Assembly: GCA_964610305.1 (NCBI GenBank)
Contig: CAZSVL010000002.1
Location: forward strand, 40,522-104,521
Direction: 5' to 3'
DNA from: an uncultured Gammaproteobacteria bacterium
GTDB lineage: Bacteria; Patescibacteriota; Patescibacteriia; Magasanikbacterales; JBBTXJ01
DNA: 64,000 nt
Shown here: positions 1 through 64,000 of the stretch, piece by piece
Position numbering within the stretch: the first letter of the stretch is position 1
Layout: every line of letters begins with the position of its first letter
The notes under the pieces: model-generated
Told to the model about the DNA's origin: nothing
Databases searched by the model: none
Seen by the model: the letters and a program-made list of their open reading frames with translations, nothing else
Program-made: the position numbers and the translations under genes

Positions 1-1112
1 AAGCACGGGCAGTTTAGTTGGCTTCCAATGAGCCACATTACCCAGATGGATTTTTTCAAGGACATTTCTGCGAGCAATCTGCGTGGTAATCAAGGACGGA
101 TTACCCTGGTCAGGCTTGTATCGCTCGTTAATAGCGTTTGTAACAGCAGAAGGCACGCCGTGGAACGGCGAGTCTACTTGTTGCAGCAATTTCCACGCCT
201 GCTTAAAGGTTTTGAAGATAACCAGATCTGCCGGGCCAAGCTTTAGGAGCTTGTCCGCTGCTGGCTTGGAATCCTTCTCTTCCTTCTTTGGGGGAGTGGC
301 AGCTTGCTCCGCTGGGGCAGTCTGCTGCTCTTGAGGCTGCTCTTGTTCACCAAGGTAATCAGTGACAGCACGCGCGATTGCTTCATCAGTAAGAGCAACG
401 GTGGTGCCAGTATTTCTGCTAACCTGCACAATAACATCAAGCGGTTCCCAAAGTGCTTTTACTTTGGATCCATGACGTCTTACTACTTTCTTAGCAAAGA
501 GCTTTCCTGCGTACATGCTCATGCCAGAGGGAAGTGTTGCCGGGAAGGCAAGCGCGGCAAGTGCTGTAGTAATGCTGCTGGGAATGCCCGGGCCGTCAAA
601 GCCTCGCTCTTTCAGGAGAGTCCAGGCTTTCTTGTATGCTCCAAAAAGAGCAACTTGCAAGGAAGATAGTCCAATTTCTGGACGCGGCGCGGGCGGGGCG
701 GGAACAGAAGCTGTTTTTGCAGCTCCATTTGTTGCCTCTAGACCCGTGTGCTTTTTCAGCAGAGCAGCAATGGTTTGCTTGCTCAGATTTTTACTCGGTG
801 CTCCAGACACCTTGATCTTGTGCTTTACACCTTCTTTAATGGACCAGCTTTTAATACTTCCCTTGGTGCTTCTATCAATCAGTCCGTGGTTCCACAGCTC
901 CTCAATGGCAGCTTGGGCGCCAGGGATAGTTGGCTTGAACTGCTTGCACATGTCAACAAGAATTTGTGATGGAAGAGATTCAGTGGTTCCATCAATCTGC
1001 TTTGCTAGATTCCAGGCAGCCTTAGCGGCACTATAGAGTGCCTTGCGTGAAGAGCTGAGCGTTATTGAACCCGTACTGGTACTTTCAGTGTTTGCGTTTT
1101 CTGTACTCACAT
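1..1112 (-). CDS. hypothetical protein with three internal ~75-aa repeats (K-x-A-W-x-L-L ... G-[IV]-P-S, HhH-like). The C-terminal part runs off the window edge.
   Basis: Translating the minus strand from about 1112 (GTG 1110-1112, AGGAGG just upstream) gives an uninterrupted frame to position 1 with three clear internal repeats. It is absent from the ORF track because no stop lies inside the window. Confidence 0.5.
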
Positions 1113-1228
1113 AGCCTCCTGTGGCCAGCATCAAATTATGCTAAGTTGAGCCTTTTTTTGTCAATGAATGCGAGATTTTTTTTATCAAAAAACACGCTTT
1201 TGTATAGTAGCGCGCTTTGACTGCTCTG

Positions 1229-1705
1229 TCAAGCAGCAAGCAGTTTTTGCTGCAGGTCTTTTAATCTACTGTAAAAGCCCCTGGTGTGGATAGAATTAAG
1301 ACCTAATTTGCAATGGTCATAATGATGCATCCATTCGTGCAAGAGTGTATTGAGGAACGTTTTGGCTGCTAGAGTTTGTCCACGCACCGCCGTTTTATTG
1401 TTTATATAAATATATTTGCTACCCGGTTTGTAGTAGCCGTATTGCCTAAACACTACTCGGCCGCCACTTTTTTTATGATGTTGGTTTGCGCTAGAGATTT
1501 TTAAGTTCACAATGTCAATGCGAGCCATATCTGCCAGCTCATCAAGAAGCTCATCTCCTAAAAACTGCCTTTTTTCTGTGCTACGAGCTTCCATAAGTTG
1601 CGCGCATAAGTTTCTTGATCTTTTTGATATATGAAAGTCTACGGTGAGGACCGCATTGCTTTTTTCGTAGTTATTTTTAGGCCTTGAAAAGATTGCCATC
1701 ATCAT
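1229..1705 (-). CDS. SprT-like / DUF45-type zinc metallopeptidase (HExxH)
   Basis: LLHEWMHHYDH contains HExxH plus a downstream His, with GFYSRL after it. The start is placed at the MMM codons because the longer ORF would translate the CATACAA repeats. Confidence 0.5.
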   Translation of the reverse strand: MMMAIFSRPKNNYEKSNAVLTVDFHISKRSRNLCAQLMEARSTEKRQFLGDELLDELADMARIDIVNLKISSANQHHKKSGGRVVFRQYGYYKPGSKYIYINNKTAVRGQTLAAKTFLNTLLHEWMHHYDHCKLGLNSIHTRGFYSRLKDLQQKLLAA

Positions 1706-1709
1706 GCAG

Positions 1710-1799
1710 CATACAACATACAACATGCAACATACAATATAGCCATATCAAAATTGGCATGTGGTTGTATTATCTGTATTATTTGATGTATGTTGTATG
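1710..1799. repeat. heptamer iteron region: CATACAA x4 (1710-1737), short palindrome GCCA..TGGC, then inverted TTGTATG-like copies (1765-1799)
   Basis: Read directly in the divergent intergenic region between 1229-1705(-) and 1829(+). Confidence 0.6.
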
Positions 1800-1828
1800 A
1801 TGAATGTCTGTTGTAGAGGGAGGATATC

Positions 1829-2452
1829 ATGAATGTACGGGGATTGCGACCGCAAAGATGTGTGTATATGCTTTTTTCTGGCGATCAGGCACAGGTAGTG
1901 CCGTTTTTGACAGAAGATTCTTATGCAAAGAGCGTTTTTAGGCAGCCCGGCTGGGTGGCAGAGCTTGGTTTAACATCTTGCGGACACTACGTGAGGCTGT
2001 TTGGGAGTTTTGGAGGGCTTTTGTGTGCAGAGATGCTTGTTGGTGGGCCGCTAAAGTCAAAGATTATAGCAGCGGATAGTTGCGCTATGGCGGAATTTGA
2101 TAAGTTCCGCGCCGTCCAACTGGTTGCGCGTGATGAGTCATTTAACGTCGGCGAGCATCGGGTGGATGCAGACTTTGAGCTTTCCATTTTGAAAAGAATG
2201 AAGTTCTCGCCGTTAGAAGGCGTAAAGGTGACATCTGAAGGTGGCACGCTAGAGCTGGGCGGTTTGTGGGGTCGCTCTAAACTATCCGTGCAGGCAATAG
2301 AGGGCGGCATTGAGATTCAGAGCGTGCACGAATTTGCGCAAGAAGTAGAAGGAAAAGTGCGCAAGGTGATTCCGCTAACCACCAAAAGCAGATTTTTAAG
2401 TCAGCAGCTTAATACAGATACGGCGTTTGAGCAGTTAGCTCTAGTAGGATAA
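1829..2452 (+). CDS. hypothetical protein
   Basis: GGGAGG RBS 7 nt before ATG 1829. The ORF is clean and is followed by an intrinsic terminator. Confidence 0.5.
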   Translation: MNVRGLRPQRCVYMLFSGDQAQVVPFLTEDSYAKSVFRQPGWVAELGLTSCGHYVRLFGSFGGLLCAEMLVGGPLKSKIIAADSCAMAEFDKFRAVQLVARDESFNVGEHRVDADFELSILKRMKFSPLEGVKVTSEGGTLELGGLWGRSKLSVQAIEGGIEIQSVHEFAQEVEGKVRKVIPLTTKSRFLSQQLNTDTAFEQLALVG

Positions 2453-2484
2453 AAAAAGGGACCCACGTGGGTCCTGTTTTATTA
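2453..2484. terminator. bidirectional rho-independent terminator
   Basis: AAAAAAA then GGACCCAC/GTGGGTCC, a perfect 8-bp stem, then TGTTTTATT. Confidence 0.75.
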
Positions 2485-3063
2485 TGCACAGGGTTGTCTA
2501 GCGCTTAAACGTTATAGCGTTGGTGATCCTTTGCTTGATCGTTGCTTTTGGCCACTTGTTCATGGGGTCATAGAGGCCCACATAGAGGGCTGCGATTAGT
2601 ACAACTACGGGAGTTCCAATGAAGAGTCATGTAGTGCTAAGGATTTGCTCTACATCTTTTTTTAGATTCTCGTGGAGTGTTGCTTGTAGGTTGAGCGGCT
2701 GGAGATCTTCTGTGGTCGTCTTCTCGCGTGGAGCCCGGAGTCCAGAAAAACGTGCTCGCGCTTTTTTTGTTTGCCTTTGTATATTGTCCAGTACGGAACA
2801 CTCTATATAAGTGTCTGATGGTAGGCGCATCTAGTCTCTCTCCGATGGTTGAGGTTGATTCACTTACGGAGGTAGTATAGGGCAGAATGTTGTTATTGCA
2901 TACACTTGTTCGTCCTTGTCACGGGTTGTTGGTGATGGCCTTGGTGGGAATATCGCTTCGCGATACTGTCTTCGCTTGTTCAGGAAAAGGCAAGCAAGCT
3001 TTCCTTTTCCACTCTCTCCGCTCAGCCGGCGAACCCTTTGGGTTCGTAATCCCACCACTCTGC

Positions 3064-3095
3064 CAACAAAAATACTGCCGTTAGGCAGTTTTTTT
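3064..3095. terminator. bidirectional terminator just 3' of tmRNA
   Basis: CTGCC-GTTA-GGCAG hairpin flanked by A-run and T-run. On the minus strand it directly follows the tmRNA CCA end. Confidence 0.7.
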
Positions 3096-3498
3096 GTTGG
3101 TGGAGATGGTGGGAATCGAACCCACGTCTGGATACGGTCCGCTATCCATGGTTGTCACACGTTTAGCTTGTTGTGTTTTTAACCGCAGGGTAGAAACAAG
3201 CAAAATAATCTGCGGCGATTCCTTCTGCGTTTCGGTGGGGTGGTGAGGAAACCCAGCGCACCTACTCTCGGAGTTATTGCACCGCCGGCCCGCTACCGAG
3301 TGTTGCGGAGGCGATGGTTGTTGCTCTATTTAGGCTACAACGGTTGCTAGCTGTGGTACTGCAAAAAGATTTTTTACAGCGGCCTTAGCTCGCGTAACTA
3401 CATTTGCAAGTAGTATAGTGAATGAATTTATTTAACTCTGCTCATTCTCAGAGCACGTGCCACGGAGCGCTTTGCGCCCATCGAAGCCGATCATCCCC
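3096..3498 (-). ncRNA. ssrA: tmRNA (transfer-messenger RNA)
   Basis: Minus-strand 5' end GGGGATGATCGGCTTCGATGGGCGC and 3' end GGACCGTATCCAGACGTGGGTTCGATTCCCACCATCTCCACCA, a tRNA-Ala-like acceptor/T-arm. It lies immediately downstream of smpB. The candidate tag frame ends ...AVPQLATVVA-TAA. Confidence 0.8.
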
Positions 3499-3499
3499 A

Positions 3500-3943
3500 T
3501 TAGTTTCCTTTTAGAAGCCGTCTAGCCTCTCTGTCGGTGTCTCTTTTCTTTATGCTCTCACGTTTATCGTGAAGCTTCTTTCCCTTTGCTAGACCCAGTT
3601 GAATCTTAATAAGATTCCCCTTTATATAAACAGAAATTGGCACAATTGTCAAGCCCTGTTCATTCACTTTTCCTCTTAAATGTTCCACTTCTCTTTTGTG
3701 CAGGAGCAGTGGTCTTGTGCGCTCTGGATCATAAGATTTGTCTGCCGCAGGCGCGTAGGCATTAACATACATATTAAGAAGCACGGGCCCCTCTTGTGTG
3801 AAGGCGGCGTGCGCTCCTTTAAGTGAAACATTGCCCGCTTTTATAGATTTAACTTCTGCTCCGGTGAGGGCTATACCCGCTTCAATTACCTGCAGAATTT
3901 CGTAATCATGACGTGCCCGTTTGTTTGTTGCAAGATTTTTCAT
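3500..3943 (-). CDS. smpB: SsrA-binding protein SmpB
   Basis: MKNLATNKRARHDYEILQVIEAGIALTGAEVKSIKAGNVSL... is the canonical SmpB N-terminus, with TRPLLLHKREV near the C-terminus. Confidence 0.85.
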   Translation of the reverse strand: MKNLATNKRARHDYEILQVIEAGIALTGAEVKSIKAGNVSLKGAHAAFTQEGPVLLNMYVNAYAPAADKSYDPERTRPLLLHKREVEHLRGKVNEQGLTIVPISVYIKGNLIKIQLGLAKGKKLHDKRESIKKRDTDREARRLLKGN

Positions 3944-3956
3944 TATACTTATAGCA

Positions 3957-4982
3957 ATGAAACCGCATTTAATAACTATTAGCACCAAAACCATTCTTAA
4001 GATCGTGGTGACGGTGCTCTTGTTGTGGCTTCTCTATATTATACGCGATATTGTATTACTTTTTTTTGTCGCGGTGATTTTGGCTTCTTTGATAGAACCG
4101 TGGGCAGCGTGGTGGGAGCATCGGAAGGTTCCGCGGTCGCTTTCCATCTTGGCCATCTATGTTGTTTTAGTGGGAATTGCAGCTGCTGTGGTGGTTTTGC
4201 TCTTGCCGCCTATTGTACGCGAGGGTCAGGGGCTCGTCAAAAATTTAAATACGTATTGGGAGGCAACGGCCGGATCAATTGGGGATCTTCAGCACTTTAG
4301 CACTGATTTTAATATCTTAGAGAGGGCAAAAGGTCTGCTTTTGCCAAGCTCTGGCGCGGTAGGGAAAACACTGGGCGGCATTGTTGCCACGGTGAGTGGT
4401 GTTTTTGGCGGCGTATTTTCATTGCTTCTTGTGTTGGTGCTGGCATTTTATTTGGTAGTAGAAGAGGAGAGTGCTGGCCGATGGATACGGGCTTTTGCTC
4501 CAGATCACTATCAGCCTTTTTTAACGCGGCTTTTCAAAAAAATGCAGCGTAAGCTGGGAAGTTGGCTGAGGGCTCAGCTTATCTTAAGCTTAATCGTGGG
4601 AGTCTTTACCTACGTTGGCCTTACTATTTTAGGAGTTGAGTACGCCTTAGTGCTTGCCCTTATTGCCGCGGTGCTAGAGTTAGTGCCGTACGTTGGGCCG
4701 GTGCTCTCGGCGGTTCCGGCATTATTTTTGGCGTTTACTCAAACAGGAGGCTGGACATTGCCTCTTGCCGTGCTTGCGCTTTTTGTGGTTATTCAGCAAT
4801 TAGAAAATGATCTTTTGGTGCCGCGCGTAATGCAAAAGGCTGTGGGGCTCAATCCGGTGGTGAGTATTATGGCTATTTTAATTGGAGCTCGTCTTGCTGG
4901 TATTGTAGGAGCACTTTTGGCTATTCCTGTGGCCACCGTCATCTACGTATTTACTGAGCAGATGAGATCTGAGCGGGCATAA
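3957..4982 (+). CDS. AI-2E family transporter (PerM/YdiK-like, UPF0118)
   Basis: About 8 TM helices and conserved AI-2E blocks (LLLWLLY..., LIAAVLELVPYVGP, FLAFTQTGGW). The start M is chosen to avoid overlapping smpB. Confidence 0.6.
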   Translation: MKPHLITISTKTILKIVVTVLLLWLLYIIRDIVLLFFVAVILASLIEPWAAWWEHRKVPRSLSILAIYVVLVGIAAAVVVLLLPPIVREGQGLVKNLNTYWEATAGSIGDLQHFSTDFNILERAKGLLLPSSGAVGKTLGGIVATVSGVFGGVFSLLLVLVLAFYLVVEEESAGRWIRAFAPDHYQPFLTRLFKKMQRKLGSWLRAQLILSLIVGVFTYVGLTILGVEYALVLALIAAVLELVPYVGPVLSAVPALFLAFTQTGGWTLPLAVLALFVVIQQLENDLLVPRVMQKAVGLNPVVSIMAILIGARLAGIVGALLAIPVATVIYVFTEQMRSERA

Positions 4983-4984
4983 TT

Positions 4985-5494
4985 ATGAGACGCTACAAGC
5001 GGTTTGATGACGGTAAGGAGCGCACCCCAGTGCTTTTTTTTGTTGGTGCTTTTGCTCTTTTAACCGCTACACTTGCGCTAGTTTTTATAAAATTTAACTC
5101 AAGCCAGCCAAAAGAGCAGCCAGTGGTTGCGCGCCAGATTAAGATTGATCCGGTTTTAAAACCACTTACTCCCGCTCCTGCCGCGGCGCAATACGATAAA
5201 AAAATTAATGAGATAGTAACGGTACTCACAGAGGAGTTAAAAAAAATTTGGGGAACAAGAGAAGATCAGCAGTGGGAGCAACGGGTCAGAGAGAAAAGTA
5301 GCTCAGTAGAAGCTATAAGTTTTATTGAGGGTACAGAAAAAGAAGTTTTGGCGCAAAGAGTTCCCGCATTAAGAAAAGAAGCTCACTTAACACTTGTTGT
5401 GCAGCTCTCCTCGTTGCGCCAAGGCCTGCAAAAAGGTCAGATTGACACGGTAGAAGAAAATTTGGTTAAAATAGAACACACCTTAGAATTATGA
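4985..5494 (+). CDS. hypothetical membrane-anchored protein
   Basis: N-terminal TM helix. Its start is separated from the upstream stop by two bases. Confidence 0.45.
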   Translation: MRRYKRFDDGKERTPVLFFVGAFALLTATLALVFIKFNSSQPKEQPVVARQIKIDPVLKPLTPAPAAAQYDKKINEIVTVLTEELKKIWGTREDQQWEQRVREKSSSVEAISFIEGTEKEVLAQRVPALRKEAHLTLVVQLSSLRQGLQKGQIDTVEENLVKIEHTLEL

Positions 5495-6252
5495 GAGTAG
5501 AGCCCAAAGTAGTGATATTAAGTGCGCTAGCCGGCTTGTGCTTTATTTTGTTATCTGTAAGTAATGGCTGGTTTGGCACGCTTGTGTGGTCCTTGGTACT
5601 TCTTGCGGCGGGCTTTTTTGCGGCATATTGGGCTCCAGAACTAGAGCACAAACATGCCAACAGAGCCATGATAACTATCCCGATACTCTTTTTCCTTCTT
5701 GGTGGCGTATTACTTTTTGTTCTGGTTGAGCAGACGCTTGCCAGGAGACTAACAGCACTGCTTACAACGTTTGGTTTCTTTGTTGCGCTTACTGCTATTT
5801 ATGATAAACAGCTACCAGCGCAGCTTCATATAAGAAGACTTATTCCTACCATGAGAATGGCTTTATATGGAGGTCTTTATGCCCTTTTTTCTGCTGGTTT
5901 TGGCATTATGATATTTCTTAAGCTGCCTGTTTGGTTTTTTGCGCCTGTATTGTCCGCCCTGTGTGGTCTTGCGGTCTGGAGCTTGCTTATAATTGCCGAT
6001 TGTAGCAAACAAAGACTGCTTCCTTCTGTCTATGTTATATCGGTCTTGACATTTGAGCTGTTTTGGGTTATAACATTCCTGCCCCTGGCATATCCGGTTG
6101 CCGGATTTGTGTTGAGCAGTGCCGTTTATATTGCGGTGCAAGCCATAGCTCAGCACGGCGCAGGGGAAAGACTTAAAAAACGTGCGCGCTCCAGAATGAT
6201 AAGCGCAAGCCTAGCAACGGCTTTTGTTCTTGCAATAGCCCGTTGGATATAA
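5491..6252 (+). CDS. hypothetical polytopic membrane protein
   Basis: ATGA start/stop overlap with the upstream gene. About 7-8 TM segments. Confidence 0.5.
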   Translation: MRVEPKVVILSALAGLCFILLSVSNGWFGTLVWSLVLLAAGFFAAYWAPELEHKHANRAMITIPILFFLLGGVLLFVLVEQTLARRLTALLTTFGFFVALTAIYDKQLPAQLHIRRLIPTMRMALYGGLYALFSAGFGIMIFLKLPVWFFAPVLSALCGLAVWSLLIIADCSKQRLLPSVYVISVLTFELFWVITFLPLAYPVAGFVLSSAVYIAVQAIAQHGAGERLKKRARSRMISASLATAFVLAIARWI

Positions 6253-6254
6253 CT

Positions 6255-7358
6255 ATGAGTGCACCTCATTTGCCTCCAAAACAACCAAAAAGAAAATCAA
6301 ACATAGCGGGCTCTGTGCCCGCGCTTTTACTTTTGGTTTTTACGGGCCTTTTAGCCGGCGCTACAGCAGCTCTTATGGTGCTCTCTTATTATCCTGATAT
6401 TGTGGGATTCCGTTTTCCCTATGAGATTAATCAGCCGCAATTAAAAAGCACCCTTAAAACACCAAGTGATGCTGGCGTGCAGGCTCGCGTAACGCAGCAG
6501 TCTATCTTAAATATTTTTTCTGCCAGTGCGCGCGTTAGCCGTGGTGGTGTTTCTTGGTTACCAAAACAAAAAGCTTTGGGTCAAGCAGTGTTGCTTACGG
6601 AAGATGGGTGGGCTCTGAGCAGCGCAGCGGTTGGTTTGCGCAGTATTGATGTGATTGCAACAGACGATCAAGGAAGTGTGTATCCGGTAGAGAAAACCGT
6701 AGTAGATGCCCAAAGCGGTTTTGCTTTTATAAAAATTGATGTTGGAGGAATGAGTGCTGTTCCTCTCTCAACAAAAAATAACTTTTTTCCTGCTGACAAT
6801 GTTTTCTCTATCACCGATGGCGTCTTTTTCTCTCACACTCTTTTACCCAGTGTTTACGATTCAAACAGACCTCTGCGATCAGACAGCATAACAAGATTTC
6901 CGGCTTTGGGTGGTGCCGACTATCTGCCTGAAGGTGCGCCACTTTTTGCTCTTGACGGGTCTTTGGCTGGAGTAGTAAATACCAAAGCAGCTCAGGTTTC
7001 TATGGTGCCTATTTCCGCCGTGCGATCAGTGGTAAAAGATGTCATAGCGGGCGATGGTCTAGCAGACGCGCAAGCGTATATTTCCTACATTTCAATGCCC
7101 GATGTTGTTCCAGCGCAGTTAAGCGCACAGTCTCCGCGAGCAGGCGCCTACGTAGTGGGCGTTGGAAGGACATCTACGGCAGTGCCATTACCAGCGCTGA
7201 GAGTTTCTGATATAATAGTGGCAGTTAATGACGAGCCGGTGACCGGTAGAGCTGATTTAGCGCTGCTACTCTCTCGCATGAGACCGGCACAAGAGGTGCT
7301 TTTGTCTGTTTTTAGAGACGGGCAATATATACGCATCCCCATTATTGTCTCTGCATAA
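6255..7358 (+). CDS. membrane-anchored PDZ-domain protein with a degenerate HtrA/trypsin-like domain
   Basis: C-terminal PDZ (VAVNDEPVTGRADLALLLSRMRPAQEVLLSVFRDGQYIRIPI). The upstream region resembles the HtrA core, but the GNSGG Ser motif is replaced (EGAPLFALDGSLAGVV). Confidence 0.45.
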   Translation: MSAPHLPPKQPKRKSNIAGSVPALLLLVFTGLLAGATAALMVLSYYPDIVGFRFPYEINQPQLKSTLKTPSDAGVQARVTQQSILNIFSASARVSRGGVSWLPKQKALGQAVLLTEDGWALSSAAVGLRSIDVIATDDQGSVYPVEKTVVDAQSGFAFIKIDVGGMSAVPLSTKNNFFPADNVFSITDGVFFSHTLLPSVYDSNRPLRSDSITRFPALGGADYLPEGAPLFALDGSLAGVVNTKAAQVSMVPISAVRSVVKDVIAGDGLADAQAYISYISMPDVVPAQLSAQSPRAGAYVVGVGRTSTAVPLPALRVSDIIVAVNDEPVTGRADLALLLSRMRPAQEVLLSVFRDGQYIRIPIIVSA

Positions 7359-8010
7359 TATGATTCACTACGCAATGCACCTGGCGCGCAGTTGGCGAGC
7401 CATGGTGTTGGTGGGATTGCTAATCGCGGTTATCGCCGGCGGTCTTTCTATGGTATCTGAACTGCAGTATCGCGCTCAGACTCAGGTGTTTGTGCTACCT
7501 ACGGCAACAGCTGGCAGTGATCCTTTTACGCTCGTAAAAACCGCTGAGAGAATCGGCGATAATTTGTCTCATGTGGTAAACACCAGTTCTTTTTTTGAGC
7601 GTGTTATAGAGAGAACTAATGGAACGTTTTCTAAATCTGATTTTGGAAAAAATGATAGAGTAGCGCGCAAAGTATGGAGCAGGTCTATTTCTGTAACTCC
7701 GGTTGTGGGTACCGGCTTTGTGCAAGTTGCGGCTTTTGATGGGAACAAACGTAATGCTGCAATACTGGCTAGTGCTGTGGCTGGTGTTCTGGCAGAGCGA
7801 GGTGGAGAGTTTGTTCCGGGAGATGTCACTATTAAGGAGGTAGACGCGGTGGTGCTGTCGCGTTTTCCGGTTCGCCCCAACGTACCGCTGAACATGATTT
7901 TTGGCTTTTTAATTGGTGTTTTGGGCGTTTCTCTGGTTGAATTGTTTAGAAATCCACGTCATTCTCACGCAAGAGAGCTGACAGCGGTGGATTGGGTGAA
8001 GCATTTGTGA
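7345..8010 (+). CDS. Wzz/CapA-like polysaccharide chain-length-determinant family protein (short)
   Basis: Two TM helices at the ends. The C-terminal TM carries the Wzz-type P..P....G...G..G motif (RFPVRPNVPLNMIFGFLIGVLGVSL). The start may be a downstream M. Confidence 0.45.
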   Translation: MSLHNMIHYAMHLARSWRAMVLVGLLIAVIAGGLSMVSELQYRAQTQVFVLPTATAGSDPFTLVKTAERIGDNLSHVVNTSSFFERVIERTNGTFSKSDFGKNDRVARKVWSRSISVTPVVGTGFVQVAAFDGNKRNAAILASAVAGVLAERGGEFVPGDVTIKEVDAVVLSRFPVRPNVPLNMIFGFLIGVLGVSLVELFRNPRHSHARELTAVDWVKHL

Positions 8011-8013
8011 TTT

Positions 8014-8122
8014 AGTAACTCGTAACTCGTAACTAGTAATTAGTAACTGGTCATAATTGGCTAATTTTAGCCATTTTTTTATATTTTTCTTTCTAGTTAC
8101 CAGTTACCAGTTACAAGTTACA
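8014..8122. repeat. heptamer iteron region: NGTAACT x5 (8014-8048), palindrome TGGCTAA/TTAGCCA, then inverted AGTTACN x4 (8095-8122)
   Basis: Read directly. Same architecture as 1710-1799 and 12300-12363. Confidence 0.7.
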
Positions 8123-8131
8123 AAAAACAAC

Positions 8132-8160
8132 TTGACATTTTGGCCAAAATGTGCTATTAT
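8132..8160 (+). promoter_or_regulatory. sigma70-type promoter TTGACA-17-TGcTATTAT, with a 12-bp palindrome TTTTGGCCAAAA in the spacer
   Basis: Perfect -35, 17-nt spacer, extended -10. The TSS would lie about 255 nt upstream of ATG 8422. Confidence 0.65.
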
Positions 8161-8421
8161 ATGTAGCTACAAAACGTCTAATGCAGAACAAGTAAGATAT
8201 AGTTGCTGCGGAGAAAAAGGCAGTTTTGGAGTAGTATTGCTAGGAGGAAACGTATAGAGCAAGACAAGTAAGAAATAGTTGTTGCGATAGATACGAGAGA
8301 AACTAAGCAATATCGGTAGTTTTCTGCGCGCTACCTGTTTGGCAAGGTGTTGCCCAAACAGGTGGAAGCGCAGAGGTGCTCGCCATAACAATGTCCATAA
8401 AGCGCAGGAAGGAGAAAAACC

Positions 8422-9345
8422 ATGCGTGTATCTTTTGCCGCGCTTGCGGCAGTTCTGGTGAGTGGTCAGTACGCCTACGCTCAGACTCCGGCTCCGGCTG
8501 CAGCTGCTGAGAACAAGTACGAGATCGTCCTCGTTGATCCTACTGATGATGAAGAGATCACGGGGGGCGAGCACGATGCGTCTATTGAATTCAATGAAAA
8601 GCTGCCCTGTTTTCCGGTGACTACCAAGCCAACGGCAGGTCTGGAGGTAAGGATTGCTTTTCAGGGGAAGGATCCGCGCGCTCGTAGTGCCACGGTTGTG
8701 GCGCCCGGTGTTTGTTTGGAGCTTCCGGTAGGAGTTCATGGCATGCTGCGTGGTTGCGTGATGAGCGACGGCCATTGTCACGTGGTTCGGGACTTGGGAA
8801 AGTTCACCGTGACTCGTCTGGAAAAGCCCAAGCCGCAGAAGCGGGTTCGTCCCGGTGGCAAGAGTGGCTCTTCAAAGAAGAAGGCTGCCCTTAAGCCGCT
8901 AGAGGTTCCACTGGGAGTCAGCGGCGGCACCTGCTACGATTCGGACGTGTATGAATGCGTGGGCGCAACGGGAAAGAAGCGCTCTGGCAAGTGCAGCGCG
9001 TATGTGAAAGAGGTGATCCTCTGTCCGACCCCTGGCCGCGTCTTGCTTGCAAGTGCTGATCCTCCTGTGGATCAGGCGCAGGCTGAGCGAGACGATGCGC
9101 AGGATGCGCGGATTGACGGACAGAGTGATCGGATTGGTGACATAGAAAGGCACGTGACAAGCCGGGCTGGCAACGACGATCCTCCCGCTCAGGCCGTAGT
9201 GCCTAGTGGCACTACTGATCCGTGTGTAAGAGAACGACTCAAGAGCAGGTTTTTTGTGCCTGATAGGAAGCCGGCAGCTCGCGCAGAAGCTGCAAAGCGA
9301 GAGTGCGAGATTGCTCACCGAGAGCGGACCGGCACCTCTCATTAG
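8422..9345 (+). CDS. secreted protein (signal peptide), Cys-containing, Ala/Arg/Asp-rich, unknown function
   Basis: RBS GGAGAAAAACC before the ATG. Signal peptide MRVSFAALAAVLVSGQYAYAQ. GC-rich relative to flanks. Confidence 0.55.
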   Translation: MRVSFAALAAVLVSGQYAYAQTPAPAAAAENKYEIVLVDPTDDEEITGGEHDASIEFNEKLPCFPVTTKPTAGLEVRIAFQGKDPRARSATVVAPGVCLELPVGVHGMLRGCVMSDGHCHVVRDLGKFTVTRLEKPKPQKRVRPGGKSGSSKKKAALKPLEVPLGVSGGTCYDSDVYECVGATGKKRSGKCSAYVKEVILCPTPGRVLLASADPPVDQAQAERDDAQDARIDGQSDRIGDIERHVTSRAGNDDPPAQAVVPSGTTDPCVRERLKSRFFVPDRKPAARAEAAKRECEIAHRERTGTSH

Positions 9346-9497
9346 AAAGTAAGGGTAATGGGTACTGTCACGCTGTGGCGGTACCCCTCTTTACACCGCA
9401 GCCAAGGTTTGGCTTCGGTGAGCAGAGCAGGAGGAGAGCACTTTGAATTAAGCTATAGCCACAGGGTTTGCGCCCTGCAATCCGAAAGGAGTTTGAC

Positions 9498-10112
9498 ATG
9501 AGGACGTCAACACAAGCGGCGCTGTGCGCAGCGCTCCTTCTGTGCCCAGAGTTGGCACGTGCAGATGAGAGGGTCCCTCCGCATCGTATTGATGGGTTGA
9601 GAGGCCGCGCAGCAGACCAGGAAGAAGAGACGATTAGGCGTAGCTCACGTTACTATCTTTTGGGTGGTACGTGGGGTCACTTGCGACCACATCCGGGTAA
9701 AACGGAGGGGTATCGCACGTTTGGTGGCGTAGGCTTTGGCCTGACCACGCCTTTTTATCGCAGAACAGCTGAGCTAGACGTAGAGCTTAAGGTTGGGCTG
9801 AGCGAAGCGGCGAAGACGGGCCCCGTTGTGGTGGTACGTATGCGGCCTGCGCTTGAGAGTCGTTTCCAGGCAGGTGGCGTAATTCAGTACTACTGGGACA
9901 ACAAAGATCTGTTTGATCTGGTGGATCACGGCTTTGGTGTTGGTGGAAGCTTTCTGTACACGCTGACATCTCGTCACAATGCGGCAGTCATGGCGGAGAG
10001 GCTTGATGCGTCGGTCGTAGCAGATCTAACATTGGGTAAAAATCGTTCAAAGACCGTAAACAAGAACACGTGGTCGCCGGCTTTTAGTTTGGCCATGGTG
10101 TTTCGTTTCTAG
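9498..10112 (+). CDS. secreted protein, possible outer-membrane beta-barrel (C-terminal ...FSLAMVFRF)
   Basis: AAAGGAG 6 nt before ATG 9498. Signal peptide ends ARA. Alternating hydrophobic C-terminus ending in Phe. Confidence 0.5.
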   Translation: MRTSTQAALCAALLLCPELARADERVPPHRIDGLRGRAADQEEETIRRSSRYYLLGGTWGHLRPHPGKTEGYRTFGGVGFGLTTPFYRRTAELDVELKVGLSEAAKTGPVVVVRMRPALESRFQAGGVIQYYWDNKDLFDLVDHGFGVGGSFLYTLTSRHNAAVMAERLDASVVADLTLGKNRSKTVNKNTWSPAFSLAMVFRF

Positions 10113-10117
10113 TCCGT

Positions 10118-10146
10118 GTGGTGAAGTGATCTTCACCCCTTTTAAG
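10118..10146 (+). terminator. putative intrinsic terminator
   Basis: GGTGAAG-TGAT-CTTCACC hairpin followed by CCTTTTAAG, a weak U tract. Confidence 0.4.
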
Positions 10147-10382
10147 CACATATTACTATTCATGGGCAGTAGTATATGCTTACAAGCGGACGACCACGCC
10201 GTTCTGCGTGTGTGCGAGGTATGCAACCTTCCGGTTGCATTGAGCATGGGCCTCACACCACGTAGAACGGCTTGGTCGACGCATGAGCGTAAATTAGGCC
10301 TTTACAAAACAAAGAAGACAAGTAAGCAAGAAACCGTTTCTTGGTGCGCCGAGGAAAGCGTATCAACATGCAAGGAGTTAAC

Positions 10383-12239
10383 ATGCGAAAGCTTTTTGTT
10401 CTACTGAGCGCCTGTATTTTCAGCATTGCCTGCGAGGGTGGGTGCGGCGATAACGCCGTTCCAGGAGGAGACTACGCGATCGCTGAAGGTGAGGGAGAAG
10501 GCGAAGCCGTTGCGGAGCCCGAGCCCGATCCAGAGCCTGAGTGCGATGAGAGTACGGCGTGCGATGAAGGTTTCAGTTGCGTCTCTGGCGAGTGCCGAGA
10601 AGTAGTTGAGGTTCCGGTAAAGCCTGAGTGTACTGACGATGATCCCTGCGATGAGGGCTTCCGCTGCGAGCGGGGCCTGTGCATTGAAGAGGTTGAGCCA
10701 GAGCCACTCGGCTGCACTTCTAACGCGGATTGCCCCAATCCGGCACAGTGCGATAGGGAGTCCGGTCTGTGTGTGGAGTACCGCATTCCGGATCCGGTTG
10801 AGCCGCCGTGCCGCGGCGTGGTGAGCTGCCCGTGTTACGATAACGGAACGTGTGACGACGGCGCGCTGTGCGTGGAGTCTGACAGCTCGGATATGTGTTA
10901 CCCCGATTCTGACAACGATGGCGTTGTTGATGAAGAGGATAACTGTCCGGCGGATGCAAACGGTCCGGCTGATGTTTCCAATCAGGTGGATCTGGATGGA
11001 GACGGCGCTGGCGATGCGTGTGATGAAGACGTGGACGGGGACGATGTTCCCAATGACGTTGACACGTGTCCGCGTACGCATAACCGGGATAACGATCCTG
11101 GCGCGTGCGCTCCGGAGCCTAACTGTCGGCAGAGCGATCAGTGTAATGATGGAAACGCGTGCACGGCAGATGTCTGTACGCCGCAGGGTACCTGTGAGAA
11201 TCGCCCCGTCAATTGTGACGATGGCGTGGATTGCACGGTTGATACCTGCATTCCGGCACTCGGTTGCTCTCATGAGGAGTCGGACGATCTGTGTGGTGAT
11301 GAGCTCTCGTGTTTCTCTTTTGGAGATGAGAGCGTCTGGCTGGATTTCTTTGGTGATCAGCTTGACCTTGAGTCTGGGTGCCAGCAGTGTGCCCCTGGCT
11401 TCCTTGGTAACGAGGACCAGTGTGACGACGGGGATCTGTGTACCCGAGGATCGTGCACGGATGAAATGACCTGCGAGCAGGAGCCTTTCTGCCATGAGAA
11501 TGAGCAGTGCCTGGTTTTCGGTGAGGAGCCGGACGAGGGTGAGGAAGATGAGCGGTTCGCTGCATGCGGAACGGATCAGGATGGAGACGGCTTCTTCCGT
11601 GGTTTCCGTATTCCGCTAGATGAGCGTGACTGCAATGACTGGAATGAGGACAGTAATCCGGATGCTCCTGAGCTGTGTGATCGAACTGACAACGATTGCG
11701 ATGGCGACATTGACGAGGGGTTTGAGTTTGGTTGGTGCGAGGTGGGCGTTGGTGCCTGCCGCCGTGTTGGTCAGCTCATCTGTAGCCCGGATCGTCGTGG
11801 AACGGAGTGCTCGGTCCGCGCTTGGGATCCTGATCCTGAGGTCTGCGGAGATGACATTGACAACGACTGCGATGGCGCAGTAGATGAGAACTGCAATGAT
11901 GGTGGTGGTCCTGGTCCCAATGGTGGGACGGACACCGTGCGTGTGTGCGTTCCGGCTGATCCGGGAGGCACGTGGCAGAGCAGCATCTTTGGGGATCCGT
12001 CCGGTGGGACGGAAAACCAGAATGCAGGCGCCTGTCGCGATGAGGTGACTCAGGAGCTCAATAGGAGTTTCCTGCGCTTTAACGCACGCAAGCCGAGCGG
12101 TTCGTACTGCTGCGGTTGGCATAACAACCCGGACGATGTTCGGGATACGTGTCAGGGACTGCGCGTTTACGTTGACGGCGTTGCTCAGGAGATTGAGTGC
12201 GTCAACGAGGACGGTCAGTACAACTATCGCCTTGAGTAA
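10383..12239 (+). CDS. Cys-rich secreted/lipoprotein with thrombospondin-type-3-like Ca-binding repeats and Myxococcus-type Cys-rich 'metal-binding' motifs
   Basis: AAGGAG RBS before ATG 10383. Signal MRKLFVLLSACIFSIAC. Contains [56 protein letters not shown] and CGDDIDNDCDGAVDENC. Confidence 0.65.
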   Translation: MRKLFVLLSACIFSIACEGGCGDNAVPGGDYAIAEGEGEGEAVAEPEPDPEPECDESTACDEGFSCVSGECREVVEVPVKPECTDDDPCDEGFRCERGLCIEEVEPEPLGCTSNADCPNPAQCDRESGLCVEYRIPDPVEPPCRGVVSCPCYDNGTCDDGALCVESDSSDMCYPDSDNDGVVDEEDNCPADANGPADVSNQVDLDGDGAGDACDEDVDGDDVPNDVDTCPRTHNRDNDPGACAPEPNCRQSDQCNDGNACTADVCTPQGTCENRPVNCDDGVDCTVDTCIPALGCSHEESDDLCGDELSCFSFGDESVWLDFFGDQLDLESGCQQCAPGFLGNEDQCDDGDLCTRGSCTDEMTCEQEPFCHENEQCLVFGEEPDEGEEDERFAACGTDQDGDGFFRGFRIPLDERDCNDWNEDSNPDAPELCDRTDNDCDGDIDEGFEFGWCEVGVGACRRVGQLICSPDRRGTECSVRAWDPDPEVCGDDIDNDCDGAVDENCNDGGGPGPNGGTDTVRVCVPADPGGTWQSSIFGDPSGGTENQNAGACRDEVTQELNRSFLRFNARKPSGSYCCGWHNNPDDVRDTCQGLRVYVDGVAQEIECVNEDGQYNYRLE

Positions 12240-12253
12240 GGAGAAGTAACACC

Positions 12254-12292
12254 CCGGCCCAGTGGAGTATTCCACTGTGGCCGGTTTTTTTA
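12254..12292 (+). terminator. rho-independent terminator
   Basis: CCGGCCCAGTGGAGTATTCCACTGTGGCCGG hairpin followed by TTTTTTT. Confidence 0.75.
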
Positions 12293-12299
12293 AGTAGAA

Positions 12300-12363
12300 A
12301 GTAACAAGTAACAAAAAACGCACAGTGCGAAAAATTGTTACTTGTTACTTGTTACTTGTTAAT
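12300..12363. repeat. heptamer iteron region: AGTAACA x2, palindrome CGCACAGTGCG, then inverted TGTTACT x4
   Basis: Read directly. Shares the core CAAGTWACAAAAAAC with the 8116 copy. Confidence 0.7.
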
Positions 12364-12370
12364 TTATAAT
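12342..12370 (+). promoter_or_regulatory. promoter TTGTTA-17-TATAAT built from the inverted heptamers
   Basis: -10 TATAAT at 12365-12370. -35 TTGTTA at 12342-12347, which is the first inverted repeat. Confidence 0.5.
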
Positions 12371-12376
12371 AAGAGC

Positions 12377-13753
12377 GTGTCGCTATCAGTACGACAACTT
12401 TTGGGTATTTTAGCTCTTTGTGTTTTGGGGGCGCTTTTGGCCGTGTACGCACCGGCCTTGGTGTTTGTGTTGCTGGTTTTGGCAATGGTGGTTTGGCTTT
12501 TGTCTTTTTCTGCACACGTAGGATGGTATATCCTACTTTTTTTATATCCGCTTTTGGGGTGGAGCGTTTCTCTCTCATCATTTGATTTAACTAAAGGAAC
12601 ATTTCTTGCCTCTTTTAACGCGCCGGTTGCTGATTTTTGGGCGCTTATCTTGATAACGGCAGTAGGTATTTGGATGCTTAGAGAAGATATGCGCGGTAGA
12701 GCAGTGCCTTTGCGCGCGCCGCGAGCCATGTGGTTTGGTTTTTTTGTGCTGTCTGCGCTTGTTTCATTATTCAATGCTCCTGCCACAGAGGTTTTTGATG
12801 GCTTCAGGTTTATTATTCGTAACCTGATCTTTATTTATGTGGCCTATGTGGTTTTGCCCACAGCCGCGCTCCGTAATCAGGATCAGATAAAAAAGAGCGT
12901 TGGGGTGCTATTAAGCATGGGAGTTGTGCTTATGGGTTGGGGTATTGCTTCTTTGTTTGTGCTGCAGCCGTTTTGGGGAGTGTGGCGGCGGGTGAGCCCG
13001 TTTGGCATTGGTGGTTGGGCGCCGCTTGGACTTTTTCATAATGATTTGGCAGAAGTGATGGTGGTGATGGTGCCTTTGGCTCTGTGGTGGTATGCAAATG
13101 AAAAACGCGATCATCTAAAACGTATAGCGCTGCTTTATGTAATCTTAATGACAACGCTAACGCTGCTTACCTTTAGTAGAACCGCGTGGATTGTGCTTTT
13201 TGTACAGTTGCTTGTCTATTGGATGTTGAGCGCTCAGAAAGTCAGACAGAGAGCCGCTCGTATTATAAGTCCTGTAGCTTTGATGTTGTTGATTCCCATT
13301 GGTGCGTACATGGTATTTTTTTCTGCTTCAGACTATGTGGCGTCTTCTACTTCATCAAGATTAGACATGACGCGTATTGCTCTTATGTCTTTTGCAGAGC
13401 ATCCTTTTATTGGTAATGGCGCGGGCAGACACATAGATTTAATTGCGGGAGCAGAGGCGTTTAGGATTGTGTATGGTCCGGCTTTTGATGCTCATGGGGT
13501 TATTCAAAAATTGCTCTCTGAGCAAGGTCTTTTTGGACTGATTTCCTTTTTTGCCTTTGTGCTTTGGCTTGTTTATGATATGGTTTTTGCGTATAAGCAT
13601 CAAAGAGCAGGTTCCTATAAACAGCTTTTGTTAGCACTGTGCGCCGTGGCTATTGGAGCGGTGGTGTATCAGCTATTTAATACGCAGTACTATACGGCCA
13701 AGATGTGGGTCCCTGTAGGTTTTGCGTACGCCGCATCTAGATTAAAACATTAA
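12377..13753 (+). CDS. Wzy_C/O-antigen-ligase-like polytopic membrane protein
   Basis: Multi-TM, with the O-antigen-ligase block (LTFSRTAWIVLFVQLL). The start is uncertain: GTG 12377, while the track's TTG 12335 would translate the repeats. Confidence 0.55.
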   Translation: MSLSVRQLLGILALCVLGALLAVYAPALVFVLLVLAMVVWLLSFSAHVGWYILLFLYPLLGWSVSLSSFDLTKGTFLASFNAPVADFWALILITAVGIWMLREDMRGRAVPLRAPRAMWFGFFVLSALVSLFNAPATEVFDGFRFIIRNLIFIYVAYVVLPTAALRNQDQIKKSVGVLLSMGVVLMGWGIASLFVLQPFWGVWRRVSPFGIGGWAPLGLFHNDLAEVMVVMVPLALWWYANEKRDHLKRIALLYVILMTTLTLLTFSRTAWIVLFVQLLVYWMLSAQKVRQRAARIISPVALMLLIPIGAYMVFFSASDYVASSTSSRLDMTRIALMSFAEHPFIGNGAGRHIDLIAGAEAFRIVYGPAFDAHGVIQKLLSEQGLFGLISFFAFVLWLVYDMVFAYKHQRAGSYKQLLLALCAVAIGAVVYQLFNTQYYTAKMWVPVGFAYAASRLKH

Positions 13754-13759
13754 CGTATC

Positions 13760-14974
13760 ATGAAAATTCTAATTGTATCGCAAGAAATTGCCATTGATCA
13801 GCCCGGAGGCAGCGGTAGGGTGGCGTGGGAACAGGCCAGAGGTTTAGCGCAAGCTGGGCATACGGTTGTACTGTGCGCTCCTATGCCGCGAAAAGGCTTA
13901 AAGAAAACCCAGAAAAGAGATGGCGTTACTATTTTTAGATATGGGAACGTAAAGCGGCGTGGGGTTTTAGGAAGATCATTTGCTGATATTGTGGATACTC
14001 CTGCTTTTATAAAAAAGACGCTTGCCGGCGCAAAGTATGACAAAATTATTGCTCATCACCCTCATGTAGCTTACGGGCTCTTGCGCGTTTCTGCGGCCAG
14101 GGCAATTCCGCTTTTATACGTATTCCATGCTTCTGCGGCAGCTGAAATAAGATATGAAGGGCTCTCCAGAAAGTCGCTTAGTAAATGGAATGAGTGGCTA
14201 CTGCGACCGGTGTACGTGCGCTGGACAGCATGGATTGAGAGATCAGTGCTCAAAAGAGCAAGAGCGGTGGCTGTTTTTTCTCATTTTTCTGCAAAGCTGC
14301 TTGAGGATTTATATGGAAGATCGGTTAAAGGGAAAACGGTAACCCGTTTGGCCATGGGTGTTGACATGAAGCGCTTTTCTGCGGCAAAATCAAAAAATGC
14401 GGTTCGCAAGAAGTTAAAGATTGATCAGAATAAGCTTGTTTTTTTAAGCGTACGCAGGCTAGTACCGCGAACGGGCGTTCATGTACTCATTGAGAGTTTT
14501 AGAATAGCGTATGACAGGCTGGGGGAGGACATAGAGCTTGTTATTGTGGGAGAGGGAAGAGAGCAGAAGCGACTAGAGAGCCTGAGCCGTTCAATAGGCC
14601 TGCGGAAAGTGGTGCGTTTTGTGGGAAGATCAAGCGATGAGCAGCTACCACTGTGGTATCAGGCAGCGGATGTGCACGTGATACCAACGGTTGCATACGA
14701 GGGATTTGGTGTATCAACTATAGAGTCTATGAGCAGCGGGGTGCCGGTTATTGGCGTGCCAACGGGCGCCATACCAGAGGTGTTGCTGTCATTTGATGAG
14801 CGGCTGCTTGCCGATGCTGCAAAGCCGCTTCCGCTGGCAGAGCGTTTGGTGTGGTTTGCAGAGGAGGGTGTGGCTGAAAAGTGGCCTGATCGATGCCGAG
14901 CATTTGTAAAAAGATTTTATAGCTGGTCTAAGCATACAGCGCAAGTAGAGGGGGTTTTGAAAGAAATAAAATAA
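13760..14974 (+). CDS. GT4-family glycosyltransferase
   Basis: EGFGVSTIESMSSGVPVIGVPTGAIPEV is the GT4 E-x7-E region. Confidence 0.7.
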   Translation: MKILIVSQEIAIDQPGGSGRVAWEQARGLAQAGHTVVLCAPMPRKGLKKTQKRDGVTIFRYGNVKRRGVLGRSFADIVDTPAFIKKTLAGAKYDKIIAHHPHVAYGLLRVSAARAIPLLYVFHASAAAEIRYEGLSRKSLSKWNEWLLRPVYVRWTAWIERSVLKRARAVAVFSHFSAKLLEDLYGRSVKGKTVTRLAMGVDMKRFSAAKSKNAVRKKLKIDQNKLVFLSVRRLVPRTGVHVLIESFRIAYDRLGEDIELVIVGEGREQKRLESLSRSIGLRKVVRFVGRSSDEQLPLWYQAADVHVIPTVAYEGFGVSTIESMSSGVPVIGVPTGAIPEVLLSFDERLLADAAKPLPLAERLVWFAEEGVAEKWPDRCRAFVKRFYSWSKHTAQVEGVLKEIK

Positions 14975-14980
14975 GAAGCC

Positions 14981-17041
14981 ATGAGTCTAGCGGTACTTAA
15001 TTCCTATACGCCGCACATAGAGCGCCTTTTAAAGGGCGCGATTTTGATTAATTTGGCAACTCCGTTGATTGTTTTTTTTGATATTTTGCCGTATCCCTTT
15101 GTTACCTCTAAAGTATTTTTTTTGCAGATTCTTATTTCTTTGAGCGCCTTTTTTTATGGACTACTTCTTTTTTTAGAGCCTAAGAAGTATTGGCCGCGCG
15201 TTGGGCTCTTGCATGGCGCTGTTATTTTGTATGGATGTGTGATGCTGCTATCTACTCTCTTTAGTGTAGACTCGGCCAGATCCTTGTGGGCAAATCATAC
15301 GCGCATGCTGGGGAGTTTTGCGATGCTGCATTACGGTATTTTGTTTTGGATAGTGAGTGTGCTCTATGATGAGAAATTTTCTTCTCTTTTAAGGCGTGTG
15401 CTATTAGGGGTAATTTTTGCTGTTGGTGTTTTAGCGCTTTTGGAATGGGCTGGTGTTTTATTTCCCAATAGAGAGTGGCAGCGCATTGGCAGCACCGTGG
15501 GAAGCCCATTTGGCCTTTCTCTTTTAGCGCTTTATGGCGTGGCGCTCAGTATTTTAGAATTTTATAAGAAAAAGAGGTTGTTAGCAGCAGTGCTGAGCAT
15601 TTTTTTTATTGCTCTGGTGTTTTTGACCGGAACGCGAGGAGCTGTTGTTGCAATGGTTGGCGGCGCTTTGTTTGTTGGTTTAGTGTTGGTATTGAAAAAG
15701 TCGTTGTTGAATCTTTCGCAAAAAAAAGCCGCTTTGCTTGTCGGGGCAGTATCACTTCTGTTTGTGGTCGGTCTATTTGGTGGTGTTGCAGTCTCCAAGT
15801 TGCCTGCGTTTGATACGCTCAGTAGTGCCGCAAGCATTGGATCGCGCCTTACGGCATGGGATATATCTGTTAAGGCAGCACTAAGCAAGCCGCTCCTTGG
15901 CTACGGGCCGTTTACTTTTTTGTATGCCTTTAACGAGTTTTATGACCCCGCGGCAATTAGTTTTGCTTTTGATGAAACCTGGTTTGATAATGCCCACAAC
16001 TATTTTTTTGAGCAGCTTAGCAGCATGGGAATGGTAGGATTTTTTGTGTACATAGGCATTTTTGCGCTCGCCCTATTTTATTGTTGGCGATTAGCAAAAG
16101 ACGGCAGGCAATCTTTAGCTTTGGCCTATGCCACTATTGTGGTAATGCACGCGCTTTGGTTGGTTTTTGAGTTTGAAGAAGCCAGTTCACTACTTGTTTT
16201 TGTGATAATTCTAGGCCTTCTTGCCGCATCACAGAAAAAAATGTTATCTGAGAAAAAAGTATCAAAAGCGCTTCCTCTTGTTTTAATGGTTGCCGCTCTG
16301 CTTATGGGACGATCAAGCATACGATCAGTTCAAGCAGCTGCTGCGCACCAGCAGGCACTCAATTATGCGCGCAGCGGAGAGGTGGGGGGATGGTTTGAGG
16401 CGCAAAAAAAAGCGCTCAGCAGTGCCGGACCTTACGCTCACAGTATGAGGCTAGATATGGCGCGTGTATTTTCAGAATTTGAGCTTCCGCCAGACGCATC
16501 TTCTGTGCCGCTTGTTGATGCAGTATTTACTTTTATGCGCTCGCAAATGGCGTTGTCTCAAGAGGATCGCCCTTTGGATCCGTTTGCTTATCTTTTTGAT
16601 GCCGATATTGCCCGCAGAAGGTATACTATATTTAGGGCTACGGCCGATGCTGACAGGGCTCTGCAACTTTATGAAAAAGCGCAAGAAGTCGCGCCGCGTA
16701 GGCCACAGCTTTTCTTAAGTAGTGCCTTTGCCTCTATTGATTTTAAAGAGTTTGATGAGGCAAAAAAGGAAGCGTACGCAGCTTTAGCATTAGCTCCAGA
16801 AGATGAGCGTGTGGCTAAGTTGTTGGCAGATGTTCTAGTGGGGATTTATCAAGACGGTGAGGACAAGGCTCTCTTAGAAGAAGCGCTTGGTTTGTATGAG
16901 CGTGTTTCTATTAAACGTCCACCTGGAACGTACGATGCTTTGTACAAGAGTTGGTCAACGGCGCTGCAGCTAGCCGGACAGCCAGAAAAAGCAGCTGAAA
17001 TGTTAGGCAATATTGATAATGAAAATACTACTCGTCAATAA
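14981..17041 (+). CDS. O-antigen-ligase-like membrane protein with C-terminal TPR-like helical domain
   Basis: About 10 N-terminal TM helices with the Wzy_C block (FLTGTRGAVVAM), then a soluble C-terminal ~280-aa TPR-like repeat region. Confidence 0.6.
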   Translation: MSLAVLNSYTPHIERLLKGAILINLATPLIVFFDILPYPFVTSKVFFLQILISLSAFFYGLLLFLEPKKYWPRVGLLHGAVILYGCVMLLSTLFSVDSARSLWANHTRMLGSFAMLHYGILFWIVSVLYDEKFSSLLRRVLLGVIFAVGVLALLEWAGVLFPNREWQRIGSTVGSPFGLSLLALYGVALSILEFYKKKRLLAAVLSIFFIALVFLTGTRGAVVAMVGGALFVGLVLVLKKSLLNLSQKKAALLVGAVSLLFVVGLFGGVAVSKLPAFDTLSSAASIGSRLTAWDISVKAALSKPLLGYGPFTFLYAFNEFYDPAAISFAFDETWFDNAHNYFFEQLSSMGMVGFFVYIGIFALALFYCWRLAKDGRQSLALAYATIVVMHALWLVFEFEEASSLLVFVIILGLLAASQKKMLSEKKVSKALPLVLMVAALLMGRSSIRSVQAAAAHQQALNYARSGEVGGWFEAQKKALSSAGPYAHSMRLDMARVFSEFELPPDASSVPLVDAVFTFMRSQMALSQEDRPLDPFAYLFDADIARRRYTIFRATADADRALQLYEKAQEVAPRRPQLFLSSAFASIDFKEFDEAKKEAYAALALAPEDERVAKLLADVLVGIYQDGEDKALLEEALGLYERVSIKRPPGTYDALYKSWSTALQLAGQPEKAAEMLGNIDNENTTRQ

Positions 17042-19376
17042 ATTTTGGTATCCACGCGGCGGAGCCGAGCATTATGTTTTGGCGTTGCGTGAGCAGCTAA
17101 AAGCAAAAGGTCACACCGTGATTGAATTTGGGATGCATCATCATTTGAATATAAAAACGCCGTTTGATACATATTTTGTATCAGAATTGGATTTTAAAAA
17201 ACGCGGCGGGATAAAAGATAGTCTGCACAAGCTGATGCGGGTTATCTATTCTCCGCAAGCGCGCAAGAAGTTTGCTCAGCTTTTGGTAGATGAGGCGCCT
17301 GATGTTATTCATATTCATAACATTTATCACCAACTCTCTCCGTCAATTTTGCTTGCTGCTGAGCGTGCGCGGATTCCTGTTGTGATGACGGCCCATGATT
17401 ACAAGATTACCAATCCTAACTATAGAATGTTTCACCGTGGGCAGGTGTGTGAGCATAGTGATCATGGCAGATTTTGGGAGGCGCTCAGATATAGGTGCAT
17501 GGACACCTGGAGCGCCAGCTTTGCAGTTATGGTGGAGAGCTATGTGCATGCTTTTTTGGGTACGTACAGACGAGCCGTTACGCGTATTGTGAGCCCTAGC
17601 AATTTTTTGATTGATTTAGCGGTGAGTCGTGGCGCGCCCAGAAAATGGTTTATCAAAATTCCTACGGGCATTGCTATGCCCGCTATGCCAAAAGAGTTGG
17701 GGCAGCAGGCAGTAGTTTATTTTGGGAGACTCTCTGAAGAAAAAGGATTGGGCGTTTTGCTTGAGGCGGCTAAGATGGCTCGTACCACGCCATTTGTAAT
17801 TGTTGGCAGAGGGCCCATGGAAGCGGCTTTGAGATCTCGCGCGGGAGAGCTTGGATTGCGCAACGTTACTTTTGCGGGTTTTTTGCAGGGTGAGAGTCTG
17901 TGGAAAGTGGTGGCTGGCGCAAAAGCTGTGGTGGTGCCCACCCTTAGTTTTGAGAATTACCCATTGTCTGTGCTTGAGGCTCAGGCTTTGGGCACTATTG
18001 TTATAGCGAGTGCGGTAGGCGGTCTGCCAGAGCAAATAGTTAATGGGGAGACGGGTTTTTTGGTTCCTCCCGGAGATGCCGTAGAGCTAGCTAAAGCGGT
18101 GGAGCGCGCCATGGAAATGGATGAGGATGATCTAGCGCACATGGAGGCGGCAGCGAGAGCGGGAGTGATGCGCGTTAATGGTCATGACGAGCATATAAGC
18201 AGAATAGAGGCTTTATATAAGAGCGTGCAAGATACTGCTGCAGACGATGATAAATCCTTGCGCGTTGCTGTTATTGGGGCTAAAGGGTATCCACCGTCAT
18301 ATGGTGGCGTAGAACAGCACGTAGCGGCTCTAGGGCGCGTTTTTGCAGGGCTGGGGCACAAGGTGGTTATCTATAGTAGGTCATGGTATAGCCAAAAAAA
18401 TCAAAATGGCGATGATCCTGTAATAAGTCGCCGCCTCTGGAGCCCCAAGATAAATGGGCTGGATACACTTTATCATTCGTTTGCCAGTACGCTGTCGGCT
18501 TTGGTGGGAGATTATGATGTGGTGCATTTTCATGGAGTAGGCCCTGCTGTTTTTGCCTTTTTTGTGCGTTTGTTTTCAAAAGCTAAGGTGATAGTAACTG
18601 TTCATTCGCTTAACAGAATGCATCCTCAGTGGGGATTTTTTGCTCGGCTGTGGCTTCGTTTTGGAGAATGGGCCGCCGCAATATTTGCCCACGAGACTAT
18701 TGTTGTCTCCAGAGATTTAAGATCATATTTTAGAGGAAAACATAAAGCTGCCCGGATCCACTTTATTCCTAATGGCGTGGCGGTGAGAGAGAAAAAACCA
18801 GCGGCATCTTTGCTTGGTAGATGGGGCTTGCAGGAAGCTTCTTATGTTGTGGTGGTGGCGCGATTGGTAAAATCAAAACGTGTAGATGAAATTTTGCAGG
18901 CGTGGCGGTCCCTGCGAGCGGCAGATAGAAAGGATTGGAAGCTTGTCATTGTGGGAGATCAAAGTTTTTCATCTGATTATGTTGACGAGCTTAAAGATTT
19001 GGCGGGGAAAGATAAAAGTATTATTTTTACGGGCTGGCAGGAGGGCGAGGCACTGCAGGCCTTAATTGCTCATGCCCAAGCCTTGGTTTCTGCGAGCGCT
19101 TCTGAAGGGTTGCCTCTGACGCTGCTAGAAGCAAGTGCTTATGGGGTGGGCGCACTAGTCTCAGATATTGCTCCTCATAGAGAGATAGTTAAAGTAGACG
19201 CCGCGCGTTTTGCTGTGGGAGATGTGCCAGCGCTTGGCGCAGCCCTCAAACGGCTTTTAACTGACCCTGGATGGTTTGAGCAACTAGGAGAGCAAAATAA
19301 AAAACTCGTGGCGAGCGAGTATCAATGGGAGTCGGTAGCAGACAAAACGCTTAGTTTATACTATGATAGGCTTTAA
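17013..19376 (+). CDS. tandem two-domain GT4 glycosyltransferase (GT4-GT4 fusion)
   Basis: Two complete GT4 units (...ENYPLSVLEAQALGTIVIASAVGGLPE... and ...EGLPLTLLEASAYGVGALVSDIAPHRE...). Confidence 0.65.
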   Translation: MIMKILLVNKFWYPRGGAEHYVLALREQLKAKGHTVIEFGMHHHLNIKTPFDTYFVSELDFKKRGGIKDSLHKLMRVIYSPQARKKFAQLLVDEAPDVIHIHNIYHQLSPSILLAAERARIPVVMTAHDYKITNPNYRMFHRGQVCEHSDHGRFWEALRYRCMDTWSASFAVMVESYVHAFLGTYRRAVTRIVSPSNFLIDLAVSRGAPRKWFIKIPTGIAMPAMPKELGQQAVVYFGRLSEEKGLGVLLEAAKMARTTPFVIVGRGPMEAALRSRAGELGLRNVTFAGFLQGESLWKVVAGAKAVVVPTLSFENYPLSVLEAQALGTIVIASAVGGLPEQIVNGETGFLVPPGDAVELAKAVERAMEMDEDDLAHMEAAARAGVMRVNGHDEHISRIEALYKSVQDTAADDDKSLRVAVIGAKGYPPSYGGVEQHVAALGRVFAGLGHKVVIYSRSWYSQKNQNGDDPVISRRLWSPKINGLDTLYHSFASTLSALVGDYDVVHFHGVGPAVFAFFVRLFSKAKVIVTVHSLNRMHPQWGFFARLWLRFGEWAAAIFAHETIVVSRDLRSYFRGKHKAARIHFIPNGVAVREKKPAASLLGRWGLQEASYVVVVARLVKSKRVDEILQAWRSLRAADRKDWKLVIVGDQSFSSDYVDELKDLAGKDKSIIFTGWQEGEALQALIAHAQALVSASASEGLPLTLLEASAYGVGALVSDIAPHREIVKVDAARFAVGDVPALGAALKRLLTDPGWFEQLGEQNKKLVASEYQWESVADKTLSLYYDRL

Positions 19377-19675
19377 TCTTCTGGAGATTCAGAGAGGTCA
19401 TCTTCTTTCTTAGATTTTGCTGTTTTACTGCTTGGACTATAGAGTCTGCCGGCAATATTCCACCGGTCTACATACTGACCGATGCCTTTTTTTTGCGATT
19501 TTTTACTAATGGTGCTTTTTTGAGACCATTTAACAAGGCTTTCAAAGTTTATTTTGTATCGCCCCGCTACAACGATGTAGGAGAGCTCATCATCCAAAAT
19601 AGCACGTCTTATGGTTTGCTGACTCACTCCAAAGAGTTTTGCAGCTTCTGAGACTGATACGCGGATGATATTCAT
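19373..19675 (-). CDS. helix-turn-helix DNA-binding protein, excisionase/MerR-type HTH family
   Basis: VSEAAKLFGVSQQTIRRAILDDEL is a typical HTH_17/Xis-family motif. Basic C-terminal tail. Confidence 0.6.
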   Translation of the reverse strand: MNIIRVSVSEAAKLFGVSQQTIRRAILDDELSYIVVAGRYKINFESLVKWSQKSTISKKSQKKGIGQYVDRWNIAGRLYSPSSKTAKSKKEDDLSESPED

Positions 19676-19680
19676 AGCTG

Positions 19681-19704
19681 TTTGTATAGACTAGTGTATA
19701 CAAA
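19681..19704. promoter_or_regulatory. 24-bp near-palindromic operator TTTGTATA-N8-TATACAAA, copy 1, abutting the HTH gene start
   Basis: Read directly. It begins 6 nt upstream of the HTH ATG. Confidence 0.55.
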
Positions 19705-19793
19705 CAGCGTATATTACTAGCGTTTTTGTGTCAATTTGGACCATCAATGAATATTAGATTGAAACTGTGGATAAGTTGACCTAAATAGGCCTC

Positions 19794-19817
19794 TTTGTAT
19801 ACACTAGTCTATACAAA
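19794..19817. promoter_or_regulatory. second copy of the 24-bp operator, the exact reverse complement of copy 1
   Basis: TTTGTATACACTAGTCTATACAAA. The two copies are about 110 bp apart centre to centre. Confidence 0.55.
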
Positions 19818-19958
19818 TAGAGCTGGTAACAGGTAATGAGGGGGTGAGTATTAGTACATTTTCTTTTTTCTCTTGTTGCCCGTTATCGGGCACCTGTTTC
19901 CAATAAGTTATCCCCACCCGTTATCAAAAGCCGTGATTAGCTACAGCTATACCCAAGG

Positions 19959-20510
19959 ATGAAAAATAAGGCTCACGATCACTTGCTGCTTTTCAGGCTT
20001 CAGACCAAACAAGATAAACAAGCCTTTACGCAGCTCTACGATAAATACTACGCCGATATTCATCGGTTTGTTTTGTTTAAGGTGCCGACCGCAGAGATAG
20101 CCGACGATATAGTGGCGCAGGTGTTTGAAGGGCTTTGGATGTATGTGGTACAAAGAAAGCGTATCATTCACTTTAGGGCGCTGATGTATCGCATAGCAAG
20201 AAATAGCGTTGCTGAGCATTATCGCAGGGAAGGTAAAACTATGGATGTAGCCATAGAGTACGTGGAATTTGATGTAGCGCAGGATAATGACGGGTTGCTG
20301 GGAGTAGCGCGAGAAGATTTGTTGGCCGCGTTTGTGCAGCTTACCGAGGATCAAGCGGAGCTCATACAACTAAGATATATAGAAGGATTGCCCATAAAGG
20401 TGGTGGCAGAAGTAGTGGGAAAGAGCCGTGGCGCGGTGAGTGTTAGCTTGGGGAGGGCGCGGGCTAGTCTCAAACGCATTTTGGACGCAGATGTCCACAA
20501 GAAAAAATAA
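19959..20510 (+). CDS. ECF-type RNA polymerase sigma factor (sigma-70 regions 2 and 4)
   Basis: Region 2 (FTQLYDKYYADIHRFVLFKV...) and region 4 HTH (GLPIKVVAEVVGKSRGAVSVSLGRAR). Confidence 0.75.
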   Translation: MKNKAHDHLLLFRLQTKQDKQAFTQLYDKYYADIHRFVLFKVPTAEIADDIVAQVFEGLWMYVVQRKRIIHFRALMYRIARNSVAEHYRREGKTMDVAIEYVEFDVAQDNDGLLGVAREDLLAAFVQLTEDQAELIQLRYIEGLPIKVVAEVVGKSRGAVSVSLGRARASLKRILDADVHKKK

Positions 20511-20531
20511 CTATCGCAAGGTATACTGACT

Positions 20532-21539
20532 ATGGCGATTAGCCAAAAACAATTAAAGGATTCTCTTGCTGCATTGGGCAGTGATTTTTCTGCAGTTGAT
20601 GAAAAGAGAAGTAAGCAAACGCGAGAGCGTGTGTTGGCTTTTATGGATAACAATCCTATTGCCACTGCGCCAAGCGCATACGAAAGATTGAGATTGGCAG
20701 GAAAGTATATAATGCCGTCAGGCGTCTGGCATTATGCCTTGCAGCCTATAATGGTGGTGGTGCTTGCCTTTACGCTGGTTACCGGCGGTTGGGTGACATC
20801 GGTATCTGCCGCTAGTGGGAGTCTGCCAGGAGATGCGCTTTATACGGTAAAATTGGTTTCGGAAAAAACGCAGCTGCAACTTGCATACTGGTCTGATGAT
20901 CCGCTGGTGGTAACAGGGCTGCAGGTATCTTTTGCAAAAAGAAGGATAGATGAAATAAAAGCGGTGAGCGAGCTCTCGCCGGGAGACAAGGAGGAGCGAA
21001 TAGACAAAGCAGTGAGAGGTTTTAAAAAAGGAATCGCGGCAGTGCGCGAATCATTAGAGACAGCGGCCGATAATAAGCCTGAGCAGGTTGCGGCGATCGC
21101 CAGAAAAATACAGGATCAGGGCACTGATTTGGTAGAAGCCATAGAGCAGGCGGAACAAGCGTTGCCTCAAGATGTGGCTCAAGAGCTTGCCAGTGCAAAA
21201 GAAGTTGTGGAAGATGCAACGGATCAGGCGGTAGAGGTTATTGTGGAGAGTCGGCAACAGGGAGATCAGTTGGTTTCTTCAGACGATATAGCCAGTGTAA
21301 TTGTTGGAAAGCTGGATCGCGCTACGGTAAGCGCAGAGCCAAAAGAAGCTCTCTTGAGCGAGAAAGTTGTGCAAAAGCATCTAAAAGACGGAGAATTTGA
21401 GCAAGCGCTGGACGAGGTAAAACGCATGCGCGCTTTGGTAAAAGAGCAAACTGCGCAACAAGAAGAGCAGGAGCCAAGCTTGCCAGGTGTGCTTATAAGG
21501 GTGATAGAGAACGTAACAAGCACTATAATAGGCGAATAA
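20532..21539 (+). CDS. putative anti-sigma factor (single-pass membrane protein with acidic coiled-coil extracytoplasmic domain)
   Basis: Immediately downstream of the ECF sigma. Cytoplasmic N-terminus, one TM (IMVVVLAFTLVTGGW), then LYTVKL... Confidence 0.5.
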   Translation: MAISQKQLKDSLAALGSDFSAVDEKRSKQTRERVLAFMDNNPIATAPSAYERLRLAGKYIMPSGVWHYALQPIMVVVLAFTLVTGGWVTSVSAASGSLPGDALYTVKLVSEKTQLQLAYWSDDPLVVTGLQVSFAKRRIDEIKAVSELSPGDKEERIDKAVRGFKKGIAAVRESLETAADNKPEQVAAIARKIQDQGTDLVEAIEQAEQALPQDVAQELASAKEVVEDATDQAVEVIVESRQQGDQLVSSDDIASVIVGKLDRATVSAEPKEALLSEKVVQKHLKDGEFEQALDEVKRMRALVKEQTAQQEEQEPSLPGVLIRVIENVTSTIIGE

Positions 21540-21561
21540 CCATACGTTTAGTTAATTATTA

Positions 21562-21735
21562 TTAATCATTTCTCGTCCCTTGTGGGGAGGATTCAGCCGA
21601 TTGGCGGGCTGTATCCTCCTCTGATAAGGGGAGTAAGGAAAAGTAGTTGTGCATTAAGGTCGAGCTTCCATAAGGGAGTGTGCACGGCATTGTAACTGAT
21701 CTTGGTTGCGAGAAATGATCATTGCCAAGATCGGT
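21562..21735 (+). promoter_or_regulatory. structured 5' leader with long-range and local alternative pairings
   Basis: TCATTTCTCG (21566-75) pairs with CGAGAAATGA (21709-18). The latter also sits in the loop of a local hairpin GATCTTGG..CCAAGATC. Internal hairpin GGAGGATTCAGCC..GGCTGTATCCTCC. Confidence 0.35.
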
Positions 21736-21758
21736 ATCTAAAAAAGTCTAAATAACTT

Positions 21759-24700
21759 ATGACTACAGCAATAGCATATTCTAGAAAAGCATTTACGGGT
21801 GTTGTTGTTGCGTTGACGGTACTTTGGTCAATTGGTGCGGCCGCACTGATTTCTCCACTAGTAGCACAAAGCGCAGTCGCTCTAGCAGATCTCTCAGACG
21901 GAGATTTGATCATGACTGACGGCGCTGCAGCAGGGGCTACGGTATACGTGCACAACGACGGTAAAAAATACCCATTCCCTAACGCCAAGATCTACGCATC
22001 ATGGTACGGGGACGACTTTTCAAGCGTGATGCGCATTTCTGCGGAAGACATGGGATCCCTTGCATGGGGCTCCAACATGCTCTACCGCCCAGGCTCACGA
22101 TTGATTAAAGTTCCAGACGATCCAAAGGTGTACGCTGTTTTGCCAGGAGGCACAGTAGCGTGGGTCAAGGATGAAGCAACAGCACAGAAGTTTTACGGAG
22201 ACGCATGGGCAGGTCGTGTAGACGACTTGTTGGCATCTCTATTTGTAGCTGACTACACCAATGATCCAAACATGGATCTAACCGCTGATTCAAACTACCC
22301 TGACGGTACACTTATTAAAGTAGATGATGGCGAAGTAGCTGCATCTGCTTTGATGTACTACTACATTGACGGTGGTATGAAGCGCGCAGTGGGAGACGAC
22401 GCAATGGGACAGTTCAACTTGGACTACGCCATTGAAGTTTCCTCTGACGACGCAGCAGCATTTGACGACGGCGACGCTATGGGATCAGGAGAATTCCTTA
22501 ACCCAGTAGCCGTACAGGAAGGTACAACCACTCCTGGAGCAGACGCACCAGACGAGGTGGTAGCAGACGGAGACCTTTCCTTTAGTCTAGCCGCAGACAG
22601 CCCAACTGCTCGTCTTCTTGACGGGACAGGACTCAACGCAGTGTTGAAGGTGGCTGTAAGTGGTGAGGGTAACATCGACGAGCTAACCTTTAAGAAGGTT
22701 GGAACAACCGCTAACACCAACATTACTGGTATGCGCGTTGTTGACAGTTCTGGCGCACGTCTTGGTAACGTAGTTTCTTCAATCAATGAGGATGACACGG
22801 TTACCTTTACAGGACTTGACCACGACGTTGATGGAAGCGACTCACTTGAATTGCAAGTGGATCTAAACACCTCAGCAGGCGCTTCTGACGCACGCTTTGA
22901 GTTGACTGGTGTTGACTCTGGCGCAAGCGTATCAGGACTTCCTGTTGCAGGATTCTTGCTAGACGTTAAAGACGGTTCAACTGTTGTAACCACGGTCACC
23001 TTTGACCTTGATGGTCCAGCGGATAACTCCAGTGTTCAGCTTGGTAATGAGATTGAAATATTCAACTTCACACTTCGCGACACCGGAAGTAAAGAAAAGT
23101 CAACTTTTGACGGTATAACTCTTTACAACAACGGTTCTGTTACTGATGAAGACGTAGAGGACTACAAGCTTGTAGCTCCAAACGGCGACATCTTGGCAAC
23201 CGTACAGCAAGACGGCAAGTGGGTAGTATTTGACGGCTTGGACTACGAGCTGATCAAGGGTGCTACCAAGTCATTTAAGATCAAGGCTACACCTAAGACA
23301 GGTGCAACCAGGACTATTGACTTGCAGCTCCAAAATGACTACGACTTGAAAGTAATGGGCAATACTTCTGCTCACTACATCCTAGCTACCGCTGACGGTA
23401 GCGGAACTAACGACTCAACCTTCCCTGTAGGTGACGCTTCTGGCTACACCGACATGACTTTGGCTTCAGGTTCTCTAACCTGGAACAAGTCTGGAGAGAA
23501 CCCAACCTCTAACTACGCCGTAGGAGAGGCTGACGTAATCTTGGGAAGCTTTGACGTTAAAGCAACTGGTGAAGATATTGAAATCAGAAAAGTAAGCTTT
23601 GCCGTTCTTGAAAGCACTTCTGGTTCAACTTCAACTTCACTTGACGGAAGCGTCTTTATTAAGGCTGACGGCCAGACACTCTACAGCGCAGCATTTGCAC
23701 GTAGCATGTTTACCGGAACCAACACAGACGTAACTGAGTCAAGTAAGTCACTAAGCACCTTCCTAACCGTTCCTGCGGGAGAAACCAAACGTATTGACAT
23801 TGTTGGTACTATTGGATCCGCTGCAGCTTCAACGGACAGCTACGGTGCCGTGTTTAATGTTGCTCAGAACAAGCGCCTAACTACGGGCGACTTGCAGACT
23901 CCAACAGCTAGCATTGTTAACGCAGCAGTACGCTCTGTGAAAGCAGCAGCACTGACGGTTAACAACATTACCATGGCCGCTTCTGGAACCTACAAGATTG
24001 TTGCAGGAACCAACGGCGCGCTTGTTGGTAAGTATGTGCTTGACGCCAGCTCTGGTGGTGAGGACGTACGCGTTAACAGCATTGTAGTAAGCCAGGGTAA
24101 CGGTGGTTCCGCCGCAAGCGTAACTGACTGGAGCAACTGGCGCCTCTACAGAGTTGAAGCTGATGGATCAGAGACTGCTCTGGACACCAGCAACGATACT
24201 AACACGGGTGCTGCTAACATGACCTTTACCTTGATCACTCCTGAAGTGATTGGTAAGTCAGACGTAGACGGAGTTACCTACCACTTGCGTGCTAACCTTG
24301 CTTCCGCCGCTGGCGCAAGCGAGACCGCCGTATTTGTTGTGGGTAATGAAGGAAGCGCAGCTGTGGGAGATGTTACTGGAAACTCAGTGACGGAGAGCGT
24401 ACTTAATGGTACTTCAACGGGAAGCACCTCACTTGGAAGCACGGTAATTATTACCGCTTCTGGTGGAGCAATTAAGATTGCTGTTGATTCCGCAAACGCA
24501 CCGGTGAAGAACTCTCTGGTTAACATTGGTACTACCAATTACAACCTGGGTGCCTTTACTATCAAGGCAGAAGATGAAGATCAGAAAGTTACTGACCTTG
24601 AGGTGAGCTTGTTTGGAACAGCAAGTCTAAACGATGTTAGAAACGTCCGCCTATACTTGGATGACGCTTCAACACCACTTGCTCAGGTAACACAGCTAAC

Positions 24701-25529
24701 CACGGGTGGAGACAATGCTGCTACCGGATATCACACATGGACTTCTGCTAGCGAGTTGTTCAGAATTGAAGCTGGACAGACACGCCGCGTGAAATTCCTT
24801 GCAGACATTGCAGGAGCTGGTACTGCTAAGCTTGGTAATGATGTTCGCCTTGAGATCCGCGACGCAAGTCACGTATCCTCAACCGGTGTCAGCACCAACA
24901 CAGCATCAACCAAGACCGTGCTTAACACCAACTCAATCACTCACACCATTCAGCCATTTACCGTAACGGTAGCAGAGGCAAGCCCTGCATATCCTGCTTC
25001 TAACTTGGAGAAGGACGTGTCAACGGGATCCCTCTTGGCGCAGTTTAAGATCACTAACTCTGGTTCTGCTACAATCACTACCACGCAGTTTAAGATCTTT
25101 AACAACGGTGCATGTACGTTTGATTCAGACGGTGCAACCACCTGTAACTCTACCGGTGTTCAGTACTCACTGAAGACTTCAGCTGAGAACGCAAACTCCA
25201 CAACCAACTTGGTATCTGGAGAGGACACTGAAGAGAGCTCTGGTGTAATTACCTTCTCTGGTGGAGGACTTGCATCATCAGCTAACATTGTAATTGCCGC
25301 AGGACGCTACAGAACCTTTGGTGTGTATGTGTCTGGTACTAACGATGGATTTGCTAAGGGTGCTAGCTGGCAGCTCTCTGTTGCAACTGAAGGTGATATG
25401 ACCTTTAGCGTGCAAGATGAGAACTTGGGTTATGACGGTAACGTTGACGGTAATCAGGACGACTCTAACACGGGTCTAAAGATGACTGGTCAGCCTAGCT
25501 TGCCATCTGTCACAGACAGCGTAACCTAA
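21759..25529 (+). CDS. giant secreted surface protein (1256 aa; acidic, S/T/G/D/V-rich tandem beta-sandwich repeats), putative S-layer or adhesin
   Basis: Signal peptide (VVVALTVLWSIGAAALISPLVAQSAVA), repetitive Ig-like composition, strong terminator after the stop. Confidence 0.65.
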   Translation: MTTAIAYSRKAFTGVVVALTVLWSIGAAALISPLVAQSAVALADLSDGDLIMTDGAAAGATVYVHNDGKKYPFPNAKIYASWYGDDFSSVMRISAEDMGSLAWGSNMLYRPGSRLIKVPDDPKVYAVLPGGTVAWVKDEATAQKFYGDAWAGRVDDLLASLFVADYTNDPNMDLTADSNYPDGTLIKVDDGEVAASALMYYYIDGGMKRAVGDDAMGQFNLDYAIEVSSDDAAAFDDGDAMGSGEFLNPVAVQEGTTTPGADAPDEVVADGDLSFSLAADSPTARLLDGTGLNAVLKVAVSGEGNIDELTFKKVGTTANTNITGMRVVDSSGARLGNVVSSINEDDTVTFTGLDHDVDGSDSLELQVDLNTSAGASDARFELTGVDSGASVSGLPVAGFLLDVKDGSTVVTTVTFDLDGPADNSSVQLGNEIEIFNFTLRDTGSKEKSTFDGITLYNNGSVTDEDVEDYKLVAPNGDILATVQQDGKWVVFDGLDYELIKGATKSFKIKATPKTGATRTIDLQLQNDYDLKVMGNTSAHYILATADGSGTNDSTFPVGDASGYTDMTLASGSLTWNKSGENPTSNYAVGEADVILGSFDVKATGEDIEIRKVSFAVLESTSGSTSTSLDGSVFIKADGQTLYSAAFARSMFTGTNTDVTESSKSLSTFLTVPAGETKRIDIVGTIGSAAASTDSYGAVFNVAQNKRLTTGDLQTPTASIVNAAVRSVKAAALTVNNITMAASGTYKIVAGTNGALVGKYVLDASSGGEDVRVNSIVVSQGNGGSAASVTDWSNWRLYRVEADGSETALDTSNDTNTGAANMTFTLITPEVIGKSDVDGVTYHLRANLASAAGASETAVFVVGNEGSAAVGDVTGNSVTESVLNGTSTGSTSLGSTVIITASGGAIKIAVDSANAPVKNSLVNIGTTNYNLGAFTIKAEDEDQKVTDLEVSLFGTASLNDVRNVRLYLDDASTPLAQVTQLTTGGDNAATGYHTWTSASELFRIEAGQTRRVKFLADIAGAGTAKLGNDVRLEIRDASHVSSTGVSTNTASTKTVLNTNSITHTIQPFTVTVAEASPAYPASNLEKDVSTGSLLAQFKITNSGSATITTTQFKIFNNGACTFDSDGATTCNSTGVQYSLKTSAENANSTTNLVSGEDTEESSGVITFSGGGLASSANIVIAAGRYRTFGVYVSGTNDGFAKGASWQLSVATEGDMTFSVQDENLGYDGNVDGNQDDSNTGLKMTGQPSLPSVTDSVT

Positions 25530-25566
25530 AGCATCTAGCTTTACTTTATACGCCTAGCGTATAGCA

Positions 25567-25596
25567 AAAGCCCCCACACGGGGGCTTTTGTTTTTA
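25567..25596 (+). terminator. rho-independent terminator
   Basis: GCCCCC-ACAC-GGGGGC followed by TTTTGTTTTT. Confidence 0.8.
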
Positions 25597-25603
25597 GTAC
25601 GCA

Positions 25604-25755
25604 GGGGTTAGGGTGTAGGGTGTAGCCTCTTAGCGTCATCCTGAACTTGATTCAGGATCCAGGCAGGAGTATAAGACGTGCTCTATTTCTACCCTAGATT
25701 CTGAATCAAGTTCAGAATGACAAGTGGGCAACACTACACCCTACACCCTAACCCC
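25604..25755. mobile_element. MITE-like 152-bp palindromic element with perfect 22-bp terminal inverted repeats (GGGGTTAGGGTGTAGGGTGTAG ... CTACACCCTACACCCTAACCCC)
   Basis: Terminal IRs are exact reverse complements. Two internal hairpins (TCCTGAA-CTTGAT-TTCAGGA and TTCTGAA-TCAAGT-TTCAGAA) are themselves mutual reverse complements. Confidence 0.55.
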
Positions 25756-25771
25756 TATACCCTAGAGAAAC

Positions 25772-25800
25772 TTGACAAAAGCGCAAGAATTTGCTAAGGT
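25772..25800 (+). promoter_or_regulatory. promoter TTGACA-17-TGcTAAGGT
   Basis: Perfect -35, 17-nt spacer, extended -10 TG. Confidence 0.55.
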
Positions 25801-25856
25801 AAGGGGCTCCTTGTAGTATGGGAGTAGTTCTTAAACAAATAAAAAAGGAGAGAACC

Positions 25857-27998
25857 ATGAAGACGCCCCTATTGGGTATCGCGGTGCTCTTGAGCGCAAG
25901 CGGATGTTTGCAGTTTGAAGACAGGGCTTTTGTGTGCGAGAGTGATGATGACTGCGCGCAGGGAGTATGCGCCAGAGCATCACTGGATGACACGCAGACC
26001 TACTGCTTGGTTAACCCACCTGATTTATCTGAAAGCCAAGAAGGTGAAGGGGAGAAGCCTTCTGAGGGCGAAGGTGATAATCCAGAGCCTCAAGAGGGTG
26101 AAGGCGAGACGCCAAACGGTGAATCTGGAGGCGAGGGTGAGGGTGAGGAGATTGACCCGCCGGATGGTGAAGGAGAGGGCGAGCACGTCATTGGCGAAGG
26201 TGAAGGCGAGCTTGATTCTGGCGAAGGTGAGGGAGAAGATTCGTCTGGAGAGGGAGAAGGCGAGGTAATTGATCCCGGCGAAGGTGAAGGAGAGTTTGAT
26301 CTCGGCGAGGGAGAAGGCGAAGGAGAGGGCGAGGGCGAGCCTGATTGCCTTTTGGATGATCAGTGTATTGCTCATGATCCTTGTACCATAGGCCGTTGTC
26401 TTGCGGGAGAGTGTCGTATTGTTTTAGCAGATGATAACACTCCGTGCAGCGATGACAATGCCTGCACAGCGGCAGACACGTGTCAGGCTGGCAATTGCAT
26501 GCCGGGCGATGCTCTGGATTGTAGTGATTTTGAAGATCAGTGCAATGAGGGAGCGTGCGATCCTGATTCAGAGCAGGAGAATCCCTGCTTTAGCGAGCCG
26601 CGTCTCTCAGACGAACCGCTCGCCTGTCAGAGTGGGCTTTTTTGCGCGGTGGACGGCGTTTGCCTTGATGGTATTTGTGAGGAGCAGCAAAGAGATTGTT
26701 CTGAGTTTAATGGAGCGTGCGCAACGGGCGTGTGCTCTGAAGATCTAGGGCGCTGCCTTGCAGATGGCGCTCCTCATGAGGAAGATTTATGTGATTTGGA
26801 GCAGCCGGCGCAGTGTCATCATGGTGCATGTCAAAATGGGGCCTGCGCGGTAGTCCGGGACCAGAACGGTAGTCAGTGCAGCGATGGAATGTTGTGCACG
26901 GGCGCTGATAGTTGCGAGGACGGCGTTTGCGAAGGGATTGCCATCTCATGCGGTCATCTAAGTGATCAGTGCAATGAGGGAGTTTGCAACTCTGATACGG
27001 GCGCGTGTGAAGCGCGCGCCGTGGATGATGAGACTCAGTGCAATGACGGACTTTTTTGCACGGTGCTGGACCAGTGCAGCGGCGGCATCTGCTCAGGCGC
27101 TGCGCGCGATTGTAGCGTCGCAGATGAGATCTGCTCTATTGGCGTTTGTTCTGAGGAGCAGTCCGAGTGTGTTGCGGATGACGCTTTAGCCAATGCTACG
27201 CCGTGCGACGATCTGGATGTGTGCACGGGCGAGGGAAGCTGCCAAGATGGCGCTTGTCAGCCCGGAGAGGCGCTTAATTGCGACCATGCGGCTGATCAGT
27301 GCAATGCGGCGGTTTGCAATCCTGAATCGCTAGAGGATGATCCGTGTGAAGCTGTTCCTGTAGATGATGACACGCCTTGTACTGACGGCGATGATCTGTG
27401 CACGGTTGAAGACAGCTGCCAGCAAGGTGTCTGCGAAAGCGGAGACGCTCCTGACCGGGATGAAGATGAGCACATAGATGACCGGTGTGGTGGCGACGAC
27501 TGTGATGATGGCGATCAGACCGTTTATCCCGATGCTCCGGAGCTTTGCGACGGAGTTGCTAATAGCTGTGGTGGCCAGGTAGACGTGTTTTATGAGGTGC
27601 CGACACCTTCATGGTCTGAGTGGGGTCCTGTGGATGGTTTTGCGCGTGTTTGGACAGAGGCTGCCCGCGCTGGAAAGGTGTGTGTAGAGACAATTCTAGA
27701 GAATGCACATGCACGCTCTTCTCAAATTGGATTGCCAGAGAATTGTTCTCTTGAGATTTGCGTTGAAATTCAAAACGGTGATGAGGGAGCTGCCATACGT
27801 TTTGATGTTGTTGACTATGGACAAGTATGGCTTCTGGAAGAAGAGGATGGGGAGTTTTGTCAAAGTCTTCCGGACGATTTGCCGAATCCGCTAGAAGTGG
27901 AAATAATTTCGGTTGGTAATGGTGAACGATATATGTGCAACTTCAAAATCCGCTCCACGCTCTCTGCAGAAGGTGAGGGAGAGGGTGAAGGTCTGTAA
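25857..27998 (+). CDS. Cys-rich GE-repeat secreted lipoprotein (more than 15 ~40-aa Cys modules; C-terminal [10 protein letters not shown] motif)
   Basis: AAGGAG RBS before the ATG. Signal ...LLSASGC. Long (GEGE)n acidic linker. Repeated C-x-D-x-N-x-C-T-x-x-D-x-C-x-x-G-x-C modules. Confidence 0.7.
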
Positions 27999-28004
27999 AG
28001 TAAT

Positions 28005-28035
28005 GAGGTTACCTCACGCGAGGTAGCCTTTTTTA
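28005..28035 (+). terminator. rho-independent terminator
   Basis: GGTTACCTC-ACGC-GAGGTAGCC (one G-U pair) followed by TTTTTT. Confidence 0.75.
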
Positions 28036-28042
28036 ATACTCC

Positions 28043-28071
28043 TTGACAAAAATGAAAAAGAGTGGTACGGT
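28043..28071 (+). promoter_or_regulatory. promoter TTGACA-17-TGgTACGGT
   Basis: Perfect -35 and extended -10 TG. The -10 hexamer is weak. Confidence 0.45.
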
Positions 28072-28126
28072 TTGGTCAGGGGAAAAGCAAAAAAACGCTA
28101 AAACAAAAGAAAAAAAAGGAGGGGTC

Positions 28127-29719
28127 ATGCGAGTACTCACGGGGACCCTGGCAGCTTTGCTGCTGTGTTCAACCAATGCATTAGCTCAGGATGATCAAGA
28201 TGAGTCCTCAGAGTCACTACAAGAGAGTGAAAGCTCTGACGATGAGCCGCAGAAGATTGGTGTGTTGGTTTTGCCAGCCAACAAGAAGCTTAGAGCCGTG
28301 GCAATGGATCTAGAAGAGCTTTTAGCCATGTCATTTAGCGATAAGACGCCTTTTGCTGTCCTAGATGGTGAACAATTGCGCAAAATTGTTGCGCCAGAGC
28401 AGCCGTTTAAAAAGCAAAGCAAGGCCGTAGAGCAGTGCCTAAAGGATCCAGGCTGCATTGCGCCGCTCATGGTCCAAGAAGACATGATTTTCTGGACCGT
28501 AAGCTACGTGGGTAAGAGTGGTAAAGGTTTGCGTCTGCGGCTCAACCTGTTTGATCTGGATGGTAACGTGATTGCTACCCATGATTCTGGGCGCGTAACG
28601 CAAGAGCAGCTTTACGAGGGCACCTTTTTGACAGCAGAAAAGCTGATTGGAAAGCACCGTGGAACGCTCATTGTAAAGACCCCTAGCGATGCGCATGTCA
28701 TCATCAATGATGATAAGCATCCCAGTGGCGAGCATACGTTGTCATTTCTTGAGCCCGGGCCGTATAAGATTGTGGTAAGCAGCAAAGGGAAGAGACCCTT
28801 TGAGCAAACCGTAGAGCTGAGGGCTTCGGCCCTAGAGACAGTAGAGGTTAAAGCTACCGATCTTAAACCTTGGGTAAGTAAGGCCGTGGCTCAGAAACGC
28901 GATCAAGGCATTGCTTATTTCCGCAAGGACCTCTTTGAGATGGCGGCAAGTACGCTTGCAGAGGCGCGAGCCCTGCCGGGCGGGGATCAGGATAGTAAGT
29001 TGCTTTTCTATCTGGCGCGTAGCTACGTAGATCTCAATGAGCTTGCAAAAGCGTTTGAGTCCGCAGAAGCGGCTACCAAAACGCATGATCCAGAAGGTAA
29101 GTTTGGAAAGCGTGCTGCAGAGTTGTTGAAAAATCTGCGCAAATCATACGGAAGCGTCATCTTTAAGCGTTTGGCTAGCTCCACTGTAAAACAGGGCTAC
29201 ATCTATCTTGATGACATTGCCGGGCTCATTGGAAAGGAAAAGAAAGAGCAGTTTAGAAAACTGCGGAATCGTCTGAAGAGCCAAGCGGTAGATTTGAGCA
29301 CAAGTGGGTACGTATACTTTTTGCCCTACGGCCAGTATCGCGCCAATGGGGTTCCCTTTACGGTAGAGCAGGGAAGTCTGCCAGAGGTAGAGATTCTGCT
29401 AGAGGCCACGCCTCGTGAGCAGGAGTCAAAGGGTCTTTCTGTGCCGGTCATGGTAGCCTCTGGGGCTGGCGCTGCGCTGCTCACGGCATTTGGCATGCAT
29501 TTGATGGCTGTTTCAGAAGCTGAGGATTATGAAACAGCAGGAAATCAAAAGAAGGCTTTTGAGGCGCGCGATTGTGCAGAGTTTTATCAGAAAACAGCCT
29601 TTGTTGGCTACGGTTTAGCCGCCGTCGCTGGAGGTGTTGCTGGATGGCTCTGGTGGCAGGACCAAAGCAGAAGCGTTGTTGCGCTTCCTGGTCAGCTGAT
29701 TTTGCAGGGATCATTTTAG
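28127..29719 (+). CDS. secreted PEGA-domain protein with TPR-like helical region and C-terminal TM segment
   Basis: AAAGGAGGGG RBS before the ATG. Signal ...STNALAQ. PEGA-like block GTLIVKTPSDAHVIINDD...YKIVVSSKGKRPFEQTVEL. Confidence 0.6.
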   Translation: MRVLTGTLAALLLCSTNALAQDDQDESSESLQESESSDDEPQKIGVLVLPANKKLRAVAMDLEELLAMSFSDKTPFAVLDGEQLRKIVAPEQPFKKQSKAVEQCLKDPGCIAPLMVQEDMIFWTVSYVGKSGKGLRLRLNLFDLDGNVIATHDSGRVTQEQLYEGTFLTAEKLIGKHRGTLIVKTPSDAHVIINDDKHPSGEHTLSFLEPGPYKIVVSSKGKRPFEQTVELRASALETVEVKATDLKPWVSKAVAQKRDQGIAYFRKDLFEMAASTLAEARALPGGDQDSKLLFYLARSYVDLNELAKAFESAEAATKTHDPEGKFGKRAAELLKNLRKSYGSVIFKRLASSTVKQGYIYLDDIAGLIGKEKKEQFRKLRNRLKSQAVDLSTSGYVYFLPYGQYRANGVPFTVEQGSLPEVEILLEATPREQESKGLSVPVMVASGAGAALLTAFGMHLMAVSEAEDYETAGNQKKAFEARDCAEFYQKTAFVGYGLAAVAGGVAGWLWWQDQSRSVVALPGQLILQGSF

Positions 29720-29776
29720 TAAAGTAGTCGTCTGTTTTGTGCAGGCGGCTTTTTGTTTTGGTCGAGCTTTGCTACT

Positions 29777-32038
29777 ATGGGAGCCATGAGTAGAAATCTA
29801 CCAATAAAACAGCGGATAGTACAAGCTTTACTGCTCCTTGTGTTGGCTACGCCACTTGTCATGTTGCCAAGTACATTTTATTTCCCTTTTTCTACCACAA
29901 AGGCTTGGTTTTTTAGAGCTGTCATTCTTGCGACCCTTTTTGCTTGTGTATTTTTTTCTAAAGACTTGCGCGCCATCAAGCCAAAAAATAATCTGGTGGC
30001 ATTTGCCGTTTTATTTTTTTTGTTAATTTACGCTGTAACCACCGCTACGAGCATAGATGTGCATAGATCTTTCTGGGGGAATTACGAGAGGATGATGGGT
30101 CTTGTTACTATGATATATTTTGTGGTTTATTTCTTTTTATTGAGAACCTTCTTTTTTGATAAACAATCGTGGCGCTGGTTTTGGGGTATTTTTGGTGGTG
30201 TTGGTATTGTGGTTTTTTTGCTTGGTTTGTATCAAAGCTACAATCCTGACTTTTTGATTGGTAGGCAATTTGGTGGAAACCACGGATACCGTGAAAACAT
30301 TACGCTCGGCAATCCGCTTTATGTTGGGCAATATAGCGTGTATCTCCTTTTTTTGGGCTTGTATTGGCTTAAAGATACATTTGATAGATGGCGCATAGAT
30401 AAATCACGTGTTAAAGAGCTGTGGTTTTGGGGGGCCGCAGTGTTCTCTAGTCTTGGTTTGTTATATTTGTCTCAAACAAGAAGTTCGTTTGTTGGACTAG
30501 TAATGGCGGTTTTTTGTGGCTGCGCTTTGATGGCTTTGCTTCATCAAAAAAAGAGGGATAGGCGCATCTATTTGATTGCTTTTGTTCTTATGAGTTTGGT
30601 GGCTGCTTTTATTTTAAGTCCTCTGAGTCAATCGGTGACCGCTCATCTGGGAAAAGTAAATCGGTTTACCGACTTAAATTTTTTGTCCTCTTCAAACATC
30701 AATCGTATACATGCATGGAAGACGGCCGCAACAGCATGGAAAGACCGCGCTTTTCTAGGTTGGGGTCCTGGCACTTTTTCTATTGCTTATAATCAGTATT
30801 TTGATAGTAGGCGATTAATTAAACGAGACTTTACCGACACGTGGTTTGACAGCTCTCATAATCAATACCTAGACGCGCTATCAGAGCAAGGTGTTTTGGG
30901 GTTTGTTGCGCTGCTTTTTTTGTATGCAAGTGTGCTGATAGGACTTATGGTTGCTTGCCGAAGAGGACATATCAAGCTCATTGATATGATGATGCTTGTG
31001 GGACTGTTGATAACGGTGGGTGTTACTAATATATTTGTTTTTGAACAAGTTACTTCATATTTCAGTCTTTTTTCTTTTTTGGCATTTGTTAGTTTTATTA
31101 TAGATGGACAAAAAAATGACTTCGTTCTTAATCGTTCCTCAGTGCCGATCCGCGGGGCACTTCTTTACGGATCAGTTATAATTTTGTCAGTGGTCTCGTT
31201 TTACACCGTGATAATACCTGCGCGTGCAAACGCTACGGTACTCTCCTCACTTCTGCAAGTGGTACGCACAGGATCTGTTGAAGACCTCTTGCTCTCAGCG
31301 GAGCAGGCAACGCGTAGCGGCTTTGCTCACCATGAGCATAACTATTCAAAATTAGCAGAGCTTTTACTCAAGACGGCCTACATACCGCAGGAGCATCTGC
31401 AGCCCATGATTTCGCTTTACCGCTTCACTATTGAAGGGTTGCAAGAGCAAATGAAAAAACACCCAAGAGATGTATCTTTGCCTATGCTGATAGCGCCCGT
31501 CTTGCATGATGCTTATAGGGTGGCGCCGGCTCTATTTCCGCGTGGCAGAGAGCGCGGCGATCAATATTTTGTTAAGGCTTCTGAGCTTTCTCCCAATCGG
31601 CAAGAGATATTGGCCTATTGGGGTAATCAGATTATGCAGTCAGGCAATTTAAAGGATGCGCGGGAGCCGTATGTAAGAGCGCTGGCGATGGCTCCAAGCT
31701 CTCCAATTTCATTTAATTTGTATGCGGATTATGTAATGGCAATAGAAGAAAATCCCAGCAAGGCACTTCATTTATATGAGTGGGGGATTAAAGAACGTTT
31801 GGTAGACATAAACAGTAAACGCTTGGTGGACATGGTGCGAGCTGTTCAGAGCGCTCATGGTAAGCAGCAGGCTTTAGAGCGGCTTGATGTGTTGATCTAT
31901 TGCTTTACACATGGTGGTGATAGGTCGGACTGTGGCGTTTATGGGCGCACAGACCCTGTTTATGGGCGCATAGATCCGATTCCTTCTTTTATGGGCCCGC
32001 TTTACGACCTAAGAGAAGAATTAGTGAGCAGCACTTGA
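29777..32038 (+). CDS. O-antigen-ligase-like membrane protein with C-terminal TPR-like domain (paralog 1 of 3 tandem)
   Basis: Wzy_C-type core (LSQTRSSFVGLVMAV) plus a helical C-terminal domain. The start is ambiguous (29753-29786). Confidence 0.6.
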   Translation: MGAMSRNLPIKQRIVQALLLLVLATPLVMLPSTFYFPFSTTKAWFFRAVILATLFACVFFSKDLRAIKPKNNLVAFAVLFFLLIYAVTTATSIDVHRSFWGNYERMMGLVTMIYFVVYFFLLRTFFFDKQSWRWFWGIFGGVGIVVFLLGLYQSYNPDFLIGRQFGGNHGYRENITLGNPLYVGQYSVYLLFLGLYWLKDTFDRWRIDKSRVKELWFWGAAVFSSLGLLYLSQTRSSFVGLVMAVFCGCALMALLHQKKRDRRIYLIAFVLMSLVAAFILSPLSQSVTAHLGKVNRFTDLNFLSSSNINRIHAWKTAATAWKDRAFLGWGPGTFSIAYNQYFDSRRLIKRDFTDTWFDSSHNQYLDALSEQGVLGFVALLFLYASVLIGLMVACRRGHIKLIDMMMLVGLLITVGVTNIFVFEQVTSYFSLFSFLAFVSFIIDGQKNDFVLNRSSVPIRGALLYGSVIILSVVSFYTVIIPARANATVLSSLLQVVRTGSVEDLLLSAEQATRSGFAHHEHNYSKLAELLLKTAYIPQEHLQPMISLYRFTIEGLQEQMKKHPRDVSLPMLIAPVLHDAYRVAPALFPRGRERGDQYFVKASELSPNRQEILAYWGNQIMQSGNLKDAREPYVRALAMAPSSPISFNLYADYVMAIEENPSKALHLYEWGIKERLVDINSKRLVDMVRAVQSAHGKQQALERLDVLIYCFTHGGDRSDCGVYGRTDPVYGRIDPIPSFMGPLYDLREELVSST

Positions 32039-32079
32039 TATTTTTGTAGGGGCGCGCTACTATAGCAGCCACTGCTTTT

Positions 32080-34392
32080 ATGACAATTTTGCCACAACGT
32101 CATGTAAAAAAGTTGGTGCGTCTTGCTCAGGCGCTTGTTTTGTTGTCCATGACTATGGTTTTATTTGTAGCTCTTGAGCAGGTTGTATTTCCTTTTGTGG
32201 TCACAAAAATTTGGATTTTTCAGGCTTTTGTTGCGGCGGCTTTTGGTCTTTATTTGATAATTCTTTTATTTGATAGGAAATATTTGCCAAAAATCAGCGT
32301 ACTTTCTGGGGCGATAGCCTTTTTTTTGGTGGCAACGCTTATTAGTTCCTTTTCTGGCGTTGATTCTACCAGATCGCTCTGGTCTGTGCATGAGCGAATG
32401 CTGGGCTGGTTTAATGTAGCGCATTTTGCGGCTTTTTACGTTTTGATTATTGGTTTGTTTAGAACAAAAAAGGAGCGCATGTTTTTGGTGATGTGGTTTT
32501 TGCTTTTGAGCATCCCCAACAGCATAACGGTTATGATTCAAAAGCGTGTTCCCGGATTTTTGCTGAGCGATTCTAATCGTCCTGTGGGGCTTTTGGGGAA
32601 CGCCATTTACGTTTCTTTTTTTGGGGTTTATGTGATGTCATTTGCGCTGCTGGTATCACGTTTTTGTGTTGAAAAATTTAAAGCAAGTAAGCAGTACGCA
32701 ACGCGGCTTATTACTTATGGTTGGTTTAGTGGGATCGTGGTTTGTGCAGTAGCCGCTCTTTTGGCGGGGATAGCAACTGGTTTGTCAAACAGCAGAAGTG
32801 CGATGCTTGGCTTGATGGCCATGCTTATTTGGGCGAGCATAGTTGTGGCGATTGCAGCCTCTGCAAGGCGTGTAAGAAAAAAAGCCATCATGTTTTTGTT
32901 GGTAGTAGCGATGGGTGTAAGTGTTGTGGTGATTGGCAACAAGAGTCCACTGCTAGAAAAGGCTCCGCTTGTGGGAAGATTTGCAAACTTTTCGCTTATG
33001 AGCGGCTCAAATGATAATCGTTTATTTGCGTGGGAGGTGGGGTTGAAAGGATTTGCCGAAAGACCATGGTTTGGCTGGGGGATCTACAACTATAGTTCTG
33101 TTTTTAACAAATACTATGAGGGTCGTCGGCTTCAATCAGACAATTATGCAGAAACCTGGTTTGATAATGCTCACAATTTTTATATTGATACGCTTGTAAC
33201 GGGCGGTATTATTGGTTTGTTGGGTTATTTAAGCATGTATGTTGCGGCACTTTATTTGTGCTATTGGGGGTGGAAGAAAAATCGCCTTTCTTTTTTTGAA
33301 ACAACGCTGCTTAGTTCTTTGGTTGTGTTTCATGCGGTGCAGAATATTTTTGTCTTTGAACACATAGTTTCATATTTGAGTTTCTTTTTGCTGCTTGCTT
33401 TTATAGCAGGTGGTACCGGAAAAGTGCGGAATTATAGGAGAGGAGAAATCAATGTGTTTGTGGTTGTTCTAGCCGCTGTGTTGGTTGTGATTAGTACAGG
33501 TTTTGTTATATACAGGGCTAATATTGTCCAGTATCAAGCAAATAGGTATATGTATACTGGTTTGCATACGCTCTATGCTACCGGCAAAGCTGGCTTGTGG
33601 TTTTCCGATTTCAATAAGGCTTTGGCGCTTCCTACGCCTCACAGAGCACATATTATTGAAGAGATGGCTCGTTCTATTTTAGGTGCCAATATTCCACCAG
33701 AATTGGTTAATGATAGGCTCAGAGAAATGGGGGGATACATCATCAAGGAATTGGAAAATAATACTGCAGAACATGAGTATGATGTGATTAATCGCATGAT
33801 GCTTGCTGAGATGTGGTTTTTTATGGGCCGACTATTCCCTAATGAATATCCGGATGCCTTTGAGTTGGGAGATCAATATTTTACGGCAGCTATAGCTCAG
33901 TCACCACAGCGTCAACAGCTTTTGATTAATTGGGCCAGTCATCTTGCGCGCATTGGTATGTGGGATAAAAGCAGAGATGTTATGCTTCGTGCTCGTTCAT
34001 TTTCTCCCAAGGTTGGTGTAGTTGCCGAGGCGTATCAGGCCTATTTAGAAAGAACAAACCAAAAAATGACGGCATTAAGACACAAAGCTGTGCTTTTGGA
34101 TTTTCACCGAGGATCGTTTAAGGAGTACGAAGAGAATGCCATTGATTATCATAATTTTGTAGATAAAGAGAAAGGTGCTCGCAGGTTGGCGAATTTTATT
34201 GCGTGTACAGATCAGATTGTTCCCGCACAGTGTCCACCAGTTCAGCGCCGCGAGGTAATGGTAATTGTTCCTCGTGTTGAAACATTTGATATTGTAATTA
34301 ATTACTATAAGCAGTTAGATCCAGAGAATCTAGAGCCATTCCAGAGTGCTAAGCTGTTTTATTATCCAGCAGAGGAGTCTCATGAATCATAA
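32080..34392 (+). CDS. O-antigen-ligase-like membrane protein with C-terminal helical domain (paralog 2)
   Basis: Same architecture (SNSRSAMLGLMAM), ending ...ETWFDNAHNFYIDTL. Confidence 0.6.
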   Translation: MTILPQRHVKKLVRLAQALVLLSMTMVLFVALEQVVFPFVVTKIWIFQAFVAAAFGLYLIILLFDRKYLPKISVLSGAIAFFLVATLISSFSGVDSTRSLWSVHERMLGWFNVAHFAAFYVLIIGLFRTKKERMFLVMWFLLLSIPNSITVMIQKRVPGFLLSDSNRPVGLLGNAIYVSFFGVYVMSFALLVSRFCVEKFKASKQYATRLITYGWFSGIVVCAVAALLAGIATGLSNSRSAMLGLMAMLIWASIVVAIAASARRVRKKAIMFLLVVAMGVSVVVIGNKSPLLEKAPLVGRFANFSLMSGSNDNRLFAWEVGLKGFAERPWFGWGIYNYSSVFNKYYEGRRLQSDNYAETWFDNAHNFYIDTLVTGGIIGLLGYLSMYVAALYLCYWGWKKNRLSFFETTLLSSLVVFHAVQNIFVFEHIVSYLSFFLLLAFIAGGTGKVRNYRRGEINVFVVVLAAVLVVISTGFVIYRANIVQYQANRYMYTGLHTLYATGKAGLWFSDFNKALALPTPHRAHIIEEMARSILGANIPPELVNDRLREMGGYIIKELENNTAEHEYDVINRMMLAEMWFFMGRLFPNEYPDAFELGDQYFTAAIAQSPQRQQLLINWASHLARIGMWDKSRDVMLRARSFSPKVGVVAEAYQAYLERTNQKMTALRHKAVLLDFHRGSFKEYEENAIDYHNFVDKEKGARRLANFIACTDQIVPAQCPPVQRREVMVIVPRVETFDIVINYYKQLDPENLEPFQSAKLFYYPAEESHES

Positions 34393-36703
34393 TTTAGAAC
34401 AATTTTTACAAAAGATAGGGCAGGGCGCACTTTATGGTGCTGCGCTTGTTCCTGCTATTATTGCTACCTCTGGGTTTGTTTTTCCCTTTATTACACCTAA
34501 GGTTTTTGTGGTGCAAGCGATGGCAATGGTAGTTCTGGTTGTCTGGATGATTTTATATCTGTATGAGCCAAAGAGATACGCACCTAAAAAGTCCTGGATA
34601 TTTTTGACGTTGGCAGCGTGGGTCTTGTGGCTATTTATTAGCGCTATCTATGGCGTGGATTTTTATAGATCTATCTGGAGCGATCAGGAGCGCATGTTTG
34701 GTATATTCACGGTTGCCAGTTTTTTTGTGCTTGCGTTGGGTTCTAGCGTTTTTTTAAGAGAAAAGAAGGATTGGGGTGGTTTAGCTAAAGCCCTCTTACT
34801 ATCAGGAGCCGTTGTCATGATTGGGGGTGTATATCAACTTATTGATCCGACGGTTTTGGCTGGTGATGGTGGAAGAATTGAGAGTACAACCGGTAATGCA
34901 ACCTATTTGGCTTTTTACGCTGTGTTTATTTTTATACTGTCAATTTTTGTATGGGCTAAGAGGGCGGCTCTCAACGGTTCAAAAGAGATGCTGCTGCGGG
35001 GTGTATTAGCGGCTTTAATGGTTTTATCGGTCGTTAATTTTTTTGGAGCAGCGGCACGTGGTGTAGCTCTTGGATTAGCGGCAGCATTCATATGGGTTGT
35101 GGTAATAGCTGCGGCAATAGGTAGCAGTAAAAAAGTCAGGAACTATGCGCTTGGGGTGATGCTTCTTATGGTAGGCTTTTCAGCGCTATTAGTATTTGGT
35201 GGTAATACGCGACTGGTGCAGTCAGTGTCTCTGCTAAATCGTATTTCTGATTTTTCTATCTCAGGAACTGTAGAAACGCGACTGCGCACATGGGATAGCG
35301 CGTTTGCTGCAACGGCGGAAAAACCCCTCTTTGGGTGGGGGTGGTCAAATTTTGCTGCCGCATATGATAAGCACTATAATCCTGATCAGCTTAAACACGG
35401 TTATGGAGAAACGTGGTTTGATAATGCGCACAATACGGTCATTGAGGTGTTAACCACAAGCGGTGTTCCGGGCGCACTGCTTTATTTGATGATGTGGGTT
35501 GCCTTAATGGGATCACTCTTTGTCTTGTATAAGAAAGGGCGGCTGACAACGACAGAATATGCGATTTTGAGTGCCTACGTTGTCTTCCATTTTGTTCAAT
35601 CGTTATTTGTTTTTGACCATCCGCTGTCTTATCTGGCGCTGTTTTATGTGTTGGGCTATGTGGCTTATTTGGAGGCGGGGCAGCGTACCATATTTTCTCA
35701 AGGGTTGCGTTTAAAAGGCAACACAAAAAGAACGGTATCGGTGGCGCTTGTTCTTTTGGGAATCGTGATGCTTAATGTGACCGTTGTAAGAGCGGTGCGT
35801 GCCAATCGGCTTGAATCTGATTCACATGAGGCATTGGCTCTGCAGCGAGATATAGGCCTATGGCATGAATTAACCAAGCAAGCGGTAGAGGTTAGCGGAC
35901 CATACTCAAGTCATATTATTTTAAACGCCGGAAAGGCGCTTCAGGAATTGCCGCTTGTGGCTCTTCCGCGCACGCAAGATTTAGCACTCATTTATGAAGA
36001 CATGATCGGGCGCGTGGAGCGGAATATGGCCAAGCACCCACACTTTATCACCCACAAGCTGCTTTATGTGAGTCTTTTGGCCAATCAAGTGCTTCTGTTT
36101 GAGGAAACAAAAGAGGCTTCTGCGGCTCTGGCGCTCAGGGTGGCAGAGGATGCACGTGAACTATCGCCGCTTAGGCAGCAGATGTTCTATACGTTGATCC
36201 AGAGCTATATGGATGCTGATCGGTTTCAAAAAGCTCTTCCTCATATTGGCATGCTCCGTTCATCCTCTCTTTTGCGTGCCGATGTGCACAGGGTAATTGG
36301 CGGCTTTTACCTCTTGGCAGGTCAACACAAAGAAGCTATAGATTCATATGAGATGGCCATACGAGTTCATGGATCTCCTTTGGCCGTGGTTGGTGCTGGT
36401 GATAATGTGGAGTTATTGGAAGAATACGGGCTATTGCAGATAGAGCACGGAAATCCTATGCGAGGTGTGTGGTTTTTGGACAGCATTGCTTCGTGCCGAC
36501 AGTCTGATATAGATTGGGTTCCTTGTTTGTGGGGAAGCAGCGATATGGCCGCATTGTTTGTGCCAAGTAGGAAAGCGCTAGCAGCTGCTTTGATTTATTA
36601 TAGACAAGCGGGAAGAGATGATAGGGTTGCTGCATATACCACTTATACAGAGCGTTTTTATCAGGGACTGCAGCTGCAGCAGATTCTAGAGGCTACTCCT
36701 TGA
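34382..36703 (+). CDS. O-antigen-ligase-like membrane protein with C-terminal TPR-like domain (paralog 3)
   Basis: Overlaps the upstream stop by 11 nt. Conserved ...GETWFDNAHNTVIEVL block shared by all three paralogs. Confidence 0.6.
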   Translation: MNHNLEQFLQKIGQGALYGAALVPAIIATSGFVFPFITPKVFVVQAMAMVVLVVWMILYLYEPKRYAPKKSWIFLTLAAWVLWLFISAIYGVDFYRSIWSDQERMFGIFTVASFFVLALGSSVFLREKKDWGGLAKALLLSGAVVMIGGVYQLIDPTVLAGDGGRIESTTGNATYLAFYAVFIFILSIFVWAKRAALNGSKEMLLRGVLAALMVLSVVNFFGAAARGVALGLAAAFIWVVVIAAAIGSSKKVRNYALGVMLLMVGFSALLVFGGNTRLVQSVSLLNRISDFSISGTVETRLRTWDSAFAATAEKPLFGWGWSNFAAAYDKHYNPDQLKHGYGETWFDNAHNTVIEVLTTSGVPGALLYLMMWVALMGSLFVLYKKGRLTTTEYAILSAYVVFHFVQSLFVFDHPLSYLALFYVLGYVAYLEAGQRTIFSQGLRLKGNTKRTVSVALVLLGIVMLNVTVVRAVRANRLESDSHEALALQRDIGLWHELTKQAVEVSGPYSSHIILNAGKALQELPLVALPRTQDLALIYEDMIGRVERNMAKHPHFITHKLLYVSLLANQVLLFEETKEASAALALRVAEDARELSPLRQQMFYTLIQSYMDADRFQKALPHIGMLRSSSLLRADVHRVIGGFYLLAGQHKEAIDSYEMAIRVHGSPLAVVGAGDNVELLEEYGLLQIEHGNPMRGVWFLDSIASCRQSDIDWVPCLWGSSDMAALFVPSRKALAAALIYYRQAGRDDRVAAYTTYTERFYQGLQLQQILEATP

Positions 36704-36734
36704 TTTTTTAGGGTGGTTTTGTTAGGGTTGGTCC

Positions 36735-38735
36735 ATGCAAAAGATGCAGCTTTTTATAGCTATACCCTCATATAACCGTGCTGACGCCTTGCGAACGTTG
36801 CTAGGTCAGTTGCAGGTGCAAAAAACCGATTATGATTTTGTGGTAGTTGCATTAAATGATGGTGGTAATGAGCAGTCTGAGGCGGTTTTAAAGCAAGCCT
36901 TAGCACATGGATTACGTTTGGTGTGGAATAAGACATCCCGGGGAAGCGGTTTGCCTTCTGCTCGGAATAAAATTTTAGACACCATTGAGCGTCTTTACAA
37001 CAGACAACCAACCACGGTTGTTTTTTTGGATGATGATTGCGAAGTGGACGAGGATTTTGCGCAGAGGCTCTATGAAGCATCGCTGAAGTATGATGGTTTT
37101 ACCTTTGCTATTGAAACGGTTGGTCGCTCTGGCATTGTAAATACCAAAGATAATCCTCTTGTCAGTAGATTGCTTGCGCCGGCTTTAGGTAGAGCCTGGC
37201 TTAAGATTGGTTTTTTACGGGGCGGGTATTTTCAGAGAAGAAGCGTGCCGGTGCGGGTGGACCATCTTCCGGGTGGGTGCTTGGCTTATAGGTTTGATAA
37301 ATATAAAGAGCTCAGATTTGATCCGCAGTTAAACGACGGTAACTCAATTGCCGAGGATACGGATTTTTCACGAGCACTAAGTGTAGCGGGGGCGCAGCTT
37401 TGGTATTGTGGCTATTACGGCATTATCCACCGACCACCATCTCGTGGCGGCGTTCGTGTGGCTACTTCTAAGGAAAAATATTATTATTACTGGAGAAATA
37501 AACAGTACTTGTGCAACAAGTGGGAAGGTCGACGCTGGAATTTAGCGGCACGTACCTTTACGTTTTTTGAGGCTGTTGTGTTAAGCGTGATGCACAGAAC
37601 GTGGCTGTTGCCAGCTTGGCTAAAAGCAGGTAGGCAAATTTTTAATGTAGAAAAAAACGAACGTCTTTCTATTCTTGCGCCGATCTCTGGTATAAACCCA
37701 GATTCTACTTTTGGCGGAGAAGTATACGATGCGCACTTGCTTTCAGCACTCAGCACATATGCTGATGTACACGTGCTGGTTCCTGAGGGTGGAGTAATTG
37801 CAGACGGCGGTAGTGGTTGGAGCGTTACAACATTTTCCAAACCAAAATCATCACTGCGCTACTATTTTAGACAACTCCGTTTGGTGAAGGATATTTATAG
37901 AAAAAGGCCATTTGATATATTGTGGGTTCATTCTCCATACACGATGGCCCCATTTATGCTCATGTGCAAGTTGTGGATGCCTGGCATTAAGATACATGCG
38001 CAGTTTTTGCACAGAGAAACGTCTTTCAGTAGAACACTTTTGACGTGGTTTGGTCTGCATTTTTGGGATTCAATGAGTAGCTGTTCTGCTGCTAGTGTTA
38101 AAGATATAGTAGAGTATTTTGGGTTTGATGATAGCCGCTTTGTGGTTGCATATCCGGGCGTATCAGATGTGCCTGAGCTGCCAGTGGAGACTGAGCCAAA
38201 GGAAAGCGATTTTTTACTGCTACATGTAGGAAGTCTTATCAAAAGAAAAAATGTCTCATTTTTGCTTGATGTTATGGCTGCTTGTGGTTCTGATGTGAGC
38301 CTTGTTGTTTTGGGTGACGGGCCGCAGCGAGAGAATTTGGAGCAAAAGGCTGAGCAGCTTGGTTTGGACAAACGTGTACAATTTCTTGGAAGATGTAGTG
38401 ATGAGCAAAAGCATTCTTGGATGCAGCGCGCTGATGTGTTGGTTTTAGCTTCCTTGCGCGAGGGATTTGGTATGGTTGTTACAGAAGCAGCAACTCACGG
38501 CACGCCATCTTTGGTGTCAGACAGATTTTCTCTTCCAGAAGTGGTACTGGAAAATCAGACAGGTCTGGTGCGCTCGCTTGAAATAAATGCTTGGGTTAGT
38601 GCCATTGCGGATCTAAAAGATAACTCTGACAAAAAAGGGAAATTGGGACAAAGAGCCAAGGAGTGGACGGCAAGCCAGTTTAGTTGGGATGTCAGCGCGC
38701 AGAGAGTCCACAAACACCTAAAGACTCTCCTATGA
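36735..38735 (+). CDS. GT2-GT4 two-domain glycosyltransferase
   Basis: N-terminal GT2 (IAIPSYNRADAL...FLDDDCEVDED) and C-terminal GT4 (EGFGMVVTEAATHGTPSLVSD). Confidence 0.65.
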   Translation: MQKMQLFIAIPSYNRADALRTLLGQLQVQKTDYDFVVVALNDGGNEQSEAVLKQALAHGLRLVWNKTSRGSGLPSARNKILDTIERLYNRQPTTVVFLDDDCEVDEDFAQRLYEASLKYDGFTFAIETVGRSGIVNTKDNPLVSRLLAPALGRAWLKIGFLRGGYFQRRSVPVRVDHLPGGCLAYRFDKYKELRFDPQLNDGNSIAEDTDFSRALSVAGAQLWYCGYYGIIHRPPSRGGVRVATSKEKYYYYWRNKQYLCNKWEGRRWNLAARTFTFFEAVVLSVMHRTWLLPAWLKAGRQIFNVEKNERLSILAPISGINPDSTFGGEVYDAHLLSALSTYADVHVLVPEGGVIADGGSGWSVTTFSKPKSSLRYYFRQLRLVKDIYRKRPFDILWVHSPYTMAPFMLMCKLWMPGIKIHAQFLHRETSFSRTLLTWFGLHFWDSMSSCSAASVKDIVEYFGFDDSRFVVAYPGVSDVPELPVETEPKESDFLLLHVGSLIKRKNVSFLLDVMAACGSDVSLVVLGDGPQRENLEQKAEQLGLDKRVQFLGRCSDEQKHSWMQRADVLVLASLREGFGMVVTEAATHGTPSLVSDRFSLPEVVLENQTGLVRSLEINAWVSAIADLKDNSDKKGKLGQRAKEWTASQFSWDVSAQRVHKHLKTLL

Positions 38736-41700
38736 AACTCCTTATTCTAAACGAATATTGTCAGCCTTTTGTTCCTGGCGGAGCGGAAGCAAGCATGATG
38801 CAGTCAGCAAGAAGCATGCAAGAAAAAGGGCACGATGTCACTATCGTTACTCCAAATTACGGAACTGTCGCGCAAGAAGTAATTGACGGTGTTTCAATTA
38901 AGAGATATTGGTTTCCAGCGCGGCTTGCTAAGGGTTCTAGAAAAACCACCAGGGCGTGGTGGCACACCAGCATTTTTTGGTGGTTGTATGGTAGTTATGC
39001 GGTGCTCAGAGCCACTTCTAAAATTCGTCCTGATATTATTCATGTTCATGGCAAGTTTAGTCTTGTCTCTGCTTTGGTTGCACGTTTTTTTTACAAGATT
39101 CCGGTCCTTTTCACAGCCAGAGATTACAGGGCCTTGTGCAATTACGGACTTTGCATTACCAGTCACGCAAAGCGTTGCTCTACAACAGAATACTGGGGCT
39201 GGGAGTTTGCTGAATATGTCCGTATATATACCAAAGGCAGGCCGCAGGATTGGGCTATAAATGCTCTCTATGCGGTAAGAGGAAGGATGTGGTCATCATT
39301 GCTGCGCGCCTGCGCACGCAGGGTTGATAAGGTTATATGTGTCAGCAAAGCAGTTGAGTGTATATATAACAAAAGTGGAGTACTTAATACAACGACTATT
39401 TTTAACATTCAAAAAAAGTTGCCTGAGACCAAGGAAGTGATGCAGAGCCGTCACAGAGCCATTGCTGTCGGAAAACTATCCCCCGGCAAAGGTGGTGGAT
39501 TTTTGCCAGACGTAATTATCCAGAGCCTTGAGATTGATCCAACACTGAAGTGGGAAGTATATACCAGCGGTGGTCTTTTATATAATGATTTTATTCGCGT
39601 CCTAGACACTCATATTAAAAACGGAAGCGTTCTTGTTAGTGGATATATTCCCAATGACCAGCTGCTGGAAAAGATGGCGCAAAGCGCCGTGTTGGTTATT
39701 CCTTCTGTGTGGCAGGAGCCGCTTACCCGTCTGGCACTTGAAGCGCAGAGCGTTGGCACGCCGGTGGCCATTACTGATACAGGTGGCTCCAGTGAGGTTG
39801 TTAGAGATGGGGAAACGGGCTTGGTTTTGCCGCTAGAGTCTAAGGCGTTTGCGCAAGGTGTTGTTACAATAGCGCGTGATACAGACAAATACCGAAATGC
39901 CATTGCTGAAAATAGAGAGAGTCTATTGAGTACATTTTGTGTTCAACCAATTAATCAACACGAGCATCTCTATAAGAGTCTTATTGACAATAAGCCCTCT
40001 GCACTAGGTGTTATGCTTCCTCCAGGCGGCTCTTTTACGGTGCTGGATCATCATGGACAGAAATCACGTTTTATTTTTTATCTGGAGAAATACGCTAAAG
40101 CATTTAATCATGTCTATGTTTTTGTATATGAGCGCGAGGACATACGGGGATTGCCAAGCAATGTCACGGTAGTTCAGCCACCATTTGATATGGACAAGCG
40201 GTTGTACGGTTTTCTCCTTCCTTTTTATCATCGCAGCCTTATTAAACGTTGTTCTGTAATAAGGCTTACTCAGATGGATGGGTGTATTCCCGCTATCATG
40301 AGCACGCTTTTTTGGCGCGTGCCTTATGTGGCCACGTTTGGCTATAAGTACGCGGAGTTTGTAAGGCTTAATGGTAGAATTGCTTTTAGCTATCTTATGC
40401 GAGCACTGGAGCGTGTTGGTATTAGATATGCAAGCGCCGTAATTTACACTACTGAAGAGACCAAAAATCATTTACTAGGACGGGTTGGGCCCTGGCTGGC
40501 TCCCCGGCTGTGGTTTGTGCCCAACGGAGTTGATACATCAACTTTTGTACCAAAAGAAAGAGATTCTAGCATACTGCTTTTTGTAGGGAGACTTGAGAAG
40601 CAAAAGAATCTATTTGCTCTGCTGCAGGCCATTGCTGATGTACCTAAAGAATGCGCCACCAGAGTCGTGTGGATAGGTAGAGGTAGTCAAAAACGAGCGC
40701 TTGAGAATAAGGCCCAGCAGTTGGGTGTTGAGCTTGAAATTATTGATAAGGTGGATCACGCAGCGCTACCCGAGTATTTTGGTCGGGCTGGCATTTTTAC
40801 TTTGGTATCGTTTATTGAGGGTATGCCAAAGGTGTTGGTAGAGGCTATGGGTGCGGGGTGTTGTCCTCTTGTCTCTGATGCAGACGGAAACAGAATATTG
40901 GTAGAGCATGAGAAGACCGGCTATGTGGTAGGCACTGACTCGCAGAGCATTGCCTTGGGGCTTACAAAATTATTAAAGAATCCTCTATTGCAAAGGCGGT
41001 ATGGAGATGCAGCTAGATCCCATATTGTAGAGCGATATGATTTGAGCGCCACACTTGAAACAGAGACGCAAGCATTAAAGAAGTTTGACACTGCAACTCC
41101 TTCAATACTGCGGCGACTTTTTGTAAAACCGTTTGTATCGCTTTTGAAATTTTCAAAGAGAGGCAGTGGTTTTTCTATGCGCATTATCAAGTGGACAGGT
41201 AGAGCCGCAGTGCCTACCCATCCTAAACATCTTTACTCGCCTTCATCTCTGTGGGCGCTTGAGCATATAAAAGAGGGGAGTCGTGTACTTGATGTGGGCT
41301 GTTCGGCTGGTGCTCATAGTATGGCAGTTTCTCAAAAGGCAGGCTTTGTGCACGGGTTTGATTATGATAGGCGGAGGATCTTGCAAGCAAAGCAAGCCGC
41401 AGAGCGTGAGGGTCGCAAAAGTATAATTTTTTCACATGGAGATGCAACAAAAAGGTTTCCATTTGCAGAAAATACACTAGATCATGTACTATTGCTAGAC
41501 ATTTTAGAGCATGTGTATCAAAGAGATGATGTTCTGTCTGAGTGCGTCCGTGTTCTAAAGCCAGGCGGCACGTTGCTTTTGGCACTGCCAAACAGGGATA
41601 CAAAATGGAAGCAGTTGCAGCGTAGTGTGGGGCTCAGTTCATATACTGATCCTGATCATAAAATTGAATATACGTTGGATGAGTGCAAAGAAATTTGCCA

Positions 41701-41890
41701 ACGCTTTGGGCTTGAGGTAGGGCGCGTTGAGGGAGTTGTGGTGGACACACCGTGGATCGGTATAGGTGATGCAATCGGAGCGTTGCTACCACGTTTTTAT
41801 AAAGCCTATGCAAAGCGTCGTGCAGACAAAGTAAAAACACATCCACAGGAGAGTATTGGATTTAGAATTGTGGCAAATAAACCCCTATAG
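38732..41890 (+). CDS. three-domain GT4-GT4-class I SAM methyltransferase fusion
   Basis: ATGA overlap with the upstream gene. Two GT4 units plus a C-terminal methyltransferase (VLDVGCSAGAHS...LKPGGTLLLALPN). Confidence 0.65.
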   Translation: MKLLILNEYCQPFVPGGAEASMMQSARSMQEKGHDVTIVTPNYGTVAQEVIDGVSIKRYWFPARLAKGSRKTTRAWWHTSIFWWLYGSYAVLRATSKIRPDIIHVHGKFSLVSALVARFFYKIPVLFTARDYRALCNYGLCITSHAKRCSTTEYWGWEFAEYVRIYTKGRPQDWAINALYAVRGRMWSSLLRACARRVDKVICVSKAVECIYNKSGVLNTTTIFNIQKKLPETKEVMQSRHRAIAVGKLSPGKGGGFLPDVIIQSLEIDPTLKWEVYTSGGLLYNDFIRVLDTHIKNGSVLVSGYIPNDQLLEKMAQSAVLVIPSVWQEPLTRLALEAQSVGTPVAITDTGGSSEVVRDGETGLVLPLESKAFAQGVVTIARDTDKYRNAIAENRESLLSTFCVQPINQHEHLYKSLIDNKPSALGVMLPPGGSFTVLDHHGQKSRFIFYLEKYAKAFNHVYVFVYEREDIRGLPSNVTVVQPPFDMDKRLYGFLLPFYHRSLIKRCSVIRLTQMDGCIPAIMSTLFWRVPYVATFGYKYAEFVRLNGRIAFSYLMRALERVGIRYASAVIYTTEETKNHLLGRVGPWLAPRLWFVPNGVDTSTFVPKERDSSILLFVGRLEKQKNLFALLQAIADVPKECATRVVWIGRGSQKRALENKAQQLGVELEIIDKVDHAALPEYFGRAGIFTLVSFIEGMPKVLVEAMGAGCCPLVSDADGNRILVEHEKTGYVVGTDSQSIALGLTKLLKNPLLQRRYGDAARSHIVERYDLSATLETETQALKKFDTATPSILRRLFVKPFVSLLKFSKRGSGFSMRIIKWTGRAAVPTHPKHLYSPSSLWALEHIKEGSRVLDVGCSAGAHSMAVSQKAGFVHGFDYDRRRILQAKQAAEREGRKSIIFSHGDATKRFPFAENTLDHVLLLDILEHVYQRDDVLSECVRVLKPGGTLLLALPNRDTKWKQLQRSVGLSSYTDPDHKIEYTLDECKEICQRFGLEVGRVEGVVVDTPWIGIGDAIGALLPRFYKAYAKRRADKVKTHPQESIGFRIVANKPL

Positions 41891-41893
41891 ATT

Positions 41894-43918
41894 ATGCAAA
41901 AAAAGGCATTTATTACCGGTATAACAGGACAGGATGGCTCGTATTTAACCGAGCTCCTTTTGGAAAAAGGATACGAGGTGCACGGACTTATCAGAAGAAG
42001 TTCTAATTTTAACACACAAAGAATTGATCATTTGTATCAAGATCCTCATGCGCCCAACCGGCGACTTTTTTTGCATTATGGAGATCTGAGCGATGCAAGC
42101 GCCCTCTCTCGCTTGGTGGAGAAAATTCAGCCGGATGAAGTTTATAATTTGGGAGCGCAGAGTCATGTGCACGTGAGTTTTGACATACCTGAATATACAG
42201 CTGATATTGTCATGCTGGGGACGGTAAGACTGCTTGATGCGATTAGAAAACTAGGAAAAGATGTTCGGTTTTATCAGGCGGGCAGCTCTGAGATGTTTGG
42301 CCGTGTTCGAGAAGTTCCACAGAGCGAGCTTACGCCGTTTTATCCACGTAGCCCCTACGCATGTGCCAAGGTGGGAGCGCATTGGATGACGGTGAATTTT
42401 AGAGAAAGTTATGATTTATTCGCCAGCAACGGCATCTTGTTTAATCACGAATCGCCTCGGCGCGGAGCAACGTTTGTAACCAAGAAGATTTCTAGAGCTT
42501 TTGCTCGCATTAAGGCAGGGATAGATCCGTGCGTTTATTTGGGAAATCTTGAGGCACGCAGAGATTGGGGATATGCCAAAGAATATGTTGAGGTAATGTG
42601 GCGTATGTTGCAGCATGATACTCCGGATGATTTTGTAGTTGCCACCGGAACAAACCATAGTATAAGAGATTTTGCTCAGCGAGCGGGGCATTATGCTGGT
42701 TATGATTTAGTGTGGGAAGGTGCTGGTTTGGATGAGGTGGGTATGGACAGGACTACAGGAAAAATTTTGGTGAGGATTGATAAACGTTACTATAGATTAG
42801 CTGAGGTTGAGCGATTGGTAGGGGATGCAAGTAAGGCTGAACGTGATCTTGGCTGGAAGCCTCAAACTGATTTTGATCAGCTGGTAAAAATTATGACGGA
42901 GCATGATATGCAGGAGTATGGTGTGAGTGGCGGAGCTCCAATCCTTTTTGAGCAAAACTCAACAGATCAAAGCGCTATAGCTAAAGACGCAAAAATATTT
43001 GTAGCCGGACATAAAGGTTTGGTGGGGTCTGCTATTGTGCGGGCGCTGAAGGCAAAAGGCTATAATAATATCATCAGCAGAAGCAAAGAAGAGCTAGATC
43101 TGCGAGATCAAAGAGGGGTAGACGCCTTTTTTGCCCAAGAAAAACCAGAATATGTGTATTTGGCAGCAGCGCGTGTGGGAGGCATTTTAGCTAATGATAC
43201 GCATAAGGCAGATTTTATATATGATAATTTAAGCATTGAAACTAACGTTATCAGCAGCGCTCACAAGTACGGCGTAAAAAAATTGCTATTTCTTGGAAGC
43301 AGTTGCATTTACCCTCGTGGTGCCCAGCAGCCAATGAAAGAGGATGCTCTGCTTGAGGGTGCACTTGAGCCCACCAATGATGCATATGCAATTGCAAAAA
43401 TTGCCGGCATTTATCTGTGCAGGTCATATCGGCAGCAGTACGGAAGCAACTTTATATCGGTAATGCCTACAAATTTGTATGGGCCAGGCGATAATTTTGA
43501 TTTGGAGAGTTCCCATGTCATACCGGCACTTATTGCAAAGTTTGTAAAAGCAAAAAATGAGGGATCTTCTAGTGTTAATATTTGGGGGACCGGAAAACCA
43601 CGGCGCGAGTTTTTACATGTTGATGATTTAGCTGACGCCTGTATTTTTTTGATGGAATCCTACCAAGATGCTGAGCTTGTGAATATAGGAACAGGCGTTG
43701 ATATCACCATAGAGCAGCTTGCCAAGAGCATTGCAGAAAAAGTAGGGTTTACGGGAGCGCTTCGTTTTGACACCAGCAAGCCAGATGGCACGCCTCGTAA
43801 GCTTTTAGATGTGAGCCGTCTTCACCAGTTAGGCTGGCGTCATCAAATCCAGCTTGACGAGGGGCTCAGCAGTACTATTTCTTGGTATGAGCAAAACATC
43901 TCTAGCACCACGCAATAA
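41894..43918 (+). CDS. gmd-fcl: bifunctional GDP-mannose 4,6-dehydratase / GDP-L-fucose synthase (Gmd-Fcl fusion)
   Basis: N-terminal half matches Gmd ([33 protein letters not shown]). C-terminal half matches Fcl/WcaG ([53 protein letters not shown]). Confidence 0.9.
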
Positions 43919-44990
43919 GACAGATTTCCTTTTTGTGTATAGGAACCCCGCTCTCAATGAGGTTCTTGATAGTAAAGATGAGTGCGGATTGCCCCAAGAT
44001 TTTTTGTACGGGATGAGCGCTCTGTCGCCTGCGGGCAATTGGATTAATGTCCCCAAAGGAGCCAGAGTGGGCTTAAGAAGACTAACCAATGTTATTGAGT
44101 GGCCGTTTACTCGTTTGGCAAAACTGGGCTTTCCGCTAGAAATATACCCTCAATTTAAGGCCAAGCTTAATAGATCCCGAGTAGTGTTTGGCATTAATGA
44201 TGCAATAGGTTTTGGATTGCTTTTTTACAAGCGTCTTGGTCTGCTTAAGGCTGATGTGTGGGTAATTGCCCAAAGCGTTCATGAACGAGCGCTTAGACAT
44301 TTTAAGTTAAAGTGGCTTACTATGCCTTTTGTAAGGTGGCTTTTAAAAGGAGCTGAGCGTGTATTTGTTCTGTCTGATGCGGCAAAAGAGCCTATGATCG
44401 TCAATTTTGGAGTGGATGCTAAAACGCTGCATAAGTTCTCTTTTGGCGCTGATACTCAATTTTGGAAACCGGCGCGGGGTCCACGATCTAACTATGTTCT
44501 GAGTATTGGTAATGATTCTAATAGAGATTACAAAACCCTTCTTGCTGCCACTACTTCAAACGTACCGGTAAGAATAATTACGCATTTGTCAGTAGAAAGA
44601 TCTGCCGGAGAGCTCATGTTAGAATCGTCTCTTAGCTTTGAGCAGGTACGCGAGCGATACCAGAGTGCCGCACTTGTTGTTATTCCAACCACAGAATTAC
44701 TTTATGAATCGTCTGGTCTCTCATGCGCATTGCAGGCAGCTGCATGTGGAGCTCCTTTGATTTTGCCTGCTATACCGGCGCTGCAGGAAATTTTTAAGAA
44801 TAAGGAGCACTGTCTTTTTTATAAGCCGGGAGACAGCCGTGAGCTCGGGCACTTGATAGAGCAATTGCTTGAGGATAAAAAAAGGGCAGCACGCATGGGA
44901 CGGAGGGCGGCATCATACATAAAAAAATACTTATCTTTAGACGCTCCCGCTAGGAGCATAAGAAAAGTCTTGCAAAAAAAAGCAGCATAA
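43887..44990 (+). CDS. GT4-like glycosyltransferase
   Basis: C-terminal GT4 motif region ([24 protein letters not shown]). The start is uncertain: ATG 43887 overlaps the upstream gene by 32 nt. Confidence 0.5.
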
Positions 44991-45006
44991 GCTACCGTAT
45001 AATCTT

Positions 45007-45819
45007 ATGAAGGCATTGAAGAATGAAAAATTAGGCGTCATGGGCGCTGGAATGGTAGGGGGAGCGGTTATTGGCTATCTGGATAGTGTAGGCGCAGATT
45101 TTGTTATATATGATCCCGCTAAGGGGCATACCGATGCGGAGCTGCTCAATGAGGCTAGCATTGTATTTTTATGTGTTCCAACACCTTTTGAGGAAGATGG
45201 TTCTGGATTTGATTTAAGCTATGTTCACAGCGCACTGAGTACTCTCAAGGGACGAAAAATTGTTGTTATTAAATCAACCGTTGTTCCAGGAACAACAGAG
45301 CAGCTTCAGGCGCATTATCCGCAGCACAGGATTATGTATAATCCTGAGTTTTTAACCGAGCTTACCACCGAGCAAGACTTTGCTTATCCGGATCGTCAGA
45401 TAATTGGATACACTAAGAGAAGTTTTGGTGTGGCTACGGATGTTATGCTACTGCTGCCATCAGCGCCTTTTGAGCGAGTTGTGCCGGCTACGGAAGCGGA
45501 GATGATAAAGTATTATGGTAATACGTGGTTTTCCGCTAAGGTGGTTTTTGCTAACCAAATGTATGATCTCTGTCAACGATTAAATGTAGATTATGATCTG
45601 GTAAAAGATGGTGTTGCGGCCGACAAGCGTATAGGAAGAACCCATCTGGATATTTTTCATCGCGGTTACAGAGGTTATGGCGGAAAGTGCCTTCCCAAGG
45701 ATACGCGCGCATTAATTCAATTGGGCGATCAATTGGGCATGTCTATGGATATGCTTAAAATGGTAGAGCATATAAACAACAAGATTAGAAAGCAGTCAGA
45801 TTTGGATTTAGATAGGTAG
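45007..45819 (+). CDS. UDP-glucose/GDP-mannose 6-dehydrogenase-family protein, truncated (lacks C-terminal nucleotide-sugar-binding domain)
   Basis: GAGMVGG Rossmann motif and the catalytic GGKCLPKD Cys motif at residue 228. The protein ends at 270 aa. Confidence 0.6.
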   Translation: MKALKNEKLGVMGAGMVGGAVIGYLDSVGADFVIYDPAKGHTDAELLNEASIVFLCVPTPFEEDGSGFDLSYVHSALSTLKGRKIVVIKSTVVPGTTEQLQAHYPQHRIMYNPEFLTELTTEQDFAYPDRQIIGYTKRSFGVATDVMLLLPSAPFERVVPATEAEMIKYYGNTWFSAKVVFANQMYDLCQRLNVDYDLVKDGVAADKRIGRTHLDIFHRGYRGYGGKCLPKDTRALIQLGDQLGMSMDMLKMVEHINNKIRKQSDLDLDR

Positions 45820-45820
45820 T

Positions 45821-46243
45821 ATGTTTGTGTTGGACAAGAAACCGCCGCGCAACATGGAGGTGGAAAAAGTGGGATTTTTTATCTCTCTTTTTTTGTTTTT
45901 GAGTATTATTAATGTGATTTTCAGGTTGGGTGTTAGCGCCAGCAGTGTCAGACTCCCTGCTGGACTTTTTGTGGTGGCACTGCTCGTACTCTTAAGAAGT
46001 AGGTGGAATCGCAGGCATGCTATCTCACTTGCAGCGGGAATGAAGCGTTTTGGACAGCTTCTCAATGATATGGTGGTCGGTCTTGGTCTTTTTGTTGTTT
46101 ATGTGTGTGGAGTTGGCTTAACAGCATTGAGCGTGCGATTGATCAGAAAGCGTCTTTTGCCTGTCAGCAAGAAGGGCGATACGTATTGGCAACAACTGGA
46201 CTTAAGCAAGCAAGAGCGATCAGCATATCTTGATCAATTCTAA
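45821..46243 (+). CDS. small hypothetical membrane protein
   Basis: 2-3 TM helices, tightly packed between neighbours. Confidence 0.4.
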   Translation: MFVLDKKPPRNMEVEKVGFFISLFLFLSIINVIFRLGVSASSVRLPAGLFVVALLVLLRSRWNRRHAISLAAGMKRFGQLLNDMVVGLGLFVVYVCGVGLTALSVRLIRKRLLPVSKKGDTYWQQLDLSKQERSAYLDQF

Positions 46244-46244
46244 T

Positions 46245-47993
46245 ATGACAGTACTTGGAATATCTTGCTATTATCATGATTCTGCAGCAGCACTTATTGT
46301 AGATGGAAAGCTTGTTGCTTGCGCAGAGCAAGAGCGGTTTTCGCGAAAAAAGCATGATAGCGATTTTCCGCTAGATGCCATAACTTTTTGCCTGCAGAAG
46401 GCGGGCATTACAATTGATCAGGTAGATGCGGTAGCTTTTTACGAAAAACCACTTCTAAAATTTGAACGGCTTTTGTTTTCTCATATAGATGGATTTCCTA
46501 AGAGCCTCCCAACGTTTCTTAAGGCCATGCCGTCATGGCTTGGGACAAAATTAAGATTGCAATCAAAAATAAAAAGGACGCTTAAATACAGGGGGCCGGT
46601 ATATTATGTTCATCACCACATGGCGCATGCCGCAGCAGCTTTTTTGGTGAGCCCGTTTAAACAGGCAGCTGTCTGCACCAGCGACGGCGTGGGGGAGTGG
46701 ACCACCAATTCCCTTGGTCATGCATCAGAAAAAGAGATTACCCTTAAAAAAGAGATCCGATTTCCGCATTCTCTTGGCTTGCTCTATTCTACCGTCACGG
46801 CATATCTTGGTTTTTCAGTGAACAATTCAGAGTATAAGGTTATGGGTCTGTCACCTAATGGAGATCCAAGCGTATATAGGGAGCATTTTAAGCAGATAAT
46901 TGATGTAGCCGAGGACGGCAGTTACGCTTTTGACATGAGCTACTTTAATTTTCATGTGGGATCGCGTATGCCCTCCAGAAAGTTTTGCGATTTGTTTGGC
47001 GGGCCAGCACGCGATGCTGAATCGGAGTTGCTGCAACGTCATAAAGATATTGCCGCAGCACTGCAGGAGCGGGTTGAGGAAATACAGCTCATGCAGTTGC
47101 GCCACCTTTACAATATAACTAATTGTGAGAATTTAGTGATGGGCGGTGGTGTGGCTCTCAATAGCGTCTTCAATGGCAAGATTTTAAGCGAGACGCCTTT
47201 TTCTAAGGTATGGATACACCCCAATGCAACCGATGGTGGATCAAGTGTGGGGGCAGCTTTTTATGTTTATAACACTGTTTTTGACAATGAGCGGGATTAT
47301 GAATTTAACAACCCTTACCAAGGCCCTGCGTTTAGCGACAGGCAGATAAAGGGGTTTTTAGAAGAGCATGGTGTGGTGTATGATCAGTTTGAAAGTAAGG
47401 ATGCTTTAGTTGAGCGTACGGCAGAGCTCTTAGTTGAAAACAAGGTTATTGGTTGGTTTCAGGGCGGCATGGAGTGGGGGCCCAGAGCGCTGGGCGCGCG
47501 CAGTATTATCTCAAACGCAAGCAATCCAGATATGAAGGAGATACTCAACACAAAGGTTAAGCATAGGGAGCCTTTTAGACCATTTGCGCCGGTAGTGTGT
47601 GCAGAGGATGCTCCTGTGTATTTTGAGTGCGACGTGCCTGTGCCTGTGCCCGCAGATTACATGCTTATGGTCTATCCCATAAAAAAAGAGTTTCATGACA
47701 GCATACCTGCGGTAACGCATGTAGATGGAAGCGGGAGACTCCAGACGGTGCGCAGAGAGCAAAATGAACTTTATTACGATGTAATAAAGGCTTTTGGCAG
47801 ACTCAGTGGTATCCCCATACTGGTAAACACTTCTTTTAATATCAGAGGCGAGCCTATTGTGTGCTCGCCATTTGATGCATATCGTTGTATGATGGGCACG
47901 GGCATAGATTGTTTAATAATGGGATCATTTGTAATCTTCAGGGAAAATAATCCTCAACACATGTGGGATAGTGAGCAGCTTGCCATAGATTAA
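46245..47993 (+). CDS. NodU/CmcH-family carbamoyltransferase
   Basis: N-terminus MTVLGISCYYHDSAAALIVDGKLVACAEQERFSRKKHD is the carbamoyltransferase N-domain. Length about 580 aa. Confidence 0.75.
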   Translation: MTVLGISCYYHDSAAALIVDGKLVACAEQERFSRKKHDSDFPLDAITFCLQKAGITIDQVDAVAFYEKPLLKFERLLFSHIDGFPKSLPTFLKAMPSWLGTKLRLQSKIKRTLKYRGPVYYVHHHMAHAAAAFLVSPFKQAAVCTSDGVGEWTTNSLGHASEKEITLKKEIRFPHSLGLLYSTVTAYLGFSVNNSEYKVMGLSPNGDPSVYREHFKQIIDVAEDGSYAFDMSYFNFHVGSRMPSRKFCDLFGGPARDAESELLQRHKDIAAALQERVEEIQLMQLRHLYNITNCENLVMGGGVALNSVFNGKILSETPFSKVWIHPNATDGGSSVGAAFYVYNTVFDNERDYEFNNPYQGPAFSDRQIKGFLEEHGVVYDQFESKDALVERTAELLVENKVIGWFQGGMEWGPRALGARSIISNASNPDMKEILNTKVKHREPFRPFAPVVCAEDAPVYFECDVPVPVPADYMLMVYPIKKEFHDSIPAVTHVDGSGRLQTVRREQNELYYDVIKAFGRLSGIPILVNTSFNIRGEPIVCSPFDAYRCMMGTGIDCLIMGSFVIFRENNPQHMWDSEQLAID

Positions 47994-47994
47994 T

Positions 47995-49572
47995 ATGAAA
48001 TTACTAAGGAGCATTACCAGATATCAGCTCAGCATTGCTGGGCTGTTTGTAATGGCGCTTTTTTTGCTTCTCTTTAGGTTGGACATGCGTTCTTTTTGGA
48101 CGGATGAGTGGTATTCGTTTAGGTTTTTTGACATGAGTTTATTTGAGTATTTAAAGTATTATTGGCAACATCCTGATAATCATCCGCCTGGTTTTTATGC
48201 CATTACCACGTCTTTTGTTAATTTCTTTGGAAGATCAGATGTTGTAGTTAGGCTGCCAGCTGTTATAGGTGGTTTGTGGGCCTTTGTGGCGAGCGCTTTT
48301 CTTATTAAAGAGACGGTGGTTAAGAATAGGAGGGGTATTATGCTGCTCTCGTTGCTGCTTATAGCAACCGCTCCTTACTTGATTCTAATAGGACAGACGG
48401 CGCGTTATTTTACCCTTGCGGCAGGCGCTGGACTTTCAGTGCTATATGCAATGCTTAGATTAATAAAGAAGCCCAGCATAGCCAGAGGATTGTGGTACGC
48501 TTTTGCGCTTGTTGTTGTGGGTTACCTTGATTACCCAACTCTTTTTTACAGTGTTTGTGGGAGTGGGGCGGTCATAGCACTTCATTATTTTCGCAATCGA
48601 CAAAAGCGGGCAGTTTATACGTGGCTTGGGTCTGGCCTTCTTGCTGGTTTAGTAGTTTCCCCGCTTGTTCCTATTTTGCTCGCGGAGATCAGGGCAGAAT
48701 CTTTATCTGGCCCTGATGTGCTCTCTGGCGGTCTTATGGCGTGGGGCATGCGCGTGCTGTCTTACGGGTATGCTCTTAGTCACGGCATGATAAGCTTGCC
48801 CTTTGGTATTGTTACCGTGTTGTGGCTCGTCTTATTTGCTATACTGGGATTTATTTTTCTTAAAAGGCGAAGGGCGGCAATTCCTCGGTTAGCAGAGCTT
48901 GATTATGTAATAGTCTACGGAGCTGTGGGGCTCATCTTAAATACGCTCCTTTTTGCTGCGCTTGAGAGATATAGCCCTATAGCATTTCCGCGTTATGTGC
49001 TTTTGTCGCTTTATCTGCTGTTTATAGTACTTTCTGCCTTCATAATGCGGCTTTCTGCATCAAGGCATATCAAGGCCGTTCTAGCGGGTCTTTTAGTGGC
49101 AATTCACGTTTTTGGACTAAGCGCTTATTACAGCAGATCTCATTTTGTGGACGCAACTTTTTTTGCCGACAATAGGGGTATGTTCGCTTTCGTAAAAGAA
49201 AACGCGCAGGAGGGCGATGCCCTTTTGCTTTCTGATGATTTGCCGGAAGAGATTTATCGGTGGTATAAGGAGCGCTATTTTGAGGGTCTGGTTACCTATG
49301 ATGGTAAGATAGAGACGCCGGCCGATAGGATTTGGGTGGTGGCGATGGCACATGATTATGCGGCAGGCAGTTGGGGGTCTGACTTGTTTGTTCATGAACT
49401 TGTGGATCGTCTTGGGAGCACTCAATGGCACATAAGCAAAAGTAGATACGGTTCACCTCTTCATGATGAAGTGGTCGCTATAAAAAGCGGTGTTACAGGC
49501 GTTCAAAGTTATCTGTATAAGGTGGGAGCCTTTTTAGTGGAAAAGCGTGTTGAGCCGTTGCCAGAGCTGTGA
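47995..49572 (+). CDS. GT-C fold glycosyltransferase (ArnT/PMT-like, GT39/GT83-type), polytopic membrane protein
   Basis: Many TM helices. First periplasmic loop has the DE motif (FWTDEWYSF) typical of ArnT/PMT enzymes. Confidence 0.55.
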   Translation: MKLLRSITRYQLSIAGLFVMALFLLLFRLDMRSFWTDEWYSFRFFDMSLFEYLKYYWQHPDNHPPGFYAITTSFVNFFGRSDVVVRLPAVIGGLWAFVASAFLIKETVVKNRRGIMLLSLLLIATAPYLILIGQTARYFTLAAGAGLSVLYAMLRLIKKPSIARGLWYAFALVVVGYLDYPTLFYSVCGSGAVIALHYFRNRQKRAVYTWLGSGLLAGLVVSPLVPILLAEIRAESLSGPDVLSGGLMAWGMRVLSYGYALSHGMISLPFGIVTVLWLVLFAILGFIFLKRRRAAIPRLAELDYVIVYGAVGLILNTLLFAALERYSPIAFPRYVLLSLYLLFIVLSAFIMRLSASRHIKAVLAGLLVAIHVFGLSAYYSRSHFVDATFFADNRGMFAFVKENAQEGDALLLSDDLPEEIYRWYKERYFEGLVTYDGKIETPADRIWVVAMAHDYAAGSWGSDLFVHELVDRLGSTQWHISKSRYGSPLHDEVVAIKSGVTGVQSYLYKVGAFLVEKRVEPLPEL

Positions 49573-49585
49573 TAAGGTGTTTTGT

Positions 49586-49792
49586 ATGGAAGAAATGTTA
49601 GAACAAAAAAAAGAAGATCTGCAGCAGATCCCAGAGACAAATCCTGGTTTTTTTAGACAGTTTGCGCGTTTTTTACGCGTGAGAAAACTCTACTGGCTTA
49701 CCCCTATTGTACTCCTTCTTCTTTTGGTGGGAGTGCTTATTGTGGTGGGGCAAAGCTCTAGTGTCTCGCCTTTTATCTACGCTCTGTTTTAG
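49586..49792 (+). CDS. small single-TM membrane protein
   Basis: AAGGTG RBS before ATG 49586. MEEMLEQKK...LTPIVLLLLLVGVLIVV. Confidence 0.4.
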   Translation: MEEMLEQKKEDLQQIPETNPGFFRQFARFLRVRKLYWLTPIVLLLLLVGVLIVVGQSSSVSPFIYALF

Positions 49793-49797
49793 AAACA

Positions 49798-50502
49798 CTA
49801 GCGCTCCAGCCAAAGATCAGCGCCCACACGGAGACCTTCAAGCATCATGGCTTTAGTCATTTTTGATGAGCCGGCCGTGCGATCCGCAAAGGTGATAGGA
49901 ATTTCTTTGAAGCGCGCTCCGCATTTCATAGCTCTGAATTTCATTTCAATTTGAAATCCATAGCCATCAGCCTTGATGGTGTTTTTTAAAATGCATTCTA
50001 AAAGGTCTCTTTTGTAACCAACAAATCCAGCAGTCGCATCTTTAGTTGGCAGTCCAGTTGCCGCTCGGGCATAGAGGTTTGCCGCCTTTGATAAGAGGAG
50101 GCGGTAAGAAGAGAACTCAGTAACGTTTCCACCGGGGACATAACGTGAACCAATGACCACATCATGGTTTGATAGAGCACTGATCATTGAGGATAAATAA
50201 CGTGGATGGTGAGATAAATCCGCATCCATTTGAACGATAGCGCTAATTTGTGAATCTGCTAGCACTTTTATAAATCCATCAATATATGACTGACCGAAGC
50301 TTTTAGGTTTTTGCCGCTTAAGTAGCTCTACAGCATTGTTTTTTTGTTGGTAGGATTCAACGGTCGTCGCGGTTCCGTCTGGCGATCCGTCGTCAACAAC
50401 TAAGACGTTTATGTCAGAATTCGCATATTGAAATATAGTATCCAATGTTTTTTCAATGGTGAGGGCTTCGTTGTACGTTGGTATTATAATGGTAGTTTTC
50501 AT
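49798..50502 (-). CDS. GT2 polyprenyl-phosphate glycosyltransferase (Dpm1/ArnC-like)
   Basis: IIIPTYNEALTI...LVVDDGSPDGT...QMDADLSH is the Dpm1-type DxD GT2. Confidence 0.75.
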   Translation of the reverse strand: MKTTIIIPTYNEALTIEKTLDTIFQYANSDINVLVVDDGSPDGTATTVESYQQKNNAVELLKRQKPKSFGQSYIDGFIKVLADSQISAIVQMDADLSHHPRYLSSMISALSNHDVVIGSRYVPGGNVTEFSSYRLLLSKAANLYARAATGLPTKDATAGFVGYKRDLLECILKNTIKADGYGFQIEMKFRAMKCGARFKEIPITFADRTAGSSKMTKAMMLEGLRVGADLWLER

Positions 50503-51950
50503 CGGCCCATGGCTTTTGCAATAATGTGGACGGTTTTAAGCACGATAACAATGTCCATCAGAAGGGATCGGTATTTCATATAGTATAGATCATATTCCAG
50601 TTTCACCAGATTTTCTTCTAGTGTTGCGCCGTAGCGGTAGCTTACTTGTGCCCAGCCGGTAAGACCGGGGCGAATAAGATGTCTAATACTATAGTAGGGC
50701 ATGCGTGATTGCAGTTGATCAACAAACGCAGCGCGCTCAGGTCTCGGGCCAATAAGATTCATTTCTCTTTTCAGGATATTCCATGATTGAGGAAGCTCAT
50801 CAATTCTGAGTTTTCTTAGCCATTTACCCACTTTGGTTATGCGCGTGTCATTAGCACTGGCAAATTGTGGGCCGCTCTCTTCTGCCAGCCCATCTTTACC
50901 TTTTGCATACATGGTTCTGAGTTTGTAAATGGTGAACGGCTTATTATGCAGGCCAACGCGTTTTTGTTTGATAAAAAGAGGTCTGCCTGATTCTGCTAAA
51001 ATAGCGATCGCCACAAAGGGAAGCAAAATGAGTAGTAGTAGGCCGAGCGCTATGGCAAAGCCAACGTCTGCAACCGTGCGCAGCGCATCGTAATATTGCT
51101 TTCGGCTTTCCCGCAAGTTTTGCCAAAACCAGCTCTCGTTTACCATATCGGCATTTACCCGGCCGGTTATGTGTTCATAAAAAGTAGCTAAATCTGCCAT
51201 TTCCACGCGCCAGAAAAGTAACTCATAGAGTTCTTTTTCTAGCTCTCCTGCGCGCGCAAGGTGAGGAGCGATTACCACGGTGTGGATTTCTTTGATGTCT
51301 ACTACTGATCTAATGCGCATGGGGTCCGAGAAAAGCTGCACGCTAGAGCTGATGTGGTGGGGAATAAGGTGCTGCTCTGGTTCCATGATTGCAGCCGTAG
51401 TAAAACCAAGCTGAGGATCTTTTGCAAATGAGGTGACAAGGTCCTCAACACGCGGATGAAATCCTAAAAATAGGATGGTGCGACGCAATAGTTTTGGACC
51501 AAGTGAGTGATTAAAAAGGGCGCGCCAAAGGGAAATCAGTACTATGCTAAGCAGTACCGTTAGTACTAAATTGGTTTTTGGCGTGATTCTAAAGGCGGGA
51601 ACAAAGTAAAAGAACATGAGCCCCACAAAAAAGTTTGCGATGAAGCTAATGAGAAGATTTTGGAAAAAACGAATTGAATTTTTTGCCTTCCTAATATCGT
51701 AGAGGCCATTGATAAAAAAGATTATAACCCACAGAGCAAAAACGATCCCAAAGGCAACTCGGTGCGTACTCCAATAGGGGCCAATGTCAAGCGTTTTGTA
51801 GCGAATCATAAGAGCCACAAGAAGCGCTCCTTGCATGAGCAATAGATCGGCAGCGGCTAGAATAATTTGTTTAAACTTTATGACCCGGTTATTCATAGAT
51901 GCCTTGAGCTTATCAAAAAGAGGGGTTTTTTTCAAGATAGACCCTTGCAC
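50499..51950 (-). CDS. initiating polyprenyl-phosphate sugar-1-phosphate transferase (WbaP/CpsE Bac_transf family)
   Basis: C-terminal Bac_transf domain (PLFIKQKRVGLHNKPFTIYKLRTM...DELPQSWNILKREMNLIGPRPE...GLTGWAQV). Confidence 0.8.
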   Translation of the reverse strand: MQGSILKKTPLFDKLKASMNNRVIKFKQIILAAADLLLMQGALLVALMIRYKTLDIGPYWSTHRVAFGIVFALWVIIFFINGLYDIRKAKNSIRFFQNLLISFIANFFVGLMFFYFVPAFRITPKTNLVLTVLLSIVLISLWRALFNHSLGPKLLRRTILFLGFHPRVEDLVTSFAKDPQLGFTTAAIMEPEQHLIPHHISSSVQLFSDPMRIRSVVDIKEIHTVVIAPHLARAGELEKELYELLFWRVEMADLATFYEHITGRVNADMVNESWFWQNLRESRKQYYDALRTVADVGFAIALGLLLLILLPFVAIAILAESGRPLFIKQKRVGLHNKPFTIYKLRTMYAKGKDGLAEESGPQFASANDTRITKVGKWLRKLRIDELPQSWNILKREMNLIGPRPERAAFVDQLQSRMPYYSIRHLIRPGLTGWAQVSYRYGATLEENLVKLEYDLYYMKYRSLLMDIVIVLKTVHIIAKAMGR

Positions 51951-51984
51951 AGGAGCGAGGTGGCTGATATAGTTGATCTATTCT

Positions 51985-53985
51985 ATGTTTAAAAGCAGTA
52001 TTACAGTGGCAGCAGGGCGTTTCTTGGCGCTCGCTTTTTTAATAGGAAGTCTGGTGGCAACACCGGTTTTTGCTAAGCTGCCAAATGATCCCTATACTTT
52101 GGGTTCGTGGTTTTTTGATATTATCAATGCAAAGGAGGCGTGGGATCTTCAGACAAGTGCGCGCGATATTGTGGTGGCGGTGATTGATGGGCCGGTAGAC
52201 ACTAACCATCCAGAGCTAAAGAATAATCTATGGAGCAATCCTGCAGAGCGCAAAGACGGCGTGGATAACGATGGCAACGGGAAGACTGATGATGTTATAG
52301 GGTGGGATTTTATACATATGGATGGAGACCCTTCTCCTCAAATGGAGGGCGCGCGTGATACACTGGCGTTTCATCATGGGACAACCGTTGCGGGGATTAT
52401 TGGGGCAGAGGGGAATAATAAAACGGCGGTATCAGGCATGGCCTGGGATGTAAAAATAATGCCACTTCAGGTATTAGATGAAGATGGGAGCGGTTTGGTT
52501 GATCATGTGGTTCAAGCGGTAGAATACGCCATAGAGCAGAAGGTGGATATCATAAATTTGAGTTTTGTGGGTGATGATTATGATCATGATTTTTATAAAG
52601 TGGTAAAGCGAGCTTACCATGAGGGAATTGTGGTGGTTGCCGCTTCTGGCAACGATGGCAATGGAAAAGGCGGAGGAAACTTGAATTTTAAGAGGCGCTA
52701 CCCGGTGTGTTTGGATAGCGATGAGCAAGTACCCTTTTTACTTGGTGTAGCTTCTACTGATAAGAGGGATGAGCCCTCTATTTTCACCAATCATGGTAGT
52801 GGATGCATAGATATCTCTGCGCCCGGTTCTGGCATAACAAGCTTGTCAGTTCATGATCCAAGCAACGGTTTTCCCTCTCAAATACTAACGGGAATTTCTG
52901 GTACCTCTATAGCGGCACCGTTTGTCTCAGGAGTTGCTGCGCTCATAAAACAGCGCCATCCTGATATGAGCGCTGGATCAATTATTGATGTTATAAAGAG
53001 ATCTGCAGATGATATTGATGATAAATCAGATTTGGCGCGTGGTGCAATGGGCGCTGGAAGATTAAACGCCCAGAACGCATTAAAGTTAGCGGCGCAGGAT
53101 CGTGGTGGGCATGGGGCAGAATTTGTAGTGATGTTTGATGGTGGTCAGTGGACCAATGTGAGGCATTTTGCTCATGATTATAAAAAGATAACGCAGTTTA
53201 TTACTCCAGTGCCGTTTGCAGATATCATCACACTGGAGATTATTGATATCAACAGAGATGGCGTGCAGGAGGTAGTTTACGCTTACGCGAGTGATGAAGG
53301 TACGCGTTTGGTAGCGTATTCATTGGAGGGTTACAAAATTTTTGAATCGGTTATTTCTGCCGAAGTGGTAAGAACGGTAGGCTTAGCAGGAGCAGATGTG
53401 CTGCGCAATGGGGACGGTGGTGTTGTGGTGGGATTTCCTTCTGAGGGTCAATTCAAGATAGTAGAGTATAAGGCTGATGGAGATATTTTTCACTGGTTTA
53501 TTGGTGGGGAACTAGAGAGCGATCTAGAATCTGTTTCAGTTTCTTTTTCTGATACGGGATTTATTTATGGTCTAGCACACTACGGAACTCATACCGTTCG
53601 GTCAACATGGAATTTTATAGGCGCATTTGATAAATCAAAACGTTTTGATGTGCCTGATGGAAATGCACGCCCTATTGCGGGCAATGGTAACGGTAGTGTT
53701 TTGGCATACGGAGCCGCCAAGGAGCGCTCTTCAGCGGTGACCGTTATTAAAGAAGGAGAAGCTGCGGCAACCACTTTTTCACCGTATGGCAGTTTTTTGG
53801 GCGGTAGTTCAGTTACCCTTATTGATTGGGATGTAGATGGTCAGGAGGAAGTTGTTGTGGGGGCTGGGCCAGGCGGAGGACCTCATGTTAAAATATTTTC
53901 TTTGGAGGGTGAGCTAGAGGGAGAGTTTCTAGCGCATGGACCGCAATATCATCACGGAATTTTTGCCCGCGCCTTTTTAAAGTAG
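51985..53985 (+). CDS. secreted subtilisin-like serine protease (S8) with C-terminal FG-GAP/VCBS-like repeats
   Basis: Catalytic D, H and S blocks (VAVIDGPVDTNHPEL; HHGTTVAGII; GTSIAAPFVSGVAALI). Signal peptide present. Confidence 0.8.
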   Translation: MFKSSITVAAGRFLALAFLIGSLVATPVFAKLPNDPYTLGSWFFDIINAKEAWDLQTSARDIVVAVIDGPVDTNHPELKNNLWSNPAERKDGVDNDGNGKTDDVIGWDFIHMDGDPSPQMEGARDTLAFHHGTTVAGIIGAEGNNKTAVSGMAWDVKIMPLQVLDEDGSGLVDHVVQAVEYAIEQKVDIINLSFVGDDYDHDFYKVVKRAYHEGIVVVAASGNDGNGKGGGNLNFKRRYPVCLDSDEQVPFLLGVASTDKRDEPSIFTNHGSGCIDISAPGSGITSLSVHDPSNGFPSQILTGISGTSIAAPFVSGVAALIKQRHPDMSAGSIIDVIKRSADDIDDKSDLARGAMGAGRLNAQNALKLAAQDRGGHGAEFVVMFDGGQWTNVRHFAHDYKKITQFITPVPFADIITLEIIDINRDGVQEVVYAYASDEGTRLVAYSLEGYKIFESVISAEVVRTVGLAGADVLRNGDGGVVVGFPSEGQFKIVEYKADGDIFHWFIGGELESDLESVSVSFSDTGFIYGLAHYGTHTVRSTWNFIGAFDKSKRFDVPDGNARPIAGNGNGSVLAYGAAKERSSAVTVIKEGEAAATTFSPYGSFLGGSSVTLIDWDVDGQEEVVVGAGPGGGPHVKIFSLEGELEGEFLAHGPQYHHGIFARAFLK

Positions 53986-53989
53986 TAGT

Positions 53990-54940
53990 ATGAAAAAAAA
54001 GATATTGATTGGTGGGGGTGTAGCCTTGGTGGCACTTTTTTTTCTCTTGAAGTGGCAGCTAGATACACAAGCCATTGATGTGGATTCTTTGCAAGAAGTG
54101 GTAGCTTCAGATTTTTTATGGCCGTCTGGCCCTCCACTCTTGGTGCTTAAAGACTTGCAAGTAGATTTTAAAAAAACAACGTTTGTACTTGATGCTGGAA
54201 GTTTGACTCAACAACCCTTTTCCTCTGATTGGCATTTTAGATTTGTCAATCATAATGCGCTGTATGCCTTTACAAAAAAAAGGGAAATGGGACGCTCAGA
54301 ATTGCAAACACAGATTTACCGGATAGACCCAAAAGAATTGCTCCCGTTTGCTTTTAAACGATTTGGATCCAGAAGGCTGCTAGATCTGTATCCTAACAAA
54401 GATGGATCGCGGGTAGTTGTTATGTCTCGTATAGGCGAGACATCCAGCTACGAGTTTTGCAAATTGGCTTTTGGAGACCCTGAAAGGGTGGGGTGTCAGC
54501 ATAGACTAACGGTTACAGGGGAGAACATTAAATTTGCCTGGGATGATCAGGAAATGTTTGCTTTAACGTCAGAAAAAGAGGGTCACATAAATGTTTACGG
54601 ATCCGCCAGCGAACTAACGAGTCTAAGTGTTGATGAGCAAAAAGAGGAGTATGCGCTCTGGGAGGCAAGAATGAACAAGGACCGGGCCGCCAAGGTGCCG
54701 GCAAGAAGTTGGCGTGGATACTTGCTTGTTGATGATATGAGTGGCCGAACGCTGTTTAAAGCAAAATCTGCTAGAGCAGTTATTGTTGGATTAGACCGCG
54801 TCTTGCTTCTTGTCGATGGTAGATTGCTTGCCATAGATACAAAAAATCGCACTAAAGCGACCATTTTAGCTAATCCTAGTTTGAATGCGTCAACCATTTT
54901 AGTAGGAGGTGTTCAGGGAGATACGTTTATTTTTAATTAA
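53990..54940 (+). CDS. hypothetical membrane-anchored protein
   Basis: N-terminal TM. Immediately downstream of the S8 protease. Confidence 0.45.
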   Translation: MKKKILIGGGVALVALFFLLKWQLDTQAIDVDSLQEVVASDFLWPSGPPLLVLKDLQVDFKKTTFVLDAGSLTQQPFSSDWHFRFVNHNALYAFTKKREMGRSELQTQIYRIDPKELLPFAFKRFGSRRLLDLYPNKDGSRVVVMSRIGETSSYEFCKLAFGDPERVGCQHRLTVTGENIKFAWDDQEMFALTSEKEGHINVYGSASELTSLSVDEQKEEYALWEARMNKDRAAKVPARSWRGYLLVDDMSGRTLFKAKSARAVIVGLDRVLLLVDGRLLAIDTKNRTKATILANPSLNASTILVGGVQGDTFIFN

Positions 54941-55460
54941 GAGGTACAACGGTTCCGGTTATGCGGTTTCTATGAATAGGGCCGTATTCTCTTGAGTCAA
55001 TGCTGTTTTCCCTGTTGTCTCCTATAACAAAGTAGTGATGAGGCGGTATGTCAATGCTCTTGCGGGCTAACCCACGCGCTGCTGTTACAATAAATTCTCC
55101 CAAGTAGTCTTCCTCTAGAACGGTCTGCTTGCCAGAGCTGTCGGTAACGGTTATGCCATTGTTAACTATAGCCAGAGATTCTCCGGGCAAGCCAACAATA
55201 CGTTTTACAATAAGGGCATTTTCACGGGAAGGGTGATAGAGCTGAACAACATCACCGCGCTGTGGCGTCTTAAAATAGAGGGAGACGCGATTAACAATAA
55301 ACAGCGTGTCATCTTGCAGGTTTGGGTCCATTGAGAGCCCTTCTACTCTTCCTAATTCTAGTACAAAAAAGCGTATAAAAAAAACGGCAATTACTACCTG
55401 CACGGTAATAAATGCTACTTTTGCAAGGTATGAGCTGATTGCGGCGCTGCGAGTAGACAT
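54933..55460 (-). CDS. lepB: signal peptidase I (S26 family)
   Basis: GLSMDPNL (Ser box) and GDNRENSIDSREYGP (Lys/box E region). The start is taken at the M preceding the TM helix. Confidence 0.8.
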   Translation of the reverse strand: MSTRSAAISSYLAKVAFITVQVVIAVFFIRFFVLELGRVEGLSMDPNLQDDTLFIVNRVSLYFKTPQRGDVVQLYHPSRENALIVKRIVGLPGESLAIVNNGITVTDSSGKQTVLEEDYLGEFIVTAARGLARKSIDIPPHHYFVIGDNRENSIDSREYGPIHRNRITGTVVPLN

Positions 55461-55474
55461 GTTATACTTGTCTA

Positions 55475-55822
55475 ATGGAGAATGCGTGGTACGCACTACA
55501 AAACATAGGATTTGGTCTTAAATATGCATCGCTTTCCTTGTTAGCGGCCGATGCCGCCATAGGATTTGTGGTGGGTTTTGTAATGGCCACTTTTATGTAT
55601 CTATTTATAATGACAGAGCGTAGCCCGGTTCATATAAAGGAGATGGTGCGTCATAAAGATCCGGCACACGCCTTTACTAAAGTTTCAGCCAAGAATAAAA
55701 AAGGTATTTTTACAGACTCCTTTACATCTTTTCAAAATGAATATCACCAAGTGAGAACGCTTGTCTTTGGTACGGTGATATTATTTTTGATTGTCGTAAT
55801 GATTGCTGTTAGTCGCTATTGA
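55475..55822 (+). CDS. possible small membrane protein (doubtful)
   Basis: Two hydrophobic segments, but it lies in a divergent intergenic gap and no clear RBS was found. Confidence 0.2.
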   Translation: MENAWYALQNIGFGLKYASLSLLAADAAIGFVVGFVMATFMYLFIMTERSPVHIKEMVRHKDPAHAFTKVSAKNKKGIFTDSFTSFQNEYHQVRTLVFGTVILFLIVVMIAVSRY

Positions 55823-57153
55823 GAAGGAGAATTTTGTCCAGGACTGTTTGGTGGTGTTTGGTTGCTAGGAGGGGGTGTTGATTGTTGGTTTGGCGCTGCT
55901 TGTGCCACTTTTTTTGTTTTACGGTGATGAGAAACACTGTAGGCTATTGAGCCGCCGGCAATGAGGAGGATCAGACCAACGGCAGTAGCAAAGAGTGTGT
56001 TTTTGTTGGCAGAAAAGAAATTTAAAACCTCAAAACTAACGTCTCTTTTGTTGCTTTGATGAACACCATATGAAAGTTGGCCTGTAATGTAATACGTGCC
56101 TGCGTTTTCTGCCCTGAACGTGTGGGTAAATGATTGAGAATCGCTCACGGGAACAAAAAGGGCATCAGTAGAGGCAGTATCAATGAGAACCTCATCGTGG
56201 TATATGTCAAAAATCATCTTTGCGTCGACGCCACTTTCACCTACGTTTTCTGCTGCTGCATTTATTCTAACAAGTTCTCCTTGTCTGTATTCATCTTTCT
56301 CTACCGTAAATTCTGATAGATTAACCTCCTGCGCCAGGCTTCCTTTTGGAAAGACGCGAAAGCCAGAGATTTTTTCTATGATGGGATTATTGTCTTCGTC
56401 ATAGAAAACTACGGTGGCTTCATAAGAGCCTACGTCAAGCTCAAGATCAGTTTGTGCGGTTACCACCTGCCGCGTAAAAGCACCAATTATAGGTATGTTT
56501 TCAGCCTGTACACGCGCATTAAAAATAAAGTCTGGATTTTCTTTATCAATTACCGTGAGCTGAATCAGAGATGGGCGTGCTGCTACGTTACCGGTATTAT
56601 TCATAATAAAACGAAAGTCAATGTTGCGACCAACTTCTGAATTGTTGACTGAAATGTCCGAAATGTCGTAGATTACGCGCTCGTCATTAGTTACATGAAA
56701 AACAATAGTTCCTTGCGCGCCTGCGTACACTTTTACGGTAGTACCTCCCTGGCTATCGTCTGCTGCGCTTGCGGGTGGAATTACGGTTCCGGTAACGGTG
56801 GCGTGATACGTTCCGGCAGCCAGGTCTCTTGGCTCTATAAAAAATTCAAAGTTGGTCATGCGATCTCCCGGCTCAAATCCAACCGTCATGTCATGTTTTG
56901 GTTTTATGTATTGGGCCGCTGGGCCGCCAATTTCAACACTAATTTTTTCACTTCCATCAGTGCCGCCACGTGTAAAAAGAACAAAACCAGGAACTGATGA
57001 TCCTGAGAGAACATTATCTGCTCTAAATTGGGCCGGTGTGATACCAAAGGCCAACGTAGATTGCGGAAAGGCAGCTGTAAGAAGTAGCAAACTGACAGCT
57101 GCACAGAAAAAAAGTATCTTAAAAAAAAGGTCCTTTCTCAAAATATTTATCAT
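55816..57153 (-). CDS. cell-surface protein with signal peptide, beta-sandwich repeats, C-terminal TM anchor and Pro/Gln/Ser-rich tail
   Basis: N-terminal signal, mature end ...AFGITPAQF, C-terminal TM (LFATAVGLILLIAGGSIAY). Paralog of 57166-58095. Confidence 0.55.
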   Translation of the reverse strand: MINILRKDLFFKILFFCAAVSLLLLTAAFPQSTLAFGITPAQFRADNVLSGSSVPGFVLFTRGGTDGSEKISVEIGGPAAQYIKPKHDMTVGFEPGDRMTNFEFFIEPRDLAAGTYHATVTGTVIPPASAADDSQGGTTVKVYAGAQGTIVFHVTNDERVIYDISDISVNNSEVGRNIDFRFIMNNTGNVAARPSLIQLTVIDKENPDFIFNARVQAENIPIIGAFTRQVVTAQTDLELDVGSYEATVVFYDEDNNPIIEKISGFRVFPKGSLAQEVNLSEFTVEKDEYRQGELVRINAAAENVGESGVDAKMIFDIYHDEVLIDTASTDALFVPVSDSQSFTHTFRAENAGTYYITGQLSYGVHQSNKRDVSFEVLNFFSANKNTLFATAVGLILLIAGGSIAYSVSHHRKTKKVAQAAPNQQSTPPPSNQTPPNSPGQNSPSQ

Positions 57154-57165
57154 ACATTCATTATA

Positions 57166-58095
57166 TCATTTTTTTTTAAGTGAGTCTTGTGAAAAGCGGT
57201 AGAGATGAAAGAGTGATCCGCACAAGGCTAGAACCACAAGTAAAATAAACTTTTTTTTATGTTGAGCGAGGCGCTCAGTGAGTGTGAGTGGAGTAAGGAC
57301 AGTAAAAGTAACGGTATCGCTATCAATAAGAGCATTTTGTTTGTCATCAAGAAATGTTAGTTGTGCTGTGTGTTTTCCACTCCCAACTACATGATCAAAG
57401 GTGGGGAAAATGCTTGTTTCAGAAAATGGAGACAAGGTAATACCATCTTTTGGCTGGTAATATATTGTTTCTGTGGTGCCGTCAGGAGAGATGAGCTTTA
57501 CAGCGAGAGATGTAGCATAAAAGGGAATATTGCTGTCATTTACCCCCAAGAAAGACATTTCTACATTCTCTCCGGCACTTTTTGCTCCTATGCTTACTTG
57601 CTCAATAGCGCGTTTGTTTATGATGACCTCATTGGTTATAGAAAAATGTATGCGAGCTCCAACGGCGTGTATTACATTGAGTGTGGGGCCGTTTTCTTGC
57701 TTTCTTGCAGGTTCAAAAGAAAAAGCAGCAATTATCTCATAAGAGCCTGCAGGCAACTTTGAGCCATCAAGGCTAAAAGGGTAGGACAGTGTTGTTTTTT
57801 CTGTTTTCCAGGGAACAGATGTTCCAAGAGGGGTTTTAAGAGCTTGTTTTCCGTTTCCGCTAATGTGCACGTTTACCACCATATCCTCAGTTGGAACCTT
57901 TGCATTAGAAAGATGAAAAGCGCGATGAATATCGGCGGATGTGTGGATATTATCAATGGTGATCGCAGAGGGGCTTACACCAAACGCATACACACTCTGA
58001 ACTCCTAAAAAGGTGCCGAGGAAAAATATTGTGAGTGCAAGAATTTTTGTGTTTAGGAATCGGCTATGGCCGTAAAGACTATGGTATGTGTGCAT
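57166..58095 (-). CDS. cell-surface protein, paralog of 55816-57153, with C-terminal TM anchor
   Basis: Mature N-terminus ...AFGVSPSAITIDN matches the AFGITPAQFRADN of its neighbour. C-terminal TM plus KKK. Confidence 0.55.
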   Translation of the reverse strand: MHTYHSLYGHSRFLNTKILALTIFFLGTFLGVQSVYAFGVSPSAITIDNIHTSADIHRAFHLSNAKVPTEDMVVNVHISGNGKQALKTPLGTSVPWKTEKTTLSYPFSLDGSKLPAGSYEIIAAFSFEPARKQENGPTLNVIHAVGARIHFSITNEVIINKRAIEQVSIGAKSAGENVEMSFLGVNDSNIPFYATSLAVKLISPDGTTETIYYQPKDGITLSPFSETSIFPTFDHVVGSGKHTAQLTFLDDKQNALIDSDTVTFTVLTPLTLTERLAQHKKKFILLVVLALCGSLFHLYRFSQDSLKKK

Positions 58096-58958
58096 GTGCC
58101 GCCGGCGCCCTTGTCAGGCGCTTTTAGTAATGTATAAAGAGTTTTTGTTGATTCAGATGCGTCATTTGTTCTCTGAAGCAGATTCAATTGAACCGTGCTA
58201 GCATCGTTGGTAAATTCCGTGCCATCGCCATAGGTAAATCCAGAGGTGGCGCTGTAATGGGTGCTGGTTGTGTTAATGATGCCCGCTGTACAGCTCATGT
58301 TATCGGCACTTTGAGAAGCGTCCATGTCTCTGTTGCCTGTATTGGTGAATAAGAGGGATTTTTCAGCAGATTGTGCCCCTAGTGTTAGGGTTCCATAATC
58401 AACATTCTCAGTAATGTTAAGCGCCAACAGGCTGTTGTATTCCCATGTGTCGGTGCCCTCATCAGAGGCGGACGCGTCATCTTCAACTTTTATATATGAT
58501 GTCCAATTAGTACCAGAGTGAGGCGCCCCGGCATCGGTGGGGTCTGCGTAGTATTGCAGTGCAATGGAATACTCATAGACAATATCTTGATCAGCTCCGC
58601 CGCTGCAGCCGCTGAGTGTTACGGTGCCAGCGTAGCAATCATTATTGTCTGCAGAGCATGCTTCAGCTGAGGCAACGTTGGTACGGTGCATTACTTCTGT
58701 CCATTGAGAAACAGCGTCTATCTCCTCACAGCCGTCAAGATCAGAGGCGGTTCCGTGCACGTAGACGGTAACGGTGGTGTTTTCAGAAGGCGATATGGAA
58801 GATACATCTGATCCTAAAGATGTTAGGGATGTGGTTATAGTATCAATGGTGGGAGCATTATTAGCCTGCCCTTCCGCAGCGTCAAACCATAAAAAAAAGC
58901 TAAGCATCACTGATGAGCCTATAAGAATTTTTTTGAGTACGTTGGGTATTGTCACGCA
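58053..58958 (-). CDS. secreted T/S/D/G-rich protein with conserved Cys pairs (paralog A)
   Basis: Signal peptide when started at GTG 58958. The C-terminus ...GGTCTHTIVFTAIADS parallels its paralog. Confidence 0.5.
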   Translation of the reverse strand, partial: CVTIPNVLKKILIGSSVMLSFFLWFDAAEGQANNAPTIDTITTSLTSLGSDVSSISPSENTTVTVYVHGTASDLDGCEEIDAVSQWTEVMHRTNVASAEACSADNNDCYAGTVTLSGCSGGADQDIVYEYSIALQYYADPTDAGAPHSGTNWTSYIKVEDDASASDEGTDTWEYNSLLALNITENVDYGTLTLGAQSAEKSLLFTNTGNRDMDASQSADNMSCTAGIINTTSTHYSATSGFTYGDGTEFTNDASTVQLNLLQRTNDASESTKTLYTLLKAPDKGAGGTCTHTIVFTAIADS

Positions 58959-58983
58959 TATAGTATAGCATAATACACGGATC

Positions 58984-59012
58984 AAAAAACCCTCTGATAG
59001 AGGGTTTTTTGT
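58984..59012. terminator. bidirectional terminator
   Basis: AAAAAACCCTC-TGATA-GAGGGTTTTTT. Confidence 0.7.
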
Positions 59013-59029
59013 GCCATCGTAAAAGTGTT

Positions 59030-60085
59030 TTAGTTAGCGTGATCTGCGTCTTGCAGAGAGGTAAGGGTAATGGTACCCGTACAGGTTCCGCTTACACCAG
59101 TGGTAGGTGTATGGATAGCTAGATATAGCTGCGTGCTGCTAGAGGTAGAGCTAGTTGTTCTCTTAGTTAGTCCAAGAGAAATAGTCGTAGATTCTGATGT
59201 TCCCAAGTTCCTAGCGGTACCGGTAGCAAGTCCAAATTCTGACTCTGTTACGTTAAAGTAGATTCTTGAGAGTGAAATGGTACCAGCTCCGCATGACAGC
59301 GTTCCACCAGATTTGGTTACATCCAGTGTGCGGTTTCCGGTGTTACCAATTCCCAGCGTTTGGCGTCCTTTTGAACCGGTGCTGGATGCCAAAGGCATGG
59401 TGCCAAAGTCAATTCCAGTAGTAAGTTCCATGGCGAGTAGTCCGCCCAATTCAAATGCTTTAGAGGCAGTTCCAGCGTCACCATCGCTGTCATCAGTTAC
59501 TGCTGCAAAAGCTGCCCATGTAGTATCAGAGAATTGAGAATCCGCGTCTGTTGGCTCCATGTAGTGCGGCATGTGATACTTAACGTGATAGTTCATTTCA
59601 GTATCTGCAGCAGATGCGCAGTTAGAACCATCTGATCCTGCGTTTGGTGAGTTTGCATTTCCTAAAGTGGTAGACACCATATCAGTTCTTCTGCAGCTAT
59701 CTATGTCTTCCGTGCAAGAGCTTGTGTTGCTCACAGAGGCGCGGTACACAGAGAAGTCCCAGTTTCCTCCATCAGCATCTGTGCTTGGGTTATCAATTTC
59801 TTGGCAGCTGTTTTCATCCGTAACTTTTCCGTGAATGAACAGATCAGTAGGAGTTACTCCTTCTGCAAGCCAAATGGTTGTGGTGGCTGATCCGTATTCT
59901 GTAGCAGAAACGGTAATGTTGTTTATTACCGGATCTACATTACTTATGGTGACAGATCCGGTGCTGTCGTCAGCAGAGGATCTTGTCAGGATTAAGGCTA
60001 TCACTGCGGCTACGGCAATTATCGTAAAGGCAATTCCGTAAACCAAGTGAGCTGAGCCTTGCTTTGAGTTTGATGGCATACGCAT
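59030..60085 (-). CDS. secreted/anchored T/S/D/G-rich protein with conserved Cys pairs (paralog B)
   Basis: N-terminal signal-anchor. Shared motifs with paralog A (TGNR.LD; GTCTGTITLTSL). Confidence 0.5.
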   Translation of the reverse strand: MRMPSNSKQGSAHLVYGIAFTIIAVAAVIALILTRSSADDSTGSVTISNVDPVINNITVSATEYGSATTTIWLAEGVTPTDLFIHGKVTDENSCQEIDNPSTDADGGNWDFSVYRASVSNTSSCTEDIDSCRRTDMVSTTLGNANSPNAGSDGSNCASAADTEMNYHVKYHMPHYMEPTDADSQFSDTTWAAFAAVTDDSDGDAGTASKAFELGGLLAMELTTGIDFGTMPLASSTGSKGRQTLGIGNTGNRTLDVTKSGGTLSCGAGTISLSRIYFNVTESEFGLATGTARNLGTSESTTISLGLTKRTTSSTSSSTQLYLAIHTPTTGVSGTCTGTITLTSLQDADHAN

Positions 60086-60117
60086 GGTTTATGCAAGGTT
60101 TTAGTAAAAGTTAGTGC

Positions 60118-60354
60118 TTATTCTTCTATCTGTAGATTGACCTCTACAGAGTTATTTGAGCCTTCAGAGGGTGGAGTTATCTCTCCAATCTGCAGGCGTA
60201 CTTCCGTACTGTTGTTGCTCCCCTCCGATTGCACCATTTCATCAGGGGCAGCATCAGCAGGCTGCGTTGCGCTATTGCGCGTCGCAAGGTTTGCTACAAG
60301 TACGATAACGGCCGCTACAGCCACCACCGCAGCAATCCTACTGTATTGTTGCAT
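60118..60354 (-). CDS. small membrane-anchored protein with duplicated SEGSNNS.EV.LQI.E motif
   Basis: N-terminal TM plus two tandem 16-aa repeats. Has its own extended -10 promoter. Confidence 0.4.
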   Translation of the reverse strand: MQQYSRIAAVVAVAAVIVLVANLATRNSATQPADAAPDEMVQSEGSNNSTEVRLQIGEITPPSEGSNNSVEVNLQIEE

Positions 60355-60380
60355 AGCGTTGTTGATTAATGGATGGCATT

Positions 60381-60389
60381 AGTATACCA
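60381..60389 (-). promoter_or_regulatory. extended -10 element TGgTATACT
   Basis: On the minus strand about 25 nt upstream of ATG 60354. Confidence 0.4.
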
Positions 60390-60436
60390 CATTTCACTTC
60401 TTCTTTTTTTTGTAAATAATTTTTGATGTGGATAAG

Positions 60437-62080
60437 TTATAACTGCGTCCTTCTATCGCTCCAAAGAAATAGTAGAGACATGCCACAGATAGCAATGATG
60501 ATAGACAAAGTGGTGGCAGGACTTCTTTCTTTTTTACTGAGCTGTATGGATATGCGACGCGCCTCTTTTTTATCAACTGTTTTCACAAAGCTGTTTATAA
60601 AAGCGGTGTTGCCAGCTCTATCATGGGCGGTGATACCGAGTGTTATTTTTTTTGTCCCTCTTGTTTGTATTTCGTAGGGAGACTTGTCAATGGTGACGGC
60701 GCTCATTTCATTTTCTTGGATACTAAAATGGGATATTCCAGAGAGCTCATCAATCGCCTGGATATCAGCTATAAGGTGTGTGGAACGGTCAATGAGAAAG
60801 GCCTGATACTCCACGCCATGTATTTGAGGAGGTGTTGAGTCAATTTTTAGTTGCAGATGTGCCGTTGTTTCTGCCGACCCGCCTTCTGGTTTTACGTGGG
60901 CATACCATATGCCATCTTCTAATTCTTGCGTCAGAGAAAGAGCCTCTTGTGGTTCGCCTGCTGGGTCAGTAAGCGGATTTTGATCTATAGCGGCATACGC
61001 CCTGTCTGCTCCCTGCAGTTGCCATGAGATTTCTGCTGATGTGGCGCTATACCACTGGTATTCGCTAGGATGCGTTGGAGAGTTCAGTGATGTGACGCTG
61101 GGCTCTGAAGGGGCAATTTTGTCTTCCGGCGCATCGGGCGCCTTTTTTGGAACAGAAAGCGTTAATGTTTGGCTTTTGGGAGTGAGTGTTTTTCCCGTTA
61201 GAGCTTCATATATCCAAGAGCCGGCGTCCATTTCAATTTTATGCGACCCCTCATTGAGAATTTTAAACGTAACGCGCATGACCGGTACATCGCCGTGACG
61301 GTATCCACTTCCGGGCACACCACCAGAAAAGTGGATTTTTCCACGTTCATCATTAACGGGTGTTTGGTTCCATATGTTAAAGCCTGAATGGTCATATTTT
61401 ATATCCAGCACTTGCAGATCCCCATCAGGGAACGATACAGCACCTTCTAGAGCGTTTATATGGTTGTTTCCCGTGTTTATAGACACATCCACCACCAACA
61501 CTTCTGTAACGCCCTTTGTAACTACACTAGAGGCCGCTAGCTGAGCGGAGGCAATAATTTCTCTATGTTGCTTTATGAGCCATTGAGGGGTTTGCGTTGG
61601 CTCTACCTCTGGTAGTTCTGGCAATGGAGTAAGTGCAGGACACGCCGCCGTATTTAAAAAGGGGAGAAGTTGCGCCAGATCTGCTCCGCCAATAGACCCG
61701 TCTTCATTTAAGTCAAAAACGCCTTCCGATCCTCCCCAAAAAAGGCTCATGAGCGATAAATCCTTACAGTCTATTTCGTTATCGTCATTAAAGTCCGCTT
61801 CTCCTTTTTCTAGTTTTTTTATGGGGATAAGGCTGGGTGTTTCTTTTCTTGGTGGGGAGCCGCCATACGCCGGGTTAGGGTCTTCATTGTCCTGCGGATT
61901 GTAAGAGGATTCTGATGAAGAAGACGATGAGGATGAGCTTGATGATTCTTCTGCATCACCTATTCTTACAACCAAATAGGCAAAATCTGCCACTGCAATG
62001 CTTGGCGCCAGTACACCAAAAAGAAGCACCAAAAGGGAGCCTATTGGAAGGGCTTTTGTTTTAAGAAAATTAAAACCCAT
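60437..62080 (-). CDS. secreted dockerin-domain protein with poly-Ser linker, cohesin-like/Ig-like beta-sandwich region and C-terminal TM anchor
   Basis: Signal peptide MGFNFLKTKALPIGSLLVLLFGVLAPSIAVA. Two Ca-binding dockerin loops (DFNDDNEIDCKDL and DLNEDGSIGGADL). C-terminal TM. Confidence 0.6.
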   Translation of the reverse strand: MGFNFLKTKALPIGSLLVLLFGVLAPSIAVADFAYLVVRIGDAEESSSSSSSSSSSESSYNPQDNEDPNPAYGGSPPRKETPSLIPIKKLEKGEADFNDDNEIDCKDLSLMSLFWGGSEGVFDLNEDGSIGGADLAQLLPFLNTAACPALTPLPELPEVEPTQTPQWLIKQHREIIASAQLAASSVVTKGVTEVLVVDVSINTGNNHINALEGAVSFPDGDLQVLDIKYDHSGFNIWNQTPVNDERGKIHFSGGVPGSGYRHGDVPVMRVTFKILNEGSHKIEMDAGSWIYEALTGKTLTPKSQTLTLSVPKKAPDAPEDKIAPSEPSVTSLNSPTHPSEYQWYSATSAEISWQLQGADRAYAAIDQNPLTDPAGEPQEALSLTQELEDGIWYAHVKPEGGSAETTAHLQLKIDSTPPQIHGVEYQAFLIDRSTHLIADIQAIDELSGISHFSIQENEMSAVTIDKSPYEIQTRGTKKITLGITAHDRAGNTAFINSFVKTVDKKEARRISIQLSKKERSPATTLSIIIAICGMSLLFLWSDRRTQL

Positions 62081-62125
62081 CTTTCTTTGCAGCAAGTATA
62101 CCATAGGTACTCCATAAATAATGTG

Positions 62126-62131
62126 GTATAA
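62126..62131 (+). promoter_or_regulatory. -10 element TATAAT placed 10 nt before ATG 62142 (possible leaderless mRNA)
   Basis: TGGTATAATCTTCTCACTATG. No SD sequence is present. Confidence 0.35.
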
Positions 62132-62141
62132 TCTTCTCACT

Positions 62142-63158
62142 ATGGGTGACAATATCTCATTTGAGAAAAAAAATGTTCTTGTCACAGGAGGGGCCGGCTT
62201 TATTGGTTCTCTGCTGTGTGAAGAGCTTATAAAGGAAGCGCGTGTTATTTGTATGGATAACTTTTTATCCAGCAGCGCGTTTAACATAGACCATTTGTTG
62301 CCTTACGATGACTTTGAGTTTGTTAAGCATGATGTTTCCGTACCTTTTAAGCTCACCGATTTTTCAGAGATTGAAAAATTTGCCGTAGAGTTTCAGGGAG
62401 TGCAAGAGGTGTATCATTTGGCATGTCCCACAGCACCAAAACATTTTGATGAATTTAAGGTAGATACGCTTAAGGCAAACTCGCTGGCAATGATAAATAC
62501 GCTAGAGATTGCCAAGCAATACAAAGCCAAATATTTATTTGCCAGCAGCTCTGTGGTGTATGGTCCGCCAAAAGAAAAGGACATGAGATTTGCAGAGAAT
62601 TTTACGGGTGTGGTGGATCAGCTCAGCAAGCGTGCTTGCTATGACGAGGGAAAGCGTTTTGGCGAGACATGCGTTGATACGTACCGGCAAATGTTTGATC
62701 TTGATGTAAGGATCGCCAGGATTTTCCGCACGTATGGCCCACGCATGCAACTGCGCGAGGGGCGCATGATTCCTGATTTTGTTCTCAGTGCACTTGATGG
62801 AAAAGATTTGGTTATTCATGGAGATGAAACGTTCTCTACCTCTGTTTGCTATGTTTCAGATATTGTAGATGGTCTTATAAGGCTGATGCACAGGAATGAG
62901 TACTTGGGACCGGTAAATATTGGAGATGATAAACGTTACCTGATTTCAGAAATCGCTCAGAAGATTATTGATTTGTTAGAATCAGAGTCCAAGATTACGT
63001 ATGAGGCAAAAATTGCCTTTATGACATCACTTGGTTTGCCTGATCTTACAAAAGCGCGCGAAGAGTTGGGTTGGGTGCCGCTTGTTCGTTTAGAGGATGG
63101 TCTGCGTAAGGTAATTGACTACACTATCGCAAACAAGGAGTCTTTGCGGGAATTTTAA
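62142..63158 (+). CDS. UDP-glucuronate decarboxylase-like SDR (UXS / ArnA-C-like)
   Basis: VLVTGGAGFIGS; ASSSVVYG; ACYDEGKR (YxxxK); RIARIFRTYGPRM..GRMIPDF. All closely match UXS-family blocks. Confidence 0.75.
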   Translation: MGDNISFEKKNVLVTGGAGFIGSLLCEELIKEARVICMDNFLSSSAFNIDHLLPYDDFEFVKHDVSVPFKLTDFSEIEKFAVEFQGVQEVYHLACPTAPKHFDEFKVDTLKANSLAMINTLEIAKQYKAKYLFASSSVVYGPPKEKDMRFAENFTGVVDQLSKRACYDEGKRFGETCVDTYRQMFDLDVRIARIFRTYGPRMQLREGRMIPDFVLSALDGKDLVIHGDETFSTSVCYVSDIVDGLIRLMHRNEYLGPVNIGDDKRYLISEIAQKIIDLLESESKITYEAKIAFMTSLGLPDLTKAREELGWVPLVRLEDGLRKVIDYTIANKESLREF

Positions 63159-63159
63159 G

Positions 63160-63245
63160 TCAGGCATTAGGCAGTAGGCATTAGGCTTCAGTGATCGCAC
63201 CTTAAAAGTGCGCTAATGCCTGAGGCCTACTGCCTAATGCCTCAA
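63160..63245. repeat. nested palindrome built from (TAGGCA)-type repeats: AGGCATTAGGCAGTAGGCATTAGGC ... GCCTACTGCCTAATGCCT, with inner hairpin CGCAC..GTGCG
   Basis: Read directly. It sits between the UXS stop and the terminator. Confidence 0.6.
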
Positions 63246-63268
63246 AAAAGGCGCTTGCCTTTTTTTTG
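63246..63268. terminator. bidirectional terminator
   Basis: AAAAAAGGC-GCTT-GCCTTTTTTTT. Confidence 0.7.
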
Positions 63269-63289
63269 ATCCTGATGTTCACTACTAGG

Positions 63290-63946
63290 ATGAATGACAC
63301 GGTAGTGGTAATCCCTGCGTACAATGAGAGCGGTAGAATAGGGCAGACTATTAAAGGGCTTGCTGATTTGCCCTATGATCTTGTGGTGGTAGATGATGGC
63401 TCTTCTGACGGGACTGCTCAGGCCTGCGCTGGCGCAACGGTTTTGCGGCACGGTCTAAATAGAGGGCAAGGGGCTGCTCTTCAGACCGGGACACAATGGG
63501 CGCTGCAAAGAGGCGCCTCTTACGTGGTACACTTTGATGCTGATGGTCAGTTTGAGCCATCAGATATAAAAAGAGCGCTTGACATAGTGCGCAGTACAGA
63601 TATCCACATTATTTTGGGGTCACGATTTTTGGGAGAGAGCAGCGAGCTCCCCTTTACTAAGCGCTACATTATTTTTCCAGTGGCACGCGTCATAAATTGG
63701 GCTTTTTCTGGCTTGTGGCTCTCAGATGTTCATAACGGCTTTAGAGTTATGACGAGCCGTGCCGCATCTGAAATAAATATTGAGGTTGATCGCATGGCTC
63801 ACAATACGAACATTTTAAGCCAGATCAGAAAAAAGAAGTTGAGCTATCAGGAAATGCCCGTACGGGTATATTATCATAGGTACGGACAGGGTGTTGGCGG
63901 AGGTTTTAAGATAATGGGAGATTTACTCATGGGTTGGTTTTCGTAA
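63290..63946 (+). CDS. GT2 polyprenyl-phosphate glycosyltransferase (GtrB/ArnC-like)
   Basis: VVVIPAYNESGRI...LVVVDDGSSDGT...HFDADGQ. Confidence 0.75.
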   Translation: MNDTVVVIPAYNESGRIGQTIKGLADLPYDLVVVDDGSSDGTAQACAGATVLRHGLNRGQGAALQTGTQWALQRGASYVVHFDADGQFEPSDIKRALDIVRSTDIHIILGSRFLGESSELPFTKRYIIFPVARVINWAFSGLWLSDVHNGFRVMTSRAASEINIEVDRMAHNTNILSQIRKKKLSYQEMPVRVYYHRYGQGVGGGFKIMGDLLMGWFS

Positions 63947-63948
63947 AT

Positions 63949-64000
63949 TATGGCATTTATTCAAACAGCGCTGCTGCTTTTTGTAGCATTTGCAGCGTAC
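63949..64000 (+). CDS. 5' fragment of a probable GtrA-like small membrane protein (continues beyond window)
   Basis: Begins 2 nt after the GtrB-like stop. MAFIQTALLLFVAFAAY... is a hydrophobic GtrA-like start. Confidence 0.3.

Follow-up and report, generated by a model that had tools for sequence, protein, structure and literature searches.

Three consecutive multi-domain fusion genes of a probable surface-glycan cassette, including a Gmd-Fcl fusion predicted to form GDP-L-fucose in a single polypeptide

Three consecutive genes of the + strand fill positions 36735-43918 of the window (the whole 64-kb stretch of DNA that was analysed), and encode GT2-GT4, GT4-GT4-methyltransferase and Gmd-Fcl fusion proteins. 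Sequence comparison makes it likely that they form the cytoplasmic core of a conserved gene cassette for a surface glycan, in which GDP-L-fucose would be formed by one chain for a methylated, probably carbamoylated glycan. These are known enzymes in a new arrangement, with a single-chain GDP-fucose pathway that is rare but real, and not a new kind of system.

Gene organization

The run of three multi-domain fusions reported in a preliminary description was recovered, with open reading frames at the expected positions and the expected Pfam architectures. Chance could be excluded as their source, E-values and open frames of 2-3 kb being far beyond expectation. The genes, with the one that follows them, are:

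36735..38735, + strand, GT2-GT4 fusion gene, 666 aa (Pfam PF00535, PF13439, PF00534)
38732..41890, + strand, GT4-GT4-methyltransferase fusion gene, 1052 aa from the probable ATG at 38732 (Pfam)
41894..43918, + strand, Gmd-Fcl fusion gene, 674 aa (100% identical to database protein P0001)
43887..44990, + strand, GT4-like glycosyltransferase gene (context), 367 aa (PF00534, 42.4 bits)

The second open reading frame as listed runs from a TTG at 38684 (38684-41890, 1068 aa). An ATG at 38732 is the most probable true start, because this codon forms an ATGA overlap with the GT2-GT4 stop (38732-38735) and the resulting length matches that of database protein P0123 (1052 aa, 100% identical). Only 3 nt separate the TAG of this gene (41888-41890) from the Gmd-Fcl ATG at 41894. 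The GT4-like gene probably starts at ATG 43887, which gives a 32-nt overlap with the end of Gmd-Fcl (43887-43918); its homologue in the related locus L082 (368 aa) displays the same overlap. Such tight packing argues for one operon.

The Gmd-Fcl protein

[quoted passage not shown]

41900..42916, + strand, GDP-mannose 4,6-dehydratase domain, aa 3-341 (TIGR01472, EC 4.2.1.47)
42917..42985, + strand, interdomain linker, aa 342-364, about 23 residues, with in-frame indels among homologues
42986..43903, + strand, GDP-L-fucose synthase (3,5-epimerase/4-reductase) domain, aa 365-670 (NF047922, EC 1.1.1.271)

The Pfam family GDP_Man_Dehyd matched the protein in two stretches (555 bits). For the N-terminal half, the NCBIfam equivalog TIGR01472 (gmd) scored 569.5 bits against a cut-off of 415, aa 3-341 covering positions 1-341 of the 342 of the model, and E. 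coli Gmd (1db3) aligned end to end with aa 3-340 (E about 1e-136, from 6e-137 to 7e-136). The N-terminal GxxGxxG NADP(H) motif is represented by GITGQDGSY at aa 9-17, and the catalytic set S131, E133, Y155 and K159 corresponds to E. coli T133, E135, Y157 and K161 in the 1db3 alignment. These residues, including the Thr to Ser change at S131, were invariant in 14 fused homologues (alignment A1).

For the C-terminal half, the Fcl equivalog NF047922 was passed marginally (502.9 bits, cut-off 500; aa 365-670 on positions 2-306 of 308). E. coli Fcl (1bsv/1e6u) aligned with aa 366-668 at an E-value of about 1e-114, without gaps across the catalytic region. This half carries GHKGLVGSA at aa 372-380, the reductase triad S469, Y498 and K502 (E. 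coli Ser107, Tyr136 and Lys140) and the acid/base pair of the epimerization, C471 and H541 (E. coli Cys109 and His179), all catalytic residues again being invariant in the 14 homologues of alignment A1. The block-by-block correspondence with both E. coli enzymes that had been claimed for the 674-aa protein was therefore found in both halves, with the catalytic residues kept.

Enzymes of this superfamily can switch product with few substitutions, and NF047922 lay barely above its cut-off here and in L082 (501.9 bits) and under it in the related locus L081 (475.2 bits). The C-terminal half might thus be another SDR processing GDP-4-keto-6-deoxymannose, such as a GDP-D-rhamnose or GDP-6-deoxytalose reductase or a colitose-type synthase, and the glycan would then contain a different 6-deoxyhexose. 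We regard this as very unlikely, however, in view of the E. coli Fcl alignment, which has almost no gaps (E = 3e-115 with 1bsv), and of the invariant triad and Cys/His pair; moreover, no NCBIfam model other than NF047922 exceeded 125 bits on this half.

The linker was weakly conserved (alignment A1, columns about 347-385; the junction DNA was compared in four relatives). Compared with P0002, a protein of 675 aa and 86% overall identity, the Gmd domain was 94% and the Fcl domain 81% identical, the linker being much less conserved. In an AF2 model, pLDDT fell below 50 at aa 346-360 and the domain arrangement was not defined (pTM 0.52). The junction had earlier been put at about 42990-43010; the linker lies slightly upstream of this (42917-42985), and it is the Rossmann fold of Fcl that begins at the estimated position.

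Conservation of the fused genes

Several related loci allowed the reality of the fusions to be evaluated. Between 28.7 and 50.8 kb of the window, L082 was colinear with it and about 68% identical in nucleotide sequence, and the three fused genes of L082 were intact (665, 1050 and 675 aa). Logan assemblies from two further sequencing runs (L083 and L084) contained the same fused genes. In the more distant contigs of Magasanikbacteria type, L081 (GCA_016204305.1, named Candidatus Magasanikbacteria), L089 and L090, the order of two Wzy_C genes, GT2-GT4 and GT4-GT4-(MT)-Gmd was kept, with the Gmd-Fcl gene coming next in L081 and L089; taking L082 together with these three, two or three Wzy_C copies preceded the GT2-GT4 gene. 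The host of the cassette is probably a member of the Patescibacteria (candidate phyla radiation) of the Magasanikbacteria type. Relatives varied in their modules: the methyltransferase was present or absent, a DegT-SDR fusion occurred, and in some of them the GT4-GT4(-MT) protein carried an extra C-terminal Gmd domain (TIGR01472, 460 bits; cut-off 415).

Artefacts of this kind do exist in databases: P0059 has an Arg/Pro-rich stretch between its halves that looks out of frame, and the apparent single open reading frame of L055 is a spurious out-of-frame read-through. P0001, the protein of the window itself, is recorded from one source only. It is nevertheless scarcely credible that a missed stop or indel, through assembly or sequencing error, falsely merged gmd and fcl here, and likewise the glycosyltransferase genes. 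Relatives whose genomes were assembled independently, with protein identities of 86%, 68% and 62% (about 68% at the DNA level), kept the fused frames, as did 13 further Gmd-Fcl homologues of 58-64% identity. No in-frame stop was present at the junction, either here or in any homologue, and all linker indels were in frame. Furthermore, the first ATG of the Fcl half itself (Met480) comes only after the catalytic serine and cysteine. To the extent that sequence comparison can decide, there is no hidden stop codon, the outcome that was to be checked for at this junction.

The glycosyltransferase fusions

The domains of the first two proteins are:

36756..37313, + strand, GT2 (GT-A) domain of GT2-GT4, aa 8-193 (PF00535 Glycos_transf_2, 45.8 bits; cut-off 23.3)
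37713..38705, + strand, GT4 (GT-B) domain of GT2-GT4, aa 327-657 (PF13439, 36 bits; PF00534, 119.6 bits)
38774..39985, + strand, first GT4 module of GT4-GT4-methyltransferase, aa about 15-418 in 1052-aa numbering (PF13439/PF13579 at aa 31-230 in 1068-aa numbering; first Glycos_transf_1 stretch)
40001..41059, + strand, second GT4 module, aa about 424-776 (PF00534 at aa 624-779 in 1068-aa numbering)
41249..41719, + strand, class I SAM-dependent methyltransferase domain, aa about 840-996 (PF08241, 66.5 bits, cut-off 21.2; PF13847, PF13649)

The GT2 domain carries a DDD motif, FLDDDC (aa 97-102, nt 37023-37040), of which D99-D100-D101 were invariant in seven homologues. Between it and the GT4 domain lie a hydrophobic segment (aa about 271-297) and a linker whose length varies. 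The GT4 domain has the E-x7-E motif EGFGMVVTE (aa 576-584, nt 38460-38486) and PDB matches to GT4 enzymes including PimA. Homologues of this architecture formed seven clusters (665-684 aa, 44-68% identity).

The second protein as a whole matched Glycos_transf_1 (PF00534) in two stretches (154.5 bits), PF13439 in two stretches (91 bits) and Methyltransf_11. Its GT4 modules have the E-x7-E motifs EPLTRLALE (aa 329-337) and EGMPKVLVE (aa 696-704), the second module matching PglH/WlaC and PimA in the PDB. A segment of about 60 residues, with no obvious heptad pattern or long coiled coil by eye, leads from there to the methyltransferase domain, in which SAM motif I reads VLDVGCSAG (aa 852-860); solved relatives nearest to it by sequence include 3bus, MitM and the D-glucose O-methyltransferase 6uv6. 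Among PDB and NCBIfam entries, the glycosyltransferase modules matched generic GT4 and GT2 enzymes.

Surrounding genes and predicted function

Domains were scanned in all open reading frames of at least 150 aa in the 8.4-64 kb part of the window and in three of the nine from 1-8.4 kb. The relevant neighbours are:

29753..36703, + strand, three tandem Wzy_C membrane proteins (O-antigen ligase/polymerase/O-oligosaccharyltransferase family), 761-785 aa (PF04932, 66-78 bits each)
46230/46245..47993, + strand, NodU/CmcH-type carbamoyltransferase (PF02543 Carbam_trans_N, 262 bits; PF16861 Carbam_trans_C, 229 bits)
49798..50502, - strand, GT2 of 234 aa, polyprenyl-phosphate sugar synthase-like, adjoining the next gene
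50499..51950, - strand, polyprenyl-phosphate glycosylphosphotransferase, the initiating enzyme (PF02397, 187 bits; TIGR03025, 323.5 bits, cut-off 295.55)

The Wzy_C genes stand directly upstream of the GT2-GT4 gene. The carbamoyltransferase announced at 46245 was present with both of its domains; it reached the Pfam families and scored 176 bits on the NodU model against an equivalog cut-off of 1000, and is consequently a member of the family and not NodU itself. Both this gene and the glycosylphosphotransferase were conserved in L082. No match to an ABC exporter (ABC_tran, ABC2_membrane; Wzm/Wzt) was obtained among the scanned open reading frames of the window, nor was one found in the syntenic loci L081, L082 and L089. 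The scanned part of the window also yielded no flippase and no GDP-mannose-forming enzymes, and recognised fucosyltransferase families (GT10, GT11 and so on) were not detected.

The following scheme may be proposed, in which adjacent, translationally coupled genes would have been welded into multi-domain proteins. The 674-aa protein would convert GDP-mannose to GDP-4-keto-6-deoxymannose and then to GDP-L-fucose within one polypeptide, the fusion fixing a 1:1 stoichiometry and possibly holding the intermediate near the second active site. The nearby phosphoglycosyl transferase would prime the polyprenyl-phosphate carrier, on which GT2-GT4, GT4-GT4-methyltransferase and the following GT4 would extend the glycan, with at least one glycosyltransferase module using the GDP-6-deoxyhexose made next door. 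The Gmd domain fused to the C-terminus of GT4-GT4(-MT) in some relatives suggests a link between this glycosyltransferase protein and GDP-mannose-derived sugars. By analogy with WsaE and PBCV-1 A064R, the C-terminal SAM methyltransferase may O-methylate the sugar just added by the glycosyltransferase modules of its own chain. The carbamoyltransferase would add a carbamoyl group, and the upstream Wzy_C proteins may polymerize the glycan or pass it to an acceptor outside the membrane. Substrate channelling and a fucosylated, methylated and carbamoylated glycan, as originally proposed, are reasonable predictions. Fusion alone is no proof of channelling. Gmd and Fcl each form oligomers by themselves, and their arrangement is left undefined in the AF2 model.

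Comparison with known systems

The two-enzyme de novo GDP-L-fucose pathway of E. coli, with Gmd (1db3) and Fcl/WcaG (1bsv, 1e6u), has the same cofactor motifs and catalytic residues, apart from Thr133 of Gmd in place of Ser131, and the gmd-then-fcl order of the window is the usual operon order. The E. coli enzymes are separate, however, whereas here the Gmd C-terminal tail of about 20 residues and the first four Fcl residues are replaced by the 23-residue linker.

Plant RHM-type UDP-L-rhamnose synthases join a 4,6-dehydratase to a 3,5-epimerase/4-reductase, while the GDP-fucose pathway is given only as separate enzymes in the same review (PMC8987622). The logic is that of Gmd-Fcl, a single chain with an N-terminal dehydratase and a C-terminal epimerase/reductase yielding the nucleotide sugar of a 6-deoxy-L-hexose, but with UDP rather than GDP, with another sugar, in eukaryotes and from an independent origin. 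[quoted passage not shown] Two consecutive steps of GDP-fucose formation are likewise fused in these proteins, although they belong to the salvage pathway and have unrelated folds, whereas Gmd-Fcl belongs to the de novo pathway.

WsaE, from S-layer glycan synthesis in Geobacillus stearothermophilus, combines two glycosyltransferase modules and an O-methyltransferase acting on the sugar just added (PMC2943079). Its cluster also encodes an initiating enzyme of WbaP type and a transferase of the Wzy_C family. As compared by description, WsaE differs by an N-terminal methyltransferase, dTDP-rhamnose and a Wzm/Wzt ABC exporter; here the methyltransferase is C-terminal and no exporter was found in the scanned part of the window. 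In chlorovirus PBCV-1, the methyltransferase of A064R carries out 2-O-methylation of the terminal sugar that the glycosyltransferase modules of the same protein have attached (PMC9614988). The module order is that of our 1052-aa protein, but A064R has 638 aa and two rhamnosyltransferases, one of GT-A fold and one founding a new GT family, instead of two GT-B (GT4) modules. Finally, WbdA with WbdD, WbbB and K. pneumoniae O7 ORF6 are multi-module O-antigen polymerase/terminator proteins (PMC11231755), with dual-GT polymerase modules that in some cases share the chain with a terminating methyltransferase; the 1052-aa protein resembles them in joining two GT modules to a methyltransferase. These systems depend on a molecular ruler formed by a coiled coil, on a partner kinase and on an ABC transporter that has a carbohydrate-binding module. 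The co-encoded Wzm/Wzt of WbdD/WbdA, WsaE and O7 ORF6 had no counterpart among the scanned open reading frames or in L081, L082 and L089.

Frequency and origin of the fusions

Gmd/Fcl fusions are rare but recurrent. The database survey suggested in the preliminary description yielded about 60-70 protein clusters in both domain orders, with about 31 full-length cases of Gmd-Fcl and 30 of Fcl-Gmd, and no paper describing a natural Gmd-Fcl fusion was found in the literature. In representative genomes, a separate fcl typically stood directly after gmd (80 loci), and none of about 66 adjacent gmd-fcl pairs was fused. The particular glycosyltransferase fusions of the window were found in 7-8 clusters each. 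The term 'unusual' used for the three proteins is consequently appropriate for Gmd-Fcl and for these particular glycosyltransferase fusions, but not for the multi-module GT/GT-GT-MT class, already known from WsaE, A064R, WbbB and O7 ORF6.

Normally gmd and fcl are two genes side by side, gmd first, and the Gmd-Fcl fusion would most likely have arisen when the stop codon separating them was lost. It is possible, without being probable, that the fusions are real but near-neutral, a by-product of genome compaction through stop loss that would ensure equal expression without kinetic channelling or any special mechanism. The genes of the cassette overlap or stand 3 nt apart, module content varies freely among relatives, unfused adjacent gmd-fcl pairs are the norm, and the fusion arose repeatedly in both orders, fused Gmds being scattered among unfused ones in a rough neighbour-joining tree. 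However, within the Gmd-Fcl clade the fusion is still present at identities as low as 58%, suggesting that it is at least not deleterious. Mammalian GMD and FX are reported to associate physically. Independent, recurrent fusion of the same two enzymes also fits a benefit from their proximity.

Architecture of the fused genes

Three consecutive long open reading frames (ORFs) on the forward strand, with an operon-like packing, were assigned to multi-domain proteins:

36735-38735, + strand: GT2-GT4 glycosyltransferase (GT) fusion, 666 aa
38684-41890 as ORF, + strand: GT4-GT4-methyltransferase (MT) fusion
[quoted passage not shown]

Pfam and NCBIfam assignments agreed with the three fused architectures of the preliminary description, apart from three small corrections affecting two start sites and the Gmd/Fcl junction, and all parts fell in well-known families. 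In the first protein, Pfam places a GT4 unit (aa 327-657) behind a GT2 domain (aa 8-193); in the second, a class I SAM methyltransferase comes after two GT4 units; and the third consists of two tandem short-chain dehydrogenase/reductase (SDR) units of the GDP_Man_Dehyd/Epimerase type. Signature motifs were kept: the GT2 domain has DDD, each of the three GT4 modules E-x7-E, and the methyltransferase VLDVGCSAG. For the second gene, the true start is almost certainly the ATG at position 38732, which forms an ATGA overlap with the stop codon of the first gene; the resulting protein has 1052 aa, the same length as the identical database entry (P0123). The gene following gmd-fcl probably starts at 43887. 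A promoter and terminator scan returned fewer promoter-like sites than expected from shuffled sequence and only weak terminator-like hairpins.

The Gmd-Fcl protein

Judging from its sequence, the 674-aa protein would very probably perform both steps from GDP-mannose to GDP-L-fucose, and most likely originated by loss of the stop codon between two adjacent genes. Being fused may give the two enzymes substrate channelling, or no more than co-expression and proximity. The Gmd half (aa 3-341) matched NCBIfam TIGR01472 with 569.5 bits (cut-off 415) and the Fcl half (aa 365-670) matched NF047922 with 502.9 bits (cut-off 500). Among solved structures, the N-terminal half aligned nearly end to end with E. 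coli Gmd (1db3) and human GMD (E about 1e-136), as did the C-terminal half with E. coli Fcl (1bsv, 1e6u; E about 1e-114). In the alignment with 1db3, the nucleotide-binding motif GITGQDGSY and residues S131, E133, Y155 and K159 were all present, S131 taking the place of Thr133 of the E. coli enzyme, a conservative substitution common to the closest homologues. The alignment with 1bsv was gap-free through the catalytic region and matched S469/Y498/K502 with E. coli S107/Y136/K140, and the epimerisation pair C471/H541 with C109/H179. These structural alignments and catalytic residues bear out the correspondence of both halves with the E. coli enzymes noted previously, and the key residues of both were invariant across the 14 closest fused homologues (alignment A1).

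The fusion itself stands, while its junction, previously placed at 42990-43010, was relocated to nt 42917-42985. An AF2 model of the fusion built from 14 sequences reached only moderate confidence (pLDDT 74, pTM 0.52), low confidence being confined to loops and to the linker (aa 346-360). This model supports two Rossmann-type domains joined by a disordered linker and lends no support to any particular packing of the domains. No in-frame ATG of Fcl's own occurs before Met480, which lies past the catalytic serine and cysteine. A candidate internal start for a free Fcl, consisting of AGGAG located 6 nt before an in-frame GTG in the linker (42912-42925), was rejected, the motif being unconserved in four of the loci used for comparison (L082, L081, L089 and L087).

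Conservation of the fusions in relatives

An assembly error hiding a stop codon between the two halves had been raised as a possible source of the Gmd-Fcl protein. Checked by comparison of relatives, the fused frames proved to be kept. A contig from another metagenome (L082) matched the window colinearly between 28.7 and 50.8 kb, with about 68% of nucleotides identical, and its genes of 665, 1050 and 675 aa displayed the same three architectures. These same genes also came out of independent assemblies of two other sequencing runs (L083, L084). Protein identities between the window and its close relative were 86% for Gmd-Fcl, 68% for GT4-GT4-MT and 62% for GT2-GT4. Within Gmd-Fcl, the Gmd domain was 94% and the Fcl domain 81% identical; the linker was much less conserved than the domains and contained a one-residue in-frame indel. 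Across 14 homologues, linker length and sequence varied and the frame was kept in every case. Frames kept in relatives, linker-like evolution and the lack of an early Fcl ATG thus make an assembly artefact a very unlikely source of these fusions. A candidate second copy on the window's own contig (P0030, locus L086) was discarded; this locus had a G+C content of 51%, carried efflux genes of Gram-negative type and showed no similarity to the window at the nucleotide level.

Distribution of Gmd-Fcl fusions

The survey of database fusions suggested in the preliminary description was performed, and the fusions are more widespread in relatives than could be told from the window. Among 5.8 billion protein clusters searched, about 70 proteins containing both halves topped the match list. 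Both domain orders were present, with about 31 Gmd-Fcl and about 30 Fcl-Gmd cases among those with a full-length Gmd. A rough neighbour-joining tree of Gmd domains placed fused Gmds in several clades, interspersed with unfused Gmds, indicating that the fusion arose several times. The reverse-order clusters, about 30 in number (P0015-P0025, P0035, P0038, P0039, P0042, P0043, P0048-P0066 and P0138), formed at least two sizeable clades, so that each of the two arrangements of the enzymes has arisen by its own fusion. Among the Gmd-Fcl entries, P0036 came from a gene set of the green alga Tetraselmis striata. A few database 'fusions' were artefact-like, for example P0059.

In the 80 loci retrieved from representative genomes of GTDB, gmd typically lay next to fcl as a separate gene, and no true Gmd-Fcl fusion was found in this set, which was selected by peptide patterns specific to the window protein and does not represent an unbiased census. 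The only locus flagged as fused by the ORF test (L055) was rejected, since translation revealed a spurious ORF, out of frame, that precedes a normal fcl. A library of representatives at 50% identity revealed reversed-order fusions and is unsuited to counting fusions: its best match reached only 501 bits, so that close fusions are evidently represented there by other cluster members. [quoted passage not shown]

Glycosyltransferase fusions and the conserved cassette

Clusters related to the two other fusions were few (7-8 for GT2-GT4 and 6-7 for GT4-GT4-MT), and every one that could be placed belonged to the same cassette. Its order is two to three membrane proteins of about 770 aa from the Wzy_C family (O-antigen ligase/polymerase/O-oligosaccharyltransferase), then GT2-GT4, GT4-GT4-(MT) and Gmd-Fcl. 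In three relatives, including a Candidatus Magasanikbacteria genome of the Patescibacteria group (GCA_016204305.1, L081), the counterpart of the GT4-GT4-MT protein carried an extra C-terminal Gmd domain, scoring 460 bits against a Gmd equivalog cut-off of 415:

L081:7180-11430 and L089:10001-14254: GT4-GT4-MT-Gmd, 1416-1417 aa
L090:10001-13462: GT4-GT4-Gmd without methyltransferase, 1153 aa

In L081 and L089, a separate, normal Gmd-Fcl gene follows directly, resulting in two Gmd domains in a row, and is itself followed by a DegT-type aminotransferase gene. In L089 (16263-18404), this aminotransferase is fused to an SDR domain of the epimerase/dehydratase family (713 aa); the L081 counterpart begins as a DegT aminotransferase and runs off the contig end.

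The Gmd-GT fusions of these relatives are 'Rosetta-stone' evidence that the GT4-GT4(-MT) protein, whose sugar could not otherwise be assigned, uses GDP-mannose-derived 6-deoxy sugars. They are the main argument that at least one GT module would use a GDP-6-deoxyhexose, which is considered fairly probable.

Multi-GT proteins also occur in a second glycan sub-cluster upstream, where a 787-aa protein with two complete GT4 units (17013-19376) lies together with a single GT4 (13760-14974). Such multi-GT fusions are thus a habit of this genome. Five Wzy_C genes were located within 25 kb (12335-13753, 14981-17041, 29753-32038, 32080-34392 and 34346-36703); three of these paralogues, each of about 770 aa, stand in tandem and are extended far at the C-terminus, and that at 14981-17041 had a weak TPR match. 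They may act as polymerases or as protein O-glycosyltransferases.

Neighbouring genes and predicted glycan pathway

The following features were found downstream of the three fused genes, in this order, and on the opposite strand:

GT4-like gene
45007-45819: UDP-glucose/GDP-mannose dehydrogenase family protein, 270 aa
Small membrane protein
Carbamoyltransferase
Multi-pass membrane protein, 525 aa, weakly similar to Agl23
49547-49792: ORF of 81 aa
Opposite strand: GT2 resembling polyprenyl-phosphate sugar synthases, 234 aa
Opposite strand: phosphoglycosyl transferase (TIGR03025, 323.5 bits versus 295.55)

The dehydrogenase family protein comprises the central domain and a portion of the N-terminal one, and lacks the nucleotide-sugar-binding domain at the C-terminus; since the same form is kept in L082, it is not a truncation artefact. 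L082 also contains an additional GDSL/AlgX-like gene (21076-22221, 381 aa), flanked by a small DUF5989-like ORF on one side and by the gene for the GT2 on the other. The window lacks this additional gene at 49572-49798 and keeps only the 81-aa ORF.

The phosphoglycosyl transferase would probably prime a lipid carrier, on which the neighbouring GT modules would build the glycan. The methyltransferase is likely to modify the sugar placed by its own GT modules, by analogy with WsaE and PBCV-1 A064R, for which such an action has been demonstrated experimentally. A carbamoyl group would plausibly be put on by the carbamoyltransferase, and the Wzy_C proteins are likely candidates for polymerising or transferring the product, whose acceptor may be an S-layer protein, a pilin or a wall polymer. 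The scanned ORFs of the window yielded no ABC exporter, no Wzx flippase and no enzyme that forms GDP-mannose. Systems in which methylation terminates the chain typically have an ABC exporter and a coiled-coil ruler; neither was found here, the ruler having been looked for by eye.

The module forms observed were GT4-GT4, GT4-GT4-MT, GT4-GT4-Gmd, GT4-GT4-MT-Gmd, Gmd-Fcl and DegT-SDR. A far-reaching reading, which we regard as rather unlikely, is that nearly all cytoplasmic steps of a fucose-containing surface glycan of this Magasanikbacteria-type lineage are gathered in three to four giant polypeptides that swap modules from one relative to another. Fusion of a nucleotide-sugar-forming domain straight to glycosyltransferases would then create a covalent 'metabolon', feeding GDP-mannose-derived 6-deoxy sugars directly into a glycan, methylated and carbamoylated, with which an ultrasmall episymbiont would decorate the S-layer, pili or wall at its cell surface.

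Comparison with known systems

These fusions are an architectural variant of known themes rather than new biology, their chemistry and module logic being already known. Gmd-Fcl is to GDP-fucose what the fused rhamnose synthases of the plant RHM type are to rhamnose, and to the de novo pathway what fucokinase/pyrophosphorylase fusions are to the salvage pathway. A review of 2022 on nucleotide-sugar dehydratases presents the GDP-fucose pathway as separate enzymes and reports fused dehydratase/epimerase-reductases for UDP-rhamnose only. GT4-GT4-MT shares its module order with A064R and its set of functions with WsaE, the modules here being of GT-B type.

The main value of the present fusions lies in practical use and in the handle they offer on glycan synthesis in candidate-phyla-radiation bacteria. 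A natural single-chain enzyme converting GDP-mannose to GDP-L-fucose would be attractive for the production of fucosylated oligosaccharides, and Gmd-Fcl provides a clean test case for protection of the labile 4-keto intermediate by proximity. For work on the surface glycans of candidate-phyla-radiation bacteria, the conserved cassette provides a concrete target; no description of glycosylation in these bacteria was found in the literature searched, and a 2024 Saccharibacteria preprint calls these processes unexplored.

Regions upstream of the cassette

Just upstream of the glycan cassette, the window carries these genes:

19959-20510: ECF-type sigma factor
20532-21539: DUF5667 protein
21759-25529: large ORF without Pfam match, 1256 aa
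25818-27998: large ORF without Pfam match, 726 aa
28043-29719: PEGA-domain protein

The large ORFs and the PEGA region may possibly encode surface proteins. The G+C content rises to 0.54 at 26-28 kb. A further patch of high G+C (0.53-0.56 at 8000-12300, versus about 0.46 for the whole window) includes a 632-aa ORF (10341-12239) whose product has thrombospondin type 3 repeats as well as metal-binding repeats of the MopE-like kind. The sole Rfam family reaching the gathering threshold in the window was a full-length tmRNA gene (RF00023, 81 bits) at 3098-3498 on the - strand.

Follow-up and report, generated by a model that had tools for sequence, protein, structure and literature searches.

The locus examined here raises the question of whether a sugar dehydrogenase gene that has lost one of its three domains still encodes a working enzyme and, if so, what that enzyme would oxidize. 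To our knowledge all solved or characterized UDP-glucose, UDP-ManNAc and GDP-mannose dehydrogenases consist of three domains, the C-terminal one of which gives a substrate-binding Lys and an NAD-binding Arg. The 64-kb stretch of DNA analysed in this study (hereafter the window) carries, within a long glycan locus, a 270-aa open reading frame that was described in a first-pass annotation as a truncated UDP-sugar 6-dehydrogenase; that annotation left it between two readings, a minimal Ugd that functions, for example with a partner, and a gene that is decaying, with a sequencing indel as a further way to a shortened frame. No description of a UDP-glucose dehydrogenase (UGDH) lacking the C-terminal domain was found in a full-text literature search, and papers outside the coverage of that search may exist.

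Domain architecture of the short dehydrogenase

Pfam agrees with the first-pass annotation that the NAD-binding and central domains are present and the C-terminal domain absent. UDPG_MGDP_dh_N (PF03721) matches residues 41-139 with an E-value of 2.7e-21, corresponding to positions 67-179 of the 187 in the profile, the UDPG_MGDP_dh central domain (PF00984) matches residues 163-258 at 2.9e-24, and UDPG_MGDP_dh_C (PF03720) has no match in the 270-aa protein. Among the NCBIfam models TIGR03026 aligns at profile positions 68-298 of 413 only, scoring 161.7 bits under a cut-off of 189.8 bits, and all the UGDH equivalog models score this protein far under their own cut-offs. The catalytic Cys at residue 228 and the end of the protein at residue 270 were likewise borne out in the ORF (Table 1).

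When the protein is aligned with E. coli Ugd and with a full-length homologue from the Patescibacteria (alignment A2), it becomes clear what is missing and what has been gained. Besides the absence of the C-terminal domain, the N domain is trimmed too, with about 32 residues gone after strand beta-2 as compared to E. coli Ugd, and the loop ahead of the catalytic Cys is four residues longer than in full-length UGDH; the sequence then stops about 13 residues past Asn257. The part that is present has the make-up of the NDP-sugar dehydrogenase family: a Rossmann N domain with the GxGxxG motif (GAGMVGG, residues 13-19) and the acidic residue ending beta-2 (Asp36), both invariant across an alignment of 35 short-family sequences (A1), followed by a PF00984 central domain with the invariant motif residues of that family. 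The family's PF03720 domain with Lys320 and Arg327 is absent and the curated cut-off is not reached, and because the C-terminal domain and the model score both fall short we regard the short form as a variant of UGDH and not as a canonical member.

Two-domain enzymes of the 6PGDH-like type (3-hydroxyisobutyrate and glycerol-3-phosphate dehydrogenases, ketopantoate reductase) were also compared, and identity to these is only 11-20%. Each of these enzymes takes one two-electron step and is without a catalytic Cys, whereas the short form bears the NDP-sugar dehydrogenase signatures; NAD_binding_2/NAD_binding_11 and the Lys/Ser/Asn catalytic set that define the 6PGDH-like enzymes are not found in it.

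An AlphaFold2 model built with the family alignment (pLDDT 83.8, pTM 0.86) has the chain ending past the last helix of the central domain, and confidence is lowest in the loops of the active site (residues 111-130, 171-180 and 201-230, pLDDT 57-72). The solved relatives found by sequence are all 387-494 aa long as compared to 270 aa here, and no short-form structure is among them.

Table 1. Positions in the window of the short dehydrogenase gene, its motifs and the neighbouring genes of the glycan locus
Feature	Position	Strand	Evidence or remark
Fused GDP-mannose 4,6-dehydratase / GDP-L-fucose synthase	41894..43918	+	TIGR01472 569.5 bits, GDPFucSynFcl 502.9 bits
GT4/GT1-type glycosyltransferase, directly upstream	43854..44990	+	Pfam Glycos_transf_1; start codon uncertain
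Short dehydrogenase ORF	45007..45819	+	270 aa, ATG to TAG
Dinucleotide-binding motif GAGMVGG (G13-G19)	45043..45063	+	M16, V17, G18, G19 invariant in A1
PEFLTE (P113-E118), equivalent to PEFLRE of UGDH	45343..45360	+	P113-T117 invariant, E118 at least 90% in A1
Start of long inter-domain helix, E165, K168, N172	45499..45522	+	Invariant in A1 and A2
Arg208 (DKRIG), equivalent to Arg244/Arg260	45628..45630	+	Invariant in A1 and A2
Substrate-wrapping loop and catalytic motif H213-LDIFHRGYRGYGG-K227-C228-LPK-D232	45643..45702	+	Extended by 4 residues as compared to full-length UGDH, and more basic
Codon of catalytic Cys228	45688..45690	+	Within GYGGKCLPKD
Stop codon TAG	45817..45819	+	Family-wide protein end, about 13 residues past invariant Asn257
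140-aa membrane protein	45821..46243	+	Starts 2 nt past dehydrogenase stop; three hydrophobic segments
NodU/CmcH-type carbamoyltransferase	46230..47993	+	Pfam Carbam_trans_N, Carbam_trans_C; NodU partial match
Polytopic membrane protein, probable GT-C (PMT_2-like) glycosyltransferase	47995..49572	+	Weak Agl23 match
Bac_transf initiating phosphoglycosyl transferase	50499..51950	-	Pfam Bac_transf, E 2.9e-55; relatives in 24 related loci
UXS-like UDP-glucuronate decarboxylase	62121..63158	+	Human UXS1 best PDB match, E 2e-67; next 1.8e-25
GT2, PpgS-like polyprenyl-phosphate glycosyltransferase	63266..63946	+	Pfam Glycos_transf_2

A large conserved family with a common end point

The bare architecture, with two of the three canonical domains, and the TIGR03026 score under the cut-off are what would be seen in a pseudogene fragment, or in an assembly or sequencing artefact in which a full-length ugd had been broken by an indel or a nonsense change near 45800. 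The relatives of the gene argue otherwise. Among 5.8 billion proteins the 120 best relatives, 55-90% identical, are all 252-312 aa in length and comprise the N and central domains only; where their sources are named these are Patescibacteria, Parcubacteria or Uhrbacteria. When 1.84 billion representatives at 50% identity were searched exhaustively, 528 representative clusters came back at E<=1e-30, and in the best 150 of these 528 the lengths are 240-330 aa for 116, with 17 shorter fragments and 17 longer sequences. Mean column identity in A1 is 63% and all the C-terminal ends lie within a few residues of one another. Furthermore, the homology of the short genes to a full-length reference of 472 aa breaks off at about residue 295-300 of the latter in each of 80 GTDB species loci, all from Patescibacteria-type MAGs, some of which have placeholder names such as “uncultured Gammaproteobacteria”. 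Apparent “fusions” of 585 and 612 aa in two loci (L009 and L033) were set aside as read-through by the ORF caller into GC-rich upstream sequence.

The annotation of the relatives is inconsistent, being either “hypothetical” or a full “UDPglucose 6-dehydrogenase”.

The closest relative (in locus L098) is 90% identical to the window gene in protein and 79% in DNA, with pN 0.057 as compared to pS 0.76, synonymous sites being saturated. Its TAA stop is at the same codon position as the TAG of the window gene, and a TA(A/G)-T-ATG junction is common to both. In the window the next gene begins 2 nt past the stop, and no C-domain-like sequence was found in any frame, either downstream or elsewhere in the window. 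The marks by which a pseudogene is recognized, i.e., relaxed selection, a lineage-specific break point and downstream remnants, are thus all missing from ORF 45007-45819. Since the end point is common to the family, including a relative at 79% nucleotide identity, since pN is far below pS and since the stop has the same position in both genes, decay and a sequencing indel, as raised in the first-pass annotation, are both refuted, and we give such readings almost no credence. The short dehydrogenase gene is a member of a large, strongly conserved family of the Patescibacteria and is not decaying.

The missing domain might alternatively be provided by a second gene, and the first-pass annotation had mentioned a partner and proposed a search for a separate UDPG_MGDP_dh_C ORF. 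The searches lend this no support: when the window and 81 related loci, 1.26 Mb in all, were searched by tblastn with three C-domain queries, no stand-alone C-domain ORF was found, and nor did one emerge from a four-sequence profile HMM run over the six-frame ORFs of the same DNA, a small profile that very divergent C-domains may escape. The only C-domain-bearing gene found in the 81 loci is a full-length one in L039, which is UDP-ManNAc-dehydrogenase-like rather than UGDH-like. A split, two-gene UGDH would have a neighbouring stand-alone PF03720-like ORF, which was found in neither the window nor any of the 81 loci, and because the searches return only the L039 gene an adjacent separate C-domain subunit is unsupported. 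With E. coli Ugd as the tblastn query the sole match in the window is at 45139-45717, and no second full-length Ugd was found in the 64 kb. An ORF at 55816-57153 was considered as a second Ugd and rejected, its tblastn match being weak (E 2.3) and its product belonging to no Pfam family.

Catalytic residues and the probable substrate

Residue roles follow S. pyogenes and human UGDH (PMC4794789, PMC3265891, PMC3184952), the equivalent residues of which are given in brackets. The full catalytic set of UGDH (Ugd/HasB; TIGR03026; 3VTF, 7KWS, 1DLI, 2Q3E), namely Cys, Lys, Asn, Asp, Glu and Thr, is common to the short form, as are the trans-acting Arg and most of the specificity positions of the UDP-glucose dehydrogenases (UDPGDH). 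Invariant in both A1 and A2 are Thr91 (Thr118), Glu114 (Glu141/Glu161) and Asn183 (Asn219), together with Gly225, Gly226, Cys228 and Asp232 (Gly257, Gly258, Cys260 and Asp264), and the helix residues E165, K168 and N172 correspond to Glu201, Lys204 and Asn208 of S. pyogenes UGDH. Glu118, the equivalent of Glu145, is conserved in at least 90% of A1. In the characterized enzymes Glu141 is the base for thioester hydrolysis and the backbone of Glu145 touches the beta-phosphate (PMC4794789, PMC3265891), while the Arg equivalent to Arg208 crosses the UGDH dimer and binds the glucose in its partner subunit (PMC3184952, PMC4794789). In the loop leading to the catalytic Cys and just beyond it, H213, H218, R222, G223, G225, G226, C228, K231 and D232 are invariant in A1 and K227 is conserved in at least 90%. 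The wider family follows the same pattern: among 253 near-full-length short-family proteins the PE[FRY]x and the E..K...N motifs each occur in 250 and GG.C..KD in 221, with a Lys directly ahead of the Cys in 162 of these 221 matches.

The differences from UGDH are equally consistent. Full-length UGDH has the Rossmann-like PF03720 domain, which the short form is without; the short form also lacks about 32 residues of the NAD domain and has a Met for Tyr10, along with the four added residues and extra basic residues before the Cys. Where the canonical GxGYVG has its Tyr (Tyr10 of S. pyogenes, the role of which is described in PMC4794789) the window protein has Met16, and at this position Met is found in 132 of the 253 family proteins as compared to Tyr in 11. 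Lys320, Asp/Asn325 and Arg327 are lost with the C-terminal domain. Of these Lys320 is invariant in the superfamily and contacts the substrate, and Arg327, 99% conserved, makes a salt bridge to the NAD pyrophosphate (PMC4794789). With Lys320 and Arg327 lost and Tyr10 changed to Met, activity on UDP-glucose therefore needs compensation, for which the family-specific basic residues His213, His218, Arg222 and Lys227 of the lengthened loop are candidates. The most far-reaching reading is that the C-terminal domain, regarded as integral to all NDP-sugar 6-dehydrogenases, can be done without, and this we think doubtful; in such a case the Patescibacteria would use a minimal enzyme of 265-280 aa, in which the remodelled basic loop might bind UDP-glucose, or the fused or adjoining 4-epimerase SDR might have taken over nucleotide binding, or the substrate might be nucleotide-free, e.g., Glc-1-P.

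Positions that distinguish UDPGDH, UDP-ManNAc and GDP-mannose dehydrogenases have been listed (PMC4794789), and on alignment those of the short form mostly resemble the UDP-glucose group. UDPGDH-type residues, numbered by index, are Lys215, Phe259, Glu262, Asp391, Arg393, Gly406, Tyr407 and Lys414, and the departures from the UDPGDH consensus are a hydrophobic residue, Phe, at index 359 (Phe175), an Ala at 366 (Ala182) and a Lys at 410 (Lys227). The markers of UDP-ManNAc dehydrogenases (Arg 259, Pro 262, Arg 359, Val 414) and of GDP-mannose dehydrogenases (His 359, Ala 406) are absent from the short dehydrogenase.

These three departures, and the loss of a domain whose Lys320 and Arg327 may have been given up along with a change of handle on the substrate, or with a substrate that has no such handle, raise the possibility of the same thiol-dependent chemistry on something other than UDP-glucose. 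Candidates are glucose-1-phosphate (oxidized to GlcA-1-P, with activation by a GalU-like enzyme to follow), a polyprenyl-phosphate sugar, and another NDP-sugar such as UDP-GlcNAc or UDP-GalNAc, the last two as a TviB/TviC-like pair with an adjoining epimerase. Three features of the protein speak against a different substrate: it keeps the loop that in UGDH folds round the uridine and ribose, with the Gly that UDP users typically have at index 406; it keeps the PEFLxE segment, the backbone of which binds the beta-phosphate; and the marker residues of the UDP-ManNAc and GDP-mannose enzymes are, as noted, not there. The neighbouring genes, considered below, bear on this alternative from both sides.

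We favour, with moderate confidence, the reading that ORF 45007-45819 encodes a working, minimal NAD-dependent sugar 6-dehydrogenase found throughout the Patescibacteria, most likely a UDP-glucose 6-dehydrogenase. Weighing against this reading are the lost Lys320 and Arg327, the Met in place of Tyr10, the low confidence of the modelled active-site loops, the TIGR03026 score and the lack in the window of the 4-epimerase SDR that adjoins the short gene in most relatives. As a homologue of UGDH the short protein probably works like it, and a four-electron oxidation of an NDP-hexose at C6 is supported indirectly, by the conservation of residues and by gene context. We infer its activity, the identity of its substrate, its dimerization and a compensating role of the basic loop in the following form. 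The protein would be a homodimer held together by its central helical domain, and Arg208 of each subunit would extend into the active site of the other. The C6 alcohol would be oxidized to the aldehyde and caught on Cys228 as a thiohemiacetal, and a second hydride transfer would give a thioester, hydrolysis of which would release the uronic acid; the chemistry would be carried out by the same residues as in full-length UGDH (Lys168, Asn172, Glu114, Asp232 and Thr91). The PEFLTE segment and the basic loop H213-K227, which is lengthened here, might together grip the nucleotide-sugar, and this loop may stand in for the lost Lys320 and Arg327 of the C-terminal domain. The UDP-GlcA so produced would pass to the UXS-like decarboxylase at 62121 and to the glycosyltransferases of the locus.

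Gene neighbourhood, fusions and implications

UXS-like UDP-glucuronate decarboxylases are consumers of UDP-GlcA. The one that had been noticed near 62142 in the window proved to be an ORF of 62121-63158 with human UXS1 as its best solved relative, and closer relatives of it (41-76% identity) lie on the same strand as the short gene, at most about 8 kb from it, in 17 related loci. Directly upstream of the dehydrogenase is a glycosyltransferase gene, an order also seen in L098. The gene that follows encodes, as previously described, an unrelated membrane protein; it has no match in Pfam or NCBIfam, and no relative was found in the 81 related loci. The probable GT-C protein has relatives of 35-36% identity in L006 and L008, and the one in L001/L006 bears PMT_2. 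For the PpgS-like GT2 the PpgS model of NCBIfam gives 152.7 bits, under its cut-off, and relatives occur in 21 related loci. The scores of TIGR01472 and GDPFucSynFcl on the Gmd-Fcl fusion are both over their cut-offs; this fusion is a member of the glycan locus and lies outside the UDP-GlcA branch. Five Wzy_C genes and two further GT4-type glycosyltransferase genes complete the glycan locus of the window.

To place this arrangement in the family, the neighbours of the short gene were clustered in 71 loci. A GT4-type cluster is present in 42 of the 71, and 29 have a UXS-like decarboxylase no more than 10 kb away on the same strand; the latter is either the second gene downstream (best PDB match UXS1, E 5e-57) or a closer relative of the window UXS. 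In 44 of the 71 the short gene is directly adjoined, on its own strand and on either side, by an SDR of about 300 aa at a distance of -34 to +83 nt. This SDR is matched best by the GalE (181 bits) and TviC (179 bits) families, with every score under the curated cut-off, and among structures by the 4-epimerases 4ZRM, WbgU and WbpP. Fusions tell a similar story: in one protein (P0122) the short dehydrogenase is joined in frame to the SDR through a linker of about 30 residues, in another (P0218) a family member is joined to a GalU-like pyrophosphorylase (GalU 243 bits, E 3.5e-72, next family 7e-40), and GT2, GT4 and APS kinase are further fusion partners of the short domain.

The SDR pairing recalls TviB/TviC and the Ugd/UDP-GlcA 4-epimerase pairs, in which a dehydrogenase acts first and a 4-epimerase then acts on the uronic acid. 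A pair of the TviB/TviC type is missing from the window, and the version in the related loci differs in having a two-domain dehydrogenase. The same pairing opens the possibility that the short protein is one subunit and that a partner binds the nucleotide-sugar, be it the linked SDR, by way of channelling, or a C-domain protein encoded elsewhere. The closeness of the two genes in those 44 loci, the one in-frame fusion and the low confidence of the substrate loops in a model of the monomer would fit such an arrangement; on the other hand, 27 of the 71 loci have no adjoining SDR, consecutive enzymes of a pathway are often encoded side by side without forming a physical complex, and no stand-alone C-domain ORF came up when the window and the 81 loci were searched by tblastn and by a profile in six frames. 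Nor is there a 4-epimerase SDR in the 64-kb window, where only the UXS-like gene and the Gmd-Fcl fusion are of SDR type, and therefore an obligate SDR partnership cannot explain the window gene. We consider a nucleotide-binding partner improbable as a general account, and an adjoining 4-epimerase-type SDR a possible partner in other genomes.

With regard to a substrate other than UDP-glucose, the near-equal scores of the adjoining SDR for GalE and for TviC, a UDP-GlcNAcA 4-epimerase, leave room for the UDP-GlcNAc or UDP-GalNAc variant. The GalU-like fusion suits either order of reactions and is equally well compatible with a sugar-1-phosphate substrate, and the PpgS-like GT2 and GT-C genes show that polyprenyl-phosphate sugars are made in the locus. 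Against this, the UXS-like genes, which are specific for UDP-GlcA, are present in 29 of the 71 loci as well as in the window, and together with the kept UDP-binding features they make another substrate, in our judgement, an unlikely alternative, if one to be taken seriously.

Overall the gene context points to nucleotide-sugar work. The suggestion in the first-pass annotation that a minimal Ugd could be functional gains indirect support from the invariant catalytic residues, from the neighbours that use UDP-GlcA and from the fusions to nucleotide-sugar enzymes. Our preferred reading remains that the short dehydrogenase makes a nucleotide sugar of the uronic-acid type, in the simplest case UDP-GlcA, for use by UXS-like decarboxylases, 4-epimerases and glycosyltransferases, a role that on the balance of this evidence we hold to be the probable one.

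The supply of a uronic-acid sugar within a glycan locus would be ordinary, whereas the dispensability of Lys320 and Arg327 would surprise specialists. A family under selection that keeps the catalytic centre without the C-domain would reveal the minimal protein needed for a four-electron oxidation and, if active, would represent a compact scaffold for enzyme engineering. If instead another substrate is the true one, a hidden step of cell-surface glycan synthesis in the Patescibacteria would come to light, and if nucleotide binding has passed to the SDR or the substrate is nucleotide-free, this would constitute a new route to uronic acids in reduced genomes. Settling the function of the short dehydrogenase would in turn correct how the synthesis of UDP-GlcA, UDP-xylose and uronic-acid glycans is reconstructed for the Patescibacteria.

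Gene neighbours and fusions of the short dehydrogenase

A same-strand gene group recurs in the Nealsonbacteria-type loci L085, L041 and L065, in which the short dehydrogenase is accompanied by a 4-epimerase-like SDR and a UXS/ArnA-like SDR and, further, by a polysaccharide deacetylase, a FemAB-like protein and a DegT-type aminotransferase. The group resembles the Arn (UDP-Ara4N) pathway, with all of its members scoring below the curated cut-offs.

The sole full-length family member that we found near a short dehydrogenase lies in locus L039 (2756-5192) and is UDP-ManNAc-dehydrogenase-like, so the two dehydrogenase forms co-exist there and probably act on different substrates. The ORF preceding the full-length gene resembles, by eye, a NeuB-type sialic-acid synthase. 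Further fusions of the short dehydrogenase are predicted, as called, in the representative proteins P0121, P0125, P0216 and P0124, the partners in this set being an N-terminal APS kinase, a C-terminal GT2, an N-terminal GT4 and an HTH domain.

Viral and taxonomic labels of the related loci

Relatives of the short dehydrogenase, at 30-58% identity, are also encoded by 12 IMG/VR contigs classed as viral (L086-L097), which could be Patescibacteria phages with glycan genes or misclassified cellular contigs. Several loci (L008, L009, L013 and others) come from GTDB MAG records (binchicken assemblies) titled “uncultured Gammaproteobacteria” or “Saccharibacteria”. There are many such MAGs, and the records carry the Patescibacteria-type short dehydrogenase gene and synteny; the taxonomy given in their titles seems to be a placeholder or an error.

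Glycan genes of the window

Five large Wzy_C (O-antigen ligase/polymerase) paralogues fall within the 64-kb window, three of them in tandem, and in a related locus (L004) two Wzy_C genes adjoin the short dehydrogenase. The DUF5667 protein that follows the ECF-type sigma factor is possibly an anti-sigma factor. Runs of large ORFs (309-1256 aa) at 55816-60085 (-) and 21759-29719 (+) matched no Pfam family; these include four consecutive minus-strand genes that come after the subtilase block and before the UXS-like gene.

Features of the window and of the recurring gene group
Feature	Position	Strand	Remarks
Wzy_C membrane protein	12335-13753	+	Wzy_C domain
Wzy_C membrane protein	14981-17041	+	Wzy_C domain
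ECF-type sigma factor, then DUF5667 protein	19959-21539	+	mid glycan locus
Wzy_C membrane protein	29753-32038	+	Wzy_C domain
Wzy_C membrane protein	32080-34392	+	Wzy_C domain
Wzy_C membrane protein	34346-36703	+	Wzy_C domain
Gmd-Fcl fusion ORF, 674 aa	41894-43918	+	TIGR01472 569.5 bits; GDP-L-fucose synthase 502.9 bits
Membrane protein, 140 aa, three segments	45821-46243	+	no family match
NodU/CmcH-type carbamoyltransferase	46230-47993	+	next after 140-aa membrane protein
Nealsonbacteria-type gene group	L085 10001-15500; also L041, L065	same strand	recurs across loci

The Gmd-Fcl ORF joins GDP-mannose 4,6-dehydratase and GDP-L-fucose synthase in one polypeptide, and since both halves exceed the curated cut-offs, the entire GDP-fucose pathway resides on this single chain.

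The small membrane protein, which starts 2 nt past the dehydrogenase stop codon, turned up in none of the 81 related loci. For the carbamoyltransferase that follows, the ATG at 46245 is more likely the true start than the listed TTG at 46230, and the presence of this gene hints at O-carbamoylated glycans.

Follow-up and report, generated by a model that had tools for sequence, protein, structure and literature searches.

A 64,000-nucleotide stretch of a Patescibacteria genome (the window) carries two polyprenyl-phosphate-type GT2 glycosyltransferases and one GT-C-like protein, and the question is whether these serve a single pathway for a lipid-linked sugar. An earlier note had joined them, together with a UXS-like decarboxylase and a GtrA-like protein, into one route for a pentose. 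All five open reading frames are present at the positions it gave, and the general logic, in which a GT2 enzyme loads a sugar on polyprenyl phosphate and a GT-C enzyme uses that sugar outside the membrane, holds. Our main reading, with a probability of roughly 55%, is that two separate lipid-linked sugar modules lie in one large surface-glycan locus of a relative of Uhrbacteria and Magasanikbacteria, both proposed to attach sugars to a lipid carrier in the membrane for cell-surface decoration. Judged by sequence, module A (62142 to beyond 64000) would comprise a UXS-derived SDR, a PpgS/GacI-like GT2, a DUF2304 protein and then a GT4 enzyme. Module B (about 45007-51950) would comprise a PMT_2-like GT-C and a Dpm1-like GT2 with a carbamoyltransferase, a DUF5989 protein and a truncated UGDH-like protein. 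Family assignments, gene order with its conservation, and residue patterns are direct observations.

The GT2 of module A is encoded on the forward strand at 63275 (or 63290)-63946 and is a 223-residue protein with no transmembrane helix. Its best curated match is the NCBIfam PpgS family (E = 1e-44, 152.7 bits, profile positions 1-206 of 226); this score is well below the equivalog cut-off of 370 bits, so it may use a sugar other than HexNAc. Among solved structures the family profile matches DPMS, ArnC and GtrB, and the enzyme has 5950 homologues, the named ones chiefly from Patescibacteria. We predict that it is a polyprenyl-phosphate sugar synthase. The former GtrB/ArnC-like label thus stands at the family level, but PpgS is the closest curated family. 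The next gene starts at 63949 on the forward strand and runs past the window end at 64000, with just 17 codons inside. Its full 116-residue product was read from the Logan contig L002, which is identical to the window over the overlap read and then extends beyond its end. The product matches PF10066 (DUF2304; E = 9.7e-21, 74.5 bits), which rules out the GtrA family (PF04138) proposed before; it is the only one of the five family assignments to fall. A GT4 gene follows. GacJ and Rv3632, both homologous to DUF2304, act as stimulators of GacI and PpgS (10.1101/180810, PMC3485146, PMC9671496), and UDP-HexNAc is the substrate of both of these characterised GT2 relatives (10.1101/180810, PMC3485146). 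By family, the 63949 product is a predicted small membrane activator subunit of the GT2, of the GacJ/Rv3632 type. Because the supposed GtrA-like gene is DUF2304, no flippase is identified in the window, which contains no GtrA.

The SDR of 338 residues (62142-63158, forward strand) is closely related to UDP-xylose synthase (UXS, EC 4.1.1.35). Human UXS1 (hUXS1, PDB entry 2b69) matches with an E value of 2e-67 and 40% identity, compared with 1e-25 for the next best solved protein, and UXS is also by far the closest family among 1.8 billion representatives. GalE and WbpP score 72-93 bits against 230 for the UXS branch, and there is no clustering with dTDP-glucose dehydratases. The SDR shares with UXS the fold, the NAD motif GxxGxxG, the Ser/Tyr/Lys triad, the YDEGKR motif, and the decarboxylase-signature residues Ser119 and Arg144. 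Unlike UXS, it has Val for Glu120, Gly for Arg277, Arg/Thr for Asn176, Thr/Gln for Arg213, Phe for Tyr84 and Thr for Ala79, and its signature reads TFSSVRYKRTG where that of canonical UXS reads AYTSERYKNRR. Arg188 and Asp273 are likewise lost throughout the clade. In canonical UXS (n = 60), Glu120, Arg277, Asn176 and Arg213 are conserved at 100% and Arg188 and Asp273 at 98%, while no more than 10% of the 60 clade members sampled keep any given one of these six. At positions 120, 176, 213 and 277, the five most frequent residues account for 118-119 of the 119 nearest homologues, and the UXS residue (Glu, Asn, Arg and Arg, respectively) is not one of them. Glu120 and Arg277 are described as invariant in the UXS group, and in UDP-GlcA 4-epimerases Ser and Thr replace them (PMC3438964); position 120 of the SDR clade is a small or neutral residue (Val/Ala), as in epimerases. 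The clade of the SDR is sister to UXS. Since it has lost near-invariant UXS residues, Tyr84 among them, decarboxylation is not inferable and a pentose product is unsupported; of the earlier UXS-like decarboxylase, the kinship stands and the function does not. Ser119 and Arg144 are kept, and therefore the substrate may still be a uronic acid. The nearest characterised relatives of the SDR are decarboxylases, not epimerases.

The SDR, GT2 and DUF2304 genes of module A adjoin far more often than chance allows. Across Patescibacteria, 78 species-level loci with the GT2-DUF2304 pair were surveyed; the SDR is immediately upstream of the GT2 in 49 and within four genes in 60. Downstream of the GT2, 69 of 75 loci have a DUF2304-like gene and 51 of 78 a GT4 gene. 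Reciprocal look-ups starting at two SDR homologues return the same SDR-GT2-DUF2304 trio. The order SDR-GT2-DUF2304-GT4 persists at 45-60% protein identity in dozens of species with varied flanks, including dcw genes. Between the SDR and GT2 genes there are hairpins at 63162-63265 on the forward strand (fold energy -60.3 kcal/mol, z -6.9): an 81-nt hairpin at 63162-63242, then, at 63244-63265, a small GC hairpin and a T-run, an arrangement resembling a terminator or attenuator. Of the two hairpins, one related locus (L007) preserves the small one only.

In module B, the central protein is encoded at 47995-49572 on the forward strand and has 525 residues. A Pfam search with the protein itself gives no match, and NCBIfam gives a weak one to Agl23 (1e-6). 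Homologues of 35-37% identity (P0004-P0008) carry PMT_2 (PF13231; 3.4e-13 for P0004). Topology prediction gives about 11 transmembrane helices, the N-terminus inside by positive-inside count, and a 145-residue outer C-terminal domain. The homologue alignment shows an invariant W35-x-D37-E38 in the first outer loop. The AF2 model has low confidence (pLDDT 59.7, pTM 0.56), and its top 22 Foldseek matches in the PDB are all GT-C enzymes (STT3, PglB, ArnT 5ezm, AglB, AftA, Emb), in agreement with the ArnT/PMT-like assignment made before. The second GT2, also correctly recognized as Dpm1-like, is encoded on the reverse strand (49798-50502; Pfam PF00535, 1e-27); it has 234 residues, no transmembrane helix and the motif DADLSHHP, and its best solved match is Pyrococcus dolichol-P-mannose synthase (5mlz, E = 5.5e-28). 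It is likely a polyprenyl-phosphate hexose (mannose-type) synthase serving the GT-C. Its gene overlaps by 4 bases the stop of a priming PGT (polyprenyl-phosphate sugar-1-phosphate transferase; 50499-51950, reverse strand; Pfam Bac_transf, 2.9e-55; NCBIfam TIGR03025, 323.5 bits, above the cut-off of 295.55). The two are translationally coupled, and the Dpm1-like enzyme could instead extend a diphosphate-linked glycan.

The other genes of module B are all on the forward strand. A carbamoyltransferase of the NodU/CmcH type (46230-47993; Carbam_trans_N 1e-77, Carbam_trans_C 4e-68) precedes the GT-C; four related loci (L006, L090, L094, L095) have no carbamoyltransferase and a methyltransferase directly after the GT-C instead. 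A 68-residue DUF5989 membrane protein (49586-49792; Pfam PF19451, 4.8e-20) has counterparts at the equivalent position in L001 and L003. The UGDH-like protein (45007-45819, 270 residues) has the NAD-binding and central domains only (PF03721 and PF00984), with the catalytic Cys motif GGKCLPKD. It aligns to residues 97-316 of the 444-residue UGDH 3vtf, and its score of 161.7 bits is under the cut-off of the NCBIfam NDP-sugar dehydrogenase family. In L003, L011, L090 and L094 it is 71-91% identical while the GT-C is 35-59% identical, and its recurrence in these loci hints at uronic-acid chemistry. Next to it (45821-46243) is a 140-residue membrane protein with about 3-4 hydrophobic segments by hydropathy and no Pfam or NCBIfam match; L003 has a 52%-identical homologue in the same position.

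About 8 kb of surface-protein genes lie between the two modules. In none of the 78 loci does a homologue of the window GT-C occur 8 kb or less from the GT2-DUF2304 pair, so the 12-kb link that had tied the trio to the GT-C is not conserved. A Dpm1-like GT2 is no more than a few genes away from GT-C homologues in seven of eight informative loci (L092, L094, L095, L096, L097, L099 and L101), and the pairing persists to 23-25% identity. Because of these co-occurrence patterns we assign the GT-C to the Dpm1-like GT2 and the carbamoyl/methyl-transferase cassette, and not to the SDR-GT2 pair.

We infer the donor sugars, the acceptors, flipping and the choice of GT-C serving module A. The three-helix DUF2304 protein would hold and activate the soluble GT2 at the membrane, and the GT2 would transfer a sugar from its nucleotide to polyprenyl phosphate at the cytoplasmic face. 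The adjacent SDR would tailor this sugar by NAD-dependent chemistry at C4, a role matching that of the epimerase Rv3634c/Cgp_0391 of the actinobacterial system. A membrane transferase would then attach it to a glycan that the priming PGT and the GT4 enzymes assemble. A HexNAc-type or C4-modified sugar is more likely than xylose, because UDP-HexNAc serves both characterised GT2 relatives and UXS-defining residues are missing from the SDR. In module B, the Dpm1-like GT2 would make a polyprenyl-phosphate hexose, probably mannose, which the PMT_2-like GT-C would transfer outside the membrane; the tailoring enzyme would be the carbamoyltransferase, or the methyltransferase in relatives.

By analogy, module A may operate in the manner of PpgS/Rv3632 in mycobacteria and GacI/GacJ in streptococci; the closest known systems are PpgS/Rv3632/Rv3779 and GacI/J/L. 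PpgS (Rv3631), Rv3632, Rv3634c and Rv3779 of M. tuberculosis (cgp_0391/0393/0394/0658 in C. glutamicum) serve galactosamine modification of arabinogalactan. The system includes an SDR epimerase gene (Rv3634c/cgp_0391; PMC9671496) and the GT-C Rv3779/cgp_0658 (10.1101/180810, PMC3485146, PMC9671496), whose distant gene number suggests that it is encoded away from the PpgS cluster. That system and module A share a short soluble GT2 for a polyprenyl-monophosphate sugar (predicted here), a co-transcribed, stimulating DUF2304 membrane partner, a clustered SDR gene and a neighbouring gene for another glycosyltransferase; in neither is a flippase identified, and the GT-C is apparently encoded elsewhere. 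The SDR here differs in being UXS-derived with a remodelled pocket, not GalE-derived, and the GT2 falls under the PpgS cut-off. To our knowledge, Patescibacteria have no arabinogalactan, unlike the hosts of that system. The GacI/GacJ/GacK/GacL system, which makes the GlcNAc side chain of the Streptococcus pyogenes group A carbohydrate, likewise pairs a GT2 with a DUF2304 activator in a cell-wall glycan locus (10.1101/180810), and its lipid-linked sugar decorates a glycan primed and built separately, as we propose here. However, no Wzx-type (GacK) or GacL-type gene adjoins the pair in the window, and the SDR is an integral neighbour, whereas GacI takes unmodified UDP-GlcNAc. The Arn (ArnA, ArnB, ArnC, ArnD, ArnE/F, ArnT) and phage Gtr (GtrA, GtrB, GT-C) systems share the scheme of a GT2 lipid-phosphate sugar synthase, flipping and an outer GT-C, but the window GT2s lack the C-terminal transmembrane helices of ArnC and GtrB, and the GT-C is unlinked to the SDR-GT2 pair. 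Among window open reading frames of at least 110 residues from 3921 onward there is no ArnB-like aminotransferase, which the earlier note had suggested looking for, and no ArnA formyltransferase domain, ArnD or ArnE/F. Module B resembles Dpm1/Ppm1 and PMT/PMT_2 systems in the Dpm1-like domain with DADLSHHP adjoining a PMT_2-like GT-C and in the acidic motif of the first outer loop. It differs in having a GT-C too diverged for Pfam and flanked by the carbamoyltransferase and DUF5989 genes, and in the coupling of the Dpm1-like gene to a PGT; mannose is only putative.

Could the SDR still be a working UDP-glucuronate decarboxylase, with the GT2 loading xylose or a 4-keto-pentose derivative and the 47995 GT-C transferring the pentose outside? 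The closeness to UXS in both searches, the kept YDEGKR, Ser119 and Arg144, the UGDH-like gene in the same locus, the tight linkage to a polyprenyl-phosphate-type GT2 and the label "UDP-glucuronate decarboxylase" that JGI automated annotation gives to many clade members favor this, and hUXS1 tolerates some changes: E120A still makes UDP-xylose, about 100-fold slower, and R277Q gives UDP-4-keto-pentose (PMC3438964). However, single mutants of hUXS1 lose 100- to 1000-fold in kcat (PMC3438964), and the clade lacks residues that canonical UXS keeps almost without exception. The UDP-binding domain is missing from the UGDH-like protein, both characterised GT2 relatives take UDP-HexNAc, and the GT-C keeps company with the Dpm1-like GT2. 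A literature search on lipid-linked xylose gave, by title and abstract, only unrelated chondroitin sulfate glycosylation work, which also counts against a pentose. We consider this pathway unlikely.

A strict PpgS analogue, in which the SDR is a plain C4 epimerase of UDP-HexNAc or UDP-hexose and the GT2/DUF2304 pair yields polyprenyl-phosphate-linked GalNAc or GlcNAc with no uronic acid or pentose, is conceivable but doubtful. In Mycobacterium and Corynebacterium an SDR epimerase does stand beside PpgS and the DUF2304 protein (PMC9671496). The epimerase-like residue at 120, the PpgS match of the GT2 and a GlmU-like nucleotidyltransferase in the form of the locus conserved in Magasanikbacteria agree with it. 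The SDR nevertheless comes from the UXS branch and not from GalE/WbpP, and it has also lost Asn176, Arg213 and Asp273, which we take to correspond to residues holding UDP in epimerases (E. coli GalE). We know of no epimerase on a UXS scaffold, which counts against this reading. Very improbable is mere co-location, with the SDR, the GT2 pair and the GT-C serving unrelated glycans. The window does hold many GT4s, several Wzy_C proteins and one Gmd-Fcl fusion, in addition to the terminator-like hairpin and the surface-protein block, but the persistent order of module A and the deep GT-C/Dpm1-like pairing are against it. Co-location is already weakened for the SDR-GT2-DUF2304 trio; it holds for module A relative to module B, as in our two-module reading.

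An S8 subtilase, secreted or anchored, is encoded at 51973-53985 on the forward strand (Pfam Peptidase_S8, 3e-47). Its position upstream of the SDR is conserved in relatives: 36 of the 78 loci have an S8 peptidase gene at most four genes upstream of the GT2. In some relatives module A lies beside FtsW, MraY and MurG, and one lineage found from the SDR homologues has an extra, true GtrA-family gene.

The SDR encoded at 62142-63158 is an extended SDR that, judged by its sequence, branched off the UDP-xylose synthases (UXS) and later lost their defining residues. In a search of solved proteins hUXS1 is the closest match (E 2e-67) and the next solved family follows at 1e-25. When 1.84 billion protein representatives are searched, canonical UXS rank directly behind the clade formed by the closest UXS-derived relatives of this SDR. 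The GxxGxxG motif, here GGAGFIGS, and the triad residues Ser118, Tyr147 and Lys151 are all present, and because the NAD motif and the triad are intact the protein is very probably an active enzyme. At signature positions 79, 84, 118, 119, 120, 144, 147, 151, 176, 213 and 277 it reads T-F-S-S-V-R-Y-K-R-T-G, compared with A-Y-T-S-E-R-Y-K-N-R-R in canonical UXS. The UXS-invariant pair is missing, with Glu120 replaced by Val and Arg277 by Gly. Tyr84 is replaced by Phe, Asn176 by Arg (Thr across most of the clade) and Arg213 by Thr, while Ser119 and Arg144 of the decarboxylase signature are retained. The substitutions are shared by relatives: position 120 is Val or Ile in all 119 of the closest SDR homologues and position 277 is Gly in 113 of them, whereas Glu120 and Arg277 are each conserved in 100% of 60 canonical UXS. 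Glu120 and Arg277 are invariant across the UXS group, whose reaction needs them to distort the ring, to protonate C5 and to retain the 4-keto intermediate; the E120A mutation lowers kcat ~100-fold, R277Q stops at UDP-4-keto-pentose, and UDP-GlcA epimerases have Ser and Thr in place of the pair (PMC3438964). The decarboxylase signature further includes Tyr84, Arg144, Asn176 and Ser119 (PMC12820599, Table 3).

Among the best 150 of the 1.84 billion representatives, roughly the top twenty have the pattern of the window SDR and most others have the canonical UXS pattern, unchanged or varying only at 79, 84 or 118. If a position is counted as lost when 90% or more of 60 canonical UXS conserve it and no more than 10% of 60 clade members still have it, the clade has lost E120, P129, N176, R188, G209, Q211, T212, R213, E244, D273 and R277, and the C-terminal substrate domain holds most of these 11 positions. 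With these signature residues lost, the substrate or the reaction would be unlike the conversion of UDP-GlcA to UDP-xylose. The UXS-like enzyme of the earlier note holds as to scaffold, hUXS1 being closest; of the canonical signature, Glu120, Arg277 and others are gone. The JGI automated pipeline names many clade proteins 'UDP-glucuronate decarboxylase', a label for which the active-site pattern gives no warrant; this is of practical consequence when such genes are annotated.

The gene that follows the SDR encodes a PpgS/GacI-like GT2 of 223 aa (63275-63946; PF00535, 3.8e-23), with a DAD motif within HFDADGQF and 0 predicted TM segments. Its recorded start is at 63275; an exact look-up of a start at ATG 63290 was empty. 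A polyprenyl-phosphate GT2 had been proposed near 63290, and this is borne out at the family level. The best curated match is PpgS, the mycobacterial polyprenyl-phospho-GalNAc synthase (152.7 bits, NCBIfam), and the family profile finds DPMS, ArnC and GtrB among solved structures. Since 152.7 bits is under the NCBIfam PpgS equivalog cut-off of 370 bits, the GT2 is a homologue of PpgS and not its equivalog. The next gene begins at 63949 on the same strand, 3 bases past the GT2 stop, and was previously read as GtrA-like. It has 17 codons inside the window and runs past the window end; the full gene, taken from the identical Logan contig L002, where a GT4 gene comes next, encodes a 116-aa DUF2304 protein (PF10066, 9.7e-21), which rules out GtrA. 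GtrA_DPMS_TM (PF04138) matches neither this gene nor the 140-aa membrane protein at 45821, for which there is no match even at E 10; Pfam and NCBIfam do not support the latter as GtrA- or SxtJ-like.

The association of GT2 and DUF2304 proteins is well established. The GT2 GacI and the DUF2304 protein GacJ form a complex, and GacJ stimulates the synthesis of GlcNAc-P-undecaprenol (Rush et al., 10.1101/180810), and Rv3632, a homologue of GacJ, likewise stimulates PpgS (PMC3485146). The Mycobacterium/Corynebacterium system includes an adjoining SDR epimerase gene (Rv3634c/cgp_0391) and another glycosyltransferase gene, and its GT-C is Rv3779/cgp_0658 (PMC9671496). The distant gene number suggests that this GT-C is encoded apart from its module. 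The window has the same architecture in the order SDR, GT2, DUF2304, GT4. The system is a variant of the known GT2/DUF2304 lipid-linked donor systems, and the UXS-derived SDR is its unusual part.

The arrangement is conserved. A one-genome-per-species scan with the GT2 alignment gave 80 loci; the GT2 gene was callable in 78, in which neighbours were assigned by ORF and BLAST analysis, and the informatively named loci are mostly Patescibacteria. The gene immediately before the GT2 is a UXS-like SDR in 49 of the 78; in 60 such an SDR lies at most four genes upstream. Downstream of the GT2 there is a DUF2304-like gene (69 of 75 loci) and, within four genes, a GT4 (51 of 78). An S8 peptidase (36 of 78) and a divergent phosphoglycosyltransferase (PGT; 21 of 78) occur upstream. 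Reciprocally, two look-ups from SDR homologues of 60-62% identity recover the same SDR-GT2-DUF2304 trio. A lipid-linked sugar module of the GacI/GacJ or PpgS type is therefore widespread across Patescibacteria, mostly with a dedicated SDR. Three loci of one Patescibacteria lineage (L116-L118, 4482-7023) are the only relatives with a true GtrA_DPMS_TM gene; in them the UXS-derived SDR is also duplicated in tandem, each copy bears the non-canonical signature, and GT2-DUF2304-GT4-GT4 lie downstream of the two. The module often has genes for the cell wall and for division beside it; some lineages show MurD, MurG, FtsW and MraY there, others DUF4012 and MreB. In L060, L070-L074, L079 and L081 a T2SSE-type ATPase gene stands between the GT2-DUF2304-GT4 genes and their neighbours MurD, MurG, FtsW and MraY, a setting which is a hint that the polymer so decorated belongs to the wall. 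The polytopic proteins of ~350-385 aa in these variant loci are FtsW and MraY. No conserved GT-C was found beside the GT2-DUF2304 pair among 27 large polytopic neighbours (26 proteins from the related loci, and the window GT-C), which Pfam assigns to PMT_2 (3), Wzy_C (2), MurJ (1) and DUF families (3), with most in no family.

The putative GT-C of the window (47995-49572) is a polytopic, probably PMT_2/ArnT-like protein with ~11 predicted TM helices. The protein itself has no Pfam match even at E 10, and neither the single protein nor an 8-homologue profile found anything useful among Pfam families or PDB sequences, so the family placement comes from homologues and from a low-confidence model. 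Homologues at 35-37% identity bear PMT_2: P0004 (37% identity, E 4e-88) matches PF13231 at 3.4e-13, and P0005-P0008 are annotated with PF13231. The low-confidence model (pLDDT 59.7, pTM 0.56) has exclusively GT-C enzymes as its top 22 Foldseek PDB matches, at E 2.5e-5 to 4e-2 and TM 0.3-0.48. The W-x-D-E motif of the first outer loop (W35, D37, E38) is invariant among 8 homologues. Hydropathy and the positive-inside rule predict an inward-facing N-terminus and, at the outer face, a C-terminal domain of 145 aa, with 15 Lys and Arg in short inner loops versus 1 in short outer loops. The earlier claim of a GT-C at 47995 probably holds at the family level, and the topology predicted for it agrees. 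The second GT2 claimed there, at 49798-50502, is indeed Dpm1-like; its best match among solved proteins is the P. furiosus DPMS 5mlz (5.5e-28, over residues 1-225), it contains DADLSHHP, and it reaches no NCBIfam equivalog.

The earlier note also tied the GT-C to the SDR-GT2 pair 12 kb away, and this does not hold. A Dpm1-like GT2 is found a few genes from a GT-C homologue in 7 of 8 informative metagenome loci, and the pairing is kept even where the GT-C is 23-25% identical, whereas no GT-C homologue occurs within 8 kb of the GT2-DUF2304 pair in any of 78 loci. This makes the Dpm1-like neighbour, and not the distant PpgS-like GT2, the natural candidate for a donor synthase that serves the GT-C. 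The syntenic relative L003 has the gene order GT4, 270-aa UGDH-like, small membrane protein, carbamoyltransferase, GT-C and DUF5989, and the Dpm1-like GT2 and a PGT come next on the opposite strand. Loci with a 35-39% identical GT-C share this GT4 as well as the UGDH-like gene (71-72% identical in those that show it); they have a methyltransferase directly after the GT-C and no carbamoyltransferase. In the window the GT-C is flanked by a NodU-type carbamoyltransferase (46230-47993) and a DUF5989 mini-protein (49586-49792); in L006, L090, L094 and L095 the carbamoyltransferase is missing and the GT-C is followed immediately by a methyltransferase, which looks like an exchange of the cassette's tailoring enzyme.

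The UGDH-like protein (45007-45819, plus strand, 270 aa) keeps the catalytic Cys motif GGKCLPKD and stops where the UDP-binding domain should start. Relatives in which the adjacent GT-C is only 35-59% identical have this protein at 71-91% identity, so it is under strong constraint; the 71-91% identity, together with the intact catalytic motif, rules out a pseudogene. In L116 a protein of 273 aa, which likewise has the NAD-binding and central domains, lies at a distance of 4 kb from the SDR.

What is observed here are the protein families, the order of the genes and the patterns of residues; from these we infer, as the preferred reading, sugars, acceptors and a flipping step as follows. The GT2 and the DUF2304 protein would load a sugar onto polyprenyl phosphate, and the SDR would tailor this sugar at C4. 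The sugar would then be flipped and attached by a membrane transferase as a decoration to a glycan that the PGT primes and GT4s extend. Separately, the Dpm1-like GT2 would supply a polyprenyl-phosphate hexose to the PMT_2-like GT-C, and carbamoylation would accompany this as a modification. The SDR might instead be a plain epimerase; this matches the actinobacterial precedent but demands an activity not known for the UXS scaffold, and we consider it rather unlikely. The xylose pathway of the earlier note, in which the SDR acts as a UDP-glucuronate decarboxylase, is more doubtful again. It agrees with the UXS-like scaffold, with the retained Ser119 and Arg144 and with the recurrence of the UGDH-like gene in the loci, yet it must account for the loss of all remaining signature residues. 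A search of one literature library for lipid-linked xylose donors gave no relevant paper. As to the parallel with Arn systems, Pfam detected no ArnB, ArnA formyltransferase domain, ArnD or ArnE/F in the ORFs scanned, which were those of 110 aa or more beyond window position 3921. All five ORFs that the earlier note claimed are real; its observation is confirmed in part and its interpretation is supported in part.

The pentose might also be formed at the lipid stage. The SDR and the UGDH-like protein would act on the polyprenyl-phosphate-linked hexose made by GT2/DUF2304, where C6 oxidation followed by C4 oxidation and decarboxylation would give a lipid-linked pentose or 4-keto-pentose, with no UDP-pentose intermediate. 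The UGDH-like protein has no UDP-binding domain and the SDR no nucleotide-contact residues, and therefore both might use a lipid-linked sugar. The nucleotide-holding residues lost by the SDR clade are Asn176, Arg188, the Gln-Thr-Arg213 motif, Asp273 and Arg277; by homology, we take Asn176, Arg213 and Asp273 to be the counterparts of the E. coli GalE residues that grip the UDP phosphates and ribose. Sugar remodelling at the lipid stage has a precedent in the epimerisation of decaprenyl-phosphoribose by DprE1/DprE2, but we know of no case of uronate decarboxylation at this stage, and we give this route a very slim chance. Whatever the reading, the SDR, GT2 and DUF2304 genes form a compact three-gene set that could be expressed to learn which sugar reaches the surface and whether an extended SDR can function without the usual nucleotide-binding residues.

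The spacer between the SDR and the GT2 is 116 bases long and contains an 81-nt hairpin followed by a small T-run hairpin (63162-63265). The 81-nt hairpin is near-perfect and is made of GGCATTAGGCAGTAGGC repeats (-60 kcal/mol, z -6.9). The close relative L007 keeps the small hairpin and lacks the large one. The 81-nt hairpin occurs once in the window, so it is not a repeated element there, and it is not a known RNA: Rfam finds in the window only a tmRNA gene at another site (3098-3498, minus strand; RF00023, 81 bits), which ARAGORN missed.

Pfam scans describe the window as a dense surface-glycan locus, in which many GT4, a Gmd-Fcl fusion and 5 Wzy_C-type proteins stand together with secreted proteins and a phosphoglycosyltransferase for priming. 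Among named organisms, the closest relatives of the window proteins belong to Patescibacteria (Uhrbacteria, Magasanikbacteria), tiny and mostly uncultured cells whose surface chemistry is hardly known. The Gmd-Fcl fusion (41894-43918, plus strand, 674 aa) joins a GDP-mannose 4,6-dehydratase to a GDP-fucose synthase, and each half exceeds its own NCBIfam equivalog cut-off. The Wzy_C (O-antigen ligase/polymerase-like) proteins, of 470-785 aa and one with TPR repeats, lie at 12335-13753, 14981-17041, 29753-32038, 32080-34392 and 34346-36703, and 5 is an unusual number for a single locus. A block of ~8 kb (53990-62287) splits the S8 peptidase from the SDR in the window, although the two genes are neighbours in most relatives. 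The block encodes an S26 signal peptidase (54933-55496, minus strand) together with 5 or 6 proteins that have a signal or TM segment at the N-terminus and, in several cases, a TM anchor at the C-terminus; Pfam gives them sub-threshold hints only and no significant family. They could be glycosylated or protease-processed surface proteins.
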